DNA of 64,000 nucleotides from Methanobacteriota archaeon (GTDB lineage: Archaea > Halobacteriota > Bog-38 > Methanoflorentales > Methanoflorentaceae), in contig CAVRAO010000008.1 of NCBI GenBank assembly GCA_963719035.1, positions 1 through 64,000 on the forward strand, in the 5' to 3' direction. Position 1 is the first letter of the stretch. Every line of letters starts with the position of its first letter. The notes below the pieces were generated by a model. It ran no database searches, was not told where the DNA came from, and saw nothing but the letters and a program-made list of their open reading frames with translations. A program made the translations under genes and the position numbers. Shown here piece by piece: positions 1-64,000 of this stretch.

Positions 1-270
1 TTGAATCAGGACGCCGTACGACAAGCACCGTTAAAACTTGTGATTATGGGGGTCTACGAGCGGGCCGCAACGAAGTACGGTGAACGTGCTGAGCGCTACG
101 TCCACCTCGAGGCCGGTCACGCAGCGCAAAACGTGTTGCTCGAGTGTACATCGTTGGGATTGGGAGCGGTTCCGATCGGCGCCTTTGATGACTCGATGGT
201 GCGCGAAGTGTTAGAGACCCCTCCAGACCAGCAGCCGCTTTACATTATCCCGATTGGACATGTCTCTTGA
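1..270 (+). CDS. SagB/ThcOx-like nitroreductase, C-terminal part (cut by window edge)
   Basis: Motif RYVHLEAGHAAQNVLL..LGLGAVPIGAFDD typical of SagB-type nitroreductases. Confidence 0.85.
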   Translation: MNQDAVRQAPLKLVIMGVYERAATKYGERAERYVHLEAGHAAQNVLLECTSLGLGAVPIGAFDDSMVREVLETPPDQQPLYIIPIGHVS

Positions 271-470
271 TGCGCTTAGTGAGGGATAGCCTGTGCTCCA
301 CATTCTCGCAGAACAAGAAAAGTAGAGCAAAAAGTAACGATGAATTTGCGATTGCCTCAGCGAGGCGGAGGTCACTTCGTCGTAGAAATTCAGTTATGGA
401 AGTGCGAGCAGTGGCCTGTTTGATTTAATAAATCTGCAGCGACACCGTTAAGAGCTTCTTATAGTGACTG

Positions 471-911
471 TTGAATATGACAAAGGCAGAAGATGCAGCT
501 ACGCTCTTTCAACAGGGCTTCAACTGCACGCAGTCAATTCTCTCAGTTTTAGCAACAGATTTTGGGCTTGATCGGAACATAGCAGCGCGAATCTCACAGG
601 GGTTTGGTGCCGGAATCGGTCGCACAGACGAAATCTGCGGGGCTCTTTCCGGGGCGATTATGGTGATCGGGCTGCGCTACGGGGGCTTAACTCCTGATGA
701 CAGTGCAGCGAAAGAAAAAACCTATGCGATGGTTGGTGAGTTCGTACAGAAATTTAAAGCGCTTCATAGCTCAGTTGCATGCACAGACTTACTAGGATAC
801 AACCTGTCTGATCCACAACAATATGCTGACGCGAAGGCGCATAAGGTCGCAAAAGAGAAGTGTCCGGCTTTTATCCGCGATGCAGTCGAACTCGTTGAGA
901 CTATGATTTAG
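471..911 (+). CDS. C_GCAxxG_C_C family putative redox protein
   Basis: FNCTQS, GFGAGIG, ICGALSG, ACTDLLG and final KCP cysteine pattern. Confidence 0.85.
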   Translation: MNMTKAEDAATLFQQGFNCTQSILSVLATDFGLDRNIAARISQGFGAGIGRTDEICGALSGAIMVIGLRYGGLTPDDSAAKEKTYAMVGEFVQKFKALHSSVACTDLLGYNLSDPQQYADAKAHKVAKEKCPAFIRDAVELVETMI

Positions 912-1048
912 GTGTGGATTCAAGCGCGGGGAGGCGTGATAGCGTTATAAATTCGCGCGTGAGTAGACACCGGGATCAGGGCACGCGATCAGACAACGTT
1001 TTTGCGCAGCCGCTGTAGATAACTCTCTCCTTTCGTTTCTTGTAAGAT

Positions 1049-1573
1049 TTAAAATGTAATCCGTTCGATGACAGATTCGCGCCCGCTATCGGCAAATGTC
1101 CAAAACCACGCTTCGCCCTTTTCAACGCGGAAAAAAACCATATCTTCAGCAACAGGACGTAGGAACGGCCGCTCTTCGAGAAGGCGGTCTTTGAGTTTTG
1201 GGTCATCGAGGACTACAACGTTACCTGACGCTCGCATAGATTTTCCCAAATCAATAGTCCCACCTTCTCCGAGCGGACCGTCCCGAATAGCATATAACTG
1301 CTTTGTGTGAAGAAACGAGACTAGCGCCCCTGCTGGCGGAGCATAGAAACACAGCTCAACCTTGGCGTTTTCCCTCAGCTGTCGATATACCTCTTTTATC
1401 TTAGTCGTCCAAAAATAAAAGCCCTTTTCGTCCGCAAACCACATTCCAAGCATACGAACACGAGGTTGGTCGCCGTCGACGGTAGTAAAGGCGCATATGG
1501 GGTGGTCCTTTGCAAACAACATGCATTCGTCGAAGTTCATAGTATCATCAACCGCTTGTTCCTGCGTGCTCAT
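1049..1573 (-). CDS. pyridoxamine 5'-phosphate oxidase-like FMN-binding protein
   Basis: TVDGDQPRVR, GFYFWT, KEVYRQLRENAKVELCF motifs. Confidence 0.85.
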   Translation of the reverse strand: MSTQEQAVDDTMNFDECMLFAKDHPICAFTTVDGDQPRVRMLGMWFADEKGFYFWTTKIKEVYRQLRENAKVELCFYAPPAGALVSFLHTKQLYAIRDGPLGEGGTIDLGKSMRASGNVVVLDDPKLKDRLLEERPFLRPVAEDMVFFRVEKGEAWFWTFADSGRESVIERITF

Positions 1574-1779
1574 CGCTTAACTATATGGTGGCGAGTTCGG
1601 GCACCGGCTGTCCCACCGGTTGGAACGCCCCGCTGCTCGTTGACGCCGTGTCCGATGAGTCGTTCGACCCGGTATCGTACCGCATCCAGCCGATCGGCGA
1701 CGAGTTGCGTGGAAGACGGAGACCTCATCGACTTGGACTCTCTGTGGCGCTTGGCCTCGCCTCTCAGAGGCATGTATTC

Positions 1780-2913
1780 CTATGCACCCTCGAAGTACGG
1801 CTCGATCGTCGCGACATCGACTCGCTGCGAGAAAGCCCAATAGCATTCCCACAGATGCGGTAGCCCCCGAAGCCGAAACATCGCGGACATCAACTCGCGC
1901 GTGGTGGCGCGGTCGAGCGGGTAACCCGCCAGGCGCAGCCGATCGAAGCCGCGCAGCGCGAGCTCGATCGCCATCACCATCACTTCGCCGGTGGCCTGCG
2001 GAAACAACTCATGCGGCGCGGCGAGCTCGGCCGTCGTGTACGTCGAGAGCCGAGCGTCCGGGATGGCAACGGCCGGACCGCCGCGGCCATCCGTTCCGCA
2101 GCCGTGCACCAGCCAGCTCCGCAGCACGTTGTGATTGCGACGCCGCAGATCTTCTTCGAAGTCAGCCAGATCGTCGAGGATCTGCAGTGCGAGGCCGATC
2201 CGAAATATGCCCGCCTTGGCGTTCGCGATAGCTTCAGCGTGCTCGGACTCATTCAGCTCGGGCACAACGAAGGCGAGCAGGAGCAGGTTCGCGCCACGAA
2301 AGCGGTGGATCTCGTCGAGCAACCGTTTGGGATGCAGCACCTCTTCGACCGCAGACTCCTCGCCGCTTTCCTCCTCGCCAATCGCGTACAGCAGATCGAT
2401 GAGCGCACCCCAAGCCTGCAAACCCGCTGCGTCGCTGCCGGTGACGCTGCGCAGCCGCTCGTGCAGGCTCCCGGCCTGTAGCAGGATCGAGAACACGTTG
2501 GGGAGCACGCGTCCGGCGCGAACCTCGACGAGCAGCGCGCCCTTGGCTTCACCGTCCAGAATGTTGTCCGCAGCAGTGACAATACCACGCACCGTGTGGA
2601 TGATCGCGGCGTAGTCGCGAACGCGAGCGTCGTCGATGCCGATGGCCTGGAAAATCGACACGAATAGGATGCTGAAGAAGTTGCGCTCCCAGTAAGCCTC
2701 CGGTGCGAGCTCCAAGTGCGGAAAGCGCAGCGCCTTTGGCTTGTCCCCCACGTCCTGCAACTCTTCCTTCAGCTCCTCTTCGACCTCGCGCAGCAAAGCA
2801 GAAGCGCGGGCGAAGGCCCCGATCACGCGGGCGCCGCTGAAGACTTGGTCGAGAAAGGTCATCGACGACCGCCGGACGTGCGACGGCAGATCCTCGACGG
2901 CATTGCGTTCCAT
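1780..2913 (-). CDS. class I isoprenoid synthase / polyprenyl-synthase-like protein (GC-rich foreign segment)
   Basis: Asp-rich motifs ADNILDGE and LQILDDLADFEED; likely start MERNAV at 2913 after a GAGG/GGTGA-like RBS. Confidence 0.7.
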   Translation of the reverse strand: MERNAVEDLPSHVRRSSMTFLDQVFSGARVIGAFARASALLREVEEELKEELQDVGDKPKALRFPHLELAPEAYWERNFFSILFVSIFQAIGIDDARVRDYAAIIHTVRGIVTAADNILDGEAKGALLVEVRAGRVLPNVFSILLQAGSLHERLRSVTGSDAAGLQAWGALIDLLYAIGEEESGEESAVEEVLHPKRLLDEIHRFRGANLLLLAFVVPELNESEHAEAIANAKAGIFRIGLALQILDDLADFEEDLRRRNHNVLRSWLVHGCGTDGRGGPAVAIPDARLSTYTTAELAAPHELFPQATGEVMVMAIELALRGFDRLRLAGYPLDRATTRELMSAMFRLRGLPHLWECYWAFSQRVDVATIEPYFEGA

Positions 2914-2917
2914 GATC

Positions 2918-3307
2918 TCACCGTACCTCAATTCTATGCAGCCGTTCATTGACGACAAAGCGCATGCCATCGTTTCTGCGACCGGGTGTACTCAGGATTT
3001 CAACTTTCAGAACACCAACATAGAAAGTCGTGCTGTCGGCGAGGTTATGGCCCCCGTTTCGAAAACGAGTTTCTTTGCTTTGTCTGATTTCAGCACCCGT
3101 CTGCCGCCGCAAGTCGAGTGAGCCAACAACTAAAGCTTCATTGCGGTGCGACTCAAAGATATACTTGATTTGAGCGCATTCTTGGACCCCGAGCTCTGTA
3201 TATGCGTCACAATCTTGGCGAGGATCGATAACGATTGCCTCGCCGTGATCAGAGAGAGAGTAGCTGTTGTGGGCAAGGCCCTTTGCCTTCACAGTCTCGA
3301 GCTGCAT
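2918..3307 (-). pseudogene. truncated, degenerate MBL-fold (sulfur dioxygenase/glyoxalase II-like) hydrolase
   Basis: GLAHNSY..AIVIDPR..IKYIFESHRNEA..G (degenerate HxHxD); TPGR replaces TPGH; stops abruptly at the GC-rich insert. Confidence 0.75.
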
Positions 3308-3560
3308 CGATGCTTAGTTCCCCTCGGCGTTTATCACACTTTCTGATACAAAGATGTCGTGCGAGCGTTTGATTTCGATATATGCCACTTACTATGTGAT
3401 TGCACGCTTTACAGGAACCTAATCGGCCGGACTTTTGTTTATCAACTATCTCAAACAAATCAGTGGTAATAATAAAAAAAAAAAAAGCAATAAGAAAAAT
3501 TTCAACAGATTGAAATAATAATATTAGTTGTATTCAACTAACAAACTTTAGGAGAAAAAA

Positions 3561-4007
3561 ATGAGCGTAAAAAATGAATATCTTTCACCGTGTGGCATGT
3601 ATTGTTCGGTTTGTGCAGTATTGGCAGCATATAAAAATAATGACCAAAATCTAAAACAAATGCTTTCAGAGTATTTTAAAACAGAACCTGAAAATATTAA
3701 GTGTGAAGGTTGTAATTCTCAGAAAACATTTGGTTTTGTTTCTTTTTGCCCAATTAAAGAATGCTCTGGAGAAAAAAAGATTGATGGTTGTCATCAATGC
3801 AAAGATTTTGTCTGCAAAAACATTGATGAGTTTCCAATTCAACCAGCAAGAAAAGAAATCATCGAATCAATATCACTACGGAAGAAATTAGGAACCGAAG
3901 AATGGGTTGAACAACTTGAAAGACATTATTCTTGTCCAAGCTGTGGAACTAAATTACATCGTCTTGCTACAATATGTGGAAATTGTAACAAGCCAATAAC
4001 ATTTTAA
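3561..4007 (+). CDS. DUF3795-like Cys-rich protein (AT-rich foreign segment)
   Basis: PCGMYCSVC, CEGC, CPIKEC, CHQCKDFVC plus C-terminal CPSCG..CGNC. Confidence 0.8.
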   Translation: MSVKNEYLSPCGMYCSVCAVLAAYKNNDQNLKQMLSEYFKTEPENIKCEGCNSQKTFGFVSFCPIKECSGEKKIDGCHQCKDFVCKNIDEFPIQPARKEIIESISLRKKLGTEEWVEQLERHYSCPSCGTKLHRLATICGNCNKPITF

Positions 4008-4150
4008 TGTCCCCTTGATTTTGAATTCTACATCTTTCTAATATTAAACATAAAAATCATACGCATTTTCTAGCAGAGTTAACCTTTCGCAGGACTAACG
4101 TGAGCAAATCTGTGCAACGTGTGGACAGCGACGTGACCGATAGACGGTTT

Positions 4151-4495
4151 TTACTTTCGGCGCCTTAGTTGGTATAACGTCCCAGCAATAATTAATATCG
4201 CAATAGCGATCAAGATCACTGGCCCGATCAACTGTCCGTTAACGTTGATCGGTATGCCAAAAACGTTCTGAAGGAGTGCTATTATTCCGCCGATTAGAAG
4301 AAGCGAACCGAAGAATAATCCGACGATGATGCCGCCGTGAGGCAGTCCAAAGCATTCCGCTTCTTTATTGTCCTCCCCAAAGCACCCCTCATGACGAGTA
4401 CGCCTGCGACGCGTGTCATATAGAGGTTGCTGGCAATTGACGCAGTATTCAACTCCTTCTTCATTTTTAGTCCCGCAATTCTGGCAATACGGCAT
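4151..4495 (-). CDS. zinc-ribbon membrane protein
   Basis: N-terminal YCQNCG..YCVNC, ECFGLPHGG, two TM helices. Confidence 0.8.
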   Translation of the reverse strand: MPYCQNCGTKNEEGVEYCVNCQQPLYDTRRRRTRHEGCFGEDNKEAECFGLPHGGIIVGLFFGSLLLIGGIIALLQNVFGIPINVNGQLIGPVILIAIAILIIAGTLYQLRRRK

Positions 4496-4786
4496 TTAAT
4501 CACCACATCGGTTTAGTCGGCCACATTCTTAACGCTTGCCATCTTTATCACACATTTATGAGTGATAGTACCTGCAGGAGATCTATGAGCGGGTCAGTGG
4601 CCTTCCGGGTGCATGATTCATATTTCCAAACTTCAAACGTGTGCTCCACTTGAATCTAGCCTTGTTCTATTTTGCCAATATTGCCTTCTTTTGTCAGTCG
4701 GAACGCGCTTTGAGGCGTGACCACAAAAATGTGTCACGCGCGTTAACATACTCATTGATTGTTGGTGCTTACGGAGGTAAAAGTCG

Positions 4787-4966
4787 ATGCAAGTGGTGTT
4801 AAGTTATACCGTCAAGAGTAACCACTGCTACTACGATCTTCACTCAGGCTGCGCAAAGGGACTTGAGGAGCCGGATACGGCGGTGTGTGACGAATGCATT
4901 GCCGATGCGCTTCAACAAATCGTGGATTCGCGGAAGAAGCTTTCAATATTTGCTGACTCGGCATAA
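4787..4966 (+). CDS. unannotated 59-aa Cys/His-containing small protein (MQVVLSYTVKSNHCYYDLHSGC...VCDEC...)
   Basis: GGAGGT RBS upstream of ATG 4787; open to TAA 4966; below the ORF-track cutoff. Confidence 0.55.
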   Translation: MQVVLSYTVKSNHCYYDLHSGCAKGLEEPDTAVCDECIADALQQIVDSRKKLSIFADSA

Positions 4967-4986
4967 CAAGTCAAAATGAGAGGCGA

Positions 4987-5391
4987 ATGACAATGCAAAA
5001 AACTTCGATTGTAATAGCCTTATGCTTGGCCCTCATAAGCACGCTGACAGCAACTGCAGGGGCAACAGCAAAGCCAACGGACGACTCAGCCGTTCAACGG
5101 TTTGACATAGCGGTTGGGGATTACAAATACGGTGAACTCTCTGTTGACACGGAGACCGATCACGTCTTCGCCTACGCCAACGTGGGCTCAGAATCGGCAG
5201 ACAAACAGGTGACTCTAGTTGCACGAAAAGACAGGTCGAGCCCGCATACTATAGATATCGCGCATTCAACCGTGAAAAACGACGGACAAGTCTTCTGGAA
5301 AGGAACCCTCACGGCAGCGCAATTAGACTGGATTCACACCTATGGTGGCCGTGCGGTCTTCTTCTTCAGAGTCAATCATGCTGTGCTCTAA
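4987..5391 (+). CDS. secreted hypothetical protein (paralog of 20016-20411)
   Basis: Signal peptide; GAGG RBS; strong similarity to 20016..20411. Confidence 0.8.
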   Translation: MTMQKTSIVIALCLALISTLTATAGATAKPTDDSAVQRFDIAVGDYKYGELSVDTETDHVFAYANVGSESADKQVTLVARKDRSSPHTIDIAHSTVKNDGQVFWKGTLTAAQLDWIHTYGGRAVFFFRVNHAVL

Positions 5392-5461
5392 CAGGGAATT
5401 CGAAGCAGCAACCAGAGCCTAATGCAGGCTCCGACGTTAGAAACTATATAGCAACGATCGA

Positions 5462-5533
5462 CATCCGCTGCCTGAACACATGTACGATGTGTATATACAA
5501 TATTGGCAGGGTACGCATCTAAAAGATCTTTAG
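5462..5533 (+). pseudogene. C-terminal tail of SSV/pTN3-like tyrosine integrase (copy C1)
   Basis: Translates HPLPEHMYDVYIQYWQGTHLKDL*, homologous to 14463-14603, 34669-34731 and 35734-35859. Confidence 0.75.
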
Positions 5534-5774
5534 CTAACCATCCTGGACACATCTCTCGATGCTAAATGAATGCCAATCATCCTAGTCCTGTACCCTTCAA
5601 TGATGATGTGGGTTCATTGCGACAAATCGCAAGAATCAAATAATTCCCTGGCAACATACAGCATTTAGAAGCGACAAAAAACTGAAAAATGGTAAAGCAG
5701 TCAATCATGAAATCGCAGAAGTTGCGAGTGTCTACAGTCCCATTCGGGAAACATTTCCATTCTACGCATCAATT

Positions 5775-5993
5775 ATGAGGTCGATAGACGGCTATATCGA
5801 TTATAAGCGTCGGGAATATTGTAATGATGTTAAATGCCCGGTGCAATCGCTTTTGAACAAAGAAGTGGAAAAATCTCCTAAATATGAAGAAATTCGGGCG
5901 ATTTGTGCATCCAATTGTATGCATAGTACCTATGAATTTCACCATTGGTTAACAGAAAAGGGATATCTAATCGTCAGACCGAAGCAAAAATAG
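5775..5993 (+). CDS. small Cys/His-containing hypothetical protein
   Basis: Clean 72-aa ORF, YC..C..C...C..YEFHHWL. Confidence 0.7.
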   Translation: MRSIDGYIDYKRREYCNDVKCPVQSLLNKEVEKSPKYEEIRAICASNCMHSTYEFHHWLTEKGYLIVRPKQK

Positions 5994-6045
5994 TCCCAAC
6001 TTTTTTTTATAGTTGTGTATCATTCATGCTCGTGAGGTGTTACCC

Positions 6046-6871
6046 ATGGTAAATGCATATCTTGATATTGGAATCCAAAGCCGAATGAACCGGATAATCA
6101 ATCCGAAAGATAATCGGGTAGTTATGTTAGCGATAGACCATCCCTATTTTCAGGGGCCGACAACGGGCTTGCGTAATATGAGTAACACAATAAAAACACT
6201 ACTTCCCTATTGCGATTGTCTGATGACGACACGCGGGGCAGTGCGGAGCAATATTGCGTTAGAAGATGTCGGATCAAAACCCATAATGTTACGTGTTACC
6301 GGGGGAAATAGCGTTTTAAATGAAGATTTGAGTGATGAAAAGCTCACTGTTACAATTAAAGAAGCCATTCGAATGGATGCGGCCGGGTGTAGCTATCAGT
6401 GTTTTTATTGGCTCTGCTAATCAACAACAGACCATTGTAAATCTCACCGAAATGATCAATCAAGCCGAAGAATACGGAATTCCCGTTTTGGCGGTAACAG
6501 CCGTGGGGAAAAAGATGGCTCGAGATCTACGCTATTTAGCTCTTGCATCTCGTATTTGCCAAGATGCGGGGGCCCGAATTATCAAAACCTATTATTGTGA
6601 GGAATTTTCCAAATTAGTTGAAGCTGTTTCTCCAACTGCTGTCGTCGTTGCAGGAGGTAAGCATACAAGTCCTCCTGACTCTCTCCAAATGGTCTACAAT
6701 TCTATCCAGGCGGGTGCAGTGGGAGTTGATTTCGGACGAAATATTTTCCAGGATGACAATCCTATAGGCATGATCAAAGCAATTCGTTCAATTGTCCATG
6801 AAAATCATACCGTAAAGGAAGCCTTGGATATTTACAATGCATGTTTACCCGATGCATGCAAGCTCGACTAA
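6046..6871 (+). pseudogene. lsrF: LsrF-like class I aldolase/thiolase, frameshifted near 6385
   Basis: MLAIDHPYFQGPTTGL and RIIKTYYC..VVVAGG..GAVGVDFGRNIFQ split between ORFs 6013-6420 and 6332-6871 at a GGG run. Confidence 0.8.
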
Positions 6872-6913
6872 TTTTTTCAAATCTTTGTTAATTTATGCTC
6901 CACAGCGAATGCA

Positions 6914-7966
6914 ATGAAAGCAGCAGTCTATTACACGAATAGTGATATTCGCATCGAAGATGTCGAAGATCTATCAGTTGGACCAGGAGAAATCAAAGTC
7001 AAAATCATGGCTTGCGGAGTCTGTGGGTCGGATGTCATGGAATGGTATCGAATTAAGCGTGCTGGAAGACCCGGTGGTATTGGAGCTTTTGGACATGAAT
7101 GCACAGGAATCATTGCAGAAGTCGGTTCTAAAGTGGATCCGAAATGGAAAGTGGGAGATCGGGTCGTGGTGACCCATCATGTCGCATGTAACACTTGTAA
7201 TGCTTGTATGCGCGGGCATACGACTGCATGTGACACACTGCAAAAAACAAAATTTAAAAATGCGTTTGGGGCGTATGCAGAATATGTCGTTCTGCCCGAA
7301 ATCAATGTGGAGCGGGGTATTTTGCGCCTTCCCGAATCGGTTTCTTTTGAGATAGGAACCTTTGTTGAACCCCTTGGAAGTGTTTTACGAGGGCAACAAT
7401 GGGCTCCGACCTCAGATGGGCGATCAGTCTTAATAATTGGTGCCGGTTTAACCGGATTGTTGCACCTTCAAGTGGCCCGGTTGAATGGTGCGGGATTTAT
7501 TGCTATTTCCGATATTAATCCCGATCGATTGAAGATCGCCCAAAAATTCGGCGCTGATGCAACCATTTTCGCTACTGAAAATGTCCCAAAAAAGTTTAAA
7601 GAATTAAACGGAGGGTTGGGCGCGGACACCGTTATTATGACCGCACCGATTCCCATTTGTGTGAAACAGTCTCTTGAAGCAATCGGGCAAGGGGGTACGA
7701 TCTTATTTTTTGCCCCCACCAATCCTGAAATCCAATCCGAAATTAATCTCTGGAATCTGTGGCAAAAAGAAATTACTATCACCCACTCATATGGTGCCGA
7801 TTTCCATAATCTTTCAACGGCCTTAAAATGGATTCAGTATAAAAAAATTAATGTGACAGAAATGATAACCCATGTTTTTCCATTAAAAGAGACGGTTGAA
7901 GGTTTTCTACTGACTGCCCAACCGCGGGATGGTAGTTTAAAAGTTATCATCCATCCACAAGAATAA
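6914..7966 (+). CDS. zinc-dependent alcohol/polyol dehydrogenase (MDR family)
   Basis: GVCGSD, GHE, CNTCNAC..C structural Zn site, GAGLTG. Confidence 0.92.
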   Translation: MKAAVYYTNSDIRIEDVEDLSVGPGEIKVKIMACGVCGSDVMEWYRIKRAGRPGGIGAFGHECTGIIAEVGSKVDPKWKVGDRVVVTHHVACNTCNACMRGHTTACDTLQKTKFKNAFGAYAEYVVLPEINVERGILRLPESVSFEIGTFVEPLGSVLRGQQWAPTSDGRSVLIIGAGLTGLLHLQVARLNGAGFIAISDINPDRLKIAQKFGADATIFATENVPKKFKELNGGLGADTVIMTAPIPICVKQSLEAIGQGGTILFFAPTNPEIQSEINLWNLWQKEITITHSYGADFHNLSTALKWIQYKKINVTEMITHVFPLKETVEGFLLTAQPRDGSLKVIIHPQE

Positions 7967-8060
7967 CATATTTTTAGTCATTTTTCTAAAATGCTTAGTT
8001 TACACAATTGACCAGCTCATATCCAACACACCCGTCTCCTTAAAAGGCATTTACCTGCCC

Positions 8061-8582
8061 TCAAACTCCTGACGACTCGCTTTCAGTTTTCTGGTACACC
8101 TCCAGCGTTTTTTCATCAAAGCAAGCCACAACGATTTTTTCCAACTCCGGATATTGCTTTATGGCCAAGTGAAATTCGCGCAGAGCAATCCCGCTGGCCT
8201 TTTCGAGGGGATACCTATAAGCACCCGTGCTGATGGAAGGGAAAGCCAGGGATTTCAAATGATGTTGGTGCGCTAGGGCAAAACAGCTTCGATAACAGCC
8301 AGCCAGCAATTCCGGCTCATTGTGGCTACCCCCACGCCAGATGGGTCCGACCGTATGAATCACAAAACGCGCCGGCAAACGATAACCTTTCGTGATCTTC
8401 GCCTCTCCGGTTAGACACCCTCCCAAGGTGGCGCATTCTTCAAGCAATTGTGGTCCGGCCTGGTGATGAATCGCCCCATCAACCCCGCCGCCCCCCAACA
8501 AACTGTTATTGGCGGCATTGACGATGGCATCCACTGACAAAGTGGTAATATCCGCTTTGATAATCTCCAATTTTGCAGACAC
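8061..8582 (-). CDS. macro-domain O-acetyl-ADP-ribose deacetylase (YmdB-like)
   Basis: [38 protein letters not shown]. Confidence 0.92.
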
Positions 8583-8699
8583 TTGCTCCCCCTAAAAGTC
8601 CAAAAGTATTTCATTCAAACAACGGGCATTCGGCCCTCACAAGCCAAGTCCTGCTCGTCAAACAAAAAAAATAGAAAAGAAAGGCCCTCTAAGGGCCTC

Positions 8700-9960
8700 T
8701 TACCGCCTTATTAACAAATAGACTAATCCAGCCAAAAGTGCCGGTATCCCAAGTCCGAGCAGCGAAAACTCTGGAACGGGTTGGGCAGGCAAGCCTGCAA
8801 CTCCGCTCGTTTGAGCTGAAGGAACTGAAATTTCGAGCGCTGAGTTAGCATCTGAGACATTTGTGTGAGTAGATGCCTGCACCACTTTGGGCGTAATCGT
8901 GGCCTTCACCGTTGGCGTTGCTCCGTTGCGTTGCTGTCGCCTTGACTACTGGTTTTACAGCCGCCTTCACCGTTGGCGTTGCTGTCGCCTTGACTACTGG
9001 TTCTACGGCCGCCTTCACCGTTGGCGTAGCTGTCGCCTTGACTATTGGTTTGACTGTTGTCTTAGCCGCGGGCGTCTCCTTAGGTGCTGGTGTTGCAGTA
9101 GGCTTGACGGCTGGCGTCGTGGCTGTCCACGCCAGCTTGTCGGTGTTCCAGCTTCCACCGTTGCTAAAGTCAACGATTGAATTGTACTGCCTGTACACGA
9201 AGAAGCCGCCGTTGAGCCAGGCGGTCTTGGCTGATCCGCCTCCTGCAGCTGTGTTCCCTAGGTTCGCATTACCGCCGGCGTCGTTATACCAGGATCCGTA
9301 ACCCTCAAGAGCCCCGCCGGTCTCGTCCCAGCGCGTTTGTCGCACTGGCGCGTTACCGTCCTCTCCTATCCAGATCGCTGGATACTTTTCGTTGCCGGGA
9401 CCTGCACGCGAGTCCCACGCAATTTGAACATAGTAATTGTGGCCCGCGCGAAGAACGGTATCCATTGGTATGTACCATCGCGCGTGGCTGCCGCCGGTTG
9501 TAGCACGGTAGATGGTTAGGTAGCCCTGGTTAGCATCAAAGTTTTTGTCGTTGTTATAGTCGGTGTCGATCTCAATCATAAAGGCGCCGTACGCTTTGTC
9601 CCAGATTTTTTGGAAGCGCTGGCCTGTCGGTCCCGTGTAATGAAACCCTATCTCCCACGACGCTGTGTTTTGGTTATTTGTTGCACTTCCGGCCGGAATG
9701 GAGATAAAACCATTTTGCCCGGTATTACCCCAATACGTATAACCATTTGATTGAGTCCGAAATAAGCTTGGGGTGCTGACGTATGCGTTATAGCTGGTTC
9801 CTGCAGCTCCGTTATTGACCCATGTTGATCCCGCTTGAGGGGAATAATGTATAGTGGGGGTCGGCTGTGCAGCAGCCGGTGTGATTACCAACCCTGCAAC
9901 AAGCGACGAGGCCGCCAACAGAAGAAGTACTCTAAGGGCTTGTCTTTTTGCATGTTTCAA
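8700..9960 (-). CDS. secreted glycoprotein with Thr/Ala/Pro repeats and PEF-CTERM anchor, frameshifted inside the repeat
   Basis: Signal peptide in 8845-9960; VPEF+TM+RR tail in 8700-8909 in another frame. Confidence 0.75.
8902..9050 (-). repeat. about 3 copies of a 48-bp tandem repeat (KATATPTVKAAVKPVV)
   Basis: Unit gccttcaccgttggcgttgctgtcgccttgactactggttttacagcc; the first copy carries a 13-nt imperfect duplication. Confidence 0.9.
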
Positions 9961-10215
9961 CTAAACACCTCGGTCTGGTAGTTCAGTGTACCTAAAAACG
10001 ACGACGAGCATCTATTTAACAGTTCCTGCCGTCTATTTTTATAAAAAAGCTGAATAATTAATATAATCGCTTATTTTTTAATTTGAAGCGTATTAGATGA
10101 ATATACGTATATTCAACATAGTTTAGGGCTACCTACACAGTTTTAACGCGCAAAAATAGAATTGCCATCAGGAGCTCGTTCTGACGCCGTTTGCTAGCCT
10201 GAAACGACAACGCTA

Positions 10216-10623
10216 TTATTTTTCGTCGGGTAGCAGCGCACTTAACCCTATTCGTGGCCGCTTCGGGGTATCTTCAGTTGGTGGCCGCACCACGCGCCTG
10301 AGTTCGCCAGCGATCTGCTCGCGCGTTTCGTGCTGCAACTGTAGAGCGTCAAGCGCTTCGTCGGTTGCCGCATAGAATGCCTGGCGCAATTCGACCGAAT
10401 CAATGTTATCGACGTCTATGCTGCCGAGCGGTGTTTTTTCGGTCTGGATTCTACCCGATGGATCGCGATACTCGTGTATTAATGTGGTTTGGAGGTACCA
10501 CTCACCGCGACCCGGGCGCAGCTCTAACGGGATGGACTTGTATTCGACACTGACCGAGTACCAGCCGGGTTTGGCGTTATTAGTCACTCTCTCTTGCCCC
10601 TGAGATTCGCCCTCATTTCGCAT
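10216..10623 (-). CDS. hypothetical protein
   Basis: 135-aa ORF with plausible composition; no recognised motif. Confidence 0.55.
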   Translation of the reverse strand: MRNEGESQGQERVTNNAKPGWYSVSVEYKSIPLELRPGRGEWYLQTTLIHEYRDPSGRIQTEKTPLGSIDVDNIDSVELRQAFYAATDEALDALQLQHETREQIAGELRRVVRPPTEDTPKRPRIGLSALLPDEK

Positions 10624-10695
10624 CTCTTTTTGTCAGATCATAGGCACTGCGCGGGGTCGCCTGGCCTTCCCCCAGACTGAAAAACGCTCCTAATC

Positions 10696-11731
10696 CTAAA
10701 AGGTTTGGGTGGCAGCAAGCAGTTTCAGCACTATCGCCGTATCGCTTTCTGAGAGTGTGCCCATGCCGCAGGACGGCGTGAAAAGAAATTGTTCACGTAA
10801 CAGATTTTCAGCAATCCCTTTGCCGACAAATTCCTGGACTAGGCTTTCGTGTTTCAGCTTGAGGCTATCGGGCGTTTCGGTGCGCAGTTTCTCGACGTCA
10901 CTGGTCGGCACCAGGCCGGAAGCCAAGATCCCGCCGCGTTCCAAAAAGGCCTGAATCTTGTCAGGATAGAGCGCCACTTTAGCGCCATAAAAATACGAAT
11001 CAAAGGCAATGATGTCGACCTTGGTGCTGGCAAGCAGGCCCCAATCCATGTTGCCGCAGCAATGAACGCCCACCAACGCGCCGGCATTGTGAGAAATTTC
11101 AAAGACTTCATTCAGTCCATTAATCACATCTTCATCCTGAATCATCAGGTATGCGGCCGTGCCTAACGCGGATAGCACCGGCTCATCGAAGAAGATCATC
11201 GCTTGCTCAGTGTAAGGCTGCAATTGCTGAATTTGCCAGAGCGCCTTCATGCCCCAGACCTTTCAGCACAATGTCGCGATATTGTTCATCAAACCAGACC
11301 GAGCGGCGTTCCTGATCGGCCAGCCCTAAACCGAACGTAAAGGGGCCTGTAACCTGCCCTTTCAGAAATGGAAGTTTCATATTGGCAGCGGCCAACTGTC
11401 GCAACATGTAATACAGGCCGGCGGCGTACTCTTCGGAAATCGCAAAGGCGTCCACATGCTCCGCGACAAGGTGTTCATAAAACTCAACCATGGCGTTGGG
11501 CAGGTCATCATCAACCTGCACCCAGATGCGCTTCGCGACCTCATCAACTCGAATGCCCGGAAACGCTTCGGTGTACTGAGGGATCAGGGCTTCCTTAAAT
11601 GACCGTCTCGGCAACTGCGGCCAGGCTGGAATAGTGAGTGGAACTTGTTCAAGCGCCTGAAGAGCCTCTTTGGGGGTCAAATGGGGCATGCTGCCCATCA
11701 TGGTCGTCTGGTGTGCTGGAAGTACAGACAT
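10696..11731 (-). pseudogene. cobalamin-independent methionine synthase-like (MetE core) protein, frameshifted near 11250
   Basis: GSMPH, WPQLP, KGQVTGPFT, FDEP, GVHCCG, TPSCG split over two ORFs. Confidence 0.8.
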
Positions 11732-12066
11732 CGTAACAAATTTGCTATAAACGTTCAAATAGCTTTCAGCTGTTCTATATCTTGCCTCGGTCTATAATTG
11801 CTAAGGTTGTGTAACCGCTCCGGTCCAAGAAAGGTCCGATGCTTGGGCTAAATTTGCACCTCTCCAAGATGTTGAGGCATGTGAAAGAGGGCTCAAGCAT
11901 GCAAAAGGGGCTTGCATCGTCTATTTTGCTTTGAGCTTGCAATCACTTTTTTCGAATGTCGCCCTGTGGGGGCCTTTACAGGGCCCCGTTGATATGAAGT
12001 CACAGCTTCCACTACGCCTGATAGGGCCGTCTGCGGATTGCGCGTATCACAACGAAGCTGCCAGAA

Positions 12067-12312
12067 ATGCGCAGATTGAAAGCGAAAAAGGGGGATGAGA
12101 TCGCAGCGAAACACGGAGTCAAGATGGTTGGTTTTTGGATGGTTGATTCCGAGCACTTGACAGTTGCGGTGTTGGAAGCCCCGAACTATGAAGTTTTCCA
12201 AGCGTGGTCGATGGAACCAGAAGTAAGGAACATGAGTAATTGCGGCACGACTGAAGCCAAAGTGGCAATGACGATGGAAGAATACATACAGTCGATGATG
12301 CAGGCACAATGA
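12067..12312 (+). CDS. DUF3303/GYD-like small protein, probably 5'-truncated
   Basis: KHGVKMVGFW..EH..V.EAP pattern. Confidence 0.55.
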   Translation: MRRLKAKKGDEIAAKHGVKMVGFWMVDSEHLTVAVLEAPNYEVFQAWSMEPEVRNMSNCGTTEAKVAMTMEEYIQSMMQAQ

Positions 12313-12683
12313 CCTGCATTTTTTCTTTTTTAGTCTGTTTAAAAAATAACTACAGCCCTTCTGTTTGTTCAAACAAAAACAAACTCGCTATGAATAAATG
12401 CCCCTACTCTATGGGGCCTTTGGGCAACCACTTTATTATAATAACTATCTAAAGTCGTCGGTTTTGCTGCAGTTTTTACGAAGCATAAAGACGCTTTTTG
12501 AATGCAAAATCAAAAAATCGCTTACGCGCTTCTTTGCTTTTTTTAGGCACTCGGGGCAAACCGTGCTGTGTAAGTCTGTGAGCTTGTAGCAGTAATAGCA
12601 ACGTTTAATAGCTTATACTCTCCGTTTGCTCTACTATCCGGCCAGGGCCTCTCTTGATCCACTGTGCCATAGTCTGCCCTCTT

Positions 12684-12782
12684 TTACGGCATCCATATAG
12701 GTATGAAAAGGAACATGAAGGCTATTAGTATCAGCACGAGGCCCAAGAAAAAAGCTACTGTCGCAATCCTTCTTCTATCCAT
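12684..12782 (-). CDS. unannotated 32-aa single-TM micropeptide MDRRRIATVAFFLGLVLILIAFMFLFIPIWMP
   Basis: AGGTGG RBS before ATG; basic N-terminus followed by hydrophobic helix. Confidence 0.55.
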   Translation of the reverse strand: MDRRRIATVAFFLGLVLILIAFMFLFIPIWMP

Positions 12783-12805
12783 TTAAGCCACCTTATTAAG
12801 TCTCG

Positions 12806-12892
12806 TTAGAACGACACGTTTGCATACACTTCTTGCAAGTCCTGGTCATTGAACTTCAAGTAAATCGCTGTTTTGTTGATGTTTGAATGGCC
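12806..12892 (-). pseudogene. XerA/XerC-like tyrosine recombinase C-terminal tail (X1)
   Basis: GHSNINKTAIYLKFNDQDLQEVYANVSF*: GH..T..Y catalytic box II. Confidence 0.8.
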
Positions 12893-12904
12893 CTTGCTCG
12901 TCAT

Positions 12905-13088
12905 CTAATCGATTAATGCCCTGTCAACGACCTCTGGTGGGATTGGCTTCTGCTTCTTGAGATGCTCGTTAATCAGCTCGAGCTATGTAGTCACTTAAAG
13001 AGACGCCTCCCCTCATATCATTGATTCTCTTTAAGACGGGCTCGGTCAGCTCGATAGTCACCGCTGTTGTAGAGGGTTCTGTAGTCAT
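12905..13088 (-). pseudogene. ribbon-helix-helix (CopG-like) protein, frameshifted
   Basis: GGAGGTGA RBS; MTTEPSTTAVTIELTEPVLKRINDMRGGVSLSDYI / ELINEHLKK. Confidence 0.55.
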
Positions 13089-13142
13089 TCTTCTTTCACC
13101 TCCTTTTCAAGTCTATTTTGATACTGATATGCGCCACAAATC

Positions 13143-13313
13143 CTAGAACTGTACGTTTGCATATGCTTCTTGCATATCCTTGTTATTAAACTGCACGCAG
13201 ATTGCTGTTATATTGATGTTAAAATGCCCCAATACTTGCTGTAGTCTGCGTATGTCGACTCCCTACCGCACGCTGTTTATGGCAAAGCTGTGCCTGAATG
13301 TATGCGGATGGAT
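13143..13313 (-). pseudogene. XerA/XerC-like tyrosine recombinase C-terminal fragment (X2)
   Basis: IHPHTFRHSFAINSVR*GVDIRRLQQVLGHFNINITAICVQFNNKDMQEAYANVQF*: HxxR and LGH motifs, internal stop, Tyr replaced by Cys. Confidence 0.88.
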
Positions 13314-13347
13314 AAATAAATAGCCTGAGCGTAGTACCCTAACTGTG

Positions 13348-13575
13348 TTAGTCTTTATTTCTGCTGTAGTAGTAATAGGTGATAATTAATCCAATAAGTA
13401 GGAGTATTACGCCAGCGACTGCTAATGGCAATCCATATTCACTTGGTAGTATTGTCCTGCCCATAATTTCCCAAGTACCTGCTGGATACCCAAGAACTGG
13501 GGGCAATCCGATCAAAATAAAAATCACGCCAGGAATTATGAAAGCTACTCCGGGCTGTTTCCATAGCTTAACCAA
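13348..13575 (-). CDS. small two-TM membrane protein (copy A1)
   Basis: GGAGGTGA RBS, TTG start; near-identical to 22765-23007. Confidence 0.75.
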   Translation of the reverse strand: MVKLWKQPGVAFIIPGVIFILIGLPPVLGYPAGTWEIMGRTILPSEYGLPLAVAGVILLLIGLIITYYYYSRNKD

Positions 13576-13620
13576 TGCCTATTCACCTCCCTTTGCTCGC
13601 GGGAAAAAATTAACCAAAAA
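13399..13620. repeat. about 220-bp inverted duplication of 22720-22941
   Basis: Nucleotide match read by eye with one coding substitution (Thr/Pro). Confidence 0.92.
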
Positions 13621-13718
13621 AAACATGATAATGGTCTGGCTTAAGCGTTATCTTTTTCGAGCTTTATTAGAGTGTAAATAAGGGGGCCCTTGTTTACAGA
13701 TGGGCCTGAATATAGTAG

Positions 13719-13887
13719 TTACGTCTTCGGAATTTTAAGATAGGCGAGAACTGCTCCAATGATTATGCAAGCTATGCCAATGAATACATTATAGAGGGCC
13801 GCCGTGTGTACTATTACGCCGTACAGACGATATTACTGTAACAAACAGACCAACAATTAGGAAAGCCCATGCAAGTATTGAGACCAA
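13719..13887 (-). pseudogene. frameshifted paralog of the small membrane protein at 23015-23191
   Basis: MVSILAWAFLIVGLFVTVIS / YGVIVHTAALYNVFIGIACIIIGAVLAYLKIPKT*; 1-nt insertion; GGGGTGA RBS. Confidence 0.6.
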
Positions 13888-14029
13888 CGCTTTTCACCCC
13901 CTTTTCTAATATGTGGTCGAAAAAATAAATCAAAAACGTAAGATGGTGATAGTTTAGTTAAGTGTTACCTTTCTTTTAAGCGAAGGGCACGGGCTAAGAC
14001 GATCTAATAGTCGCGCTGTGTAACGAAGC

Positions 14030-14260
14030 CTAGCTCTTTCCCCAATCAGGTTGTTTCATTCCCCACGGGAGCCAGATCGCGGTCTCTAATATCGCTACAA
14101 CTGCAAGAGAGACAATGACCACCCCTATGTTTTGCCAGATGCTAAAATCACCGGCATAGAAGATGAGCCATAGTCCCACGAACAGCAGCCATATAAATGC
14201 AATGCCGATGCTGGCAAACACCATCAGTGATGGCGGGGAAGGTTTTTGTTGATTTTCCAT
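14030..14260 (-). CDS. small two-TM membrane protein
   Basis: WL.FYAGDFSIWQNIGV, hydrophobic helices. Confidence 0.75.
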   Translation of the reverse strand: MENQQKPSPPSLMVFASIGIAFIWLLFVGLWLIFYAGDFSIWQNIGVVIVSLAVVAILETAIWLPWGMKQPDWGKS

Positions 14261-14462
14261 TTGAAAACCCTCATTCCTTTCAAACGATAAATACTAACTG
14301 CTTTCTATTCGTCTTAAGCTGAAAAACGAAAATACGTGCTCGTCGGAGGATAAAAAAACGCATTAGTATCCCAGAGTTGTGCCTACGCTGAACCTCTTGT
14401 TCTTCGGGAGTGGACTAAATGGGGATAAAAAGGGTTCATAGCAAACCAGACGGCTACTTTTT

Positions 14463-14603
14463 TTAATCCGGTTTCAATCCTATGTCTTTCCAAAATTTCA
14501 TGTAAACATCATATACGTGTTCAGGCAACGGATGCTTGTAATGCTTCCAATCGACTCCGCTGACGCCGTGCGTCATAATATACGCTCTATTTGATTGATC
14601 CCA
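14463..14603 (-). pseudogene. C-terminal tail of SSV/pTN3-like tyrosine integrase (copy C2)
   Basis: WDQSNRAYIMTHGVSGVDWKHYKHPLPEHVYDVYMKFWKDIGLKPD*; MTHG..HY corresponds to the H/W and catalytic Tyr box. Confidence 0.8.
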
Positions 14604-15226
14604 CTATAATCGTACTAAAAACAAAAACTTAAGTCAGAGCCCTCCGCAACCTTCTCCTATGCCAATCGATCATCGAACTGAGTCTATGTCTGGAATTCCA
14701 GCAGCCGAGATCACAACCCCCGTTAAGGATACGCGGTAGAAAACTCAGTATTTGTTACGGGCACGGCCCATAACATTGAGGGAGAACAATACTACCTATG
14801 GCTTGTATTATTCGATTACAACGCGAACCGCCATTACCCACAAGAAGGACCCATTGCTGTCTCCTCAAACGGTCAATGGGAGATGACTGCATTTTTTTCG
14901 AGCAGCGGAAGGTATGATATTACTGCACTCGCTGCAGACAAAAACGCCAACGAGATTTTCATACTATACCAAGCGGCCAGTGAGGCGAGTGGTGATTATC
15001 CGGGGTTGCCTGCCCTTCCTTCAGGATGCATAACGCTGGCTTCAGTCACCGTCTCTAGAACGGAGGGCAGCGGATGCTGATAATTGCCACATAGGTTCTA
15101 GCAAAAACCTGTACTAGGCTCCGCCCGCAAATTTGCAGTGCACACCGTGCTTAACGTCGTGGTACGCTCATAATATAGGCACCATTCTTGTCAAATGCTG
15201 TCGGTTGCTTCATTTTCTTTCAGAAG

Positions 15227-15433
15227 TCATTTATCCCCTTCCGGCACGAACGTCAACCCACCGTAAATTCGAGCTTCTACCGCTTCGATTTCTCTTAGAC
15301 GGGCTTCCATGCACAAAGCTTCATCTTTTCTCCCGACGGCCAGGAGGGCGCTTATTTCACCGCGTATCGCACCTTTTCGATCTTTGATATATTCTTTTGC
15401 CGTGTCGCAGTATTCACACGTCATTTTTGTCAC
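15227..15433 (-). CDS. small hypothetical protein with CxxC
   Basis: 68-aa ORF, CEYC, helical C-terminus. Confidence 0.45.
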   Translation of the reverse strand: MTKMTCEYCDTAKEYIKDRKGAIRGEISALLAVGRKDEALCMEARLREIEAVEARIYGGLTFVPEGDK

Positions 15434-15523
15434 CTTCTTTTTGCAGCAACTTACTACTTCATACTTTTTTAATCAATCGAGGTGAGGACTGTATAACCCG
15501 CAATAGGGTGCACAGATCCCCGC

Positions 15524-15960
15524 TTATTTTACGTTCTTATTTTGCAGTTTTTCCAGCAGCTCATCGAGACGTTCGTAAGAATCATTAACCCCTTCTTCCA
15601 TGCCGGACTGCAGCATTCCGTCGCGATCCTCCACAGACTGAAAGACCGATTGAGACGTCAACTTTGTCCGGTTACCGGGCAATTCCTCAAATCTGGCTGT
15701 TTGGAGGAGAACGTGCCCCTGCATGCTCATCTTACCGACAAGCCATGGGAGGTTTTCACGCGCGTGCGGCCCTGCGGCGCGCTTGTCATATCGCATCGTG
15801 ACGAATCCCTTTTCAGTAAGAGCGTTAGCCAGGAGCCGAGCACTGCCGTCGGTACCCGGCAGCAACGGTGAGCACCAGTCTCGGTCAGTCGGTCCACTGC
15901 CGGCGACAAAGACGATGGCCGGATGCAGGCCGGTGCCGCCGAGATGCGGACGGATGAAAC
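15524..15960 (-). pseudogene. chimera: alpha/beta hydrolase N-terminal fragment fused in frame to an SRPBCC/AHSA1 C-terminus
   Basis: [14 protein letters not shown] (hydrolase) joined at MSMQ|GHVLL to [36 protein letters not shown] (AHSA1). Confidence 0.75.
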
Positions 15961-15996
15961 TAGCAAGCGCGAAAAAGCCCTCGTCTCGTCTCGCGT

Positions 15997-18096
15997 TTAT
16001 CTCGCAAGCTTCAGGAACCGCGAGTTGATCGCGACGATGACCGTGCTAGCCGACATAAGCACCGCGCCTGCAGCCGGCGTCAGTATGATGCCAAATGGAT
16101 AGAGGATGCCCGCCGCGAGCGGTATAGCAAGGGCGTTGTAGCCAGTCGCCCACCCGAGGTTTTGCACCATCTTTCGATATGTGCTGCGCGCCAATCCGAC
16201 GATGGCGACGACATCGAGGGGTGTGCTCCGCACGAGGATGACATCACCAGCCTCTACCGCCACATCGGTGCCCGCACCGATCGCGATGCCCACATCAGCC
16301 TGCGCGATAGCAGGAGCGTCGTTGATTCCATCACCGATCATGGCGACAACAAGACCGCGGGACTGCACCTCCTTTACTTTCACTACCTTGTCCTGCGGCA
16401 GAACCTCGGCAAAGTACTCGTCAAGCCCTACCTCCTCGGCCACCCACTGCGCAACCTGCGGGTTGTCGCCGGTGAGCATCAGGCTTCGTATGCCCATCCC
16501 CTTGAGCGCAGCGATTGCCTGCTTCGATTCAGGACGAATGATGTCGGCAAGGGCAATGGCACCGGCGACTACCTCATCGATGACCACGAACACCACTGTT
16601 TTGCCCTGGGCGGTTAACCGCTCAATTCGCTCATCGGTGACCATGAGACCCTGTTCTTTTAGGTATCCGGGGCTGACCACCTGTACGACGTGGCCGTTCA
16701 CCGTGCCTTCAACGCCCTTGCCCGGCAGTGCCCTAAAGGACTCAACGTGAAGCGGGACGCTAACTGCCTGGGAGGCGGCTATCCCCTGTGCAATGGGGTG
16801 CTCAGCGCGTCCTTCAAGCGCTGCGGCATATGACAAAAGGGCTTGCTCGTTTATGTCACCGGTGAAGATAGCGATATCCGTCACGCCAAAGCGCCCCTCG
16901 GTAAGCGTTCCCGTCTTGTCGAAAATAACCGCCTGCACCTTTCTCGCCTGCTCGAATGCGGCACGATTTCTAACGAGGAGCCCGTTTTGTGCTCCAAGAG
17001 CGGTCGAAATAGCAACGACCAATGGTATAGCAAGCCCCAACGCGTGCGGACACGCAATAACCATCACCGTCACCGCCCGCTCAAGACTAAAGTCGACGCT
17101 CGCGTTGATGAGCAGCTGCCACACGAGAAACGTAAGCCCTCCGCCGACAAGGGCGATGATGACGAGTGCCAGCGCCGCACGGTCTGCCAAGTCCTGCGTT
17201 CGGGACTTGCTCTGTTGTGCATCCTTCACAAGGCCGATCACCTGTGAGAGGAACGAGTCTTTGCCCGTCTTCTTGACCTCGACCGTGATGGCTCCCTCCC
17301 CGTTGATAGCACCCCCAATGACCGTTGCACCGGGCTTTTTAGTCACCGGCGTTGACTCCCCGGTAAGCATCGATTCGTTTACCGAGGTCTCGCCGTCGAC
17401 GACCTCGCCGTCAGCAGGAATCTTCTCGCCTGGCTTCACGAGGACGTAATCCCCAACCTCTAGTGAGTCTAAGGGAACGTCGCGCACGCTTCCGTCAGGA
17501 AGCAGCTTGTGGGCGTCAAACGGCATCAGCTTCGCCAGCTCTTCAAGGGCTCGCGACGCTCCCAAAACCGACCGCATCTCGATCCAATGGCCGAGGAGCA
17601 TGATGTCAATTAGGGTGCTGAGTTCCCAAAAGAGGACGCCGCCGCTTAAGCCGAACGTGATCGCCGTGCTGTAGAGGTACGCCGTGGTGATAGCGACAGC
17701 GATGAGCGTCATCATGCCCGGCAGCCGCGCCCGCAGCTCGTTGACAATCCCCTTTAGGAAGGGGTACCCGCCGTAAACGTACACAAACGATGCTAGTAGG
17801 AAGAGAACGTACTGGTCGCCGGGGAAGCGGAGCGCTCCACTGAGGCCTGCAAACGATTGAATTGAGGGGGACAGAATCAGGATGGGTATAGTGACAATGA
17901 GCGACACCCAGAACCGCCGTCGAAAATCGGCTACGTCGTGACCCGCGTGGCGAGAGTGCGTCGGTGCCTCTTTCCCAGACGCTGGATGCGAGGGGCCAGC
18001 GTGGGCACCGTGCTCCGCGTGGCTATGCTCTGTTGCGTGCATTTCTTCGTGCATTCTGTGCCCTTCGTGTCCTTCGTGGGGATGCTTATCATTCAT
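15997..18096 (-). CDS. copB: Cu(II)-type P1B-3 ATPase (CopB-like)
   Basis: His-rich N-terminus, TGES, CPH, DKTGT, GDGIND. Confidence 0.93.
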
Positions 18097-18389
18097 TTCG
18101 TTAGCTTCCTAATCGCTTGCTTTTTATCGTTTAACGCTACATAACTTTCCCTTTCTATTATCGCGCTCTTATTGTATGGCAAAAAAAACAGTGAAAACGA
18201 TTAGAAAATGCTGAAATAAGCTTTGAACCGTCGCTGGTTCGCAGGCTGCCGCATAAGAAATAGTCCCCGAGCAAAGCAACAGGGTCGATCGGCGAAGAGG
18301 TGGGGCCCTCATCCCATTTTGCTCATTTTGAATAAAGTACCTTTATAGAGGGTGTTGAGATACTATCGGAATGAGGCGATAAGGAGCTC

Positions 18390-19166
18390 ATGGCAAGTAT
18401 TCTCATAACGGGCTGCAGAGGCGGTATAGGACTCGATGTGGCGTGCCGGCTGCTCAAAAGAGGACACAAGGTCTTCGCAACCGTTCATCGCGAGGCCTCT
18501 ATCAACGATGTGCGAACTGTTCTTAAGTCGTTTGGCGACAACTTCGTGGTGGATAAACTCGACGTAACTGATGCTAGCGATGTCAATAAGGTCGATGATT
18601 GGGACATTGATGTCTTAATCAACAACGCTGCAATCGGCGATTCTGGGCCTTTGGCAGAAATTGACCCTGAAAGAATCATAGCCGTGTTTGAGACAAACGT
18701 TTTCTCAACGTTGCGATTAACACAAAAGGTCGTGCTGAAGCTGATCGCAAATGGTGAGGGCCGGATTATCTTTATGGGCTCAATGGCAGGCGTTATTCCT
18801 ACGCCCTTTTACGCGCCCTATGCGATGACAAAGTTTGCACTCGAAAGCGTTGCGTTCTCTTTACGCACAGAATTGAAGCCATTTGGCATCAAGGTCATCA
18901 TCATCAATCCCGGAGGGTACAACACGGGTTTCAATGAGCTGTTTATGGCACATAAATACGAGTGGATGGACGCCCATAGTCTTTACAAAGATCATATGGC
19001 TTACGTGCGTCAAGAAGAAGAGCGGGTTATAAAACGCGAGTTACGAAGCACGTCAAGCATCGCAAAACAAGTCGTAAAAGCGGTCGAAGCCCAGCGGCCT
19101 AAGCGCAGGTACGTCGCGCCAAGATGGGAATGGGTTTTTCTCCCTATTTTTCGCAGGTTTAGTTAA
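18390..19166 (+). CDS. short-chain dehydrogenase/reductase
   Basis: TGxxGGIG, NNA, YAMTK. Confidence 0.92.
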   Translation: MASILITGCRGGIGLDVACRLLKRGHKVFATVHREASINDVRTVLKSFGDNFVVDKLDVTDASDVNKVDDWDIDVLINNAAIGDSGPLAEIDPERIIAVFETNVFSTLRLTQKVVLKLIANGEGRIIFMGSMAGVIPTPFYAPYAMTKFALESVAFSLRTELKPFGIKVIIINPGGYNTGFNELFMAHKYEWMDAHSLYKDHMAYVRQEEERVIKRELRSTSSIAKQVVKAVEAQRPKRRYVAPRWEWVFLPIFRRFS

Positions 19167-19349
19167 GGTCTATCTATCAACGTTTGAGATTTATCTGCGA
19201 TACTCTTTGATTTAACATTGAAGGTACCTAAATCGGGCGAAGGTCACTTACGTATGCTGCACGCGCCAAATGAAAACGCTTAAGGGAATCGCCTTGTTTT
19301 ACTTCTTTGTTTTGTTGTCGCAAAATCTCGGCGTTTGCGAGGCCAGACT

Positions 19350-19769
19350 ATGATGAAAAAATTGGCCGTGATCTGTATCGTGCTGGTGTGCGCTGCCGTT
19401 CTTGCCGACGGATGTCTCTCGATCAACGCGTCGAGCCCCTACGTATCGGCGCCGAGCTCATCGAAAAACGCTGTGCAATCGACGCCAACAATATCCACGA
19501 CGCCCGTCGCGAGTAATCCGTCGATTAAAGCGCTTAAGCCATCAGCTCTGACAGCGAATCAGTCGTCCAGGCGTCAAGCCTATAGTGGCCCATTCTATGC
19601 AAGTTCAAAGTCACTGAACAAAAAATACCACTACCCTGGATGTTTCGAAGTTGCGAATATTGATGCGGAAAATCTCATTAAGTTCAATACCTTTACAGAA
19701 GCGTGGGCCTCTGGTTACAAGCCGTGCTTGCGCTGTAACCCACCACCGTGTAACGGCGCTTCGTATTAA
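19350..19769 (+). CDS. secreted/lipoprotein with C-terminal Ada-like metal-binding domain
   Basis: Signal peptide with GC; KKYHYPGC..GYKPCLRCNP. Confidence 0.75.
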   Translation: MMKKLAVICIVLVCAAVLADGCLSINASSPYVSAPSSSKNAVQSTPTISTTPVASNPSIKALKPSALTANQSSRRQAYSGPFYASSKSLNKKYHYPGCFEVANIDAENLIKFNTFTEAWASGYKPCLRCNPPPCNGASY

Positions 19770-20015
19770 ACTATGTGTGACTTTACACAAACTCGCTTTG
19801 TTTACGGTATCTTGTCGCGCTGTCCCCCCTTTGTTCACAGAATTTCCTTAGATCTCCGTTTGCGATACGAGCATTATTGCGCAACAGTCGGACTTCGTGA
19901 TGCCCACGCTATTATTGCACACTTGCATGTGATATGAGACCGTGAAACGTGTAAAGCAAAAAGAGCGAACGCAGACCAACGCTCCCACGGGTGCTGTGCT
20001 GCGTCTGTGAAAGCG

Positions 20016-20411
20016 TTAATAATTGCTTCTTACGAAGAAGACCGCGCCATCGCCATATGCGTGAATCCAGTCTAATTGTGCTGCAGTGAGGGTGCCCTTC
20101 CAGTGTACCTGACCGCCGTTGTTAACTACTGAATACGCAATAGCTACATAATGTGGGCTCGCGACGTCGTTTCGTGCAACTAGGATCACCTGTTTGTCTG
20201 CCGATTCTTTGCCCACGTTCGCGTTGGCGACGAATTGATCGGTCTCCGTGTCAACAGCGAGTTCACCGTATTTGTAGTCCCCTATCTCTATGTTAAACCG
20301 CTGAATGACTGAGTCGTCGGTTGGCGCTGCTGTTACTCCTGTAGTGGCTGTCAGTGTGCCTATGAGGACGAAGCATAAGGCTACTAAAATCGATGTTTTC
20401 CGCATTGTCAT
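20016..20411 (-). CDS. secreted hypothetical protein (paralog of 4987-5391)
   Basis: Shared GDYKYGEL.VDTETD and WKGTLTAAQLDWIH. Confidence 0.8.
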   Translation of the reverse strand: MTMRKTSILVALCFVLIGTLTATTGVTAAPTDDSVIQRFNIEIGDYKYGELAVDTETDQFVANANVGKESADKQVILVARNDVASPHYVAIAYSVVNNGGQVHWKGTLTAAQLDWIHAYGDGAVFFVRSNY

Positions 20412-20529
20412 TCGCCCCTCTTTTTGATTTGTCTTAAAAGCACGCTCCTATGATAAAAGCATGATAAACATAATTATTATGTTACTTAGGAGGGCACGGC
20501 GACAACTTTTTTAACGTGATCTTTTGGAG

Positions 20530-20697
20530 AGAGATAGACGGTCCAAGATCAAGGTTGGCGGAGGTCCGGATTTCTCCACAGTAGCGCTGCGGGCGACAAC
20601 CATTTTTCGGCTGGAAGAGGGTGTTTGGAAGATTGTGCATCGTCATGCGGATACCATCGTCTCGAATCAGCCAGTGGAAACCCTCATACAAGAGTAG
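20530..20697 (+). pseudogene. SnoaL/NTF2-like protein C-terminal crumb
   Basis: VALRATTIFRLEEGVWKIVHRHAD..*; no start. Confidence 0.65.
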
Positions 20698-20840
20698 ATG
20701 GAGGGGCAAAAAACGGCAGCAAGAACCCGTTTGAGAACGAGGAAGAAGGAACTGCGGTTGGCGTTACGCTCCCTCGAACGGCTGATTGATTTTTTTATTT
20801 CTCGCGTTGAGAGCCACATCGCAACGATTAAGCTCAGACG

Positions 20841-21287
20841 CTACGCAGCAAAGACGGATCCCCAGGGTTGTTTGGTTCTAAGAGAGTCTTCTGCAGCACC
20901 TTCCTGACCTTGGTTCTTGGCTTCATCGTCTATAGGGCTTTCCTGTTCCTGTTTCTGCTTCTTGGCTTTTTCTTTTGTTTTAGAGCCTCTTCTAGAAGCT
21001 CCGCTGCCTGCTCCAATGATAGTAAGGCCAATAATGTATCCTAGGTTGTACCAAAATCCATTGTTACTAACCTGGTATAGCACGATATTGTTGTCAAACC
21101 AACTAGCTATGAATGATAGGAAGACAATAAGACCTTGCCATAGACCAAGCCAAAAGTTCGCCGTGGGTCCTGACAGATCTCGGGTTGGCATCCCAACGTG
21201 GTATACTATTATGTAAATTGCGACGGCTACTAAAGCCAGCCCCAGCAGGACAAAAAGTGGAATAAACTTCTTCATTTTTTCGTCCAT
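20841..21287 (-). CDS. membrane hypothetical protein
   Basis: ANFWLGLWQG..LY..NNGFWYNLGY. Confidence 0.75.
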   Translation of the reverse strand: MDEKMKKFIPLFVLLGLALVAVAIYIIVYHVGMPTRDLSGPTANFWLGLWQGLIVFLSFIASWFDNNIVLYQVSNNGFWYNLGYIIGLTIIGAGSGASRRGSKTKEKAKKQKQEQESPIDDEAKNQGQEGAAEDSLRTKQPWGSVFAA

Positions 21288-21411
21288 AATTCCTCCCCTG
21301 TTTAAGGTTGAATTGGGATAGCATAAAAAGAAAGCGGCTTAAGTGGTTGGAAAATAAAGGGGACATGTACAACGATATTATTGTACGGCTTTTGATGCTT
21401 GAAGGTAAAGC

Positions 21412-21633
21412 ATGAACGACGAAAAGATAGGGGAGCGCAAGCCAAAAGAGCCCAGCTTTGTCACAGGCCAAGAAGCTCTAATATATGAAGTGGAACGGGC
21501 GTGTGGCCAGTTAAACAAGCTTAAGGATTTGCAACTAAACGAACCTCTTTTGCGAGCAGTGGCTGCAGAAATAAGGGCACACATGGACCACTTAGGGTTA
21601 AGCTTGATAGACTTAACGGAACCTTGCGGCTAA
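21412..21633 (+). CDS. small hypothetical protein (mobile-element-like)
   Basis: 73-aa ORF overlapping the stop of an RHH-like remnant (KGDMYNDIIVRLL). Confidence 0.45.
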   Translation: MNDEKIGERKPKEPSFVTGQEALIYEVERACGQLNKLKDLQLNEPLLRAVAAEIRAHMDHLGLSLIDLTEPCG

Positions 21634-21681
21634 TGACTATAGCCAACACGGTTCACGCTTGCTAAGGAGCCCCTCCGGCAT

Positions 21682-21966
21682 TTAGCACTCCCGCGATGCA
21701 CTTTCGTGACTGTCCGCGCCGCCTTGCCTACCGATAATCGTGCCTAGCACAAGGCGCTTACGTAAGGGGTTAAGATACGCGTGACGTCTTTCTTTTTCCT
21801 GTTCTTCTTTCTCTGCAGTTCTGAAACACGAAACAAGGGCACTTAGTGCTTCAGTATCATCTAAGTTAGCCTCGGACTCCTCATCGACCTTTGTTTTGAC
21901 TTCTGAAAGCGCATGGCTTAGTAACTCCGCGTCGCTGCCGGTTAAGATTAGTCCCTTTTCTATCAT
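21682..21966 (-). CDS. small hypothetical protein
   Basis: AGGGGG RBS, 94-aa ORF. Confidence 0.5.
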   Translation of the reverse strand: MIEKGLILTGSDAELLSHALSEVKTKVDEESEANLDDTEALSALVSCFRTAEKEEQEKERRHAYLNPLRKRLVLGTIIGRQGGADSHESASREC

Positions 21967-22468
21967 TTTTCCCCCTTTTAGTAGGTGCTTTTTACATGAA
22001 CGACATCACATAATGCATGTTCGCTTTTGTCTGACATCAATAATAGCGTCACACCGGCCATTATCCTCGCGAAGAGCGTTAAACAAGCTTCAAAAGGTAA
22101 ACGGTCGCCGTTGCGTTGCTTGTAACAGCTAAGTTCCTAAGTAAAGCAAGTCGTGTGTTTCGCGGCGTGGCCGGCGGTATAAGTCGCAATGAAACGAAAC
22201 GCGATCATATTCGCCGCGTCGCTGACACTTTACATAAAGCTCACAGGACACGCAATAAGTCATGTTTATAACAAAGATAGCGAGGTGCTAAGTGCCTACG
22301 CGAAGTATGTGGCGAAAGTAATAGCCGTGTTAGAGCCGCTCCGTCGTCGAAAATAACGCCTATCGCCTTGACAAGCGTCCGTCACAACAACATTTATTCC
22401 CTCAGAGTGCCTTTTTACGTGTTTTAGAAAATACGGCGGTCATTTCCAGGCCGCCAACACAAAATTAG

Positions 22469-22684
22469 ATGAAAGAAATGGCGAAATATGACGGTATGAC
22501 GGTCGTTGGGAGCGTGATACTGACGGTTGCAGCCGTCATGGCTACTTGGCCCGCTACCGCGTTCCTCCTTCAGTACTATGCTGATCCTCAAAATACTGGG
22601 GCGCTTATTGCGGGGGGCTTCTTTGCTTTGCTGGCAGTTGTACCTGTGGGGTTCAGCACTTTGGGGTTGGTCAAATATTCTTAA
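22469..22684 (+). CDS. small two-TM membrane protein
   Basis: Two hydrophobic segments. Confidence 0.6.
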   Translation: MKEMAKYDGMTVVGSVILTVAAVMATWPATAFLLQYYADPQNTGALIAGGFFALLAVVPVGFSTLGLVKYS

Positions 22685-22764
22685 AACTAGTCATTAAGCC
22701 GGATCGTCAAGGGGTTATGTTTTTGGTTAATTTTTTCCCGCGAGCAAAGGGAGGTGAATAGGCA

Positions 22765-23007
22765 TTGGTTAAGCTATGGAAACAGCCCGGAGTAGCTTTC
22801 ATAATTCCTGGCGTGATTTTTATTTTGATCGGATTGCCCCCAGTTCTTGGGTATCCAGCAGGTACTTGGGAAATTATGGGCAGGCCAATACTACCAAGTG
22901 AATATGGATTGCCATTAGCAGTCGCTGGCGTAATACTCCTAGTCATTGGAGTAGTTATTTCCTATGAATTACAACAGAAAGAAAGAGTAACTACGAAAAG
23001 AAGGTGA
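22765..23007 (+). CDS. small two-TM membrane protein (copy A2)
   Basis: Duplicate of 13348-13575 with a different C-terminus. Confidence 0.75.
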   Translation: MVKLWKQPGVAFIIPGVIFILIGLPPVLGYPAGTWEIMGRPILPSEYGLPLAVAGVILLVIGVVISYELQQKERVTTKRR

Positions 23008-23014
23008 AAAGGCG

Positions 23015-23191
23015 TTGGTTTCACTAGCTGGAGTGGCTTTCCTAATTGCTGGTGTGATTATTACTGCGGTAGCGTCGTACGCCGTAATATCAATTCACTG
23101 GGGGTGGGGAGTGCCTTTTGTATTCATTGGCGTAACATGCCTAATCTTTGGATTAGTTATCCCTCTACTGACGATAGCAGAAAGAAAGTGA
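23015..23191 (+). CDS. unannotated 58-aa two-TM membrane protein
   Basis: AGGTGA RBS, TTG start; MVSLAGVAFLIAGVIITAVASYAVISIHWGWGVPFVFIGVTCLIFGLVIPLLTIAERK*. Confidence 0.6.
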   Translation: MVSLAGVAFLIAGVIITAVASYAVISIHWGWGVPFVFIGVTCLIFGLVIPLLTIAERK

Positions 23192-23519
23192 AACTACGAA
23201 GCATAATAACGCTTCCTGAACAAGTTATAGAATCTCTTACGTGCTTCCTTCCTTTTTCCTATGCACTTGGGGCACACGGCACGATCTATGCTTCCATTAC
23301 CTCCGTAATAAACGCACACTTGAACTTCATGCCGCACGCCTTTATCCTAGACAGCACGCCATCTACTGCGCTCTTTTCGCTGTCTCCGAATATACATAGC
23401 ACAGATCAATCATAGCTCATTGGGCCTTATCATCTCGTAAATATTGGACACATGTCGCTGCTTAGTAAGTCTAGTGTTATTATTATCGGTCGACAACAAT
23501 AAGACCAAAAAGATGCCTA

Positions 23520-23680
23520 ATCGAACGATCAGGCTCCCTCATACCTTTTCAAAACTCGCCGGGTTACCTACCCGAATCTATCAGACTGTTCAAGATGGAG
23601 CGCTCGCCTTTCTCATCGTGGTTTCCAAAAAACCCTCAGAAAGTGCTTCAAAAAAGCCCAAATACTCCGTTTTCACACGG
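23520..23680 (+). mobile_element. integrase N-terminal remnant ending in a truncated tRNA-Val(CAC) att site
   Basis: TIRLPHTFSKLAGLPTRIYQTVQDGALAFLIVV homologous to 30238-30600; ends ctccgttttcacacgg followed by A8. Confidence 0.78.
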
Positions 23681-23717
23681 AAAAAAAACGGCGTCTCTTA
23701 TCATTAAAAATGGGACG

Positions 23718-24392
23718 TTAGCGCTTTTGTAGGAACAGTTTCAGTGGGAATGGCTTGCCATGCCCGGGGTAAACAGTCTTGACTTTATCACTTTCTAGTT
23801 TGTCGATACTAGCCTGCGCAGTGGGCATATCGTCCTTAATGGAATTGACAGCAGGTTGTTTGGTGTTTTCAAGCAGGTCGCCACAAAACAGATCACCAGC
23901 GGATGTCAAAATGCCGATTGAGCCTTTGGAGTGTCCTGGTATTGAAAGAACTTTAGCGTCGAATCCATATTTAGCCAGATCTGTCCCTTCCGCGATAATC
24001 ACATCGGGTTGAAACCTGTCTGCTGTACCAAACCTAAAGAAGCTCGGTGCCAGCGATCTGAGAAGGCGATTGCCTTTTTTCCTGTTCCAGAACATATCGC
24101 CGCGTTCAGCCATGCCCACATCGTCAGCATGCATGGCGATCTTTGCCCCGAACTTTTGGCGGAGATAGGCGGCGTTGCCGATGTGATCAAAATCGCCGTG
24201 GGTGATAACGATCAAAATGAGGTGTCCTGGCTTACAGCCTGCGCTGACAAGTTCTTTTTCAAGGTCAGCGCGCTTGTTGGAACCCCCCGTGTCGATCAGG
24301 ATATAGTCATCGTGGGTTTTGATAAGATAGCAGTTGACGCTGCCCAGTTTGAAGGGGAGCGACAGATTGATCGAGTTGACTTCTGCTGGCAT
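23718..24392 (-). CDS. MBL-fold metallo-hydrolase
   Basis: THGDFDHIG, PGHS, GD, PGHG. Confidence 0.9.
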   Translation of the reverse strand: MPAEVNSINLSLPFKLGSVNCYLIKTHDDYILIDTGGSNKRADLEKELVSAGCKPGHLILIVITHGDFDHIGNAAYLRQKFGAKIAMHADDVGMAERGDMFWNRKKGNRLLRSLAPSFFRFGTADRFQPDVIIAEGTDLAKYGFDAKVLSIPGHSKGSIGILTSAGDLFCGDLLENTKQPAVNSIKDDMPTAQASIDKLESDKVKTVYPGHGKPFPLKLFLQKR

Positions 24393-24455
24393 GAGGCGGT
24401 CCTTTCGTGTCGTTCCTTTTCCCAGAAGTATGCAGCAAGGGCGCCGAGTGCTTTT

Positions 24456-25124
24456 TCAACTGCCATTCTTGGCGATTTCAAGCAGCAAGTGGTTGAATTG
24501 TTTTGGCATGGAAGCCATTGGCACGTGGGACGTCGGCCACTCAACGTAGTCCCACTCTGTTCCAGCGGCCTCAATCTTTTTCTTAACGATGGGATGAACG
24601 GGCGAAAACTCGCTTTCCGTGCACATAATATAGGTTTTAGGTATCGGTTTTACTCTCTTGGGGTCAAACTGCAGTTTTTCCACATACGGCGCGGCCGGCT
24701 CCAGTCCGACGAACGACGTTGGATCACTGCCACTTGAAGTAATGATGGCAAACAATGACTGTCCGGGATCGGGCAACGCGGCATCGACGTACACCAAATG
24801 GCTGATTCTGTCGGGCATTGTGGCGGCGACACCGGTAATCACCATCCCGCCGTAACTGTGCGCGACCAATATCACCTCCTTCAGATCGTTTTCGGTGATC
24901 AACGCACAAATCTGCTCGACATGCTCGGTCAGAGTGCTGCCGTATTCGTCCTTGAGTGTCGGCGCGAAAACGCGGTGGTTATGGGCCGTAAGAGCAGAAG
25001 CAGTTCCGTCCCAAATCGCGCCGCCCATCTTGCCGTCCTGAGTATAAACTTGTTTTCCGACGGTAAGTTTGTTCCAGGTCTCTGTAGACATGTTGCCGCC
25101 GTGAACGAGAACATAAGTTGCCAT
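24456..25124 (-). CDS. alpha/beta hydrolase (esterase)
   Basis: VLVHGG, AHSYGG nucleophile elbow, SHVPM. Confidence 0.9.
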   Translation of the reverse strand: MATYVLVHGGNMSTETWNKLTVGKQVYTQDGKMGGAIWDGTASALTAHNHRVFAPTLKDEYGSTLTEHVEQICALITENDLKEVILVAHSYGGMVITGVAATMPDRISHLVYVDAALPDPGQSLFAIITSSGSDPTSFVGLEPAAPYVEKLQFDPKRVKPIPKTYIMCTESEFSPVHPIVKKKIEAAGTEWDYVEWPTSHVPMASMPKQFNHLLLEIAKNGS

Positions 25125-25374
25125 CGTTTTAACGCTCCTGAGTCATTGCTTCAGTAAGAAACTCAATTGCGCAGATACTTTTCCAAGAACCTTTTTTTGA
25201 GTCTTTAGTTTGATTGTTGTTCCCGCTCTTTCAAACCTTCCTGGCAACAAAACGGCTGTTTGAGCGGCAATTGGCGTTTCTTAAGTCATACCGTACTTTA
25301 ACTGATAGCGCAGCTTCGCGAGTGCGTGCTTTCCTTCATTAATGGCTTCGAGCGTCGCGCCCTTAGGCCATATT

Positions 25375-25638
25375 TTACAGGGGGATGCCTATTAAGTAGA
25401 GAACGATGACCACCAAGGCTCCCGGGATCCCTGCTATAGCGCTGATCAACACCGTGATCCAATTGATCGGCACTCCAATACCAATAAGATTGGCTACGGC
25501 AAGTATTATGATACCTAGTATCGCGTTGACGACCAGATATCTAATGATCCGAATGCCCCATCGTAAGACCGACCAAGCAATAATCAAAATAAGTATGATG
25601 ATTACGGCTGCGGCCAGGATACTGACTAAACCTACCAT
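25375..25638 (-). CDS. BofA-like (pro-sigmaK processing inhibitor family) membrane protein
   Basis: N.ILG..L..N..G..VPIN..T..I..I.GIPG pattern; start MVGLVS at 25638. Confidence 0.75.
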   Translation of the reverse strand: MVGLVSILAAAVIIILILIIAWSVLRWGIRIIRYLVVNAILGIIILAVANLIGIGVPINWITVLISAIAGIPGALVVIVLYLIGIPL

Positions 25639-25860
25639 GAGTGAAGCAAGCGGCGTTGAACTGATTAAGGTTTTGCTTTTTTGCGCATAAATGACCGCTT
25701 TGGTCTGGAACATGCCGTTTAATACTCGCAGAACCGACGGCTGGGCTGCTTCCTCATCAAGAAAAGGGTAAGTGTGCCATGCTGACGACGCTGCTCGGCT
25801 GGGACAGGGATTCCCGCGCCGGCGCAAGATGTCCCTTGACGAGATGCAGTGCGAGTTAGC

Positions 25861-26535
25861 CTAACGACTCCCGACGCGCGCCATCTTCCCCACCAGCAAA
25901 GCGATCACGGTCACAAGATACAACTGTCCGAGCAGTGCCTCGATGATTGTCAGCACTCTCACTAAGTCGGTTGTCGGAATCAGATCCCCCATCCCGACGG
26001 TGGTAAGGATGGTGAAGCTGTCGTAGTAGAGATCGATCCCCCGCATCGTCTCGACTCCGCTGAATGGTGCGACCGGCGACAACACGACGATAATGCTGTA
26101 GAGCACCGCGAAGATAAATCCGATCAGCAGGTAGATGTTCGCAGCGCCCAGCACGGTCTGGATCGTGATCGAGCGGTGTCGGTAGAGGTCACGACCGATC
26201 ACTATCGGGCCAGCTCCCGCTATCGCGATGATCGCAAGACCCGTGACAGAGCTTGCTGTGGTCGAGTTCCCCAAGAGGAACAGCGCAACTGCGCTGAGGA
26301 GCACACTCACTGCCAGCGCACCGCCGACAACGAGAAGCGTAGCCCGCCGTGCTTGCGACACAAACAGAATGTTGACCAGCGTTGAAGATGCGAATACCAG
26401 CGCGCCCAGGATTCCAGCAGGTCGACCGCTGCTGATGCTCGCCAGAATCAGGGTCCCGATGAGAAAGACCAGCACCATACCATAGCCGGGACGCCATCGC
26501 TCTTCGCTCGCGATGCTTGTCTTGTCGTTCGCCAC
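25861..26535 (-). CDS. potassium channel-like (Ion_trans_2) membrane protein
   Basis: SFTILTTVGMGDLIP filter variant; EALLGQLYL. Confidence 0.85.
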   Translation of the reverse strand: MANDKTSIASEERWRPGYGMVLVFLIGTLILASISSGRPAGILGALVFASSTLVNILFVSQARRATLLVVGGALAVSVLLSAVALFLLGNSTTASSVTGLAIIAIAGAGPIVIGRDLYRHRSITIQTVLGAANIYLLIGFIFAVLYSIIVVLSPVAPFSGVETMRGIDLYYDSFTILTTVGMGDLIPTTDLVRVLTIIEALLGQLYLVTVIALLVGKMARVGSR

Positions 26536-26760
26536 GCTTCCTCCTACTGCGACTAGATGCCGTGTTGCGCTATCTCTTTTTTTATTTTTATTGTTTTAAG
26601 TTTGCATATTATGACGGTCAGTTTCATACTCTACAACAGATATTTTTAGTTGTTTCTTGTTTGAAGTAGGAATGGTTTAACATGTGTAGCGCCTCTTTTC
26701 TTCCGTCTTTTTCCTTTTTCTGCCGTTAGATACGAAGCACGTGCGTCTGCGCTGACCGAA

Positions 26761-27138
26761 GTGAGGATATTCATAGTTACTAGCGTAGTTTTTGGACTTT
26801 TGCACGGCTTAAACATCGTCAATGGTCAAGCTGTTGAAACGACGATACAGCAGATCGTATTTTCATCTCTGTTTGGCGGCGTGCTCTATACAATATTCCG
26901 TAAGACGGGGCTTTTAGTCGTGCTAATGATTCTTCACGCCTTGTGGGACTTTTCCCTACTCACCCAGGGTACGAGTCAAGTAAACCAGATAGTGGCAGCC
27001 GCCAGCGGTACGAGCTCAACACTGCTACTCGTTGCGACAGGCGCGTCTTGGCTTTCGTACATACTCTTGATCCCTGCCGTTCGAAACTTCAACGTAAAAA
27101 AAAGGACTGAGGAAAGAAACCAAAGCTCATCAACTTAA
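26761..27138 (+). pseudogene. CPBP/CAAX intramembrane metalloprotease C-terminal fragment
   Basis: FGLLH and HALWD motifs; EExxFRG motif missing. Confidence 0.7.
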
Positions 27139-27239
27139 CGTTCTCTTGATTCAGGTAGTCATCGTCAGGAGATAAAAACTAGCAGACCTCAGGCAAAATA
27201 AAGAAAAAAAGAGGGGGCACCCCCTTTTCGTTTGCGTGC

Positions 27240-27932
27240 TTACGACAGGAACGTCACTTGAACACTCTCTATGCTCACGATCGCCGTCGCCTGCTCTTTT
27301 ACAGTTCCACTAAAGACCGTTGCTGAGAGACCAACTATGACGTTGTCGTTCATATATTGGAGCGTAAGGTAGTCATATGGCCATCCAGATCCTCCAAATG
27401 TCAGCGTCTCTTTCTTCACGTACGCGTCTCGCCCCTGTACGGTTGCATAGGAGTCAAGACCGTAGCCGCCTTGAGCCCCATTGGTCTGCAGGTCTGCATT
27501 AGCAAAAGCATGCCCCGCTCCGTTCACCGCAAGGAGTGACCTTACGGTGACCTTGACCATCACCTTTCGGTCTTTCAGGGTTTCCCAGGCGGCTGAGCCA
27601 GGATCTGCCTTCAGCTGCACGCCGACTTGCCCTCCTGCCGAACAGCGAAATGGCCCGCTGGGCACGATACTCGCTGTTGCCATAACGAGGTTGCGGGTCG
27701 AATATGCCGCCGCTTGACATCCCGGCTTCGCTGGATCGGCCCGGTGATAGTCATAGTTCATCACGGTCCACTTGTATGTCGTGCCGACTGGTGCGCGGGT
27801 ATAGTCGACCGCAAAGACATAGCGATCTGGCGTTAGCTTCGCTGCGGCCTTCGGTGCGGTCACGACACCGGCAGCGCTTACGACTGAAACGGCCATCACG
27901 GCGATAAGTAGTATTGCAATATACTTCTTCAT
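27240..27932 (-). CDS. secreted hypothetical protein
   Basis: Signal peptide, AGGTGA RBS. Confidence 0.75.
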   Translation of the reverse strand: MKKYIAILLIAVMAVSVVSAAGVVTAPKAAAKLTPDRYVFAVDYTRAPVGTTYKWTVMNYDYHRADPAKPGCQAAAYSTRNLVMATASIVPSGPFRCSAGGQVGVQLKADPGSAAWETLKDRKVMVKVTVRSLLAVNGAGHAFANADLQTNGAQGGYGLDSYATVQGRDAYVKKETLTFGGSGWPYDYLTLQYMNDNVIVGLSATVFSGTVKEQATAIVSIESVQVTFLS

Positions 27933-27995
27933 GGTTCACCTATCTTTTTGTCTTCCTTGTGGGGGTGGCAAAGCAGCTACATAGCCGACTCACCG

Positions 27996-28871
27996 TTACG
28001 GTGTGTGTGCATGCAGCGACTGCAATTCCTGTACCAGAGACGCCGCCTGCGCGTACTTCGGCGCTTGCGCTTCACACGTCCGTACAAGGTCAGTCTTGTC
28101 AGGCGTTCCACGCAACGCGCAACCATCCGTGCGGGTGACGAACGTCGACTGCAGTGTCTTAGCCGCGTTGTCGTACTTGCCGTACTTCACCTGGAGCGTG
28201 GCAGCATCGATAACGGCAATAAGCGCGATCTTCGTGCCCGGGTAGAAAGCAGAATTCGTCGTACTCTTCACCGTGTTCTTGAGCGTGGCGAGGCTTGCCA
28301 AGACAGATGTCTTTGTAGGTTCGTTCGGCACAGGCTGTGGCGTAAAGTGGACATCGTCAAGGTAAGCCGAATTATAGTCGTACTTACTAGTGCCGGTCAG
28401 TATCCAAAAGAGCGTGTGTTCGCCGGCAGGAATGTCGACCGTTGCAGTGGCGAAATTCGGCCCGGGGTTTATGGGGCGAGAACATGTTGCAACCACTTTA
28501 CCGTCGAACACTAACACGAAGTTCGAGTACGTGCTCGTTTGGTCGCTAATGTCTGCGCACCACTTAAACGAGAGAGTTCCTGGACCGTGAACCGAGGTAT
28601 ATAGCTGTGACTCTTGGCTGCCTACTTTGTCGAGTGCTACCCAATCCAGCGAAAAATCGGTATTATTCCACACCGTGCAATGGTCTCGTGTATAAAACCA
28701 CGACCACCCGAGCCGCGGGCAATCTAATGCTTCCGCTATTTGCGCAGATGTCGGGTTAGAAATCGTCGTTATTGTAGCCTGCGCCTTCAACACGCCTGCT
28801 CCGGTCGAACCGACAAAAAGGAGGGCGAGGGCAAGCGCGACCAGCGTAGTGCGTAACCGCATCGATGTCAC
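27996..28871 (-). CDS. secreted protein, beta-rich domain plus C-terminal helical (FIMAH-like) domain
   Basis: Signal peptide; GPGTLSF.W..AYLDDV; DGCALRGTPD. Confidence 0.7.
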   Translation of the reverse strand: MTSMRLRTTLVALALALLFVGSTGAGVLKAQATITTISNPTSAQIAEALDCPRLGWSWFYTRDHCTVWNNTDFSLDWVALDKVGSQESQLYTSVHGPGTLSFKWCADISDQTSTYSNFVLVFDGKVVATCSRPINPGPNFATATVDIPAGEHTLFWILTGTSKYDYNSAYLDDVHFTPQPVPNEPTKTSVLASLATLKNTVKSTTNSAFYPGTKIALIAVIDAATLQVKYGKYDNAAKTLQSTFVTRTDGCALRGTPDKTDLVRTCEAQAPKYAQAASLVQELQSLHAHTP

Positions 28872-29274
28872 CTGGAAGAATTAGTCGTACCACGAGGGCG
28901 GAACATTTAAACTTTGCCTTGCCGAATATTGTCAATATTGCCTTCTTTTATCAATCTGATGGCTGCACGGATCCTGTTATAGCAACCTTTATTAAAACTA
29001 AATATCTAGTGATTCGTTTTGTGAAGAAGCGGCGGCAGATAACACCTTCGTCTCTGTTGTGCATCACGAGGCACCACATTATGACGCAATCGGACGGTTG
29101 TCATTCTACCCTCAGCATACCTCTTGTCGCTACCGTCGCCACGAGAGGGGAACTACTACCCGGCACAACACGCTGCGGCTACGCCACATAGCGACGCTCT
29201 CGAACATACAGCTTTAGTAGCCGTGACGAGTCGTTCATGCCGCCATTTTACTTTACCGATCGTAGGTGACTTAA

Positions 29275-30015
29275 ATGAAACAACAACTCGCAGCATTATT
29301 TCTGGTTGTTGTGCTTGCCGCCTCGGTGCTCACTGCTGCAGACCTCGCAGCAGTGAGCACTGCGACAGCAGCCACAACAAGAACGGCCACGACGCTCGAC
29401 TTGCACGTGACGCATTCAGCCAATCTCTACACTTTCTACGGTACGCTCAGCAAAACCAAGGGTATGGGCGGTATCAAGGGTGGGAAGGTTGCCCTGCAGG
29501 TATCTGCCGACAATGAGCGTTGGAGGGATGCGTTGCTTCCAACGCGCACCAACGCCGTCGGTAACTACACGTTTCATCTGCTGCTCCAACCGGGACACAT
29601 CTACTACTTCCGCACCTCCTTCGCCGGCAGCGAAATGTACCTCCACGCGTTCAGCCCAGTCGTGACTGTGCCTGCCCCCACGAACTCCGAACCCATCCCT
29701 ACAACGCTCACCTTGCGGGCGGAAAAGGGCTGGAATGTTTTTGTGACGCATTGGGACTTCTACGGCACCCTCACTGCTAACGGCAAACCCATACCTTACG
29801 CGAATATCGGAATAGAGTATTGCTACAAGCGACCTGATGGCCAGATGCTCTGGGTCTTGCAGCAGGTGATAAAAACCGACAAAAACGGTAACTACCACTG
29901 GTCAGAGTGGTATTATTTTAGCGTTGACTACTACTACCGCACCTGGTTTGAGGGCCCGTCGGAGTTTCCTGAGTATGCGGAAGCGTACAGTCCAATCGTG
30001 ATGGTCAGTATCTAG
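29275..30015 (+). CDS. secreted protein with two Ig-like repeats
   Basis: Signal peptide; repeated TTL.L..FYGTL..T...GNY..YY.RT.F.G..SP.V. Confidence 0.8.
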   Translation: MKQQLAALFLVVVLAASVLTAADLAAVSTATAATTRTATTLDLHVTHSANLYTFYGTLSKTKGMGGIKGGKVALQVSADNERWRDALLPTRTNAVGNYTFHLLLQPGHIYYFRTSFAGSEMYLHAFSPVVTVPAPTNSEPIPTTLTLRAEKGWNVFVTHWDFYGTLTANGKPIPYANIGIEYCYKRPDGQMLWVLQQVIKTDKNGNYHWSEWYYFSVDYYYRTWFEGPSEFPEYAEAYSPIVMVSI

Positions 30016-30042
30016 CCGAGTCCAAATGTATAAAATGCGGTT

Positions 30043-30082
30043 GAGCGTGGTCGTGGCTCCGCGCTCGCCAACTCCTTTTTTT
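30043..30082 (+). terminator. hairpin plus T-tract
   Basis: gagcgtgg..ccgcgctc followed by a T7 run. Confidence 0.5.
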
Positions 30083-30237
30083 GGTGTTTGCCCGGTTCTT
30101 CCCCCGCCGATAAATCATACTAAAAGCCGACTTCAGGTGTAGTCATTCAAGGTACGTATCATAATCATTAAGCTCGTGGCGCCGACAGTGCACATGCTAG
30201 GTTAGGTACTAAACATTACTCATGCTGTGACGGTGCG

Positions 30238-30600
30238 ACGCGGCATCACGAGCTGCTGAAAGTCCACCGCAGCAAAATCTCGCTCCATCGTGCTAAAGCG
30301 GGCTACCATTATCCAACGGTGCGGCTGCCCCACCAGTTTTCGTATCTCGCTGGGTTATTTACACGGATCTACCAGACCATGCATCAAGGGGCGCTTGCGT
30401 TTCTCGTCGTTGTTGCTCCAACAGACGCTTCAGATGACGCAGCTGGAGGGGGTAAAAACGAGGATGCGTATCCAAAAACCTCCGTCTTCACACGGCGGAG
30501 GTCGCCGGTGCGAATCCGGCCGAGCCCATTGTTCTTTTTACAATCAGCCACACTAGAGCCATCCTCAACCTGCGAAAAAGGAATGTCCTCACTACGTTGA
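30238..30600 (+). mobile_element. SSV/pTN3-like integrase N-terminal remnant reading through the att site
   Basis: (ACG)RHHELLKVHRSKISLHRAKAGYHYPTVRLPHQ..GALAFLVVV..SVFTRRRSPVRIRPSP; the last peptide is the translated tRNA half. Confidence 0.8.
30482..30528 (+). mobile_element. att core: 3' half of tRNA-Val(CAC), no 5' half
   Basis: CCGTC-TTCACAC-GGCGG anticodon arm, AGGTC, GCCGG-TGCGAAT-CCGGC T-arm (one T>G change), CGAGCCC-A acceptor strand. Confidence 0.9.
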
Positions 30601-30687
30601 GAAAACTGCCGGGCACTCGTGCTCAAACTCGCAGTTTGGCTCTAAGTAACTTCGTTTTTTCGCTAAGGTGCGTTAAGACCAAATCAC

Positions 30688-31005
30688 TTAATGACGTCTC
30701 AAATGTCCGACTAATCCCGATATACCGAGCCGTATCAAGAGTAAATTCTCGACTGACACGGTATCGTCACCGCCTTTGATCCTCCCAATGAGTGCGTCCA
30801 AGTCGTTTAAAACTGATTCGGCCATCTGCAGCTCTTCGGAACGGAAATCATGGTCGTATATCTTACTGTCTAATGCTGCCCTCTGACTAATTGGCTCTGA
30901 AGCGACATTAATCGGTTCGTGAAGAGCACCACAGTTAACGCAAAATTGTCCGGGAGTGAAAACTGCGCTTTCGCCGCAAAATCTGCACTTCTTCTTATTA
31001 GCCAT
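30688..31005 (-). CDS. zinc-finger hypothetical protein
   Basis: CRFCG..CVNCG; AGGTGG RBS. Confidence 0.65.
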   Translation of the reverse strand: MANKKKCRFCGESAVFTPGQFCVNCGALHEPINVASEPISQRAALDSKIYDHDFRSEELQMAESVLNDLDALIGRIKGGDDTVSVENLLLIRLGISGLVGHLRRH

Positions 31006-31290
31006 AATCCACCTTTTGTAAATTGAAAAAGAATTCGTCGTTTCTCACTTATACAAGAGGTGATTCGTGGCTTAACTATTCCTATCCCTTTTTCCCAAAA
31101 AAGCCCCCCAAGGTGTTATCCTATTGCCCCCATAATGAAGTGATGCGGACGTTGTGACATCGTGCCGTCGAAAGACTCCGCTATGCCCTCCTTAATCAAT
31201 ATCTCCGCTTGCAGTTCGTCCAGATATTGATAGGTATCCGGTTGATGATCATTCCACTCGATTAAGAACTTAACCATAAACGCCATTTTT

Positions 31291-31494
31291 CTAACGTGAA
31301 GCTTCAAATAGCTCATTTACTTTTTTGCATCCATCATTATTAGGGGGGTTATAGAAACACAACTTTTCTGGGACTCCTTTAGAATACTTAACGCATCCCC
31401 AGCATTGAGTAAACAGCCGCGCACCGTGTTTATCTCTGTAGGCTTTGCATAACTCAGCTGCTCTTTCCAGAGGGATTGAGATTTCTGATGGCAT
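31291..31494 (-). CDS. small Cys-rich hypothetical protein
   Basis: C..QCWGCVKYSKG..C..GC. Confidence 0.6.
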   Translation of the reverse strand: MPSEISIPLERAAELCKAYRDKHGARLFTQCWGCVKYSKGVPEKLCFYNPPNNDGCKKVNELFEASR

Positions 31495-31611
31495 AATTAA
31501 ACCTATTCTAGTTTTGCCAATTTAGTTTTTTTCTACTATGACGCCGACATGCAGCATTGGAAAGACACAGAATTCGCGGTTGCTCAAGAAATAGGAGGAG
31601 GATAACGAAGC

Positions 31612-32436
31612 ATGATAACCAAAAGAGACGATAGGCGATACAGGTTTACTATTGCCATGGCATCACATAGGACTCCGTGGGCCCGGATAGCGTTTAAGCA
31701 AGTGGCGAAAGCGTGTAGATTCGATCGTAATCATGTGACTCAAATCATGCGGGCAACCGACTCCCCCGAAGCGGCATTAGAACGCATCAAAACATACTTT
31801 GAGGGTCAATCTCGCGTCTATTGGGCGAACGCACTCAGAATCGTATGGAAAGAGACGGGAAAAGCGGCTATCGCGGTCATGCACGACGTCCTCACCGGCA
31901 AGGACTTTTTTAGAGATTATTCCATGATCACCGAGACCCCCAAAGACCCGGTGAGAGAGGGCGTTCAACTGACTTGGGATCAATTCGTCGAGGATAAGAT
32001 CACGTCGAGAGCGAACAAGGTCGTCGGAGTCACTCATACGACATACGGACACATCCAAGACGTCATGGCCCAAGGCGTCAAGAACGGATCAACTCACTAT
32101 GAGATCGGGCAGCAAATCGAGAACAAACTCGACGAACTTTGGAAGGCCGGGGGTGAGACGATCTCAAGGACGGAAGTTAACTCGGCTATGAACGCGGCAA
32201 TGCTGGAGGATGCGAGAGCAATGGCTCCAGATTTAAATAAGGTTTGGGCGTGTGCGTTCTTGAACAGCCGTCAAGATCACATGGACGCCGACGGTCAGTC
32301 AGTCCCTCAATCAGAGCCTTTCATAGTCGGCGTAGAGGAAATGATGGAACCCGGAGACGATTCAGCTAGCGCCGATCAAATAGTCAATTGTGCTTGCACG
32401 ATGTTCTTTGAGCGTCCAGAGGAAGCCCCCGACTAA
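31612..32436 (+). CDS. phage head morphogenesis / minor capsid protein (SPP1 gp7/Mu F-like), orphan
   Basis: TISRTEVNSAMN, KVW, R.DH..ADGQ, PF.VG, PGD, VNCAC; AGGAGG RBS. Confidence 0.85.
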   Translation: MITKRDDRRYRFTIAMASHRTPWARIAFKQVAKACRFDRNHVTQIMRATDSPEAALERIKTYFEGQSRVYWANALRIVWKETGKAAIAVMHDVLTGKDFFRDYSMITETPKDPVREGVQLTWDQFVEDKITSRANKVVGVTHTTYGHIQDVMAQGVKNGSTHYEIGQQIENKLDELWKAGGETISRTEVNSAMNAAMLEDARAMAPDLNKVWACAFLNSRQDHMDADGQSVPQSEPFIVGVEEMMEPGDDSASADQIVNCACTMFFERPEEAPD

Positions 32437-32973
32437 GGAGGATAGAAGTAACAACGATCACGACTGATGAACGATTGAACACGGCTCTTGCGACTCTTCG
32501 CAAGACCACAATCAAAGAGGTCAGATTCGTTGACTTTCTCGGGAATATAGTCAACTCCTTTTTCTACTTTTGTTTATTTCCAGTGAAAGCGAACTTGTTG
32601 AGATTCTTTACCTGCGCATAGAGGTTCAAGTGATTTTGACGTAAAGTCTCTTTCATCTGATCTTTCAAGTCGGCTAAAAAAAACTCCAGTGCTCTCCCGA
32701 TATCTAATACCAGAATGAATGCTGCTATGTGGAATGACCTGTAGCCTCACCGAAGCGATTATTCGCTGTACCGTACCGCATCAGCGGGCGGCAGTGCGGC
32801 GGCGGCTTAGTTCTAATTCTGTTGTCGAGTGTAATGCTTCTGGTAGGCGGCGGCGTAGTTCCACCGTTCTTCGGCATAGCCGCAGGAGTAATCGCTTTGC
32901 TGCTTAATTATCAAACGACATCTCAACACGATCAGCTGTTTGAAATGTCTGTCAAGGCCGGAGGCAATAAATT

Positions 32974-33492
32974 ATGAAAACTGTCGTCGTCTACGCAAGC
33001 AAGTATGGGTCCACGAAGGGCATAGCGGAGTTCATCGCCGAAAAGCTGCGGCAGCAGGGGACGCAGGCAGACGCCCAAGAAGTCGGCCAGGTCCACAACC
33101 TCGAAGACTACGATGCCTTCGTCATCGGAAGTGCCGTCTACATGGCCCACTGGCTGAAGCAGGCGGCGGAGTTTGTGATGCGAAATCGCGTCGTGTTGGC
33201 CAGTCATCCGGTGTGGTTGTTTAGTAGCGGCCCGCTTGGTACCGAGACCAAGGACGCCCAAGGTCGAGATGTGCTCGTCGCTGCGGCGCCGAAGGAGATC
33301 GCTGAGTTCAAGGTCGCTATCAACCCCCGTGACCATCGAGTCTTCTTCGGAGGGCTGGATGCCAGCAAAGTCGCGTTCGGTGATCGGACGGTCCGAAAGA
33401 TGCCCGCTGCCCGCACGCTTTTTCCCGAGGGCGATTTCCGCAACTGGAACTACATCGATGCTTGGGCCACCGGCATCGCCCGGGCATTTTAG
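32974..33492 (+). CDS. flavodoxin-domain protein (HemG-like, Flavodoxin_5)
   Basis: YASKYGSTKGIAE, GSAVY, WLFSSGP, GDFRNW. Confidence 0.9.
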   Translation: MKTVVVYASKYGSTKGIAEFIAEKLRQQGTQADAQEVGQVHNLEDYDAFVIGSAVYMAHWLKQAAEFVMRNRVVLASHPVWLFSSGPLGTETKDAQGRDVLVAAAPKEIAEFKVAINPRDHRVFFGGLDASKVAFGDRTVRKMPAARTLFPEGDFRNWNYIDAWATGIARAF

Positions 33493-33576
33493 CGCTCTCT
33501 TTCTTCTCTTTTTTTAAACATATTTGTAGAGTATGAGAAAGGCTTAATGTAGAGTATGAAGTAGCATAGTATTACA

Positions 33577-34056
33577 ATGGTAGTTTGTCCTACTTGTCAC
33601 CACGAGCATGCAGGCCCGCTTAAAACGTGCCCATCTTGCCGTGACCGAATAGCAGTCTGGAAGCAGAAGCACCAGGGAAAGGACCGCTTGTATAAGCGTA
33701 AGTATGCTGCCAAAAAGCGTGGGCCCGAGGGCTACGATGAGCTTTTTTACAGCACGAGAGGACAGCAGGATAAGTGGGATAAATGGGTAGGACTTGACCC
33801 AGATGAAGTAATACTTTGGACTGGGGCTACGCGTGCAGAACTCTGGGAGGAAGTTGCACACGTAGTCTATGAGGAAAATGTAAGAGATAGATGCTTGGGC
33901 GTTTTAAGTGACACTTTGGCCGGTGTCCGAGCTGACCACCTACAAGCAATGACAGACAAAGGAAAGCAGACGGAGTGCCTTATTAGGATCAAAAAGATAC
34001 AGCTACACCTAACAAACGTGCTACGAGAGAACGGTGTTATTTGGCAGGAGGACTAG
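33577..34056 (+). CDS. hypothetical protein with N-terminal Zn finger (virus/plasmid-like)
   Basis: CPTC..CPSC; tandem with 34034-34267. Confidence 0.6.
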   Translation: MVVCPTCHHEHAGPLKTCPSCRDRIAVWKQKHQGKDRLYKRKYAAKKRGPEGYDELFYSTRGQQDKWDKWVGLDPDEVILWTGATRAELWEEVAHVVYEENVRDRCLGVLSDTLAGVRADHLQAMTDKGKQTECLIRIKKIQLHLTNVLRENGVIWQED

Positions 34057-34069
34057 CAGTATGCCCAGC

Positions 34070-34267
34070 AAAGTAAGTTGGATGCACGATAGTGATGACA
34101 GGATGCTAGCACGTTATCAGTACCTTTACAAGAAAGCACTTAAGGTCAAAGCCTTCCAACTGCAGAAAATACAAAGGGCAGAGACTCATGAAGTGTGTGT
34201 CTCTGTGCTATTAAAAGCAGTGGTAATATGCAATCATGCCCTTAAAGAGATGGGCTTTGAAGAGTAG
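34070..34267 (+). CDS. small hypothetical protein
   Basis: GGAGG RBS upstream of MPSKV. Confidence 0.5.
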   Translation, partial: KVSWMHDSDDRMLARYQYLYKKALKVKAFQLQKIQRAETHEVCVSVLLKAVVICNHALKEMGFEE

Positions 34268-34307
34268 AAGCAGGCCCCTGAGCAGTTCTTATTGGAAAAA
34301 TAAGCTG

Positions 34308-34392
34308 TTAAAACGGCACGTTTGCATGCGATTCATGCACGTCCTTGTCGTTAAACTGCAGATTAGATTACTGTTATATTGATGCTAGAATG
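34308..34392 (-). pseudogene. XerA-like recombinase C-terminal tail (X3)
   Basis: HSSINITVI / LQFNDKDVHESHANVPF*, homologous to X1 and X2, frameshifted. Confidence 0.72.
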
Positions 34393-34668
34393 CTGCTAAA
34401 CGCAGCGCTTACGGACAGCGCCAAAGAGGTAAGCGTGCTGCTGCAAAAACTGGGAGCATTAAAGAAAGCCATCGTCCATACCAGTCCAATGGCCCTAGGC
34501 AGGCTTCTGCCGCACCCGTCTGTAGCAGAATCGTGCTCGCGTTCCCGGCCAGCTAAGTGACGATTGGGAGTGCTAAACTCCCATACCTTCCTTTTTTTCA
34601 CGAGTAATCTTGTTTAAAGTCGCAATCCCCTCAGGATTCCGACCCAAGACCTACATAACAATTATCTG

Positions 34669-34731
34669 TATCCGCTGCCTGAGCACGTGCATGATGTCGA
34701 CATGAAAAACTGGGGAGGCGTGTCTTTTTAA
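34669..34731 (+). pseudogene. integrase C-terminal tail (copy C3)
   Basis: YPLPEHVHDVDMKNWGGVSF*. Confidence 0.7.
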
Positions 34732-34791
34732 GGCTTGACCCTAGTTGTTAGGTTTTAATGCTGGCTCTGCTGACTGATAATGTGGGAAACC

Positions 34792-35621
34792 TCATGCTTG
34801 CGGAGGGCCTTGCTCAAGCAGCTCTTGTATTCGCTCTTCCGCTGGAACTGACTGTTTCCACAAGATTTCGAACGTAGAGACGAGATACTCAGCATAGACA
34901 GGATCATCGGTCCAAAGAGCTGTCATCGGTGCGTTCAGTGCGGCGCTTGCGGCTATATGAATTGGCATGATACTATGTTTTCGGTCGTACACCACGAACA
35001 TCACGCCATGCCTATCGATATGGCGTACTTCTTCACCTAATCTTAACATCTCACGCACATGGTCGATAAATGTGTATGAGATATCAATTATCGCCCTCAC
35101 TTTGCCTCCCTGCTGAATGAATGCTGCTGCGGCATCGTTAATGCCAAACAAAGAGGCAACGACCGTCGCCAGTCCGGGTGCGGCTATGAGCCATTCCTTC
35201 TTCATCGATTCGATCAGGGGTATTGCGACCGCGACGAGTTCCTTAGTGCTCTTGATGATTTTGAACGTCGTCACCTCATCTGCCGGCCGAAGCCGCTGCT
35301 GCCGTGCCAATTCCTGCAGCTCCCGCTTTCGCACCTCCATCTCGCGGAGTTCGCTCTCGTGCTTCTTCACTGCAGATTCAAGGGCAGTGTCGAGGTCGAC
35401 TGCCGCGTAGACCGTCGGGGCGTCAAGCGACGGATGCACCATACCCTTATCAATGAGGCTCGTGAGCGTGCGGTGTACGTCTTCACGATATGTGTGAAGC
35501 GATTTAGCAAGGGGGAGGGGGTCTTAGGGCCGTACTTGAGCAGGTGAAGGTACGTCTTTGCCTCCTTTTCGCTGAGCCCGAAACCGATCAAACGGCTGGT
35601 GAACTCGTCGTCAATGGTCAT
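34792..35621 (-). pseudogene. TrmB-family transcriptional regulator, frameshifted near 35505
   Basis: FGLSEKEAKTYLHLLKYGP HTH start and TrmB-like C-domain in different frames. Confidence 0.8.
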
Positions 35622-35733
35622 CTGGTATCACCTCGTACGTGAGCTGAATGATACATATATGTTAGCTTCAAAAAAGAAGAGAAGAGATCAAGCATGCAGT
35701 GTCGGGCGTTACTGTGCTGTACTTCAATGTTTC

Positions 35734-35859
35734 AGGAGCTACATCCTTACACACGGCGTTTCTGAGGTCTATTGGCGATTTTACAAACATCCCCTTCCTG
35801 TGCACGTGCATGATGTTTATATGCAGTATTGGAAAGACGTAGAATTCAAATCAGGTTAG
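35734..35859 (+). pseudogene. integrase C-terminal tail (copy C4)
   Basis: RSYILTHGVSEVYWRFYKHPLPVHVHDVYMQYWKDVEFKSG*. Confidence 0.8.
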
Positions 35860-36010
35860 AGAGCAAATCCTCTAAAAACGCCAGACTTAAAATAGGAGAG
35901 CGTGGCGCAGTGCGGCTGTGGCTACGCGTCTGACTGCTAGTAAAGTAATTCGTATGGAAAAACAAAACGCGAGCCCAGCTACAGCCGGACTCACGTATTG
36001 ACTAGAAGCG

Positions 36011-36661
36011 TTACTGCCGACGTCGTATCACCAAGTACGAAACTGCCAACAGTCCTACTACCGCGTACAACGCCTCAAAGCCTGGCAAGCCGAGGAATCC
36101 TCCGGCCGCCGTGGCTGACGCCGTCGCTGCTGCGGTCGCGTTTGCCGGCGGTATCATAACGCTGTCGATGACGTGAATCACGCCATTTGTCGCATTGATA
36201 TCCGTTTTGGTTATGCTGGCGTTGTCAACTGTGACTACAGTGCTAGTGACGGAGTAAGGCAATGACAGTCCGTTTGCCGTCGTAAGCGTTCCATTGCCCT
36301 TGATATCTTTCGATAACAGCGTCCCCGGCACGACGTGGTAAAGCAGCACTCTCTTAAGGGCGGTCGTGTTATTCGCTAGAGTGGCAAGAGCTGAGCTCGG
36401 GATTTTGTCAAAAGCCGCGTTTGACGGCGCAAACAATGTGTAATTAGCAGTTCCGTTCAACGTGTCTGTAAGGTTAGCAACCTTGAGTAAGCCCACCAGT
36501 GTGGAAAAGTTCGTCTCGCTAGCTGCGGTCTGAATGATGGTCTCTCCGATAGGTGTCGCCGTTGTCGTTTGCGTCTGCGCGAAGGCAACGGTCGATCCTG
36601 CGACGATAGAGAGAATCACTAACGTTGCCAAAACAGCGGAAAAGAGTTTTTTGCTAATCAT
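36011..36661 (-). CDS. fasciclin (FAS1) domain surface protein with PGF-CTERM
   Basis: YTLFAPSNAAF, LLYHVV, NGVIHVIDSV; LPGF+TM+RRRQ. Confidence 0.92.
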   Translation of the reverse strand: MISKKLFSAVLATLVILSIVAGSTVAFAQTQTTTATPIGETIIQTAASETNFSTLVGLLKVANLTDTLNGTANYTLFAPSNAAFDKIPSSALATLANNTTALKRVLLYHVVPGTLLSKDIKGNGTLTTANGLSLPYSVTSTVVTVDNASITKTDINATNGVIHVIDSVMIPPANATAAATASATAAGGFLGLPGFEALYAVVGLLAVSYLVIRRRQ

Positions 36662-36966
36662 CTTTCACCTCCAAAATAGAGTTGCGTTGTTTAGGCGCAT
36701 GATTTTCTATATATGCTATACACTTTGCTTTTTTCTACTTTCCGACGTCGTATCGTAAAATTCAAGTCCATTTGAAAAAGTAAATACCCGAAAAAACGTG
36801 ACTAATTCAGCGTTACGACCATATATATTTCCGGTCAATCTTTCAGAGAAAATAGTTCGACTTCTAATTACGTCGTGAACATGATACGGCGGGGCGGCGA
36901 TACTGATCGCAATACGGAACCTTGTCCTTATCGCCGCGCAGCTTGCAACCGTTATACTTCTCGCAC

Positions 36967-37380
36967 CTACGACAATCTGTCATTATATTCTCGCCGCTGT
37001 GCGAGGCTTCGCGCACGATCGTCTACGGTTTTTAGTAACTCGTATTCGGAAGAAAGCATTATCGTCGTAAACGCGCGATGCCCCTCGACGTAATCAGGTA
37101 ATACGGTTCGTTCGCTTTCTGCATCCGCGATAATAACTTTACCAGCGTTAGTATCATATCCGCTAACGATGCGCGAACCGTCCTTAATAATGCGTTCGTT
37201 TGCGCGCTTATCGTCGTCCTCTATATCGCCGTAGTCGCCGCTAAAGTGACGCTTACTCAGCGCGGCGACGTTTATTATACCTCGCTCGCGCGCATTGGCG
37301 ATCCCCGGCGTCACAACTAACACTCCCGGCTCGAAGCGGTCTATATCCATTCCCAGCGTTAACTCGACGCCTTTTCTCAT
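36967..37380 (-). CDS. plasmid/phage-associated hypothetical protein
   Basis: RHFSGDYGDIEDDDKRANE..RIVSGY..TTIMLSSEY motif of a family I recall from mobile elements. Confidence 0.65.
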   Translation of the reverse strand: MRKGVELTLGMDIDRFEPGVLVVTPGIANARERGIINVAALSKRHFSGDYGDIEDDDKRANERIIKDGSRIVSGYDTNAGKVIIADAESERTVLPDYVEGHRAFTTIMLSSEYELLKTVDDRARSLAQRREYNDRLS

Positions 37381-37823
37381 TATTTTTCTGCACTCCTGCG
37401 TTAGTATCACGCCGCCTTATTTAGCCCGCGCACGCTTATACGTTCGCTTATCCCAGTCAGTTATCCATCAATAAGTCGCCAATGGCGTAACGCTGCGAGA
37501 TAATGCCGTCGCTCGCGTTCGTGTTGTAGTAACGCTAAAAGTAAGTCGGTCGTTTCGGCGTCTATTATTGACGTTCATCTTACCGGCATCGTTCATAAAC
37601 ACGCTCCCTGCGATATATCCCTTTTATGTTTATCGTCGGCGTGCAAGCATATCTCGACGCCATGGTTTAGCGGAATGGCGGCTTTCGGATAATTCGCGGC
37701 CAACCTTACCATAAATAGATAATCCAAACAAAGTCCCGATAGGCATTAAAAGAAGTTAGTCAATTGTAGTTCAATAAGATTAATAGATACCACGTAATAA
37801 TTCGAAAAAGGAGATTGTAGAAT

Positions 37824-38321
37824 ATGTCTAAAACCGAAGACTTCTTGAAAGAGGCATTTGCAGGAGAGTCCCAGGCCAACCGCAAATACCAGGCATTTGC
37901 AGCCAAAGCAGATAAAGAGGGATACGCCCAAGCAGCTAAGCTGTTTCGAGCAGCTTCTGAGGCAGAGGCGGTGCATGCCAACAACCATCTGAGAGTAATG
38001 AAAGTCGTCCAGTCCACTCCAGAAAACCTTAAGGCGGCCATCTCTGGCGAGGATCATGAGTATGAGGCCATGTATCCGGAGATGATTGAAACGGCCAGAG
38101 TCGAGAAGCAAAAAGGCGCCGAAATGTCCTTCCACGACGCCAACGAGGTGGAGAAGGTCCATTCTCAGCTTTTTAATAAGCTTCTTGCCAACCAAGGCAA
38201 ATCAACAGAGACCTTCCCCTATTACGTCTGTCCGATCTGCGGGAATACGGTGGAAATGGAGCCGCCGGGAACGTGCCAAGTATGCGGCACTGAAGGGAAG
38301 CTGTTCAAGAGGGTCGATTGA
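37824..38321 (+). CDS. rubrerythrin
   Basis: AFAGESQA, EAVHA, EYEAMYP, EKVH, CPICG..CQVCG. Confidence 0.93.
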   Translation: MSKTEDFLKEAFAGESQANRKYQAFAAKADKEGYAQAAKLFRAASEAEAVHANNHLRVMKVVQSTPENLKAAISGEDHEYEAMYPEMIETARVEKQKGAEMSFHDANEVEKVHSQLFNKLLANQGKSTETFPYYVCPICGNTVEMEPPGTCQVCGTEGKLFKRVD

Positions 38322-38469
38322 GCCTTGCCAATTGGCTCGGGAAGGTCCTAGGGGATCTTCCCACTTTTCTTGTGCATGGAATGTGCAGATATTGCCTGAA
38401 ATTACACTGTTTTTATTTTATAGTTGTAGTAATATTAATTCAAAAACAATATTTTAGGAGGCAAGACAA

Positions 38470-38985
38470 ATGATTTCCGCAAAATTGAATCAAGCTATTA
38501 ATGAGCAAATAACTTTTGAATTTTATTCAGCGCACATTTATTTATCAATGGCGGCCTATTGTGCTGCTATTGATCTGCCAGGATTTTCACATTTTTTAAG
38601 AGTGCAATATCGCGAAGAGGTAGATCATGCGATGAAGTTTTTTAATTTTGTAGCTGAAATGGAAGGCAATGTTAAGATTACTGGTTTCCAAGATCCACAA
38701 TCAGATTTTAGCTCTGTTTTAAATGCATTTGAGATAGCATTAAACCATGAAAAAATTGTCACAGGTAGAATTTACGATTTAAAAACTATTGCTATTGAAG
38801 AAAAGAACTATGCAGCTTCAAGCTTCCTTGAGTGGTATGTAAATGAGCAGATAGAGGAGGAATCTAATTTTACGGCCATCGTCAGGCGCTTAAAAATGAT
38901 AGCTCAAGATTCTGCTGCCTTGTTCATGTTAGATAACGAGTTGGCAGCAAGGGTTTATGTTCCACTCCCAGAAGCAAACGTCTAA
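38470..38985 (+). CDS. ferritin (AT-rich, bacterial-like codon usage)
   Basis: NEQI..E..S...YL.M, EE..HA, HE, EQIEEE ferroxidase residues. Confidence 0.93.
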   Translation: MISAKLNQAINEQITFEFYSAHIYLSMAAYCAAIDLPGFSHFLRVQYREEVDHAMKFFNFVAEMEGNVKITGFQDPQSDFSSVLNAFEIALNHEKIVTGRIYDLKTIAIEEKNYAASSFLEWYVNEQIEEESNFTAIVRRLKMIAQDSAALFMLDNELAARVYVPLPEANV

Positions 38986-39144
38986 AAAAATGATCAAAGT
39001 GCATCACCTTAAAGCGCTATGCCTTCGGTGAAACTAGCACATACGTGTAATCTCGCTTGGCAGATTGATTAGAGTGGTACGAAACAAGATTACGCTTTAG
39101 CGTATACAGATTTATTTCGTTCTTGGCACAGAAGGAGGAAGAGT

Positions 39145-39702
39145 ATGGTTGAACCGCGGGAGACTATTGAAATTGTAAATGTAGTTGCGTCCACCGGTAT
39201 AGGACAAGAAATAAACCTCAATCAAGCAACGCTTGCTTTAGAGGGAGCAGATTACGATCCTAAACGGTTTCCGGGCCTTGTCTACCGCACGAAGGACCCG
39301 AAGACCGCTGCACTCATCTTTCGATCGGGAAAAATCGTTTGCACGGGCGCAAAGAGCATCGATGACGTGTATAAGGGTCTGGAAAACGTATTTCAAAGCC
39401 TCAGAAATATCGGGATAGACGTCCAGGGAACGCCGGAGATCAAGGTGCAAAACATCGTGGCGTCCGCGGATCTTCACGCAGTTTTGAACTTAAATGCCAT
39501 TGCGATCGGCCTTGGGCTTGAGAACATTGAGTACGAGCCTGAGCAGTTTCCCGGTCTTGTTTACCGGTTGTCGGAACCTAAAGTGGTCGTTCTTTTGTTC
39601 GGTTCCGGTAAACTGGTTGTCACCGGCGGTCGAAAGCCCGAAGATGCGGCTAATGCGGTCGATCGAATCGTGAAGGAGCTTAAAAGCCTGAGCCTTTTAT
39701 AG
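39145..39702 (+). CDS. tbp: TATA-box binding protein
   Basis: Two repeats NVVAS..FPGLVYR..LIF.SGK.V.TG. Confidence 0.97.
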   Translation: MVEPRETIEIVNVVASTGIGQEINLNQATLALEGADYDPKRFPGLVYRTKDPKTAALIFRSGKIVCTGAKSIDDVYKGLENVFQSLRNIGIDVQGTPEIKVQNIVASADLHAVLNLNAIAIGLGLENIEYEPEQFPGLVYRLSEPKVVVLLFGSGKLVVTGGRKPEDAANAVDRIVKELKSLSLL

Positions 39703-39914
39703 GTTACTAGGTCTAGCCGCGGCACTTCACTGGTAGAAGGCATATCCTATGCTGAAAAATGTCATGGGGGATAAAGTAGATTACTTTGTAACCGGGAACA
39801 GCGTAGAATTATGAATGATAATTGGGGTGGCGGGATCTATGTTAATTTGTGATGATCGGCGCTTGGCGAATATACTTTGTGTCCTTTACCTGCTGAAGCA
39901 CGAAATCGGCTAAG

Positions 39915-40109
39915 TCAGCGCGGGGATACACGTCTTCCCAGCTCATTGCGACCCGGATAGCCGGTCTTAACATTTCCTGTCTTCGGCTTATCATCGAGCA
40001 GGAGAACACGCACTAGAGTCCAATCAAGATCCGATGCCCGAATCACTTCAGACCAGCCGACTATGTCTGCATAAGCGTCTGGTGTAGCGGTCTTGACAAA
40101 GGTGATCAT
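39915..40109 (-). pseudogene. NAD(P)H-binding (NAD_binding_10) protein fragment
   Basis: IRASDLDWTLVR..L.D.P.TG; no Rossmann N-terminus. Confidence 0.6.
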
Positions 40110-40192
40110 TGTCTTAAGATGCCCGGCTGTCTAACAGATGAACTTGATGACGGCTTGCATTATTTCTTCGCGCGGGGCTTGTCGTTACTAAC

Positions 40193-41107
40193 TTAGCTCC
40201 TCCCCGTGAAGATACTTAGATCAATTGCGTTTCCCATTGCCAAATATCCTACCGCGTTCGGATGTAAGCCATCTGACATTACGAGCGCAGGATTTGAATG
40301 CCCTGGATTCGACGGATTGTCTATGACTGCATAAAAATCGATGAGTCCATATCCCTTCGAATTAGCGTACTCGGCTATCCACCCGTTTAAAATATCCCGT
40401 TGTTCGAGGTAAAAACTGCTGGGTGGAACGGTACACAAGACGGGTACAGCTCCGTAAGATTCAACACGCGTGCACATCTCGCGGATGTTCGCCTGCATGG
40501 TTGCAAGCGGTAAGTCACCATTCGCAAGGTCATTGGTGCCCCCTAGTATAACAACAAAATGGGGGTTTAATACAAGGGCCTTGTCTATTCGGGCGAGCAT
40601 ATCTGCCGTTTTATCCCCGCCAACGCCCTGACTGACGACCTGCCAATTCCCGCCAAGCCTTGATTTAAGATGGTACGGCCAGTTGTTAGGGTCCGCAAAC
40701 CCTTCCGTGATTGAATCCCCGACGCAGACTATGCGATGTGCGTACAGCGTGCGCGAGGATGACGGCACTGGAGACGTTGTGGTGTTCCCACCCGTCGGGA
40801 TATGCAGCGCCCCTCCAACAATTACTACAAGGACGAGAAAGGCAATGAGAACAACAACCCCCTTGAACACATGTTTGCTTTTAAGCGAAAATTTGGACGC
40901 ACGTGGTTTATCTAAGCTCTTAATTCGGTCTTTCTTGCCGAGTAGACCGTCAATTTTGGGCTGTCGTTGAGAGCGAGGTTTCGCCCGGGTTGATGGCGCT
41001 AACGTGGAGCTCGTAAGGAGAGACCCACAACTCACACAAAATTTGGCATCTCGTGGCAGAATTGCACCACAGAACTTGCAAGGCTTTTTTTCACCCATCG
41101 TTGTCAC
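40193..41107 (-). CDS. zinc-ribbon + TM + SGNH/GDSL hydrolase
   Basis: CKFCG..FCVSCG; GDSIT, GTND, DGLHP. Confidence 0.9.
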   Translation of the reverse strand: MTTMGEKKPCKFCGAILPRDAKFCVSCGSLLTSSTLAPSTRAKPRSQRQPKIDGLLGKKDRIKSLDKPRASKFSLKSKHVFKGVVVLIAFLVLVVIVGGALHIPTGGNTTTSPVPSSSRTLYAHRIVCVGDSITEGFADPNNWPYHLKSRLGGNWQVVSQGVGGDKTADMLARIDKALVLNPHFVVILGGTNDLANGDLPLATMQANIREMCTRVESYGAVPVLCTVPPSSFYLEQRDILNGWIAEYANSKGYGLIDFYAVIDNPSNPGHSNPALVMSDGLHPNAVGYLAMGNAIDLSIFTGRS

Positions 41108-41467
41108 TTTCGTGCAAGCAACTAACGCACGTTGATGGTGGTGACGCTGCTCGTTTAGGTTGGGTAAGCGCTGTTACCAGCGAAGGTGACGTGGTAGGTG
41201 CGCTGGACGGTGAAATCTTCAACATGATGCTTGCCTCCGCAGCGATTACTCTAACTACAAGTCCATGTGCAAAAGATAAAGGAGGGCTTATAAGAGTTCC
41301 TATTTCCTAAAAAGGGATCGTCCAAAATCGACGCAGTCATGATAGCAAAGAACAAAACAAAACGTATCAAACTGTCAGCAGGCGCAATTTCAGCATTTAG
41401 AGCTCAACTAGTAGTATATCTCCTCACCTCACGAGGGGCGCTATTCAGCCCAATGACTAGACCAAGT

Positions 41468-42880
41468 TTATCCTCGCGCCTCGCCAAACAAGATTGGGCT
41501 GTCTCTCGCACCTGCTAGCTTTTCCAAAGCCTCTTCAACCGTCTGACGCTGCGTTTTGCTTTTCTCACTCATCAAAGCCTTAATAAGTGGCTGTACGGCT
41601 CTCGTGTCGCCGATCTGCCCAAGTGCGTAAGCAGCGTTACCTCGAACAGAGCTGTCGGAATCGCCAAGTGCCTGAATAAGTGGTTCCACAGCCGCAGTAT
41701 CGCCGATTTGACCGAGAGCTGAAGCCACAGACACACGAATCTCTCTTCCTTCGGAGAACAGCTTGTCTGCTAGCGGCTGAACTGCTCTGGTATCACCAAT
41801 CTCCCCAAGGGCATACATAGCAGCAGTTCGCACCTCAGGAGTGGCATCGTCTAGCACTTGTATCAAAGGTTCCACCGCTCGAGGATCGCCAATTTTTCCC
41901 AGTGCGGATGCTGCATGGATCCGAACGTCAACATCGCGAGGTTGCAGTAGTGCATCTATCAAAGGCCCTACCGCTCGAGGATTCCCGATATTTCCGAGCG
42001 CTGATGCTGCAGATCGTTGCAGATTGCTCCGCCCGTTTGGCACCCCGAGGTCGACCTGCGATAACATTTCAATAAGGGGGTCTTCCGCGCGTGCATCGCC
42101 AAGCTCGCCGAGCACCTCTGCAGCTACTGTTCGAGCTACTTCATGATCATCGCTAAGCGCTTCGATCAGCGGTTCGACTGCTGCGTCCCCAATTCCCAAC
42201 AACGCCGCCACAATGGCGCGCTGCATGCTCACAAGCTCGCTGTTCGCGATCAGCGATGCTATCAGTGGCTTTACGACGCTCGCATCCCCTAAAGACCCTA
42301 ATGCTTCAATAGCGACCTTCTGAACCGCTCGGCTCGTGTCCCTCAAAGCCTCAACTAGCGGCGCTACGATACGTGAATCGCCGAGCGTCGCTAGCTCTCT
42401 GACGGCCACCAATCGAACGTCAAGGCTGGGGTCTCTCAGGGCACTGGTCAAGGCCCCCAGTGCACGCTGATCACCGAGCTTGCCGAGTGCCTTTAAGGCG
42501 AGCCTGCGAACTCCATCGTGTCTATCGTGCGACGCTCGCACGAGCGCTTCGATTGCTCGCAGATCGCCAATTTTTCCAAGCGCGTATGCTGCGCATCCCC
42601 GCGTTCGCTCGTACTCGTCATCCAAAGCTGCAATTAGCGCGTCAATCGCTCGTGGATCACCGAGCTTGCCGAGTGCCAATGCCGATTCTTGCCTGACACT
42701 CCCTTCCGCATCACCCAAATGCTCAATAAGCCCGTTGACCGCTCGGCGATCACCAATGTTGCCGAGCGCATATATTGCCTTTACTCGTAGTTCAAACGCC
42801 GGATCATCTAACGCTTTTATAAGGCCGCCGACATCATTACGTGCCTTCAGTTTATCGACGTCGGGTTTGAACAATCGCAT
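41468..42880 (-). CDS. HEAT (PBS lyase-like) repeat protein
   Basis: Many VR..AA.ALG.IGD.RAV.PLI.AL repeats. Confidence 0.93.
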   Translation of the reverse strand: MRLFKPDVDKLKARNDVGGLIKALDDPAFELRVKAIYALGNIGDRRAVNGLIEHLGDAEGSVRQESALALGKLGDPRAIDALIAALDDEYERTRGCAAYALGKIGDLRAIEALVRASHDRHDGVRRLALKALGKLGDQRALGALTSALRDPSLDVRLVAVRELATLGDSRIVAPLVEALRDTSRAVQKVAIEALGSLGDASVVKPLIASLIANSELVSMQRAIVAALLGIGDAAVEPLIEALSDDHEVARTVAAEVLGELGDARAEDPLIEMLSQVDLGVPNGRSNLQRSAASALGNIGNPRAVGPLIDALLQPRDVDVRIHAASALGKIGDPRAVEPLIQVLDDATPEVRTAAMYALGEIGDTRAVQPLADKLFSEGREIRVSVASALGQIGDTAAVEPLIQALGDSDSSVRGNAAYALGQIGDTRAVQPLIKALMSEKSKTQRQTVEEALEKLAGARDSPILFGEARG

Positions 42881-43261
42881 GCAGGTAACTCCTTCTTTCC
42901 TTGCTTTTCGGCAGACCTCTTCTCAAAGCAATGCTAACGAATGTAGGAATAAAAATGCTTCGAGTTTGTCGTTTTTAAAATCGCTTACGCGAACCAGCTA
43001 ATAAGATGATCTGGTCGCGTTGACGGCGTGTTAGTAAGCAGTTCAACGAAAGACTTATCGCACAAAGCAGCTGCACGTGCGTAAACACGGTCGCTACGTA
43101 CTACGAAAGTCAAGCGTCACGAGACTAGCAACTCACAAAAAAGGTGACTTTCAATAGAAAAACGGATGGAAGAACAACATCCTCGTCAAATACTAGGGGC
43201 CTAACCCCACAACAACAATGCAGTCGATCCATCTAAAAAAAGGCTCAGTTATGACAAGTGA

Positions 43262-43561
43262 CTACTCAACGTCGTCACTAGCCGTTTCCGCTTCCTCAGA
43301 AGCTTCGACTACTTCAGCGACCGCACAGTTGCGCTTTATTGCTTTGATTTCAATTTTAACTGAATCGTTGACCTTTGTGTTTGGAACAAAGACCACAAGT
43401 CCGCTGATGCGCGCGATGCCATCTCCTTGTCTAGCAGTATCTTCAATTTTTACGTCGTATTGTGTGCCGACGTCCACGGGAGAATCATTATAAGATCCAC
43501 TGCCGTACTTGTTAAAACTACTACTACTACTGCCGAAACTACTCTTATTCGATCTGTACAC
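43262..43561 (-). CDS. TRAM-domain RNA-binding (cold-shock-like) protein
   Basis: PV.VG..YDVKIED..QGDGIAR.SG.VVFVP; GGAGGTGA RBS. Confidence 0.9.
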   Translation of the reverse strand: MYRSNKSSFGSSSSSFNKYGSGSYNDSPVDVGTQYDVKIEDTARQGDGIARISGLVVFVPNTKVNDSVKIEIKAIKRNCAVAEVVEASEEAETASDDVE

Positions 43562-43739
43562 GTTTCACCTCCGTTTCTTGTTAACAAACAATACGTTTTA
43601 TGACATATAGTCTTATGCTACGTTACTGCGATTCTTGCCTCACAACTTGCGCAAAAAGCCTCAAATTAGCAATCGCGTTCAGATTTAAATTAGATCCCCC
43701 TCCCTCGGAAAAAAGGAGACTGTTAACAACGGAAGAAAA

Positions 43740-44885
43740 TCAACGTCTTAGTAGTCTTCTAATAAGGGGGACAGATACGGTAATAGCACCCTCCGGGCAT
43801 AACTCCTGGCAGCAATAACAGCGGATACATTTGCTATAATCAATGTCCGGTATCCGGGCTTTTTTAAGCACGATGGCGTTGGGGGGGCAAGCCCTATAAC
43901 ATTCCCCACAGCGTTTGCAGTTGGAAACGCCGATGACAGGTTTTACGGCAATAAACCGCTTCAAGGTGTTGATGAGGAATGGCGGTGCCCTCGAAAGCGA
44001 TGCAGTTAACGTCTTTTCAAAATTCTCAATTACAAGCGGCTGAACCCGCTCTCCGCATATCCTGACGTCCTCCAAGCGCGCTGGGCCAACGCCCCTCTCC
44101 TGAGCCAGTCTCACTGTTGGCACAGTCATAGGATTAAATCCTGCGATCGTTACTGCGACGTAGTCTAACGCCGTGCAACTTTTGCTAGATAGAACAAGCC
44201 CGATTTTGCGCGGTTTTCCGTTAGAGGGGCCCGCCCCTTCCATGCCTACGACCGCATCCATAAGCGTGAGGGCAGGGGGATATGTCTCATGGATGTCAAG
44301 CAGCAGGTCAGCAAACAGGTTTATGTCGTTAGCGGTATGCAGATGGTAATCGGTTTTGAACAATCCGGGTATGTAACCGTACAGAAGCTTAACAGCGCCC
44401 GTGTAGTACGTGAGAGCGTGTGTCTTAAGCTTCGGGAGTCCTATAATCACGTCTGCCTCGGTAACTGCTTTGGCCAGCGTGAGCTTCTTAAACGTCTTAG
44501 CTTTCACTGAGGCCACGTCTCGTTTAGCCTCATCGAATCGGACAATTTCACATCCTGTGTCATCTACAACATCCTGAATACCCGTCTTCTCCAACAGTGC
44601 TTTGTAAGACGCCGCAGTGCTTCCGCCGCCGGGAGAGTCCCCAAGCACCGGTGTCGCTCCGAGCTCTTGTACCAGTTCGACTGTCGCTTTCACTATGGTT
44701 GGGTGTGTCGTTACAGCAGCCTCAGGTAACTTGGAGGACAACAAGTTTAGCTTGACAAGGACGTGATCGCCGTCCGCGACGACCGACTCGAGTCCGCCCA
44801 GCGGTGCTAAACACGCTTCGACGGCCTTTCTAACCTCGTGATCATCGTAAGAGCCACACTTTTCGATTGACACCTGATATGACAT
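43740..44885 (-). CDS. DUF362 + 2[4Fe-4S] ferredoxin domain protein
   Basis: VTTHP, KLKTH, MEG.GP; CKRCGEC..CP and CIRCYCCQELCP. Confidence 0.9.
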   Translation of the reverse strand: MSYQVSIEKCGSYDDHEVRKAVEACLAPLGGLESVVADGDHVLVKLNLLSSKLPEAAVTTHPTIVKATVELVQELGATPVLGDSPGGGSTAASYKALLEKTGIQDVVDDTGCEIVRFDEAKRDVASVKAKTFKKLTLAKAVTEADVIIGLPKLKTHALTYYTGAVKLLYGYIPGLFKTDYHLHTANDINLFADLLLDIHETYPPALTLMDAVVGMEGAGPSNGKPRKIGLVLSSKSCTALDYVAVTIAGFNPMTVPTVRLAQERGVGPARLEDVRICGERVQPLVIENFEKTLTASLSRAPPFLINTLKRFIAVKPVIGVSNCKRCGECYRACPPNAIVLKKARIPDIDYSKCIRCYCCQELCPEGAITVSVPLIRRLLRR

Positions 44886-45004
44886 CGCTTGATATCACTG
44901 TATCGGGATTGACGCTCAAATAGCTTCGCTCGAGCGCCAATCGCGGTTCCAAAGTAGAAAGTTTTATCCGAAGACGTTGTCCTTACGCTCTTGAGACTGA
45001 TGCT

Positions 45005-45412
45005 GTGGACCAAGAAGTGACTTATCTTAAGTCTTGCGAGATCGCTGACAACGCTCTTTTACAGAAAAACGCAACAGGAGGAAACGACACGAGCGCGCGA
45101 GATCAGCTCGAAGAAAATATGGAAGATCTCGAGAAGCTCCAAGAAATGAGTGAGCTCCAAAGAGCTATACTTACGCAGTTGATTCCGCTTGCCCCATGTG
45201 CTATGCACTCAGCTGTTTTGCGAGAGGCCGTTGCACCTTTCTTCAAAGGGTTGGATAAGAAAGAGCGTAACCGCGAGTTTGAAGCTGCAGTAGGCCCTCT
45301 GGTGCAAGACGGACTTGTTAGATACTTCTGCTGTATAATAGACAGTTACGCCATGAACCCACGGCACCTGATTATTGCGCTGTACTTGGCTGGACAAACG
45401 CCCAATGATTGA
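45005..45412 (+). CDS. hypothetical (winged-helix-like) protein; start may be 45119
   Basis: ORF overlapping the next HTH gene. Confidence 0.5.
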   Translation: MDQEVTYLKSCEIADNALLQKNATGGNDTSARDQLEENMEDLEKLQEMSELQRAILTQLIPLAPCAMHSAVLREAVAPFFKGLDKKERNREFEAAVGPLVQDGLVRYFCCIIDSYAMNPRHLIIALYLAGQTPND

Positions 45413-45842
45413 AGAAGAACGCTATTTTACCATAAAGGAAGTAGCCAAGCTCTTAGGAGTCCCTAAAAGGAGCATCAAGCGACGTATCGAGAGCAAGAAC
45501 CTCAGCGCGCACAAGCGTTTAGGCAGACGCGGCTTTGAGCTTGTTATCCCGCAGCGCGAATTGAGCATGGAGATTATGAGCTCCATTCCTGATTCACGCC
45601 AGTTGAGTCTCTGCGAGTTTGAAGCGATCGTGATCAAGCGTTTAAAAGTAATGGCCGCGGGACGAGATCGACGAATCTCACTCACTTTAAAGCTGCTGTG
45701 TGAAGAGTTTGAACAGCTTAGAGCTGAAATAAGAACTTTGAACGGTAGCACTGCAGAAGATGATTTAGCTACAATATCACTAAAGAGGGACCGCCTGTCA
45801 ACAAGACAGGAGAAGGAGCTGGCATATTCATCGCAGTCATAA
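45405..45842 (+). CDS. excisionase/MerR-like HTH protein with coiled coil
   Basis: YFTIKEVAKLLGV..SIKRRI...L.A.K. Confidence 0.75.
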   Translation: MIEEERYFTIKEVAKLLGVPKRSIKRRIESKNLSAHKRLGRRGFELVIPQRELSMEIMSSIPDSRQLSLCEFEAIVIKRLKVMAAGRDRRISLTLKLLCEEFEQLRAEIRTLNGSTAEDDLATISLKRDRLSTRQEKELAYSSQS

Positions 45843-45945
45843 TCCCCCTCCCCGGTGCTTGGGCCTCGAATCACGAATAACGCGGCTAAAAGTGACCCGA
45901 TAACTTAACTAGGTGCTTAACTAGCGTCGATATATATCAGTCAAT

Positions 45946-46621
45946 ATGAGCTCCAGTCGGATCAGAGCACTAAGCGAGTTGCAAGTTGCAGGACCTGAGG
46001 CCAGCGGCCATTTTAAGAGCAACGTCGTCACGCGCTCGATTGTCGGACTCGTAGCTGGAGCGGTTTTAGGAGCGGTGCTCGGCGCCATTTTTAGAGTGGT
46101 GCTGTACATAATATTTAGCTGGCTGCTTTCCGGAGTAACGACTTTTTTGGGCCGACATTCTCCAAACGCTAGCTGGGCTTTGCATAGGCAGAGTAATCGG
46201 CACGCTTGTCGGAGCAATTGTAGGTCTCATTTATGTAGGTTCAGTCAACATCGCTGAAGAATCACCGTTCTATTCCGTGTTCGGAGCTTTTTTTGCCTGG
46301 CTGACCTATTCACGGTTCGGTTCATTTTCAAGCGGCGTAGAATCGGCTATGACAGGTGCCTCCATAGGCGTTATCGCAGGATTAATAACTGGTTTTGCAT
46401 CAGGTTTGATCAGCAAGGGCAGTCTTGATAAAGTCTTTCGCGTAATCAGCGCTGGCGTCGGAAGTGCCGTCGGTGCCGCAGTCTTCGGCGTCTTCATTTT
46501 ACCGGACGTGACATCGACAACAGATACAACAGTAGGTATCGCCAGAGGCCTGCTCATAGGCGTCGCAGCCGGGTTAGGGTCAATTGTGACCTCACGGAAG
46601 AAATCTTCAAGTAAAGGCTGA
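45946..46621 (+). CDS. Gly-rich membrane protein, split in two ORFs (45946-46257, 46277-46621)
   Basis: Glycine-zipper TM segments in both parts; probable frameshift. Confidence 0.5.
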
Positions 46622-46759
46622 TCGCCGATTTGCTTTTTTGACCGTGTTTTATGGTAAAAAAGAGTGCAAAGGCGTCTTAACTTGTGCCGACGCGTCGGAC
46701 TTGTCTCAATCTAGGTTACTTGCCTCTGATCGGCAATTGTAACGCTCGTGTAAGTTAGT

Positions 46760-46930
46760 TTAGAGGTTCAGCGAGCCGTCCTTGATGATAAGCATATGGC
46801 GAGTGCAGTCTTGACAGAACACGTGAACCTGTCCGTCAGATAGAATACTTCTGCTTGCTGCATCGGTATTCAACGCAGTGCCACATTTTTCGCAGGCCAG
46901 CTGAAAGCCATCGCTTTTATCTAGTTTCAT
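46760..46930 (-). CDS. unannotated 56-aa zinc-finger microprotein
   Basis: GGTGA RBS; MKLDKSDGFQLACEKCG...VFCQDCTRHML..*. Confidence 0.65.
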   Translation of the reverse strand: MKLDKSDGFQLACEKCGTALNTDAASRSILSDGQVHVFCQDCTRHMLIIKDGSLNL

Positions 46931-47013
46931 GAATTCACCGAAGTCGTCGCATTTTTCGTCTATGTTCCGCGTTGTTCTTAAGCTGTATTAAAGGTGTTTC
47001 AAAATTGGATACT

Positions 47014-47544
47014 TCAAAAATCGCTTGAAGTAAATAAGGATTCAAACAGATAACCTTTCGACGTGATGCGCTCTTGGGCGCCGCTCTCGCGGTCTAAAAC
47101 GCTAATCACCTTGGCAATCCTGCAACCGAGCTGTTCAACAGCAGCTATGCCTGAGAGGGCCGATTCTCCACTTGTCGTAACATCCTCCACGAACGCAACG
47201 ACGTCCCCTTTCCGCACACATCCCTCCACCCTGCGCATTCTCCCATATGTTTTCTCAGACTTTCTCACAAAAAATGCGCGGATGATGCCTGATTTGAGAG
47301 CGATTGCAGTAGCGACCGGTATTGCACCGCTTTCCATTCCTCCGACTGCGTCGACACCCGTCAAGCGCTCAATCATTAGTTCGGCTATTAAAGAGGCGCC
47401 ACGAGGGTGCATCGTAACGCGGCGTAAGTCAAAATAGAAATCACTAAGCGCTCCTCCCGATAGTCTATACGGGCCATCAGTGAAGCATCCGTATTTCTTG
47501 ATCAGCTGTTTCAAATCTTCATACGTATCTTGCACGATTGCCAC
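47014..47544 (-). CDS. pyrE: orotate phosphoribosyltransferase
   Basis: LSGG.SDFYFD, VRK..K.YG, VEDVTTSG PRPP motif. Confidence 0.93.
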   Translation of the reverse strand: MAIVQDTYEDLKQLIKKYGCFTDGPYRLSGGALSDFYFDLRRVTMHPRGASLIAELMIERLTGVDAVGGMESGAIPVATAIALKSGIIRAFFVRKSEKTYGRMRRVEGCVRKGDVVAFVEDVTTSGESALSGIAAVEQLGCRIAKVISVLDRESGAQERITSKGYLFESLFTSSDF

Positions 47545-47699
47545 CAGTCATGTGACTTCGAGAGGACTTGGCTAACCGTATTCTCTATTTTTAAGCTAAT
47601 AAGCATATAGGTCCTCGTCTAACGTCATCCCCGAGGGAGCTCATTGCGTTGCGAGACGAGGATACTTATAATAACGCTTGATTTAACCTAAAAGCGGGA

Positions 47700-49781
47700 A
47701 TGCGAGAGTACGTTGACCTGAAACTGATTGTCCCGAATTCTGTCGAGGCCCGAGTGTATCAGGTTGCGCTAGCAGAATCGGCTATGCGCGCCTCAACGAT
47801 GATTGTACTGCCGACTGGGCTTGGCAAAACTGTTGTCGCGCTGCTCGTGATAGCTAAACGCCTCGAAGAAGATGGACGGGTCATATTTCTCGCACCGACA
47901 AAGCCACTTGTTGAACAGCATGCAGAGTTTCTACGATCACATCTGCTCGCAGAGACGACCATCTTTACTGGAGAGATTCCTCCTGAGAAGCGAATGGAGC
48001 TTTGGAAGCAGGAACAGCAGGCGATCGTTTCAACTCCTCAGGTTATCGAAAACGATCTCAAAGCGGGGCGCATTACGCTTGCTGGTGTTAAACTCATTAT
48101 CTTTGACGAAGCGCATCGAGCAGTAGGTAATTACGCATACCGATTCATTGCCAGCCGATACATCGAACAAGCAGATGATCCGCTCATCTTGGGCATGACT
48201 GCGTCTCCTGGCGGCACTGTAGAGAAGATCAACGAAGTCAGCGAAAGTTTGTTCATCGACAATATCGAGATCCGCACCGAATCAGATCCTGACGTGTATC
48301 CATACACGCATGAAAAGAATTTAGAAATGCTGAAGTTTACGTTGCCTCCTGAGATGGAGACAATTCGACAGCATCTCAAGCAGGGCGCAACCGAGCGGCT
48401 GCGCAAACTGATAAAACTGAAAGTCATCTTTAGCGAATGGGTCTCGACGTCAGAATTAATCAAGGTCCAACACAAGGTTGCGACTGATAGGAACTATAGG
48501 GCGATGTCGCTCGTTGCTGAGGTCATTAAGTTACGCCACGCGATTGGACTGATAGAAACCCAAGGCGTTGTGCCCACGCGCAAATACTTTACGAGGCTAA
48601 TTAAGCAGGCGCAGTCAAAAAAAGGTAGCAAAGCTGCGCGAAACCTCGTCAGCGATGATCGCATAAAGGCTGCTGTGGAGCTGTCGAACCGCCTTGATGA
48701 AATCCATCCAAAGCTCGAAGCATTGAAAGGCGTTGTTCTTCAACAACTGGCGCTCAAGCCTGATTCGCGTGTTATCGTATTTACCAATTACAGGGACACC
48801 GCCGAAATCGTGAGGAATACCCTGAACACGTTGCGTGACGTAAGGGCAGAGAAGTTTGTCGGCCAAGCAAAGAAAGACGGACTGAAAGGACTTTCTCAAA
48901 AGGAACAAGTAAAGCTCGTATCAGACTTCGTGAATGGAACGTATAACGTCCTCGTTGCGACAAGTGTCGCTGAGGAGGGGTTAGATATCCCAGCTACCGA
49001 TATGGTCGTGTTTTACGAGCCAATTCCTTCTGAAATTCGTAGCATCCAACGTGAGGGCCGCACGGGGAGAAGGCGTGCGGGTCGCGTCGTCGTTTTGATA
49101 ACAAAGGGGACACGCGATGAGGCGTACAGCTCATCTAGCTCGCGAAAAAAACGGATGATGAGTGCCGAAATGAAGCGTTTGAGCACGAGACGAACGCTCC
49201 CTGCTGAACGTATCGAAGTTGATGCTGAAAAAGAGCCTCAGGAGTCAATAGACTCCACACTCCCACTGAAAACCGATCAAACGGCATCTTATGCCCAATT
49301 AGAAACCAAATGCAGCTTCCACGCTGCCGAAACGAATGCCACACCGACACAAATCCGCAGCCACCACAAAAGTTCAGGAGGGACCGCAGGTACCATCCCT
49401 GAAGAACGCCAAAAAACGCTTTTAGACTTTGATTCGAAGGAAAAAAATAGGAGCGATACGCTTGTCCGCGTCGTCGCTGACCAAGGAGAGGTCAAATCCG
49501 GGGATGCTATCGCGGAGCGAGAACAAACGGGTAAAAAGTGGACATCCGCAGTGCACGGAAAGAAGATTTCAACTACACTTCGAGAACAACAAGAGCATGT
49601 AATTGCTGCAATCCCGTCGGTAGGCCCCGTTACCGCGCGTGCCCTGCTGGAGTTTTTCGGCTCACTTGAGGCTATATTTCGCGCGCCAATACAAGAGCTC
49701 ACTAAAGTCCGAGGCGTTGGTCCCCAGACCGCGCGGGCAATCCACTCCCTTGCTACGACCTATTACGAAGCCCTGAAGTGA
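47700..49781 (+). CDS. hef: Hef/FANCM-like helicase with C-terminal (HhH)2; ERCC4 nuclease core absent
   Basis: LPTGLGKT, DEAH, TAS, SVAEEGLDIP, QREGRTGR; HhH IPSVGP..VRGVG. Confidence 0.92.
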   Translation: MREYVDLKLIVPNSVEARVYQVALAESAMRASTMIVLPTGLGKTVVALLVIAKRLEEDGRVIFLAPTKPLVEQHAEFLRSHLLAETTIFTGEIPPEKRMELWKQEQQAIVSTPQVIENDLKAGRITLAGVKLIIFDEAHRAVGNYAYRFIASRYIEQADDPLILGMTASPGGTVEKINEVSESLFIDNIEIRTESDPDVYPYTHEKNLEMLKFTLPPEMETIRQHLKQGATERLRKLIKLKVIFSEWVSTSELIKVQHKVATDRNYRAMSLVAEVIKLRHAIGLIETQGVVPTRKYFTRLIKQAQSKKGSKAARNLVSDDRIKAAVELSNRLDEIHPKLEALKGVVLQQLALKPDSRVIVFTNYRDTAEIVRNTLNTLRDVRAEKFVGQAKKDGLKGLSQKEQVKLVSDFVNGTYNVLVATSVAEEGLDIPATDMVVFYEPIPSEIRSIQREGRTGRRRAGRVVVLITKGTRDEAYSSSSSRKKRMMSAEMKRLSTRRTLPAERIEVDAEKEPQESIDSTLPLKTDQTASYAQLETKCSFHAAETNATPTQIRSHHKSSGGTAGTIPEERQKTLLDFDSKEKNRSDTLVRVVADQGEVKSGDAIAEREQTGKKWTSAVHGKKISTTLREQQEHVIAAIPSVGPVTARALLEFFGSLEAIFRAPIQELTKVRGVGPQTARAIHSLATTYYEALK

Positions 49782-49811
49782 CTTTGCTTCCGAACTCAAC
49801 ATGAAACACGC

Positions 49812-49980
49812 TTTTAAAAATGCTCGTAAAGCGAGAGGGGTGCAGCCCCTCTAAATTGCGCTTTAGGCGCAGACTTGCTGCTTGGCAAGGGGCGCTAATC
49901 TTGCTAGCCACCGTCAGAGCTGCTTCTGAAGTTTGCTGGTGATAGCGTCGTCACCCTCAAGACAAGGCCCGGTTTTAAAA
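49812..49980 (+). other. array of short hairpins bounded by TTTTAAAA (structured RNA or MITE/REP-like element)
   Basis: Five clear stems of 5-7 bp plus two weaker ones, mostly extended by G-T pairs on the + strand. Confidence 0.5.
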
Positions 49981-49995
49981 TCACGCGAGATCGAT

Positions 49996-50625
49996 CTAAA
50001 AGGTGATAGCCCCTCCAATCGATAGCACGGTGACGTGGTGCCCCTTATTTTCAGCGAGTTGCTTAAAAAGCTGCGGATCAGCTTTGATCTGGCTGAAGGT
50101 GTCGTAATGCATCGGAATGGCGTTTTTAGGATTAATAATGTCGAGCGCGTCGAGCGCCTCTTCTATGTCCATAGTGAAAAATCCGCCTATAGGAATGAAA
50201 AGCACGTCAACATTTTCCAAAGATTGAACGCCGTCTAAATAGGTGTCTCCGAGATGTGCAAATCGAACGCCGCCGAGTTCAAAGACGTAACCGGCTGGGT
50301 ACTTGCTCTGATGATGACTTGCACCGATCATTGTTACGCTAATCCCTTCAACAAGTCTGGTTGCTCCGTGCTCCATAACGACCATCTTCTTGAACTTACC
50401 CTCTAGAGGGGGTGGAGCGACCACAGCAACGTTGAACGACTCTGCAGCGCTATGATCGAAGTGCTCGTGGGTGACAAGAACGATATCTGGTTTGCCAGTG
50501 TATCTATGTGCGTTAGGATTCTCTTTCCTAAAAAAAGGGTCAATTAAAAGCGTGTGATCGACGTCTTTCACTTCAAAACACGAATGGCTCAGGTACGTCA
50601 CGCGCACTGAGAGATCTTCTTCCAT
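49996..50625 (-). CDS. UPF0173-like metal-dependent hydrolase (MBL fold)
   Basis: THEHFDH, HLGDT, IPIGG..TM, IPMHY. Confidence 0.9.
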   Translation of the reverse strand: MEEDLSVRVTYLSHSCFEVKDVDHTLLIDPFFRKENPNAHRYTGKPDIVLVTHEHFDHSAAESFNVAVVAPPPLEGKFKKMVVMEHGATRLVEGISVTMIGASHHQSKYPAGYVFELGGVRFAHLGDTYLDGVQSLENVDVLFIPIGGFFTMDIEEALDALDIINPKNAIPMHYDTFSQIKADPQLFKQLAENKGHHVTVLSIGGAITF

Positions 50626-50753
50626 ACAAATACGTCACATAGCGTGGATATATTGTTTGGCGTCAGAAGACGGGGTCTCTAGGCGAAATTGTCCTGTTGC
50701 AGCTTACCGCTTTTCTGCAACGCGTGATAACCGATCTCAATTACTTGTTGGCT

Positions 50754-51584
50754 TTACGATGACCCGACGCAAGCGTGCTGAAGTCTTAAGAATAATTCTT
50801 CAGAGCGCATCTCTAAAACCTCGTGCGCTGAAACGTTGGGAACTTCCAAGATTTGGTAGCCAATAGAGTTAAGAGCTGCCGAAACGAGAACGGTAAGATC
50901 GTCAGAGAACGTGAGCCTTCCGTTGCCCATTGTGGCTCTTGAGATGCCTATCAAACCGTCAGCCACGTGCGGATTTATGTCTTTAGGAAGTCGCAAGGAA
51001 AAATCTCTCACATTTGCCTGAAGTGTCTGAGATGCATCATACGCGATTTTTGCAGCAACCGCTATCGCGCCACATTTCTCTCCGTGATAGTTGAAGCCTT
51101 CTCGCAGGAGCTCGGCGAGCACGTCAGCTCGGGCCATATGACGCATGATGAAAGAAGAGTGAACGTCTCGAGCCCAAAAAATTGCATCCCATCCTGATGA
51201 ATAAGGCTTTATATCCACGATCGGCGATCCATCGATGAGATCGAGTGGTTCGACATAAAGGAGGGGGCCCTTTACTTTAATTAAGCGTGTGGCTGAAAGT
51301 GACAGCGGATTTGGGCGTGTAGGGGAGCGAAGAGAGAAGACGCCGCGCTCCTCGAGCTCGGGGTTTATTTTTCGCGGTCTCACCATCAGTGGCGTTCTTT
51401 GTGCTTTGCTAAACCAGCCGATGACGTTTATATGACTATCGCCTTCTATACCACTAAGCCCTTCTATGAACTCATCAAAAATCTTAATAACTGCCGGAAC
51501 ACCCTGAAGTGGCATGTCCTGCGAGTCCTTCACTGCGGATTGCACGACGCCAATAGGCTTAAGGTTGTATACCAAAAACGCCAC
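50754..51584 (-). CDS. TsaA/TrmO tRNA methyltransferase domain fused to an FmdE-like domain
   Basis: GVFSLRSPTRPNP, DGSPIVDIKPY; C-terminal YHGEKC..ADG...SRATMGNGRL. Confidence 0.8.
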   Translation of the reverse strand: MAFLVYNLKPIGVVQSAVKDSQDMPLQGVPAVIKIFDEFIEGLSGIEGDSHINVIGWFSKAQRTPLMVRPRKINPELEERGVFSLRSPTRPNPLSLSATRLIKVKGPLLYVEPLDLIDGSPIVDIKPYSSGWDAIFWARDVHSSFIMRHMARADVLAELLREGFNYHGEKCGAIAVAAKIAYDASQTLQANVRDFSLRLPKDINPHVADGLIGISRATMGNGRLTFSDDLTVLVSAALNSIGYQILEVPNVSAHEVLEMRSEELFLRLQHACVGSS

Positions 51585-51637
51585 CTCGCTTCACTAATGC
51601 GATAACAAACTGCAGCCAGTAAGCGATCTGCCCTATG

Positions 51638-52117
51638 CTACTTTGGTAAGTCTTTCGATGTGGATCGGTCGACTAACTTTGTAGTTCTCTGATAACGGCG
51701 AATGAGTTCGTCTAACTCGCCTACCTTTGATTCGTAAAGCGCTTTTTCCCTCATAAGCCTCTTTTCGTGCCGATCTCGAGCATATGCAATGTGCAAGGAG
51801 GCGGTTTCTTCATCGAGTAAAAAAGCAGAGTGAAACTCTCGTATAGTCAGATCAGTATTACCTTGTTTCTCGTAGGCAACCCCCAAGCCGCTGTGCGCAA
51901 TAACGTCATCAGAATCAACCTTTAATGCCTTTTTATAGCAATCTACAGCGCTTTCCAGCTCACCAGCCTCGTCGAACGCGGCCCCTAGCCCTGTCAAAGC
52001 TATGGGATCGTCTGGATCGAGTTTGAGCGCTTCTTGATACATCTGGATCGCTGCCTCGATATCGTCCTTGTTTAGTAAGTCTGTTGCTTGTGATATGTAA
52101 TCGTCGAGTGAACCCAT
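51638..52117 (-). CDS. TPR protein
   Basis: A..Y..AL.LDP.D..A..GLG repeats. Confidence 0.88.
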   Translation of the reverse strand: MGSLDDYISQATDLLNKDDIEAAIQMYQEALKLDPDDPIALTGLGAAFDEAGELESAVDCYKKALKVDSDDVIAHSGLGVAYEKQGNTDLTIREFHSAFLLDEETASLHIAYARDRHEKRLMREKALYESKVGELDELIRRYQRTTKLVDRSTSKDLPK

Positions 52118-52314
52118 GGTGAGAAGTGCCCCTCAGACTTATAAAGCACTTTCGACTAATCTAGCGGGTCCAATCCCCGCTCTAACGGAGCACTCTTCCA
52201 ATGTTGTTGGCAAAAATCCGGCGCAATGACGCTTCAGGCAATCCTGCTCTCGCAGCATCGCATAAATCTCATCTACTTGCGAGCCGATTGTCGCGATTTC
52301 ACAATCGGGACTGT

Positions 52315-54708
52315 TTAATCAAGCTTGTATCTTTTGAGGCGCAGCGAGTTTGCTACGACCGACACTGAGCTCATCGCCATTGCTGCTGCTGCGAACTCAG
52401 GGCGTAAAAATCCGAACGCCGCTATTGGAATGCCTATGGCATTATAAACAAGCGCCCAGCCGAAGTTCTGACGAATCGTTGTCATTGTTTTTCTAGAGAG
52501 CTTAATGCTGGCAATCACGCCACGCAAATCCGCTTGCAGCAGTGTGATGTCCGAAGCTTCAATTGCGACGTCGGTGCCGGTGCCAATTGCGATACCAACG
52601 TCGGCCTGCGCTAGTGCGGCCGCGTCGTTGATGCCGTCACCCACCATCGCCACGACGCTACCACTTTCCATAAAACGTGATACTTCGGCAGCTTTACCCT
52701 GCGGGAGCACTTCGGCGCGCACGCTTTGAATTCCTATCTGCTCGGCAATTGCTCGCGCGGCTGTCTGATTGTCTCCGGTAAGCATCGCCGCGCTAATCCC
52801 CATAAGCTGAAGTTCACGAACGACGCTCGATGCCTCGCCGCGCACAGTGTCAGCAAGAGCGATACCACCAGCTAACACCCCATCTATCGCTAGCAACATA
52901 AGCGTCTTCCCCTCCGCCTCTAGCTCACGTATCTTGGTTTCCTGTGCGATATCAACTCCATACGCGTTCATAAGCGCCCTATTGCCAAGCACCACCTCTG
53001 CGCTGTCAAGTGATGCGACGACTCCCTGTCCAGCGACAGCTTTGAAGTCCCGTGGAGGGCCCGCCGCGATGCCTAGCTCAGCTGCACGTCGCAAGACTGC
53101 TTGAGCGAGCGGATGTTCAGAACCCCACTCTGCGCTTGCAGCTAAGCGTAGAACGTCCTCTTCTGATAGTGACGTATTGCCGAAGACGTCCGTCACCCTG
53201 AGCGTGCCGTTTGTAAGCGTCCCAGTCTTGTCAAAGATGACGGTCTTGATCGCTTCAGAACGCTCAAGATATTCGCCCCCTTTGATGAGAATACCGTTTT
53301 CCGCCCCAAGACCGGTTCCAACCATTACAGCGGTGGGCGTTGCTAGCCCCAACGCACAGGGACAGGCTATAACTAACACTGCGATCGTTGGCAAAAGGGC
53401 GTCATTAAACGGGAGCCCGAGGAGGGTCCACGCCACGAACGTAAAAAGCGCGGCTGCAACCACACTCGGCACGAAATAACTAGCAGCCCGGTCTGCAAAC
53501 CGTTGGATAGGCGCTTTTGATGTTTGCGCCATGTCCACAAGCCGTACGATTTGCGCTAAAGTTGTGTCAGCCCCAACCTTTGTAGCTTTCAGCTTGAGGA
53601 CGCCCTCGCGATTGATCGTTGCACCGATCACTTCGTCGCCGGGCTGTTTGTCGACCGGCATAGCTTCACCTGTAAGCAGGGACTCGTCAACGGCAGAGTG
53701 CCCCTCAGCAACAACGCCGTCAACCGGTATCTTTTCACCCGGCCGAACGAGGACTATGTCACCAACTTGTACCTCATCGGCTGAAATAGCTCGCTCTAGC
53801 CCCTCTGTGACTACGGTCGCGAATTCCGGTTTTAATTGTAGAAGGGTCCTAATTGCTTCCGATGTGCCACCTTTCGCCCGGGCTTCAAGATAGCGGCCGA
53901 GAAGCACGAATGCGAAGATGAAGACCGAGGTGTCGAAATAGGTATCGCCTGCGATAAAAAATGTCGTCGCTGTACTGTATACAAATGCCGCAATTGTGCC
54001 CAAAGAGACAAGAACGTCCATATTCGCGCTGCGGTGTAATACGGAGATGATCGCCCTCTTGTAGAATCCATAGCCGATGATGACCATTACAGGTGTCGTC
54101 ACCACAAACTGAAAAAAAGGATCCATGAAAAACATTGGGATTGAACTAACGTACGGAGCAAGCATGCCAAGTAGCAAGGGTATCCCGAATATTATAGTGA
54201 ATAAGAACTGATTTCGATAAAGTGCGATCTCGCGTTTTCGAGAGGCCTGTTCCCGGTCGAGTCGCGTAGTCTCAGCGCCTATTGTCGGCGCTTCCGCAAC
54301 CTCGTACCCCGTGTTTCGTATCGTTTTTATGAGTGCATTAATAGTAACAATAGACGGATCATAGTCGATGACTGCCTTAGCAGTCACTACATTGATACTC
54401 TGATCGATAACGCCTGGCACTTCTTTAAGGGCATTTTCGATCGCCATGACGCAAGAGGCGCAGACAATACCCACAACTTCAAGTTCTACACGTTGCGAGT
54501 CTACCGTGTAGCCTACATTTCGTATTGCTTGCACGAGTTGTTTGGGGCTAATGGTATCTGGATCATAGCTTATTTTGGCTTGTCCTAGCGCAAAGTTGAC
54601 AGAGACGTCCGTAACCCCACGCTGATCTGAGAGTTGTTTCTCAATCGTGAGTGCGCACATAGTGCACGTCATGCCAAGTATTCTGAAGGTAACATTTCTC
54701 TCTCGCAT
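52315..54708 (-). CDS. copA: Cu(I) P1B-1 ATPase
   Basis: Two HMA CxxC domains, CPC, DKTGT, YN, MxxSS. Confidence 0.95.
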
Positions 54709-54943
54709 TTCTGCCCCAAGACGTATACACGTATTAGTATGATTTAAAGTGCTTTGAAAATATCTACGCGTTGACTCTCTACTTTATAGCGACAAACTCA
54801 TCTAAACTCCAATAACGCAGATAGCAGCTGGTCGCTGAATATTACTCGCTGTGTAACTCCTTTGGCGCTGCTGATGTCGTGTCCTTGCAGACTGCCTGCG
54901 GTTTTCCTGCGCATGAGGATAGTCCAGGAGATGACATCGGGGA

Positions 54944-55750
54944 TTATCCGCGTGCAAGATTACTCAGAGCAGATGCTATGAGGATAGCATCAGCGAACGA
55001 CGCCCCTGACCGAGATGTATCAACGAACGTGTACGGGATTCCAAAAAAAGGCGCTCCGTGCCCCTTTCCGCCCCCAAGAAATATAAGTGTTCGAAAAATT
55101 AGGTTTCCGGTAATCCCATCTGGAGCCACGAGTATGTTCGATGATTTCACCGCGTCTTCGATAAGTATGTTATAGTTAGTCGCATCGATACCTATGTTCT
55201 GAAGCTGTTTGGTCAGCGCCTCTGCGGATGTTAGCGTTGCATCAACGGCCTCATTCCTACCTTTATCCTCAGATCTGCCGCCTGCTAACACACCAACTGT
55301 TGGGGCCACGCCGAGCGCGCTGAGGAGCTCTACTGTCTTCATAACGAGACGGGTTCGTTCGAGCATCGATATGCCTTCGTCGATACCGACGGGAAGCAAA
55401 AAGAATTGTCGAGCATCAGAGGTTGAGAGCAGTGCAGAGCGGCACATCTGGCCGGCGCCTGTCTGCTGTTTAAGTTCTTGCAGTGTTTTCCGTGCACTGA
55501 TTGTACCTCGAACAGCTGCGTCGATCGTGCCATCGACAAGCATTTCGACGAGTTTGCGCTCAGGCTCTGATGTTAGCACGACCTCTTGTCCCGCTTCGCC
55601 ACTAGTTCCAACTAACACAATATCAGAAAAACGATTCACCTTAGCCACTGCGCGCAATAAGTATGGATTGTAATGCCCCATACCTATTCCGACTCGGCTC
55701 TTCGATCGCGCAGCGAGTCGTGCAAACTCCCTCAGTATATCCTGTCCCAT
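54944..55750 (-). CDS. mtxX: methanogenesis marker protein Mmp4/MtxX
   Basis: IDAAVRGT, PVGIDEG, GGRSEDKGR, APDGITGNLIFR, VDTSR. Confidence 0.88.
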   Translation of the reverse strand: MGQDILREFARLAARSKSRVGIGMGHYNPYLLRAVAKVNRFSDIVLVGTSGEAGQEVVLTSEPERKLVEMLVDGTIDAAVRGTISARKTLQELKQQTGAGQMCRSALLSTSDARQFFLLPVGIDEGISMLERTRLVMKTVELLSALGVAPTVGVLAGGRSEDKGRNEAVDATLTSAEALTKQLQNIGIDATNYNILIEDAVKSSNILVAPDGITGNLIFRTLIFLGGGKGHGAPFFGIPYTFVDTSRSGASFADAILIASALSNLARG

Positions 55751-55916
55751 CGTGACGCTACAACAACCAGTTACTTTCAGTACTATGAAAACGCTGATAG
55801 GCCGATAAATCCTTTTGCATCTTCCAGTGGAGCGCGGCGAAGTAGTGAACTCCGCGTCAAATACGTATATAAGATGAAGCCACAAATCTTGGCTAAATCA
55901 GACAAAAGGTGATGAG

Positions 55917-56366
55917 ATGCGTATCGATGACATAAACAAGAAGATCTTGTACTTGCTCCAAAAAGATGCACGTATGACGTATAAAGACATTGCCAGGGCG
56001 CTCAGCAGATCGGAGTCAACGATACGCGATCGTATCTCTATAATGGAAGACGACGGTGTTATCAAGGGTTATTCGGCCGTCATTAACAAAGAGAGAGTCG
56101 GCCTCAACTGCAACGCCCGGACGTTTGCACGAATCGACCCAAAGAATCTGGACCGTTGTATTAAAGAGCTTCAAAAAATAGAATCGGTGTATCAAATCAA
56201 CCAGATATCCGGTGATCACAACTTAGAGTTCTCTATCGCTGCCACCGACTACGACCATCTTAGGAGTATATTGAAGGAGTACATATCCCCGCTTGGAATA
56301 ACCGATCTAACTATCAACATCATTATGAATTCGGTCAAAGAGGCTGGGCCGATACAAATCCCATAA
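55917..56366 (+). CDS. Lrp/AsnC transcriptional regulator
   Basis: ID...IL..LQ.DAR....IA..L..SEST...RI...GVI.GY. Confidence 0.92.
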   Translation: MRIDDINKKILYLLQKDARMTYKDIARALSRSESTIRDRISIMEDDGVIKGYSAVINKERVGLNCNARTFARIDPKNLDRCIKELQKIESVYQINQISGDHNLEFSIAATDYDHLRSILKEYISPLGITDLTINIIMNSVKEAGPIQIP

Positions 56367-56424
56367 ACTAGCAGACAACGTTCCCACTAGAAGTCATCGT
56401 TTGCGCGTTTTTCATTTTCGTTTT

Positions 56425-58173
56425 TTAGTGGGAAGAAGCAGCAAACCCACGCTCAAGCATTTCACGCAAAGTTGCTGCAAGCGAAGCAATCGGTCGTCTT
56501 ATCTGTTTCGTCGTGTCCCTATCTCGTACTGTTACAGTGCCGTTTTCAATGGTTTCATGGTCTATAGTTACTGCAAAAGGCGTTCCAATCTCGTCGTGTC
56601 TCCTGTAACGTCGACCGATCGTCCCGGAATCGTCGTATTCCACCAAAAATCCCTCAGCCCGAAGGAGTTGAAAGACCTCCACTGCCTTTTCGTTCAGCGC
56701 TTTAACTAAGGAGAAGACTGCAACTTCGATAGGAGCTAAGCCTCGGGGCAAACGCAGCACGATTCTTCGCTCCCCATCGATGGTGTCTTCGTCGTAAGCG
56801 TGTTCAAGAGTCGTATACACCGTGCGATCGATGCCAAACGACGGTTCGATTACGTGCGGAGTTATAAAATCGCCTAAGACTGACTGCGTAGCGGTTTCTA
56901 TCACATAGCCAAGGGGGTCAATTTCCTGACCTTCGAATATGAAAGGCCCGCTAGGATCGCTTATCGTCGCGAGATAATCAGCCACCTGCTTGGCTTTATC
57001 TTTATATTTTGGACCAAGGAAGTCCATTTTTGGACGGACGACGGTCCGCTCCACCGATTTAGGCTTCGCATATGGCACAAACACCGTCATCTGGAGCCCG
57101 CTCTGCCTCTCGTGTTGTTTCAGATCATAATCTGTTCGATCAGCGATTCCAGCAAGTTCAATCCAACCGTGTTGCGTAAGTCCCTCAGCGTCCCAGCAGT
57201 CAACCGCGTAGTGTGCCATCTCGTCGGGTAAGTGCTGTCTAAACCGAAGTTGCGATTCATGTACACCAACGCGCAAAAAAAACTCCTGGCTGCGCGCGAC
57301 GTAGTAAGCCAAATATTGATGGGCGATTATACCTCTGTCGCACGCCGCTTTGACTGTAGCCTTACCGACGAAATCCTTTGAGAGGATTTCTATTTCAACG
57401 TCCGCTACTTCATCAAACCGAGGGTGAATGCGCTTTTTGTCTGGGTTAACGAACACTTCGATTTCCGCTTGGGTGAATTCACGCAATCTGATCACGCCTT
57501 GGCGTGGTGATATTTCGTTTCGAAAGGATTTGCCAATCTGCGCGACCCCAAAAGGCAATCTGTCTCTGAAAAACCTCAAAAGCTTCGGAAAATCAGAAAA
57601 GATACCTTGCGCGGTCTCAGGTCGAAGGTATCCCTTTCGCTGGGTTCCAGGCCCTATGTGGGTGGCAAACATCAAGTTGAAGTCATGCACGTCCCCGAGA
57701 GGACCTCCGCAATCCGGGCATGTAATCCCGTAAGAATCAATGAGTTCTTGGGTCTTCTCTCTCGAAGGGACGCACGCTTCGGCAATATCAGGCTCACAGA
57801 GATCCGCAGCTATCCCCCTGCTCCTAAGATACTCATTCGCAACATGATCCGCCCTCAGAGTGTGATGGCAGTCGACACATTCAACGATAAGGTCCACGAA
57901 GTTTGACAAGTGCCCAGAAGCGAGAAACACCTCTTCAACGCTTATCGTTGGTGTGTCAATTGGGAAAGCGCCTTCCCCTACGATAAAAATCTCGCGCCAC
58001 GCGTTTTCGACTTTTTGTTTCAGTAGCGTACCCAATGGACCGTAATCCCACAAACCCGCGACTCCACCGTAAATCTCATATGAGGGCCACAGAAACCCGC
58101 GTCTCTTTGCTAACTCCAATACCCGTTCCTTTAAGTCGTCGACATGATTTTCACGATATTCTTCGTGCTCCAT
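56425..58173 (-). CDS. glyS: glycine--tRNA ligase (alpha2 type)
   Basis: LRPETAQG, FRNEISPRQG..RLREF.QAE, EPSFGIDR, IGRRY.R.DEIG. Confidence 0.96.
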   Translation of the reverse strand: MEHEEYRENHVDDLKERVLELAKRRGFLWPSYEIYGGVAGLWDYGPLGTLLKQKVENAWREIFIVGEGAFPIDTPTISVEEVFLASGHLSNFVDLIVECVDCHHTLRADHVANEYLRSRGIAADLCEPDIAEACVPSREKTQELIDSYGITCPDCGGPLGDVHDFNLMFATHIGPGTQRKGYLRPETAQGIFSDFPKLLRFFRDRLPFGVAQIGKSFRNEISPRQGVIRLREFTQAEIEVFVNPDKKRIHPRFDEVADVEIEILSKDFVGKATVKAACDRGIIAHQYLAYYVARSQEFFLRVGVHESQLRFRQHLPDEMAHYAVDCWDAEGLTQHGWIELAGIADRTDYDLKQHERQSGLQMTVFVPYAKPKSVERTVVRPKMDFLGPKYKDKAKQVADYLATISDPSGPFIFEGQEIDPLGYVIETATQSVLGDFITPHVIEPSFGIDRTVYTTLEHAYDEDTIDGERRIVLRLPRGLAPIEVAVFSLVKALNEKAVEVFQLLRAEGFLVEYDDSGTIGRRYRRHDEIGTPFAVTIDHETIENGTVTVRDRDTTKQIRRPIASLAATLREMLERGFAASSH

Positions 58174-58272
58174 TACGAACCTCTTGCTCCTAGCTGTATG
58201 AGCTGCAAACCACTTGCTTTAAGAGATCGCGCTTCTTCAGGGCTACGAGCCACACGTATTTCTTATCCCCCA

Positions 58273-58686
58273 TTACCCAATAAAACGCGAGCTGCTCACG
58301 AGACTGTCGATCCCACGGGCGAGCTGAATGATTCGAAGCCCTCGTTCTATGCATTCAAGCTGCACTTGAATTCGGGCTAAGTCCGTTTCTGTGCTCATTT
58401 TAACGGCTAAGTTTGAGATAAACTCGGCTATTGCTTCGTCTAAAAGTAAGCTTTGACGGGCACGTGGTGATTGCGCTGCTTGGGGGGATTGTGTCTCGAC
58501 TACTGGAGCACGTTCTGTTTCTGTGACAGGTGTTTGCGACGCTCTGTATGAACAAACAGGACACGTCACTTTGCCTTCATACTTGAATAACGGAGAGTGA
58601 CAGGTTTCGCAAGGGTCTGCAAGCATTTTGCCACCACGTTCAAGCAACTTTGATATCTGCTCGAGCTCTCGATCGTCTAACGGCAT
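58273..58686 (-). CDS. UPF0148 / Sjogren autoantigen-1 family Zn-ribbon protein
   Basis: LL.GGKML..CETCHSPLF..CPVC. Confidence 0.88.
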   Translation of the reverse strand: MPLDDRELEQISKLLERGGKMLADPCETCHSPLFKYEGKVTCPVCSYRASQTPVTETERAPVVETQSPQAAQSPRARQSLLLDEAIAEFISNLAVKMSTETDLARIQVQLECIERGLRIIQLARGIDSLVSSSRFIG

Positions 58687-58791
58687 AGTAATTCTAGATA
58701 GCTATTGTTGTTGAAAAGCTTTATGAAGGGCGCGAAACGGGCTGCCCAAGTAACGCGACCCTCTCGCATGACGGGGCTCCCTTATTCACTT

Positions 58792-59529
58792 TCATGCTAT
58801 AGCAGCACGATTGAAAACCTCGCGAAGGGCCAGAGCGTGTTTGCTTTGCGGATCTAACTTCGAGGCAATCGTGAGGTCGTACAGGCCTTCGCCGATTTGG
58901 TCAAGCGCCAAGAAACATATACTACGCACAATATAAAATGACCCTTTACCCAAACCGGTGGAAATACAGCGATCAACGCAAGTCAAAGCCCCTGTATAGT
59001 CACCTAATGCTATCAGTGAGAGAGCTTTGTTGTTTAACGTCTCAAACAAACCTTCGCGTATCGAATCCACTTTATCAAAGCAATCGATTGCTGCTCCAAA
59101 CTCATCAAGTCTCTGCAAAGCGCAGCCTTTGTTGTTAAGCGACTCAAGATAGAGCGAGTTCAAAGAGCTGGCTTTGTCAAAGCAACTGATAGCGCTACTA
59201 TAGCGCTCTAAAAAATAATTACAGAGACCTTTTTGATTCCAGGCGTGGATGTACCCTGGTTCCAGTCTCAGCACCTCATCAAATCGCGCGAGGCTTTCGA
59301 GATACTTGCCCGATAGAGCTAACGTATAGGCTTGGTTGTAGATCCAACCGACTCGCCTGTCTGCCAGCTTGTTGCTTATGTAGACATGCGGAGTTAACTT
59401 GTGCTTTTTTACGGTGGCAACGCTCGACATAAGAAAGCACGTGTCGCGAGCAATCGTTCTGAAATCAACAGAAAAATATCGTTCGAGGTACTCGTTACCT
59501 TGAATGTCCTTAAGAGGCTTTTTCAGCAT
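58792..59529 (-). CDS. TPR protein
   Basis: AW.QKG, NNKG..A..CFDK repeats. Confidence 0.8.
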   Translation of the reverse strand: MLKKPLKDIQGNEYLERYFSVDFRTIARDTCFLMSSVATVKKHKLTPHVYISNKLADRRVGWIYNQAYTLALSGKYLESLARFDEVLRLEPGYIHAWNQKGLCNYFLERYSSAISCFDKASSLNSLYLESLNNKGCALQRLDEFGAAIDCFDKVDSIREGLFETLNNKALSLIALGDYTGALTCVDRCISTGLGKGSFYIVRSICFLALDQIGEGLYDLTIASKLDPQSKHALALREVFNRAAIA

Positions 59530-59789
59530 TTTGAGTGTCTAACAGAGATCGATTGGGTTTCCATTTTCTGCAGTCTCAAATAACTGTGAAAGGCGCTTAT
59601 CAGACGTAATCACGTTCCGTTTGAAAATATGTCGCTGAAGTCTGAGGTCCAAAAGTCGATACCCAACTTCTTAAAGTCTCTTTCTTTCATTTTATGGACA
59701 GGCACGATCAGCGCAGTGTTCGCGACGTTGCATCCCGTGCATCCATCCTTACACAATATCTTTCTTGAGTTGGTCACGTCTACTCCTGC

Positions 59790-60188
59790 TTAACTGGTAA
59801 CGTACGGCCGATCACCCACCATAAACATGAGCCAGTTCTTCGGATCTTTCAAACGAATAAGCTCATATACGCCCTCGAGCTTGCTACCGAGGAGGGCCAC
59901 TTTAATCTTATCCTCTTTCTTTTCGAGCAAGTAGTAGTCCCCTGAATCGAATATCTTAACGGTGCCCGCACCGTATTGGCCCTCCGCAATCTCTCCCTCA
60001 AAGCCAATGTAATCCAAGTCGTGATCCTCGACTTGTACAGCGAGGCGCTTAACTTTCCTTACGCGAGGGACTTCTTTTGGAATTGCCCAGCTCTTTAACG
60101 TTCCGTCCATTTCGAGACGAAAGTCATAGTGATGATGCCTAGCGAAATGCTCCTGTACAACAAAACGACTGCGATAATAACGCATCAT
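59790..60188 (-). CDS. stand-alone LigD 3'-phosphoesterase (PE) domain
   Basis: FVVQEH.A..HYDFRLE..LKSWA.PK, RLAV.VEDH, YGAG.V. Confidence 0.92.
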   Translation of the reverse strand: MMRYYRSRFVVQEHFARHHHYDFRLEMDGTLKSWAIPKEVPRVRKVKRLAVQVEDHDLDYIGFEGEIAEGQYGAGTVKIFDSGDYYLLEKKEDKIKVALLGSKLEGVYELIRLKDPKNWLMFMVGDRPYVTS

Positions 60189-60439
60189 GGAATCTATGTG
60201 AATAATGCGCAATAAACGCTTGCACACAGCAATTTTGGAGTGCTATGTCGCAGACGCGCGTATCCATTACGCTTATATACCCCATAGAACTTCGAGCCAG
60301 AAATCAACGCACGTCAATGCTACCAACTAATTGATCTAAGGTCATAGAAGCACTGAGTCCTGATAGCCCTATTTTTTGGAAACAGAAAGATATAATAGCG
60401 GACGATGCTAAGGGATGATAAAATGTTGGAAGGTTTAAA

Positions 60440-61348
60440 ATGAAGGTAAACGGCGTAAATATTGACGACACCTACGCAGAGGCATTCCCCGTATACGTAG
60501 CACGCGTCTTGATTACGGGCGCAACCACCGCGCTTGCAGAAACTGCTGCAATCGTTGCGACTGGATTTGCTACTTCAGTTATCGGTTGTAGCGCAGAAGC
60601 AGGAATAGATCGCTATGTACTGCCACACGAAACTCCCGATGGCAGACCAGGCGTCATAATTATGGTTGTTCACCCATCCAAGAAACAGATAAAAAGCAAC
60701 CTCGTTGAAAGGACTGCAGAATGTGTTCTCACCGCCGCTACAACCGCTGTGTTTAACGCGTTGGAATCAGAAGAAACCGTGCAGGTAAAGCTCCACTACT
60801 TTGGAGACGGATACGAATATCAGACCACTGTCGGTGGTCGGAGCGTGTGGGCGATCCCCATTCTTGAAGGGGAGTTCATCTGTGAAGAGACCTATGGCGT
60901 GCAAAAGGGTGTTGCCGGGGGCAACTTCTTTATCTACGGCGAAACGCAAGCTTCGGCGCTCTTGGCCGCTCAAGCTGCAGTTGGAGCAATCAAATCTGTT
61001 GAAGGGACGATAACCCCGTTCCCAGGCGGGATTGTTGCATCTGGGTCTAAAGTAGGTTGTCCAACATACTCGACTTTTATGAAGGCGTCTACCCACCACA
61101 GACTTGCCCCGACGCTCAAAGACAAAATCCCTGATTCATTCGTCCCGGACGGCGTGAAGGCAATTTACGAAATTGTAATTTGTGGCCTTGACGAAGGGGT
61201 TATTGCCGAAGCGATGAAGCGGGGAATGTTTGCGGCGACACACGCAGAAGGAATTAAAGGTATATCAGCCGGGAACTATGGAGGGGAGCTTGGACCGTTT
61301 AAGTTCAACCTTCACCAGATTCTCAGCGATTATGCTGATCCAGAATGA
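60440..61348 (+). CDS. ftr: formylmethanofuran:H4MPT formyltransferase
   Basis: DDTYAEAF, TPDGRPG, GVAGGNF, PFPGG..SGSK, SAGNYGG.LG. Confidence 0.96.
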   Translation: MKVNGVNIDDTYAEAFPVYVARVLITGATTALAETAAIVATGFATSVIGCSAEAGIDRYVLPHETPDGRPGVIIMVVHPSKKQIKSNLVERTAECVLTAATTAVFNALESEETVQVKLHYFGDGYEYQTTVGGRSVWAIPILEGEFICEETYGVQKGVAGGNFFIYGETQASALLAAQAAVGAIKSVEGTITPFPGGIVASGSKVGCPTYSTFMKASTHHRLAPTLKDKIPDSFVPDGVKAIYEIVICGLDEGVIAEAMKRGMFAATHAEGIKGISAGNYGGELGPFKFNLHQILSDYADPE

Positions 61349-61495
61349 TCGCTGCGAGTTCCATTTGTCGATAGCAGCCTGTGAAAGCCACAGTCTGACC
61401 GGTAACCAAAAGAGATATATCCTCCCTTAACTTAAGAAGGATGTGGCCCTACGAGAGCTACGGCTTAGCTTTTAAAGGTAACAGGTGAATTAAAT

Positions 61496-62317
61496 ATGGT
61501 GAAATTAGGAATCGCAAAAATAGGTAACATCGTAAGCGGTTTGATGACTGATTTGCTGCTCGACGAGCGCGCAGACCGTGATGATTTTGAAGCGGTGACC
61601 GTTACGAGCGGCACGAAGATGAAAGAAGAAGATGCAGCAAAGGTTGTCGAAGCACTGCTGAAATTTGAACCGGATTTGTGCGTCGTTGTGTCTCCTAACG
61701 CAGCGCAGCCAGGCCCAACAAAAGCTCGAACTTTGTTAAAGGATGCGGGCAAGAAGGTCGTTGTCATTACTGACTCACCAAAGCTGAAGGACAAGCTTGA
61801 GGAGGAAGGGGGATTCGGGTACATCCTCATAAACGCGGATGCGATGATCGGCGCAAGAAGAGAGTGGTTGGATCCTATAGAGATGGCCATTTACAACGCA
61901 GATTTAATGAAGGTCCTTGCGGCAACTGGCACCTTTAGAGTGCTCCACACAGCGCTTGACACTTGTCTCACAGCTATTAAAGAGGGCAAAGAATGCGAGC
62001 TACCTAAGATTGTGATGACTGCAGAAAAGGCGACTATCAATGAATTCAGTAACCCCTACGCACGGGCAAAGGCGATCGCCGCGTACGAGATGGCAGCAAA
62101 AGTCGCCGACGTCAACGTTAAAGCCTGCTTCATGACAAAAGAGTGGGAGAAGTACGTACCCCTGACAGCAGCGTCTCACGATATGATGCGCACGGCGGCC
62201 AAACTCGTAGATGAAGCGCGTGAAATGGAAAAGGCTGATGACACGGTGAAGAGGGCGCCTCACTCGAGAGACGGAGCCATACTTAGTAAGACTAAGCTGA
62301 TATCGAAACCAGAGTAA
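61496..62317 (+). CDS. mtd: F420-dependent methylene-H4MPT dehydrogenase
   Basis: LDERADR, SPN..PGP, MIGARREWLDP.EMA, NPYARAKA. Confidence 0.96.
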   Translation: MVKLGIAKIGNIVSGLMTDLLLDERADRDDFEAVTVTSGTKMKEEDAAKVVEALLKFEPDLCVVVSPNAAQPGPTKARTLLKDAGKKVVVITDSPKLKDKLEEEGGFGYILINADAMIGARREWLDPIEMAIYNADLMKVLAATGTFRVLHTALDTCLTAIKEGKECELPKIVMTAEKATINEFSNPYARAKAIAAYEMAAKVADVNVKACFMTKEWEKYVPLTAASHDMMRTAAKLVDEAREMEKADDTVKRAPHSRDGAILSKTKLISKPE

Positions 62318-62335
62318 TAGTCCAATCTATTACCC

Positions 62336-62359
62336 TTTTTTCCTTTTTTTCCTTTTTTT
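62336..62359 (+). terminator. oligo-T archaeal terminator after mtd
   Basis: Three T-runs separated by cc, starting about 20 nt after the stop. Confidence 0.6.
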
Positions 62360-62433
62360 AAACAATGCGGGATAGCAATCGCTAACGTCTTCAGTCAACT
62401 CGCCCGTAAAAAATGTGCGTCTGAAAAAAAGAG

Positions 62434-63255
62434 CTAATCGAGGATGAATGGACTGACGTAAAGGCCATCGGTCCGTATGAGGCGCTTTATAGAATCCGCT
62501 TTAAACGGAATTTTCCATACTTTTTCCGAGTTATCCCATTGAGCTCCTGGAATTTGTTTTAAATTGGCCTCTATCTCATGGGTATCCCCTAATACCTTGA
62601 TCCATTTCTTATTGCGTGTTCCTACTGCCCACGTGTTGTGAGAAGAAGTGTTTAAACACTGCACAGTAGGATGGAGCACGACGCCACTGTCCTTCAGGCT
62701 TTCAATCGATTCTCGGTTGATCGGAAATCGCCACACCCGCGTCTCCTTATCCCAGTGTCCGCCCTTAATTGCACTCAGCCTATGACGCCGGCTAAGGGAA
62801 CTTCCGCGGACTATCAAAGTCGTAGAATCGTCGTCAAGTTCGCAAAGAAGCCTGTTCTCATCGTGGTGGTATTCGCGTTGTTGCTTCTTTGTCGCGTTTC
62901 TCTTGGATTCAAGATGATTGGGACCATTTTCTTGGTCATCGTTAGCCTTCTGAGTCTGACTTTCTTGCGAGGTGTTGAGCGTTTTTAGAGCGATCTTTGC
63001 ATGCAATTTCACGTCGTCGTACGCGTTCTGTGTCGCAGCTAGAACCAAAACATCGCGAGCTGATGAGTCCGCATCGCCTGAAGCAAGAGCAACCGCTTCC
63101 AGCGCATCAACTGCCTTGAATCGCTGGTGCTCGTTTTCGTCATTTAATGCCTTTAAAAGTACGTCAACTCTTCTATACCGAGTAAGGCGGTCGAAGTCGT
63201 ATTCACCCATCTTATCACTAGCGATTCTTCTTCTATCTTCGATGTACGGGAGCAA
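62434..63255 (-). CDS. HEAT-like N-terminus plus two HARP/DUF5710-like repeats
   Basis: IKGGHWDKETRVWRFP and IPGAQWDNSEKVWKIP repeats. Confidence 0.65.
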   Translation of the reverse strand: MLPYIEDRRRIASDKMGEYDFDRLTRYRRVDVLLKALNDENEHQRFKAVDALEAVALASGDADSSARDVLVLAATQNAYDDVKLHAKIALKTLNTSQESQTQKANDDQENGPNHLESKRNATKKQQREYHHDENRLLCELDDDSTTLIVRGSSLSRRHRLSAIKGGHWDKETRVWRFPINRESIESLKDSGVVLHPTVQCLNTSSHNTWAVGTRNKKWIKVLGDTHEIEANLKQIPGAQWDNSEKVWKIPFKADSIKRLIRTDGLYVSPFILD

Positions 63256-63395
63256 AATATAAATATTTACCTAAACAGTGCGCGCAATACGCTCATAAGC
63301 TATCTAAACGGCCTAGAACACGATATTGGATACCCAAGCACTCAACTAAATCTTGACTATTGTAGTTAACTCAAAAAGGCGCACACGTAGAGCTC

Positions 63396-63818
63396 CTAGT
63401 CGCGGCTTGAATTCGTTATATTATCCGCATCGGCGTTCGCTGCCAGGCGTTTATACAACTCTTCGGTTTTGTAATTGGGAAACGCCCATTCATCCTTTTC
63501 GATTGCGCGCATTTGTTCGCACTTTGCTTTGGCAGCCTTCAAAGCGCCGCGCCACGAACCATAATCTTTAATGGCTTTGTTGTAAACCTCAGGATGCTCC
63601 ATTTCAGCGCTGATTGCGGTCATATCGAATCGATTTCGATACAACGCAATAATGTCATCCACGATGTCAAAATTCAGCGCGGCTTCAAGTGCTCTATCGA
63701 GAGTCCCGTAAATTAACTCAGCTACAAGGGTCAGTTTCGGATTGTCATATAATCCGTCCACCCCAAGCTGTCTAATTTTCTCTCTTATAAATTTTTCAAG
63801 CTCCGCGTCAGACATCAA
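63396..63818 (-). CDS. hypothetical protein with a homing-endonuclease-associated repeat-like motif
   Basis: YGSWRGALKAA resembles the FGSW..AL.AAG repeat. Confidence 0.55.
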   Translation of the reverse strand: MMSDAELEKFIREKIRQLGVDGLYDNPKLTLVAELIYGTLDRALEAALNFDIVDDIIALYRNRFDMTAISAEMEHPEVYNKAIKDYGSWRGALKAAKAKCEQMRAIEKDEWAFPNYKTEELYKRLAANADADNITNSSRD

Positions 63819-64000
63819 GTCATAATGTAACGTATGAGTATAGAAGCATTACGGTGTTGAAAACGTATTTCTGCCTTGTTTAGCGCTTCAAACTTCACTT
63901 TCCAATTAACTGCTTACAGGGCGATAATTCACTCGCTTTCGCTTGTGTAGTCTCTTGCTGCTTCTAATGCTTTAATGAGCTCATCAAGGGTCGCCCGCGT

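Follow-up and report, generated by a model that had tools for sequence, protein, structure and literature searches.

The window, the whole 64,000-nucleotide stretch of archaeal DNA analysed here, carries the 3' ends (tails) of tyrosine integrase genes alongside cargo genes, a palindrome and part of a tRNA gene. The features are given below; unless stated otherwise, E values refer to a 126-nt tail profile derived from 13 long copies, and copy numbers are those of an earlier note on this sequence.

268-324 (+): internal integrase fragment without a 3' end (nhmmer, 480-nt profile, model 57-113, E 1.7e-4)
4021-4078 (-): degenerate tail with in-frame stops (E 0.41; weak tblastn match)
5414-5435 (+): 22-bp palindrome with 6-bp stems and a 7-nt loop, then GAC
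5459-5533 (+): tail, copy 1, RHPLPEHMYDVYIQYW, ending at a stop codon (E 1.1e-8)
14463-14603 (-): tail, copy 2, WDQSNRAYIMTHGVSGVDWKHYKHPLPEHVYDVYMKFW, ending at a stop codon (E 6e-34)
19777-19896 (-): integrase fragment without a tail, residues about 322-361, including GDLRKFCEQ
30482-30528 (+): 3' part of tRNA-Val(CAC), anticodon stem to acceptor end
31537-31579 (+): very degenerate tail end, YDADMQHWKDTEF by tblastn (E 0.055, weak)
34624-34643 (+): variant hairpin with 5-bp stems, then CCGAC, upstream of the next tail
34663-34731 (+): tail, copy 3, YLYPLPEHVHDVDMKNW, ending at a stop codon (E 1e-8)
34792-35621 (-): TrmB-like regulator gene, two ORFs by frameshift, convergent with the preceding tail
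35734-35859 (+): tail, copy 4, RSYILTHGVSEVYWRFYKHPLPVHVHDVYMQYW, ending at a stop codon (E 1.1e-26)
35870-36805 (-): fasciclin / PGF-CTERM cargo block (PF02469, 4e-39)

The four numbered tails had been located, each with its stop, in the earlier note; the translations agree, and the profile matches (E 6e-34 to 1e-8) are far more than chance would give. Two are long: 14463-14603 runs from WDQSN to the stop (480-nt profile, model 348-474), with block 14609-15065 adjoining its 5' end, and 35734-35859 runs from RSYILTHG to the stop (model 365-476). The tail at 5459-5533 is short, starting near the catalytic Tyr codon (model 418-468), as is that at 34663-34731, whose 3' flank is the 3' end of the TrmB-like gene; this downstream flank is common to tails with other 5' parts. 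The degenerate tail at 4021-4078 forms an inverted repeat (I5) with 35810-35850 and sits exactly between blocks 3545-4004 and 4083-4542, which occupy separate places in genome G010 in differing orientations. No middle region of the integrase had been seen previously, but small non-tail pieces do occur, at 268-324 and at 19777-19896; the latter is found 3' of the second gene-X copy, and locus L022 is arranged alike.

The TrmB-like gene was correctly described as convergent with its tail, but it is not intact: the HTH part (35621-35367) and the remainder (35442-34792) are separated by a frameshift. The name, which we take from the HTH-like N-terminus, is presumptive, and the long piece (35442-34792) has no Pfam match. 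Genes of its multi-copy family are often arranged convergently to the 3' ends of integrases. The fasciclin gene reported beside the tail at 35734-35859 is confirmed by both domains; it forms a discrete block, which in G010 and G004 is followed by the palindrome and then by differing DNA. The tRNA-Val fragment, matched in L001 and L002 by the sequence immediately 5' of the integrase, is one att repeat belonging to an integrated element; the degenerate tail end at 31537-31579 lies about 1 kb 3' of it, the position expected for the integrase 3' end. Contigs of run X19 have a tRNA 5' half at the place of this fragment, and in run X1 a joint (23589->30472) skips 6882 nt, a population variant.

Abundance and divergence of the tails

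Genome G000 contains 32 non-redundant tails and just two full-length relatives (C2 16701-18014 (-) and C2 147563-148837 (+)). With the 480-nt profile, the two full genes are accompanied by 27 3'-anchored fragments and six other pieces, to which the 126-nt profile adds two weaker tails. Extending this census to 21 further loci (76 rows, three of them duplicates) gave 10 full genes, 55 3'-anchored fragments without the 5' part and eight pieces without the 3' end; the N-terminal half of the integrase is less conserved than the rest, which may lower the detection of solo N-terminal fragments in this comparison. Fragments are thus skewed to one part of the gene, against the equal representation of all parts that the earlier note had named as pointing to ordinary decay and as refuting its proposal. 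The genus as a whole yields 430 matches, found in 18 of 18 genomes.

If the tails were produced by a specific cut, their 5' ends should coincide, and alignment of these breakpoints had been proposed as a check. The ends are scattered over model positions 222-423 (480-nt profile); there is a peak at 407-423, but it consists mostly of one amplified family and so does not demonstrate site-specific cutting inside the integrase gene. In sets of copies such as C12_43949 / C2_423353 and C8_34669 / C11_115914 / L020_10934 the tail and its downstream flank are co-inherited and the 5' truncation points differ.

Pairwise nucleotide identity among 12 long tails is 56-83% (median 70%), with 0.26, 0.16 and 0.47 differences per site at codon positions 1, 2 and 3. 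Divergence falling mostly at third positions indicates that the copies diverged as working genes. This supports the idea, already put forward in the earlier note as independent acquisition, that the tails are remnants of separate origin, derived from working integrase genes. Variation at third positions of the tail core is barely lower than in neighbouring codons (0.41 versus 0.51), so nothing beyond coding constraint points to a site at the DNA level.

tRNA-bounded islands and directly oriented arrays

On the evidence of Pfam PF00589 (27.8 bits; cut-off 27.1) and PHROG_1 integrase (1e-8), the full-length integrases are tyrosine recombinases; their genes adjoin tRNA-Val, tRNA-His or tRNA-Asp. 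One, int#1, begins at the 3' end of tRNA-Val(cac) with its reading frame open through the tRNA; the frame is likewise open through att/tRNA sequence in L050 and L060. Ahead of another, int#2, lies a copy of the tRNA-Asp upstream flank and 5' half (109 nt, 95% identical), while in L027, L038, L039, L050 and L060 a full integrase lies directly 3' of tRNA-Asp. The integrase gene begins immediately beside the recombination core and reads into the element, and the island ends are repeats of tRNA parts that start at the anticodon arm. This geometry shows that the elements insert at tRNA-Val, tRNA-His and tRNA-Asp genes with the core at the anticodon arm; tRNA-derived secondary sites are probably also used. 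The att site is accordingly not inside the integrase 3' end, which the earlier note had read as a cassette boundary or recombination handle.

Neighbouring tails lie on the same strand in 11 of 12 pairs in G000, eight of eight in L016 and five of five in L020, which bears out the stacking of tails in direct orientation beside cargo. In L004, L016, L020 and L069 such arrays have a single integrase at the head. L020 is bounded on one side by tRNA-His and on the other by a repeat (96%) of the last 56 nt of tRNA-His, with the integrase and four tails in between; no internal tRNA-His repeat exists inside the locus. A BLAST comparison of the flanks of all 5'-truncated tails with 38 tRNAs also found no tRNA-derived repeat, which implies that, the palindrome subfamily apart, the att repeat has been lost from each unit. 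Relative to the tails, cargo genes point in either direction, so the arrays are unlike integron expression arrays, a point against the integron-like model first suggested for them.

A tRNA-like palindrome at module joints

The palindrome at 5414-5435 is the left edge of a conserved hairpin-plus-tail unit of about 125-190 nt, which includes a conserved left motif of ~40 nt. Many short tails lie 15-40 nt downstream of such a palindrome, and the hairpin at 34624-34643 resembles this family in spacing and spacer. Of 18 genomes, 17 have the pattern, with 88 strand-hits against none for a reversed control. Among 34 exact metagenome copies, the tail core is found at +40, +51 or +60-62 in 15, and 19 are without any tail; there are at least three or four types of palindrome-to-tail junction, all beginning 10-27 nt past the GAC. 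The palindrome, missed in the earlier note, is a sharper junction than the tails themselves.

The stems and the GAC that follows them are identical to the anticodon arm of tRNA-Asp. The stems are invariant and the loops variable, mostly TAATACA, which is the pattern of a putative protein-binding inverted repeat. Because the loops are unlike that of tRNA-Asp, and because in both G000 and G010 the palindromes on the right side of tRNA-Asp point the opposite way to the tRNA, the palindrome is not a simple tRNA-Asp att repeat. We read it as a candidate att-like core between modules, a reading that the sequence patterns bear out in part; in the portion of PMC8371274 that treats such sites, an anticodon loop with palindromic stems fits the 7-bp overlap and core-site layout.

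Comparison of the flanks of 57 palindrome instances revealed 28 pairs sharing both flanks, 14 sharing the left only and two the right only. The fasciclin and gene-X left flanks are each combined with three to four different right flanks; the palindrome at 5414-5435 has the gene-X left flank, which pairs with four. In many independent pairs similarity ends at, or within a few nucleotides of, the palindrome. Tails may also be mosaic: C11_107140 is 85-96% like C11_115914 to the end of the core and then about 85% like C2_479162. Between strains, a joint (36785->34670) present in runs X1 and X4, which are from different studies, leads back to exactly where the tail core begins, at 34670; its left side has neither tail nor palindrome in the window. 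A further joint (39076->37709), around a rubrerythrin-ferritin block, is a boundary without tail or palindrome. The genomes compared are mostly metagenome-assembled, and misjoins are possible at repeats. As sequence patterns, these data show modules apparently reassorting both at the palindrome and within the conserved patch of the tail. The chimeric tail, the exchanged flanks and the joint at 34670 agree with the earlier proposal that the tail is a recombination handle; the att site at the tRNA anticodon arm does not.

Proposed accretion of small modules and its alternatives

Tails and the tRNA-like palindrome mark joints between stacked small modules of variable islands. The best reading, to which we give about an even chance, is that small integrative modules have accreted site-specifically, their integrases being eroded from the 5' side. 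The tails would be what erosion has left of tyrosine integrase genes, namely 3' stubs of many different ones, brought in by small integrative elements that accumulate one behind another in the same orientation. In older units the 5' part of the integrase, proximal to the att core, would be lost and the 3' end would stay with one or two cargo genes; such one-sided erosion would leave one integrase followed by repeated stub-plus-cargo units in a single tRNA-bounded island. Integrases acting in trans may move the integrase-less modules, as for bacterial cis-mobilisable elements. Several of these steps have precedents: the relevant portions of PMC8371274 describe integrase gene loss after integration, tandem integration and module exchange between tandem elements, and phage-ICE tandem accretion is described in part of PMC13651849.

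It is also conceivable that the tails are remnants of dead integrases kept as spacers next to retained cargo genes, that tails and palindromes are inert, and that the mosaic arises by illegitimate or homologous recombination in fast-evolving islands. Remnant lengths are broad and skewed to short stubs, as repeated truncation predicts, many tails have stops or frameshifts, joints such as 39076->37709 fall at boundaries without tail or palindrome, and no Rfam family or known motif was found. Passive decay nevertheless seems unlikely given the 88 strand-hits against an empty control, the many independent pairs whose similarity ends at the palindrome, the invariant stems with variable loops and the several junction types, all within 10-27 nt of the GAC. 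A different possibility is that the integrase 3' end is itself the recombination site, so that tail-by-tail exchange inserts circular tail-plus-cargo cassettes where a resident integrase gene ends, piling them up as in an integron. The arrays directly 3' of one full integrase, in one orientation and without internal tRNA repeats (L004, L020, L069), the switch inside the tail of C11_107140 and the joint at 34670 seen in two studies are as this predicts, and pTN3 integrase is reported to recombine short homologous segments (PMC5495485). We consider it improbable, however: the att sites lie at tRNA anticodon arms, beside the 5' end of the gene; third positions of the core are nearly as variable as their neighbours; the 5' ends of long tails are scattered, unlike a fixed crossover point; the downstream flank is inherited with the tail and the upstream DNA varies; the 36785->34670 joint has no tail on its left; and cargo orientation is mixed. 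Finally, the hairpin-plus-tail unit could be a small non-autonomous mobile or regulatory repeat (MITE- or REP-like, or an operator/promoter travelling with cargo) that had a single origin in an integrase 3' end and spread from there. The unit is conserved where flanks differ (window 5396-5506 is 81% identical to G010 822011-822121, with nothing beyond), dozens of copies exist both in the genus and in metagenomes, and the palindrome may resemble an operator for a dimeric regulator. Terminal inverted repeats and target duplications are not seen, however, the palindrome has several tail junctions and is often tail-free, and it is linked much more often to the left flank than to the right (14 versus two pairs); we consider this origin improbable too.

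Accretion has several partial parallels; any kinship of the integrases with those of SSV, pTN3 or pT26-2 is putative. Gene capture by SSV-type 'suicidal' integrases in archaeal chromosomes was reported by She et al. 2001 (as cited in PMC8371274). In the features given there, both systems have tyrosine integrases aimed at tRNA genes, frames open through att/tRNA sequence (int#1, L050 and L060 here), fixed elements with integrase pieces at their borders, and tandem integration. SSV-type partition splits the integrase into an int(N) part, which is short, and an int(C) part, long and catalytic, whereas the abundant pieces here are the last 20-60 residues only, and the far border showed no int(N) partner; the SSV-type hosts are hyperthermophilic and the present family mesophilic and methanogen-related. 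The att sites of pTN3-like integrases, described in the same source as a special type, are tRNA 5' halves, like the displaced tRNA-Asp 5' half and upstream flank before int#2. A role in shuffling chromosomal segments is proposed for both, and low-specificity recombination of the pTN3 kind may be taken as a lead only.

In bacteria, streptococcal ICEs undergo site-specific accretion, and cis-mobilisable elements (CIMEs) are integrase-less modules bounded by att-type sites. Like the modules described here, CIMEs share a tRNA gene or other fixed site with an integrase-bearing element, which they adjoin in tandem, and could in principle be mobilised in trans. The present modules differ in being archaeal, very small (0.5-2.5 kb) and very numerous, in keeping an integrase gene stub at each module start, and in having internal sites that mimic a tRNA anticodon arm with varied loops. 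Integrons share with these arrays a single integrase heading a directly oriented series of small cassettes, each with a short, partly palindromic boundary element. Here, however, the integrase is putatively not of the IntI type, there is no attI/attC architecture, common promoter logic is absent (cargo orientation being mixed), the boundary elements are derived in part from the end of an integrase gene and in part from a tRNA arm, and the array lies wholly inside a tRNA-bounded island.

Integrase remnants in the window and across the genus

The window covers the initial 64 kb of contig C8, from an assembly of 2.19 Mb in 13 contigs. The four tails (the last few dozen codons of a tyrosine integrase gene) quoted in the earlier note were confirmed by translation of their sites, and each ends in a stop codon. 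Integrase sequence in the window is distributed as follows:

268-324 (+), small integrase piece from outside the tail
4021-4078 (-), decayed tail
5459-5533 (+), tail
14463-14603 (-), tail
19777-19896 (-), small integrase piece from outside the tail
31537-31579 (+), very weak tail
34663-34731 (+), tail
35734-35859 (+), tail

The four tail peptides matched 34 sites in the genome (tblastn), two of which, on contig C5, are duplicates of copies on C12; long open frames, of 438 and 425 codons, end at only two of the 34. Segments 1350-3522 of C5 and 43796-45968 of C12 are identical and carry two tails each, either by true duplication or as an unresolved assembly repeat.

A census was made with a 480-nt DNA profile of the 3' third of the gene, built from six intact integrases and run over the genome and 21 fetched loci (one of which, L014, repeats another, L016). 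It returned 76 rows, three of them duplicates: 10 cover the whole model, 55 non-duplicate rows start within the model and reach its end, and in eight the 3' end is absent. For the genome alone the corresponding counts are two, 27 and six. Genus-wide there are 430 integrase matches, present in all 18 genomes. On our own reading of the best 150 of these, about a third span most of the protein length, roughly half are pieces from the C-terminus and some 25 are N-terminal or internal; at least 14 of the latter lie against a C-terminal piece, the two being halves of a frameshifted gene. Conservation is lower in the N-terminal half, so that solo N-terminal fragments may be under-detected in these counts. 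The earlier note had held that its proposal would fall if fragments from all parts of the integrase were equally common; given the uneven census (55 rows anchored at the 3' end versus eight without it) and the genus-wide rows, they are not. Two pieces on contig C11 (73157-73729 and 91834-92193) were considered as two parts of a gene interrupted by an insertion; the overlap between them, a few codons long, differs in sequence, and core genes (carB-like) lie between them, and we treat them as separate fragments.

Against Pfam PF00589 the full-length integrase scores 27.8 bits (gathering cut-off 27.1) over residues 200-295, and it matches PHROG_1, 'integrase', at E 1.1e-8. A search of one of the two full genes (int#1) against PDB sequences gave chance-level matches only, with no relative at E ≤ 1. 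On these matches, the two full genes of the genome are predicted to be divergent tyrosine recombinases. The strings TGLR, HYVPLHP, DLRKF, THG and (K/E)HY are conserved in the alignment of six full genes, and, judged by eye, they may hold the catalytic R..K..H..R..H/W..Y residues. Pairwise identity among twelve long tails is 56-83% (median 70%), with 0.26, 0.16 and 0.47 differences per site at codon positions one, two and three. This pattern shows that the tails diverged while coding, and it upholds the view that they are independent, diverged copies.

Attachment sites at tRNA genes

The start of int#1 (C2 16701-18014, -) lies at the 3' end of tRNA-Val(cac), and the frame is open through the tRNA. 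The other full gene, int#2 (C2 147563-148837, +), is preceded by a copy, 95% identical, of the 5' half of tRNA-Asp and the flank upstream of it, with the intact tRNA 4.5 kb further on; this 5'-half geometry is the one given for pTN3-like enzymes in the review PMC8371274. A full integrase directly follows tRNA-Asp in five other loci, and in L050 and L060 the ORF or the tblastn alignment is unbroken from tRNA-Asp into the integrase. The 5.5 kb island of locus L020 has tRNA-His at one end and, at the other, the last 56 nt of that tRNA repeated at 96% identity; its integrase is frameshifted, with an ORF start that overlaps the repeat, and its content, all on one strand, is the integrase followed by four tails with single genes between. 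ARAGORN detected no tRNA in the window. A 3' fragment of tRNA-Val(CAC), from the anticodon stem on, lies at 30482-30528; contigs of another run have the tRNA-Val 5' half at this place, and a variant joint in the population (23589 to 30472, in contigs) skips the intervening window DNA.

The tRNA-linked integrase starts and the island ends place the att core in the anticodon arm, next to where the gene begins, and not in the tail. The suggestion that attP lies within the integrase 3' end thus finds no support: island borders are parts of tRNAs, and third-position differences in the long tails, 0.41 in the core (the conserved tail patch) after the presumed catalytic Tyr versus 0.51 in the preceding codons, reveal no DNA-level constraint on the core beyond that on the protein. 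A tRNA-like attP in or before the tail was also considered and rejected, since in local alignments five integrase 3' regions matched tRNA-Asp no better than shuffled sequences did; the hairpin units described below alone matched, over 10 nt. BLAST-short comparison of all flanks of 5'-truncated tails with 38 tRNAs gave no tRNA fragment upstream of tails at E ≤ 0.05. A solo tRNA-Asp 3' half (C2 476228-476264, 89% identical), at a distance of 320 kb from the tRNA gene and with tails in its neighbourhood at 459.8 and 479.1 kb, may be an att remnant shifted by rearrangement.

The presence of att or tRNA sequence inside an open integrase frame (int#1, L050, L060 and L020) resembles the SSV type of integrase; the difference is that no complementary pair of int(N) and int(C) was found at element borders here. 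In L020 no int(N) was found at the island border nearest the tRNA, which has gene X, a small secreted-protein gene, instead; for int#1 neither a repeat nor int(N) was found. The N and C integrase pieces on C11 overlap in sequence and flank core genes.

A tRNA-Asp-like palindrome upstream of short tails

Alignment of the DNA upstream of short tails revealed a conserved 22-bp element, about 27 nt ahead of the tail core, that consists of 6-bp stems and a 7-nt loop followed by GAC. Both stems and the GAC are identical to those in the anticodon arm of tRNA-Asp. Two copies lie in the window:

5414-5435, palindrome
34624-34643, variant palindrome

Allowing up to one mismatch, the pattern occurs in 17 of the 18 genomes (88 strand-hits; the reversed control gave none). 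The stems are invariant and the loops are not, TAATACA being the commonest and some loops being two changes from that of the tRNA; such a pattern would be expected of an inverted repeat bound by protein, not of an RNA stem. An Rfam scan of the window at gathering thresholds returned no family, and the exact hairpin has no match in viral contigs. Among 34 exact metagenome copies, 15 have the tail core at +40, +51 or +60-62, which amounts to at least three junction types, and the remainder run into other DNA; in many of the metagenome copies about 40 nt to the left of the palindrome are also conserved. This left motif and the hairpin were also considered as a highly diverged 3' region of an integrase: by eye, they are about 50% similar to the integrase 3' region; the nhmmer match does not reach over them.

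The flanks of the palindrome reassort. In two same-genus genomes (G010 and G004) the palindrome comes after the fasciclin block and leads into unrelated DNA, the right flank in G004 reappears in G006 behind another left flank, and the gene X flank of the window is found elsewhere with other right flanks. When 57 palindrome instances with two flanks were compared, 28 pairs shared both flanks, 14 the left only and two the right only. This bias toward the left flank (14 versus two) indicates that the palindrome travels with the upstream cargo and that the following unit begins with the tail. A tail and its downstream flank are inherited together, and the 5' truncation points of tails differ. A sharp crossover at the catalytic Tyr codon was considered and set aside: the 5' ends at model positions 407-423 belong mostly to one amplified hairpin-plus-tail family and therefore do not point to many separate cuts. 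The fasciclin block has short direct repeats at its ends; these were likewise dismissed, as they look like oligo-T terminator regions.

Arrays, joints and cargo

In the genome, 11 of 12 neighbouring tail pairs (less than 6 kb apart) share a strand, as do all eight tails in L016 and all five in L020. A full integrase stands at the head of the array in L004, L020 and L069; in L069 two tails and two palindromes come after it. L060 has tRNA-Asp, then the integrase, 5.4 kb of cargo and a palindrome, and in L016 palindromes at 12373, 13548, 15471 and 17239, all on the plus strand, lie between modules. Integrase-less modules, with direct att-type core sites between them and in tandem with an integrase-bearing element (L016, L060, L069), are features of accretion arrays of cis-mobilisable modules. 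Flank reassortment and the contig joints are no more than indirect evidence that such modules may be excised or integrated by an integrase acting in trans.

The simplest account that covers all observations would be serial integration and 5' erosion at tRNA-type sites. Small elements would integrate serially, in the same orientation; older integrases would lose the att-proximal 5' part, the 3' stub staying with its cargo; and the palindrome would be a core-type site remaining between units. Tandem integration, integrase loss and module exchange are known, being covered in PMC8371274. Unusual are the number of stubs, the very small modules, the polarity of the erosion, and a tRNA-arm mimic where flanks reassort. 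The portion of the literature surveyed contained no description of 3' integrase stubs or of the 22-bp palindrome, and we found none that links Methanoflorens with integrase.

Two observations concern exchange at the tails themselves. The tail at C11_107140 is 85-96% like C11_115914 over the upstream flank and through the core, and from there about 85% like C2_479162; it reads as a clear chimera. In contigs from two runs, of different studies, position 36785 is joined back to 34670, where a tail core begins; coverage of the main arrangement is several times deeper, and the joint may be a circle, a tandem copy or the gene order of another strain. (The four runs compared with the window all consist of contigs; joints in them are compatible with all three explanations, and uncovered parts are uninformative.) The earlier note proposed an integron-like array, with tail-to-tail recombination by the integrase. 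This model is the less likely one, and the likeness to an integron does not extend to the cargo: integron cassettes all face one way and are expressed from a common promoter beside the integrase, whereas here the ORF after the tail is co-directional or convergent in ratios of 5:3 in L016 (eight tails), 3:2 in L020 and 2:3 in the window. A further reading, which we consider improbable, is that the palindrome and the adjoining stub serve as a secondary site dedicated to recombination, the archaeal equivalent of attC or pdif, at which tRNA-Asp-type integrases would excise, shuffle and re-insert modules of one or two genes; the variable islands of this methanogen-related genus would then be genuine cassette arrays, the product of an integrase family that targets tRNAs.

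If serial integration with 5' erosion holds, much of the variable genome in these uncultured methanogen-related archaea, whose habitat, by sequence-record and run labels, points to peat and freshwater sediment, would consist of very small modules that carry surface proteins, regulators, redox enzymes and virus remnants. These would be stacked at tRNA-type sites with an integrase-stub scar at each joint, with or without the tRNA-arm palindrome, and the scar would serve as a simple marker, at the sequence level, by which modules gained through horizontal transfer could be mapped in these genomes. DNA that lacks an integrase is mobilised in trans by bacterial accretion systems and by integrons; the modules would be a testable substrate for such mobilisation by archaeal tRNA-targeting integrases. 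The ordinary part alone, if true, would make this an unusually clean case of polar integrase erosion after serial integration.

The first 40 kb of the window are a mosaic of 0.4-2-kb blocks that map to scattered sites in same-genus genomes. Among the cargo genes of the window are those for a zinc alcohol dehydrogenase, a macro-domain protein, a fasciclin/PGF-CTERM protein and a Mu-F-like virus protein; several cargo proteins have no Pfam family. The virus-like ORF (31612-32436; Phage_Mu_F domain, 5.6e-9), downstream of the tRNA-Val att fragment, is the remnant of a virus-type element. Overlapping ORF pairs at 6013-6871 (aldolase-like) and 10696-11758 (methyltransferase/decarboxylase-like; both named by eye) look frameshifted.

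Two inverted repeats are present. One (4966-5379 and 20019-20432, 82% identical) consists of two copies of gene X, which has no Pfam family, is multi-copy in the genome and recurs beside tails or palindromes in several genomes; the other (13375-13620 and 22720-22965, 97% identical) consists of two copies of a small membrane-protein gene. A rubrerythrin-ferritin block (37678-39115) has constant ends in six same-genus genomes and differing neighbours; a tail precedes it in G001 and follows it in G009 and G012, and in the window no tail flanks it. Contigs of runs X4 and X1 join 39076 back to 37709 within this block, as a circle or a tandem copy. A gene for a TATA-box-binding-protein-like product (39131-39720) belongs to a family that is present in many copies (82-95% identity) in each genome of the genus that was searched, and it lies at island edges. 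Behind the tRNA-Asp and integrase of L060, a metagenome contig, positions 1519-4875 hold two ORFs, starting MPRDVFISYQHND and MPLDVFISYHHDD, whose products are presumably TIR-domain defence proteins.
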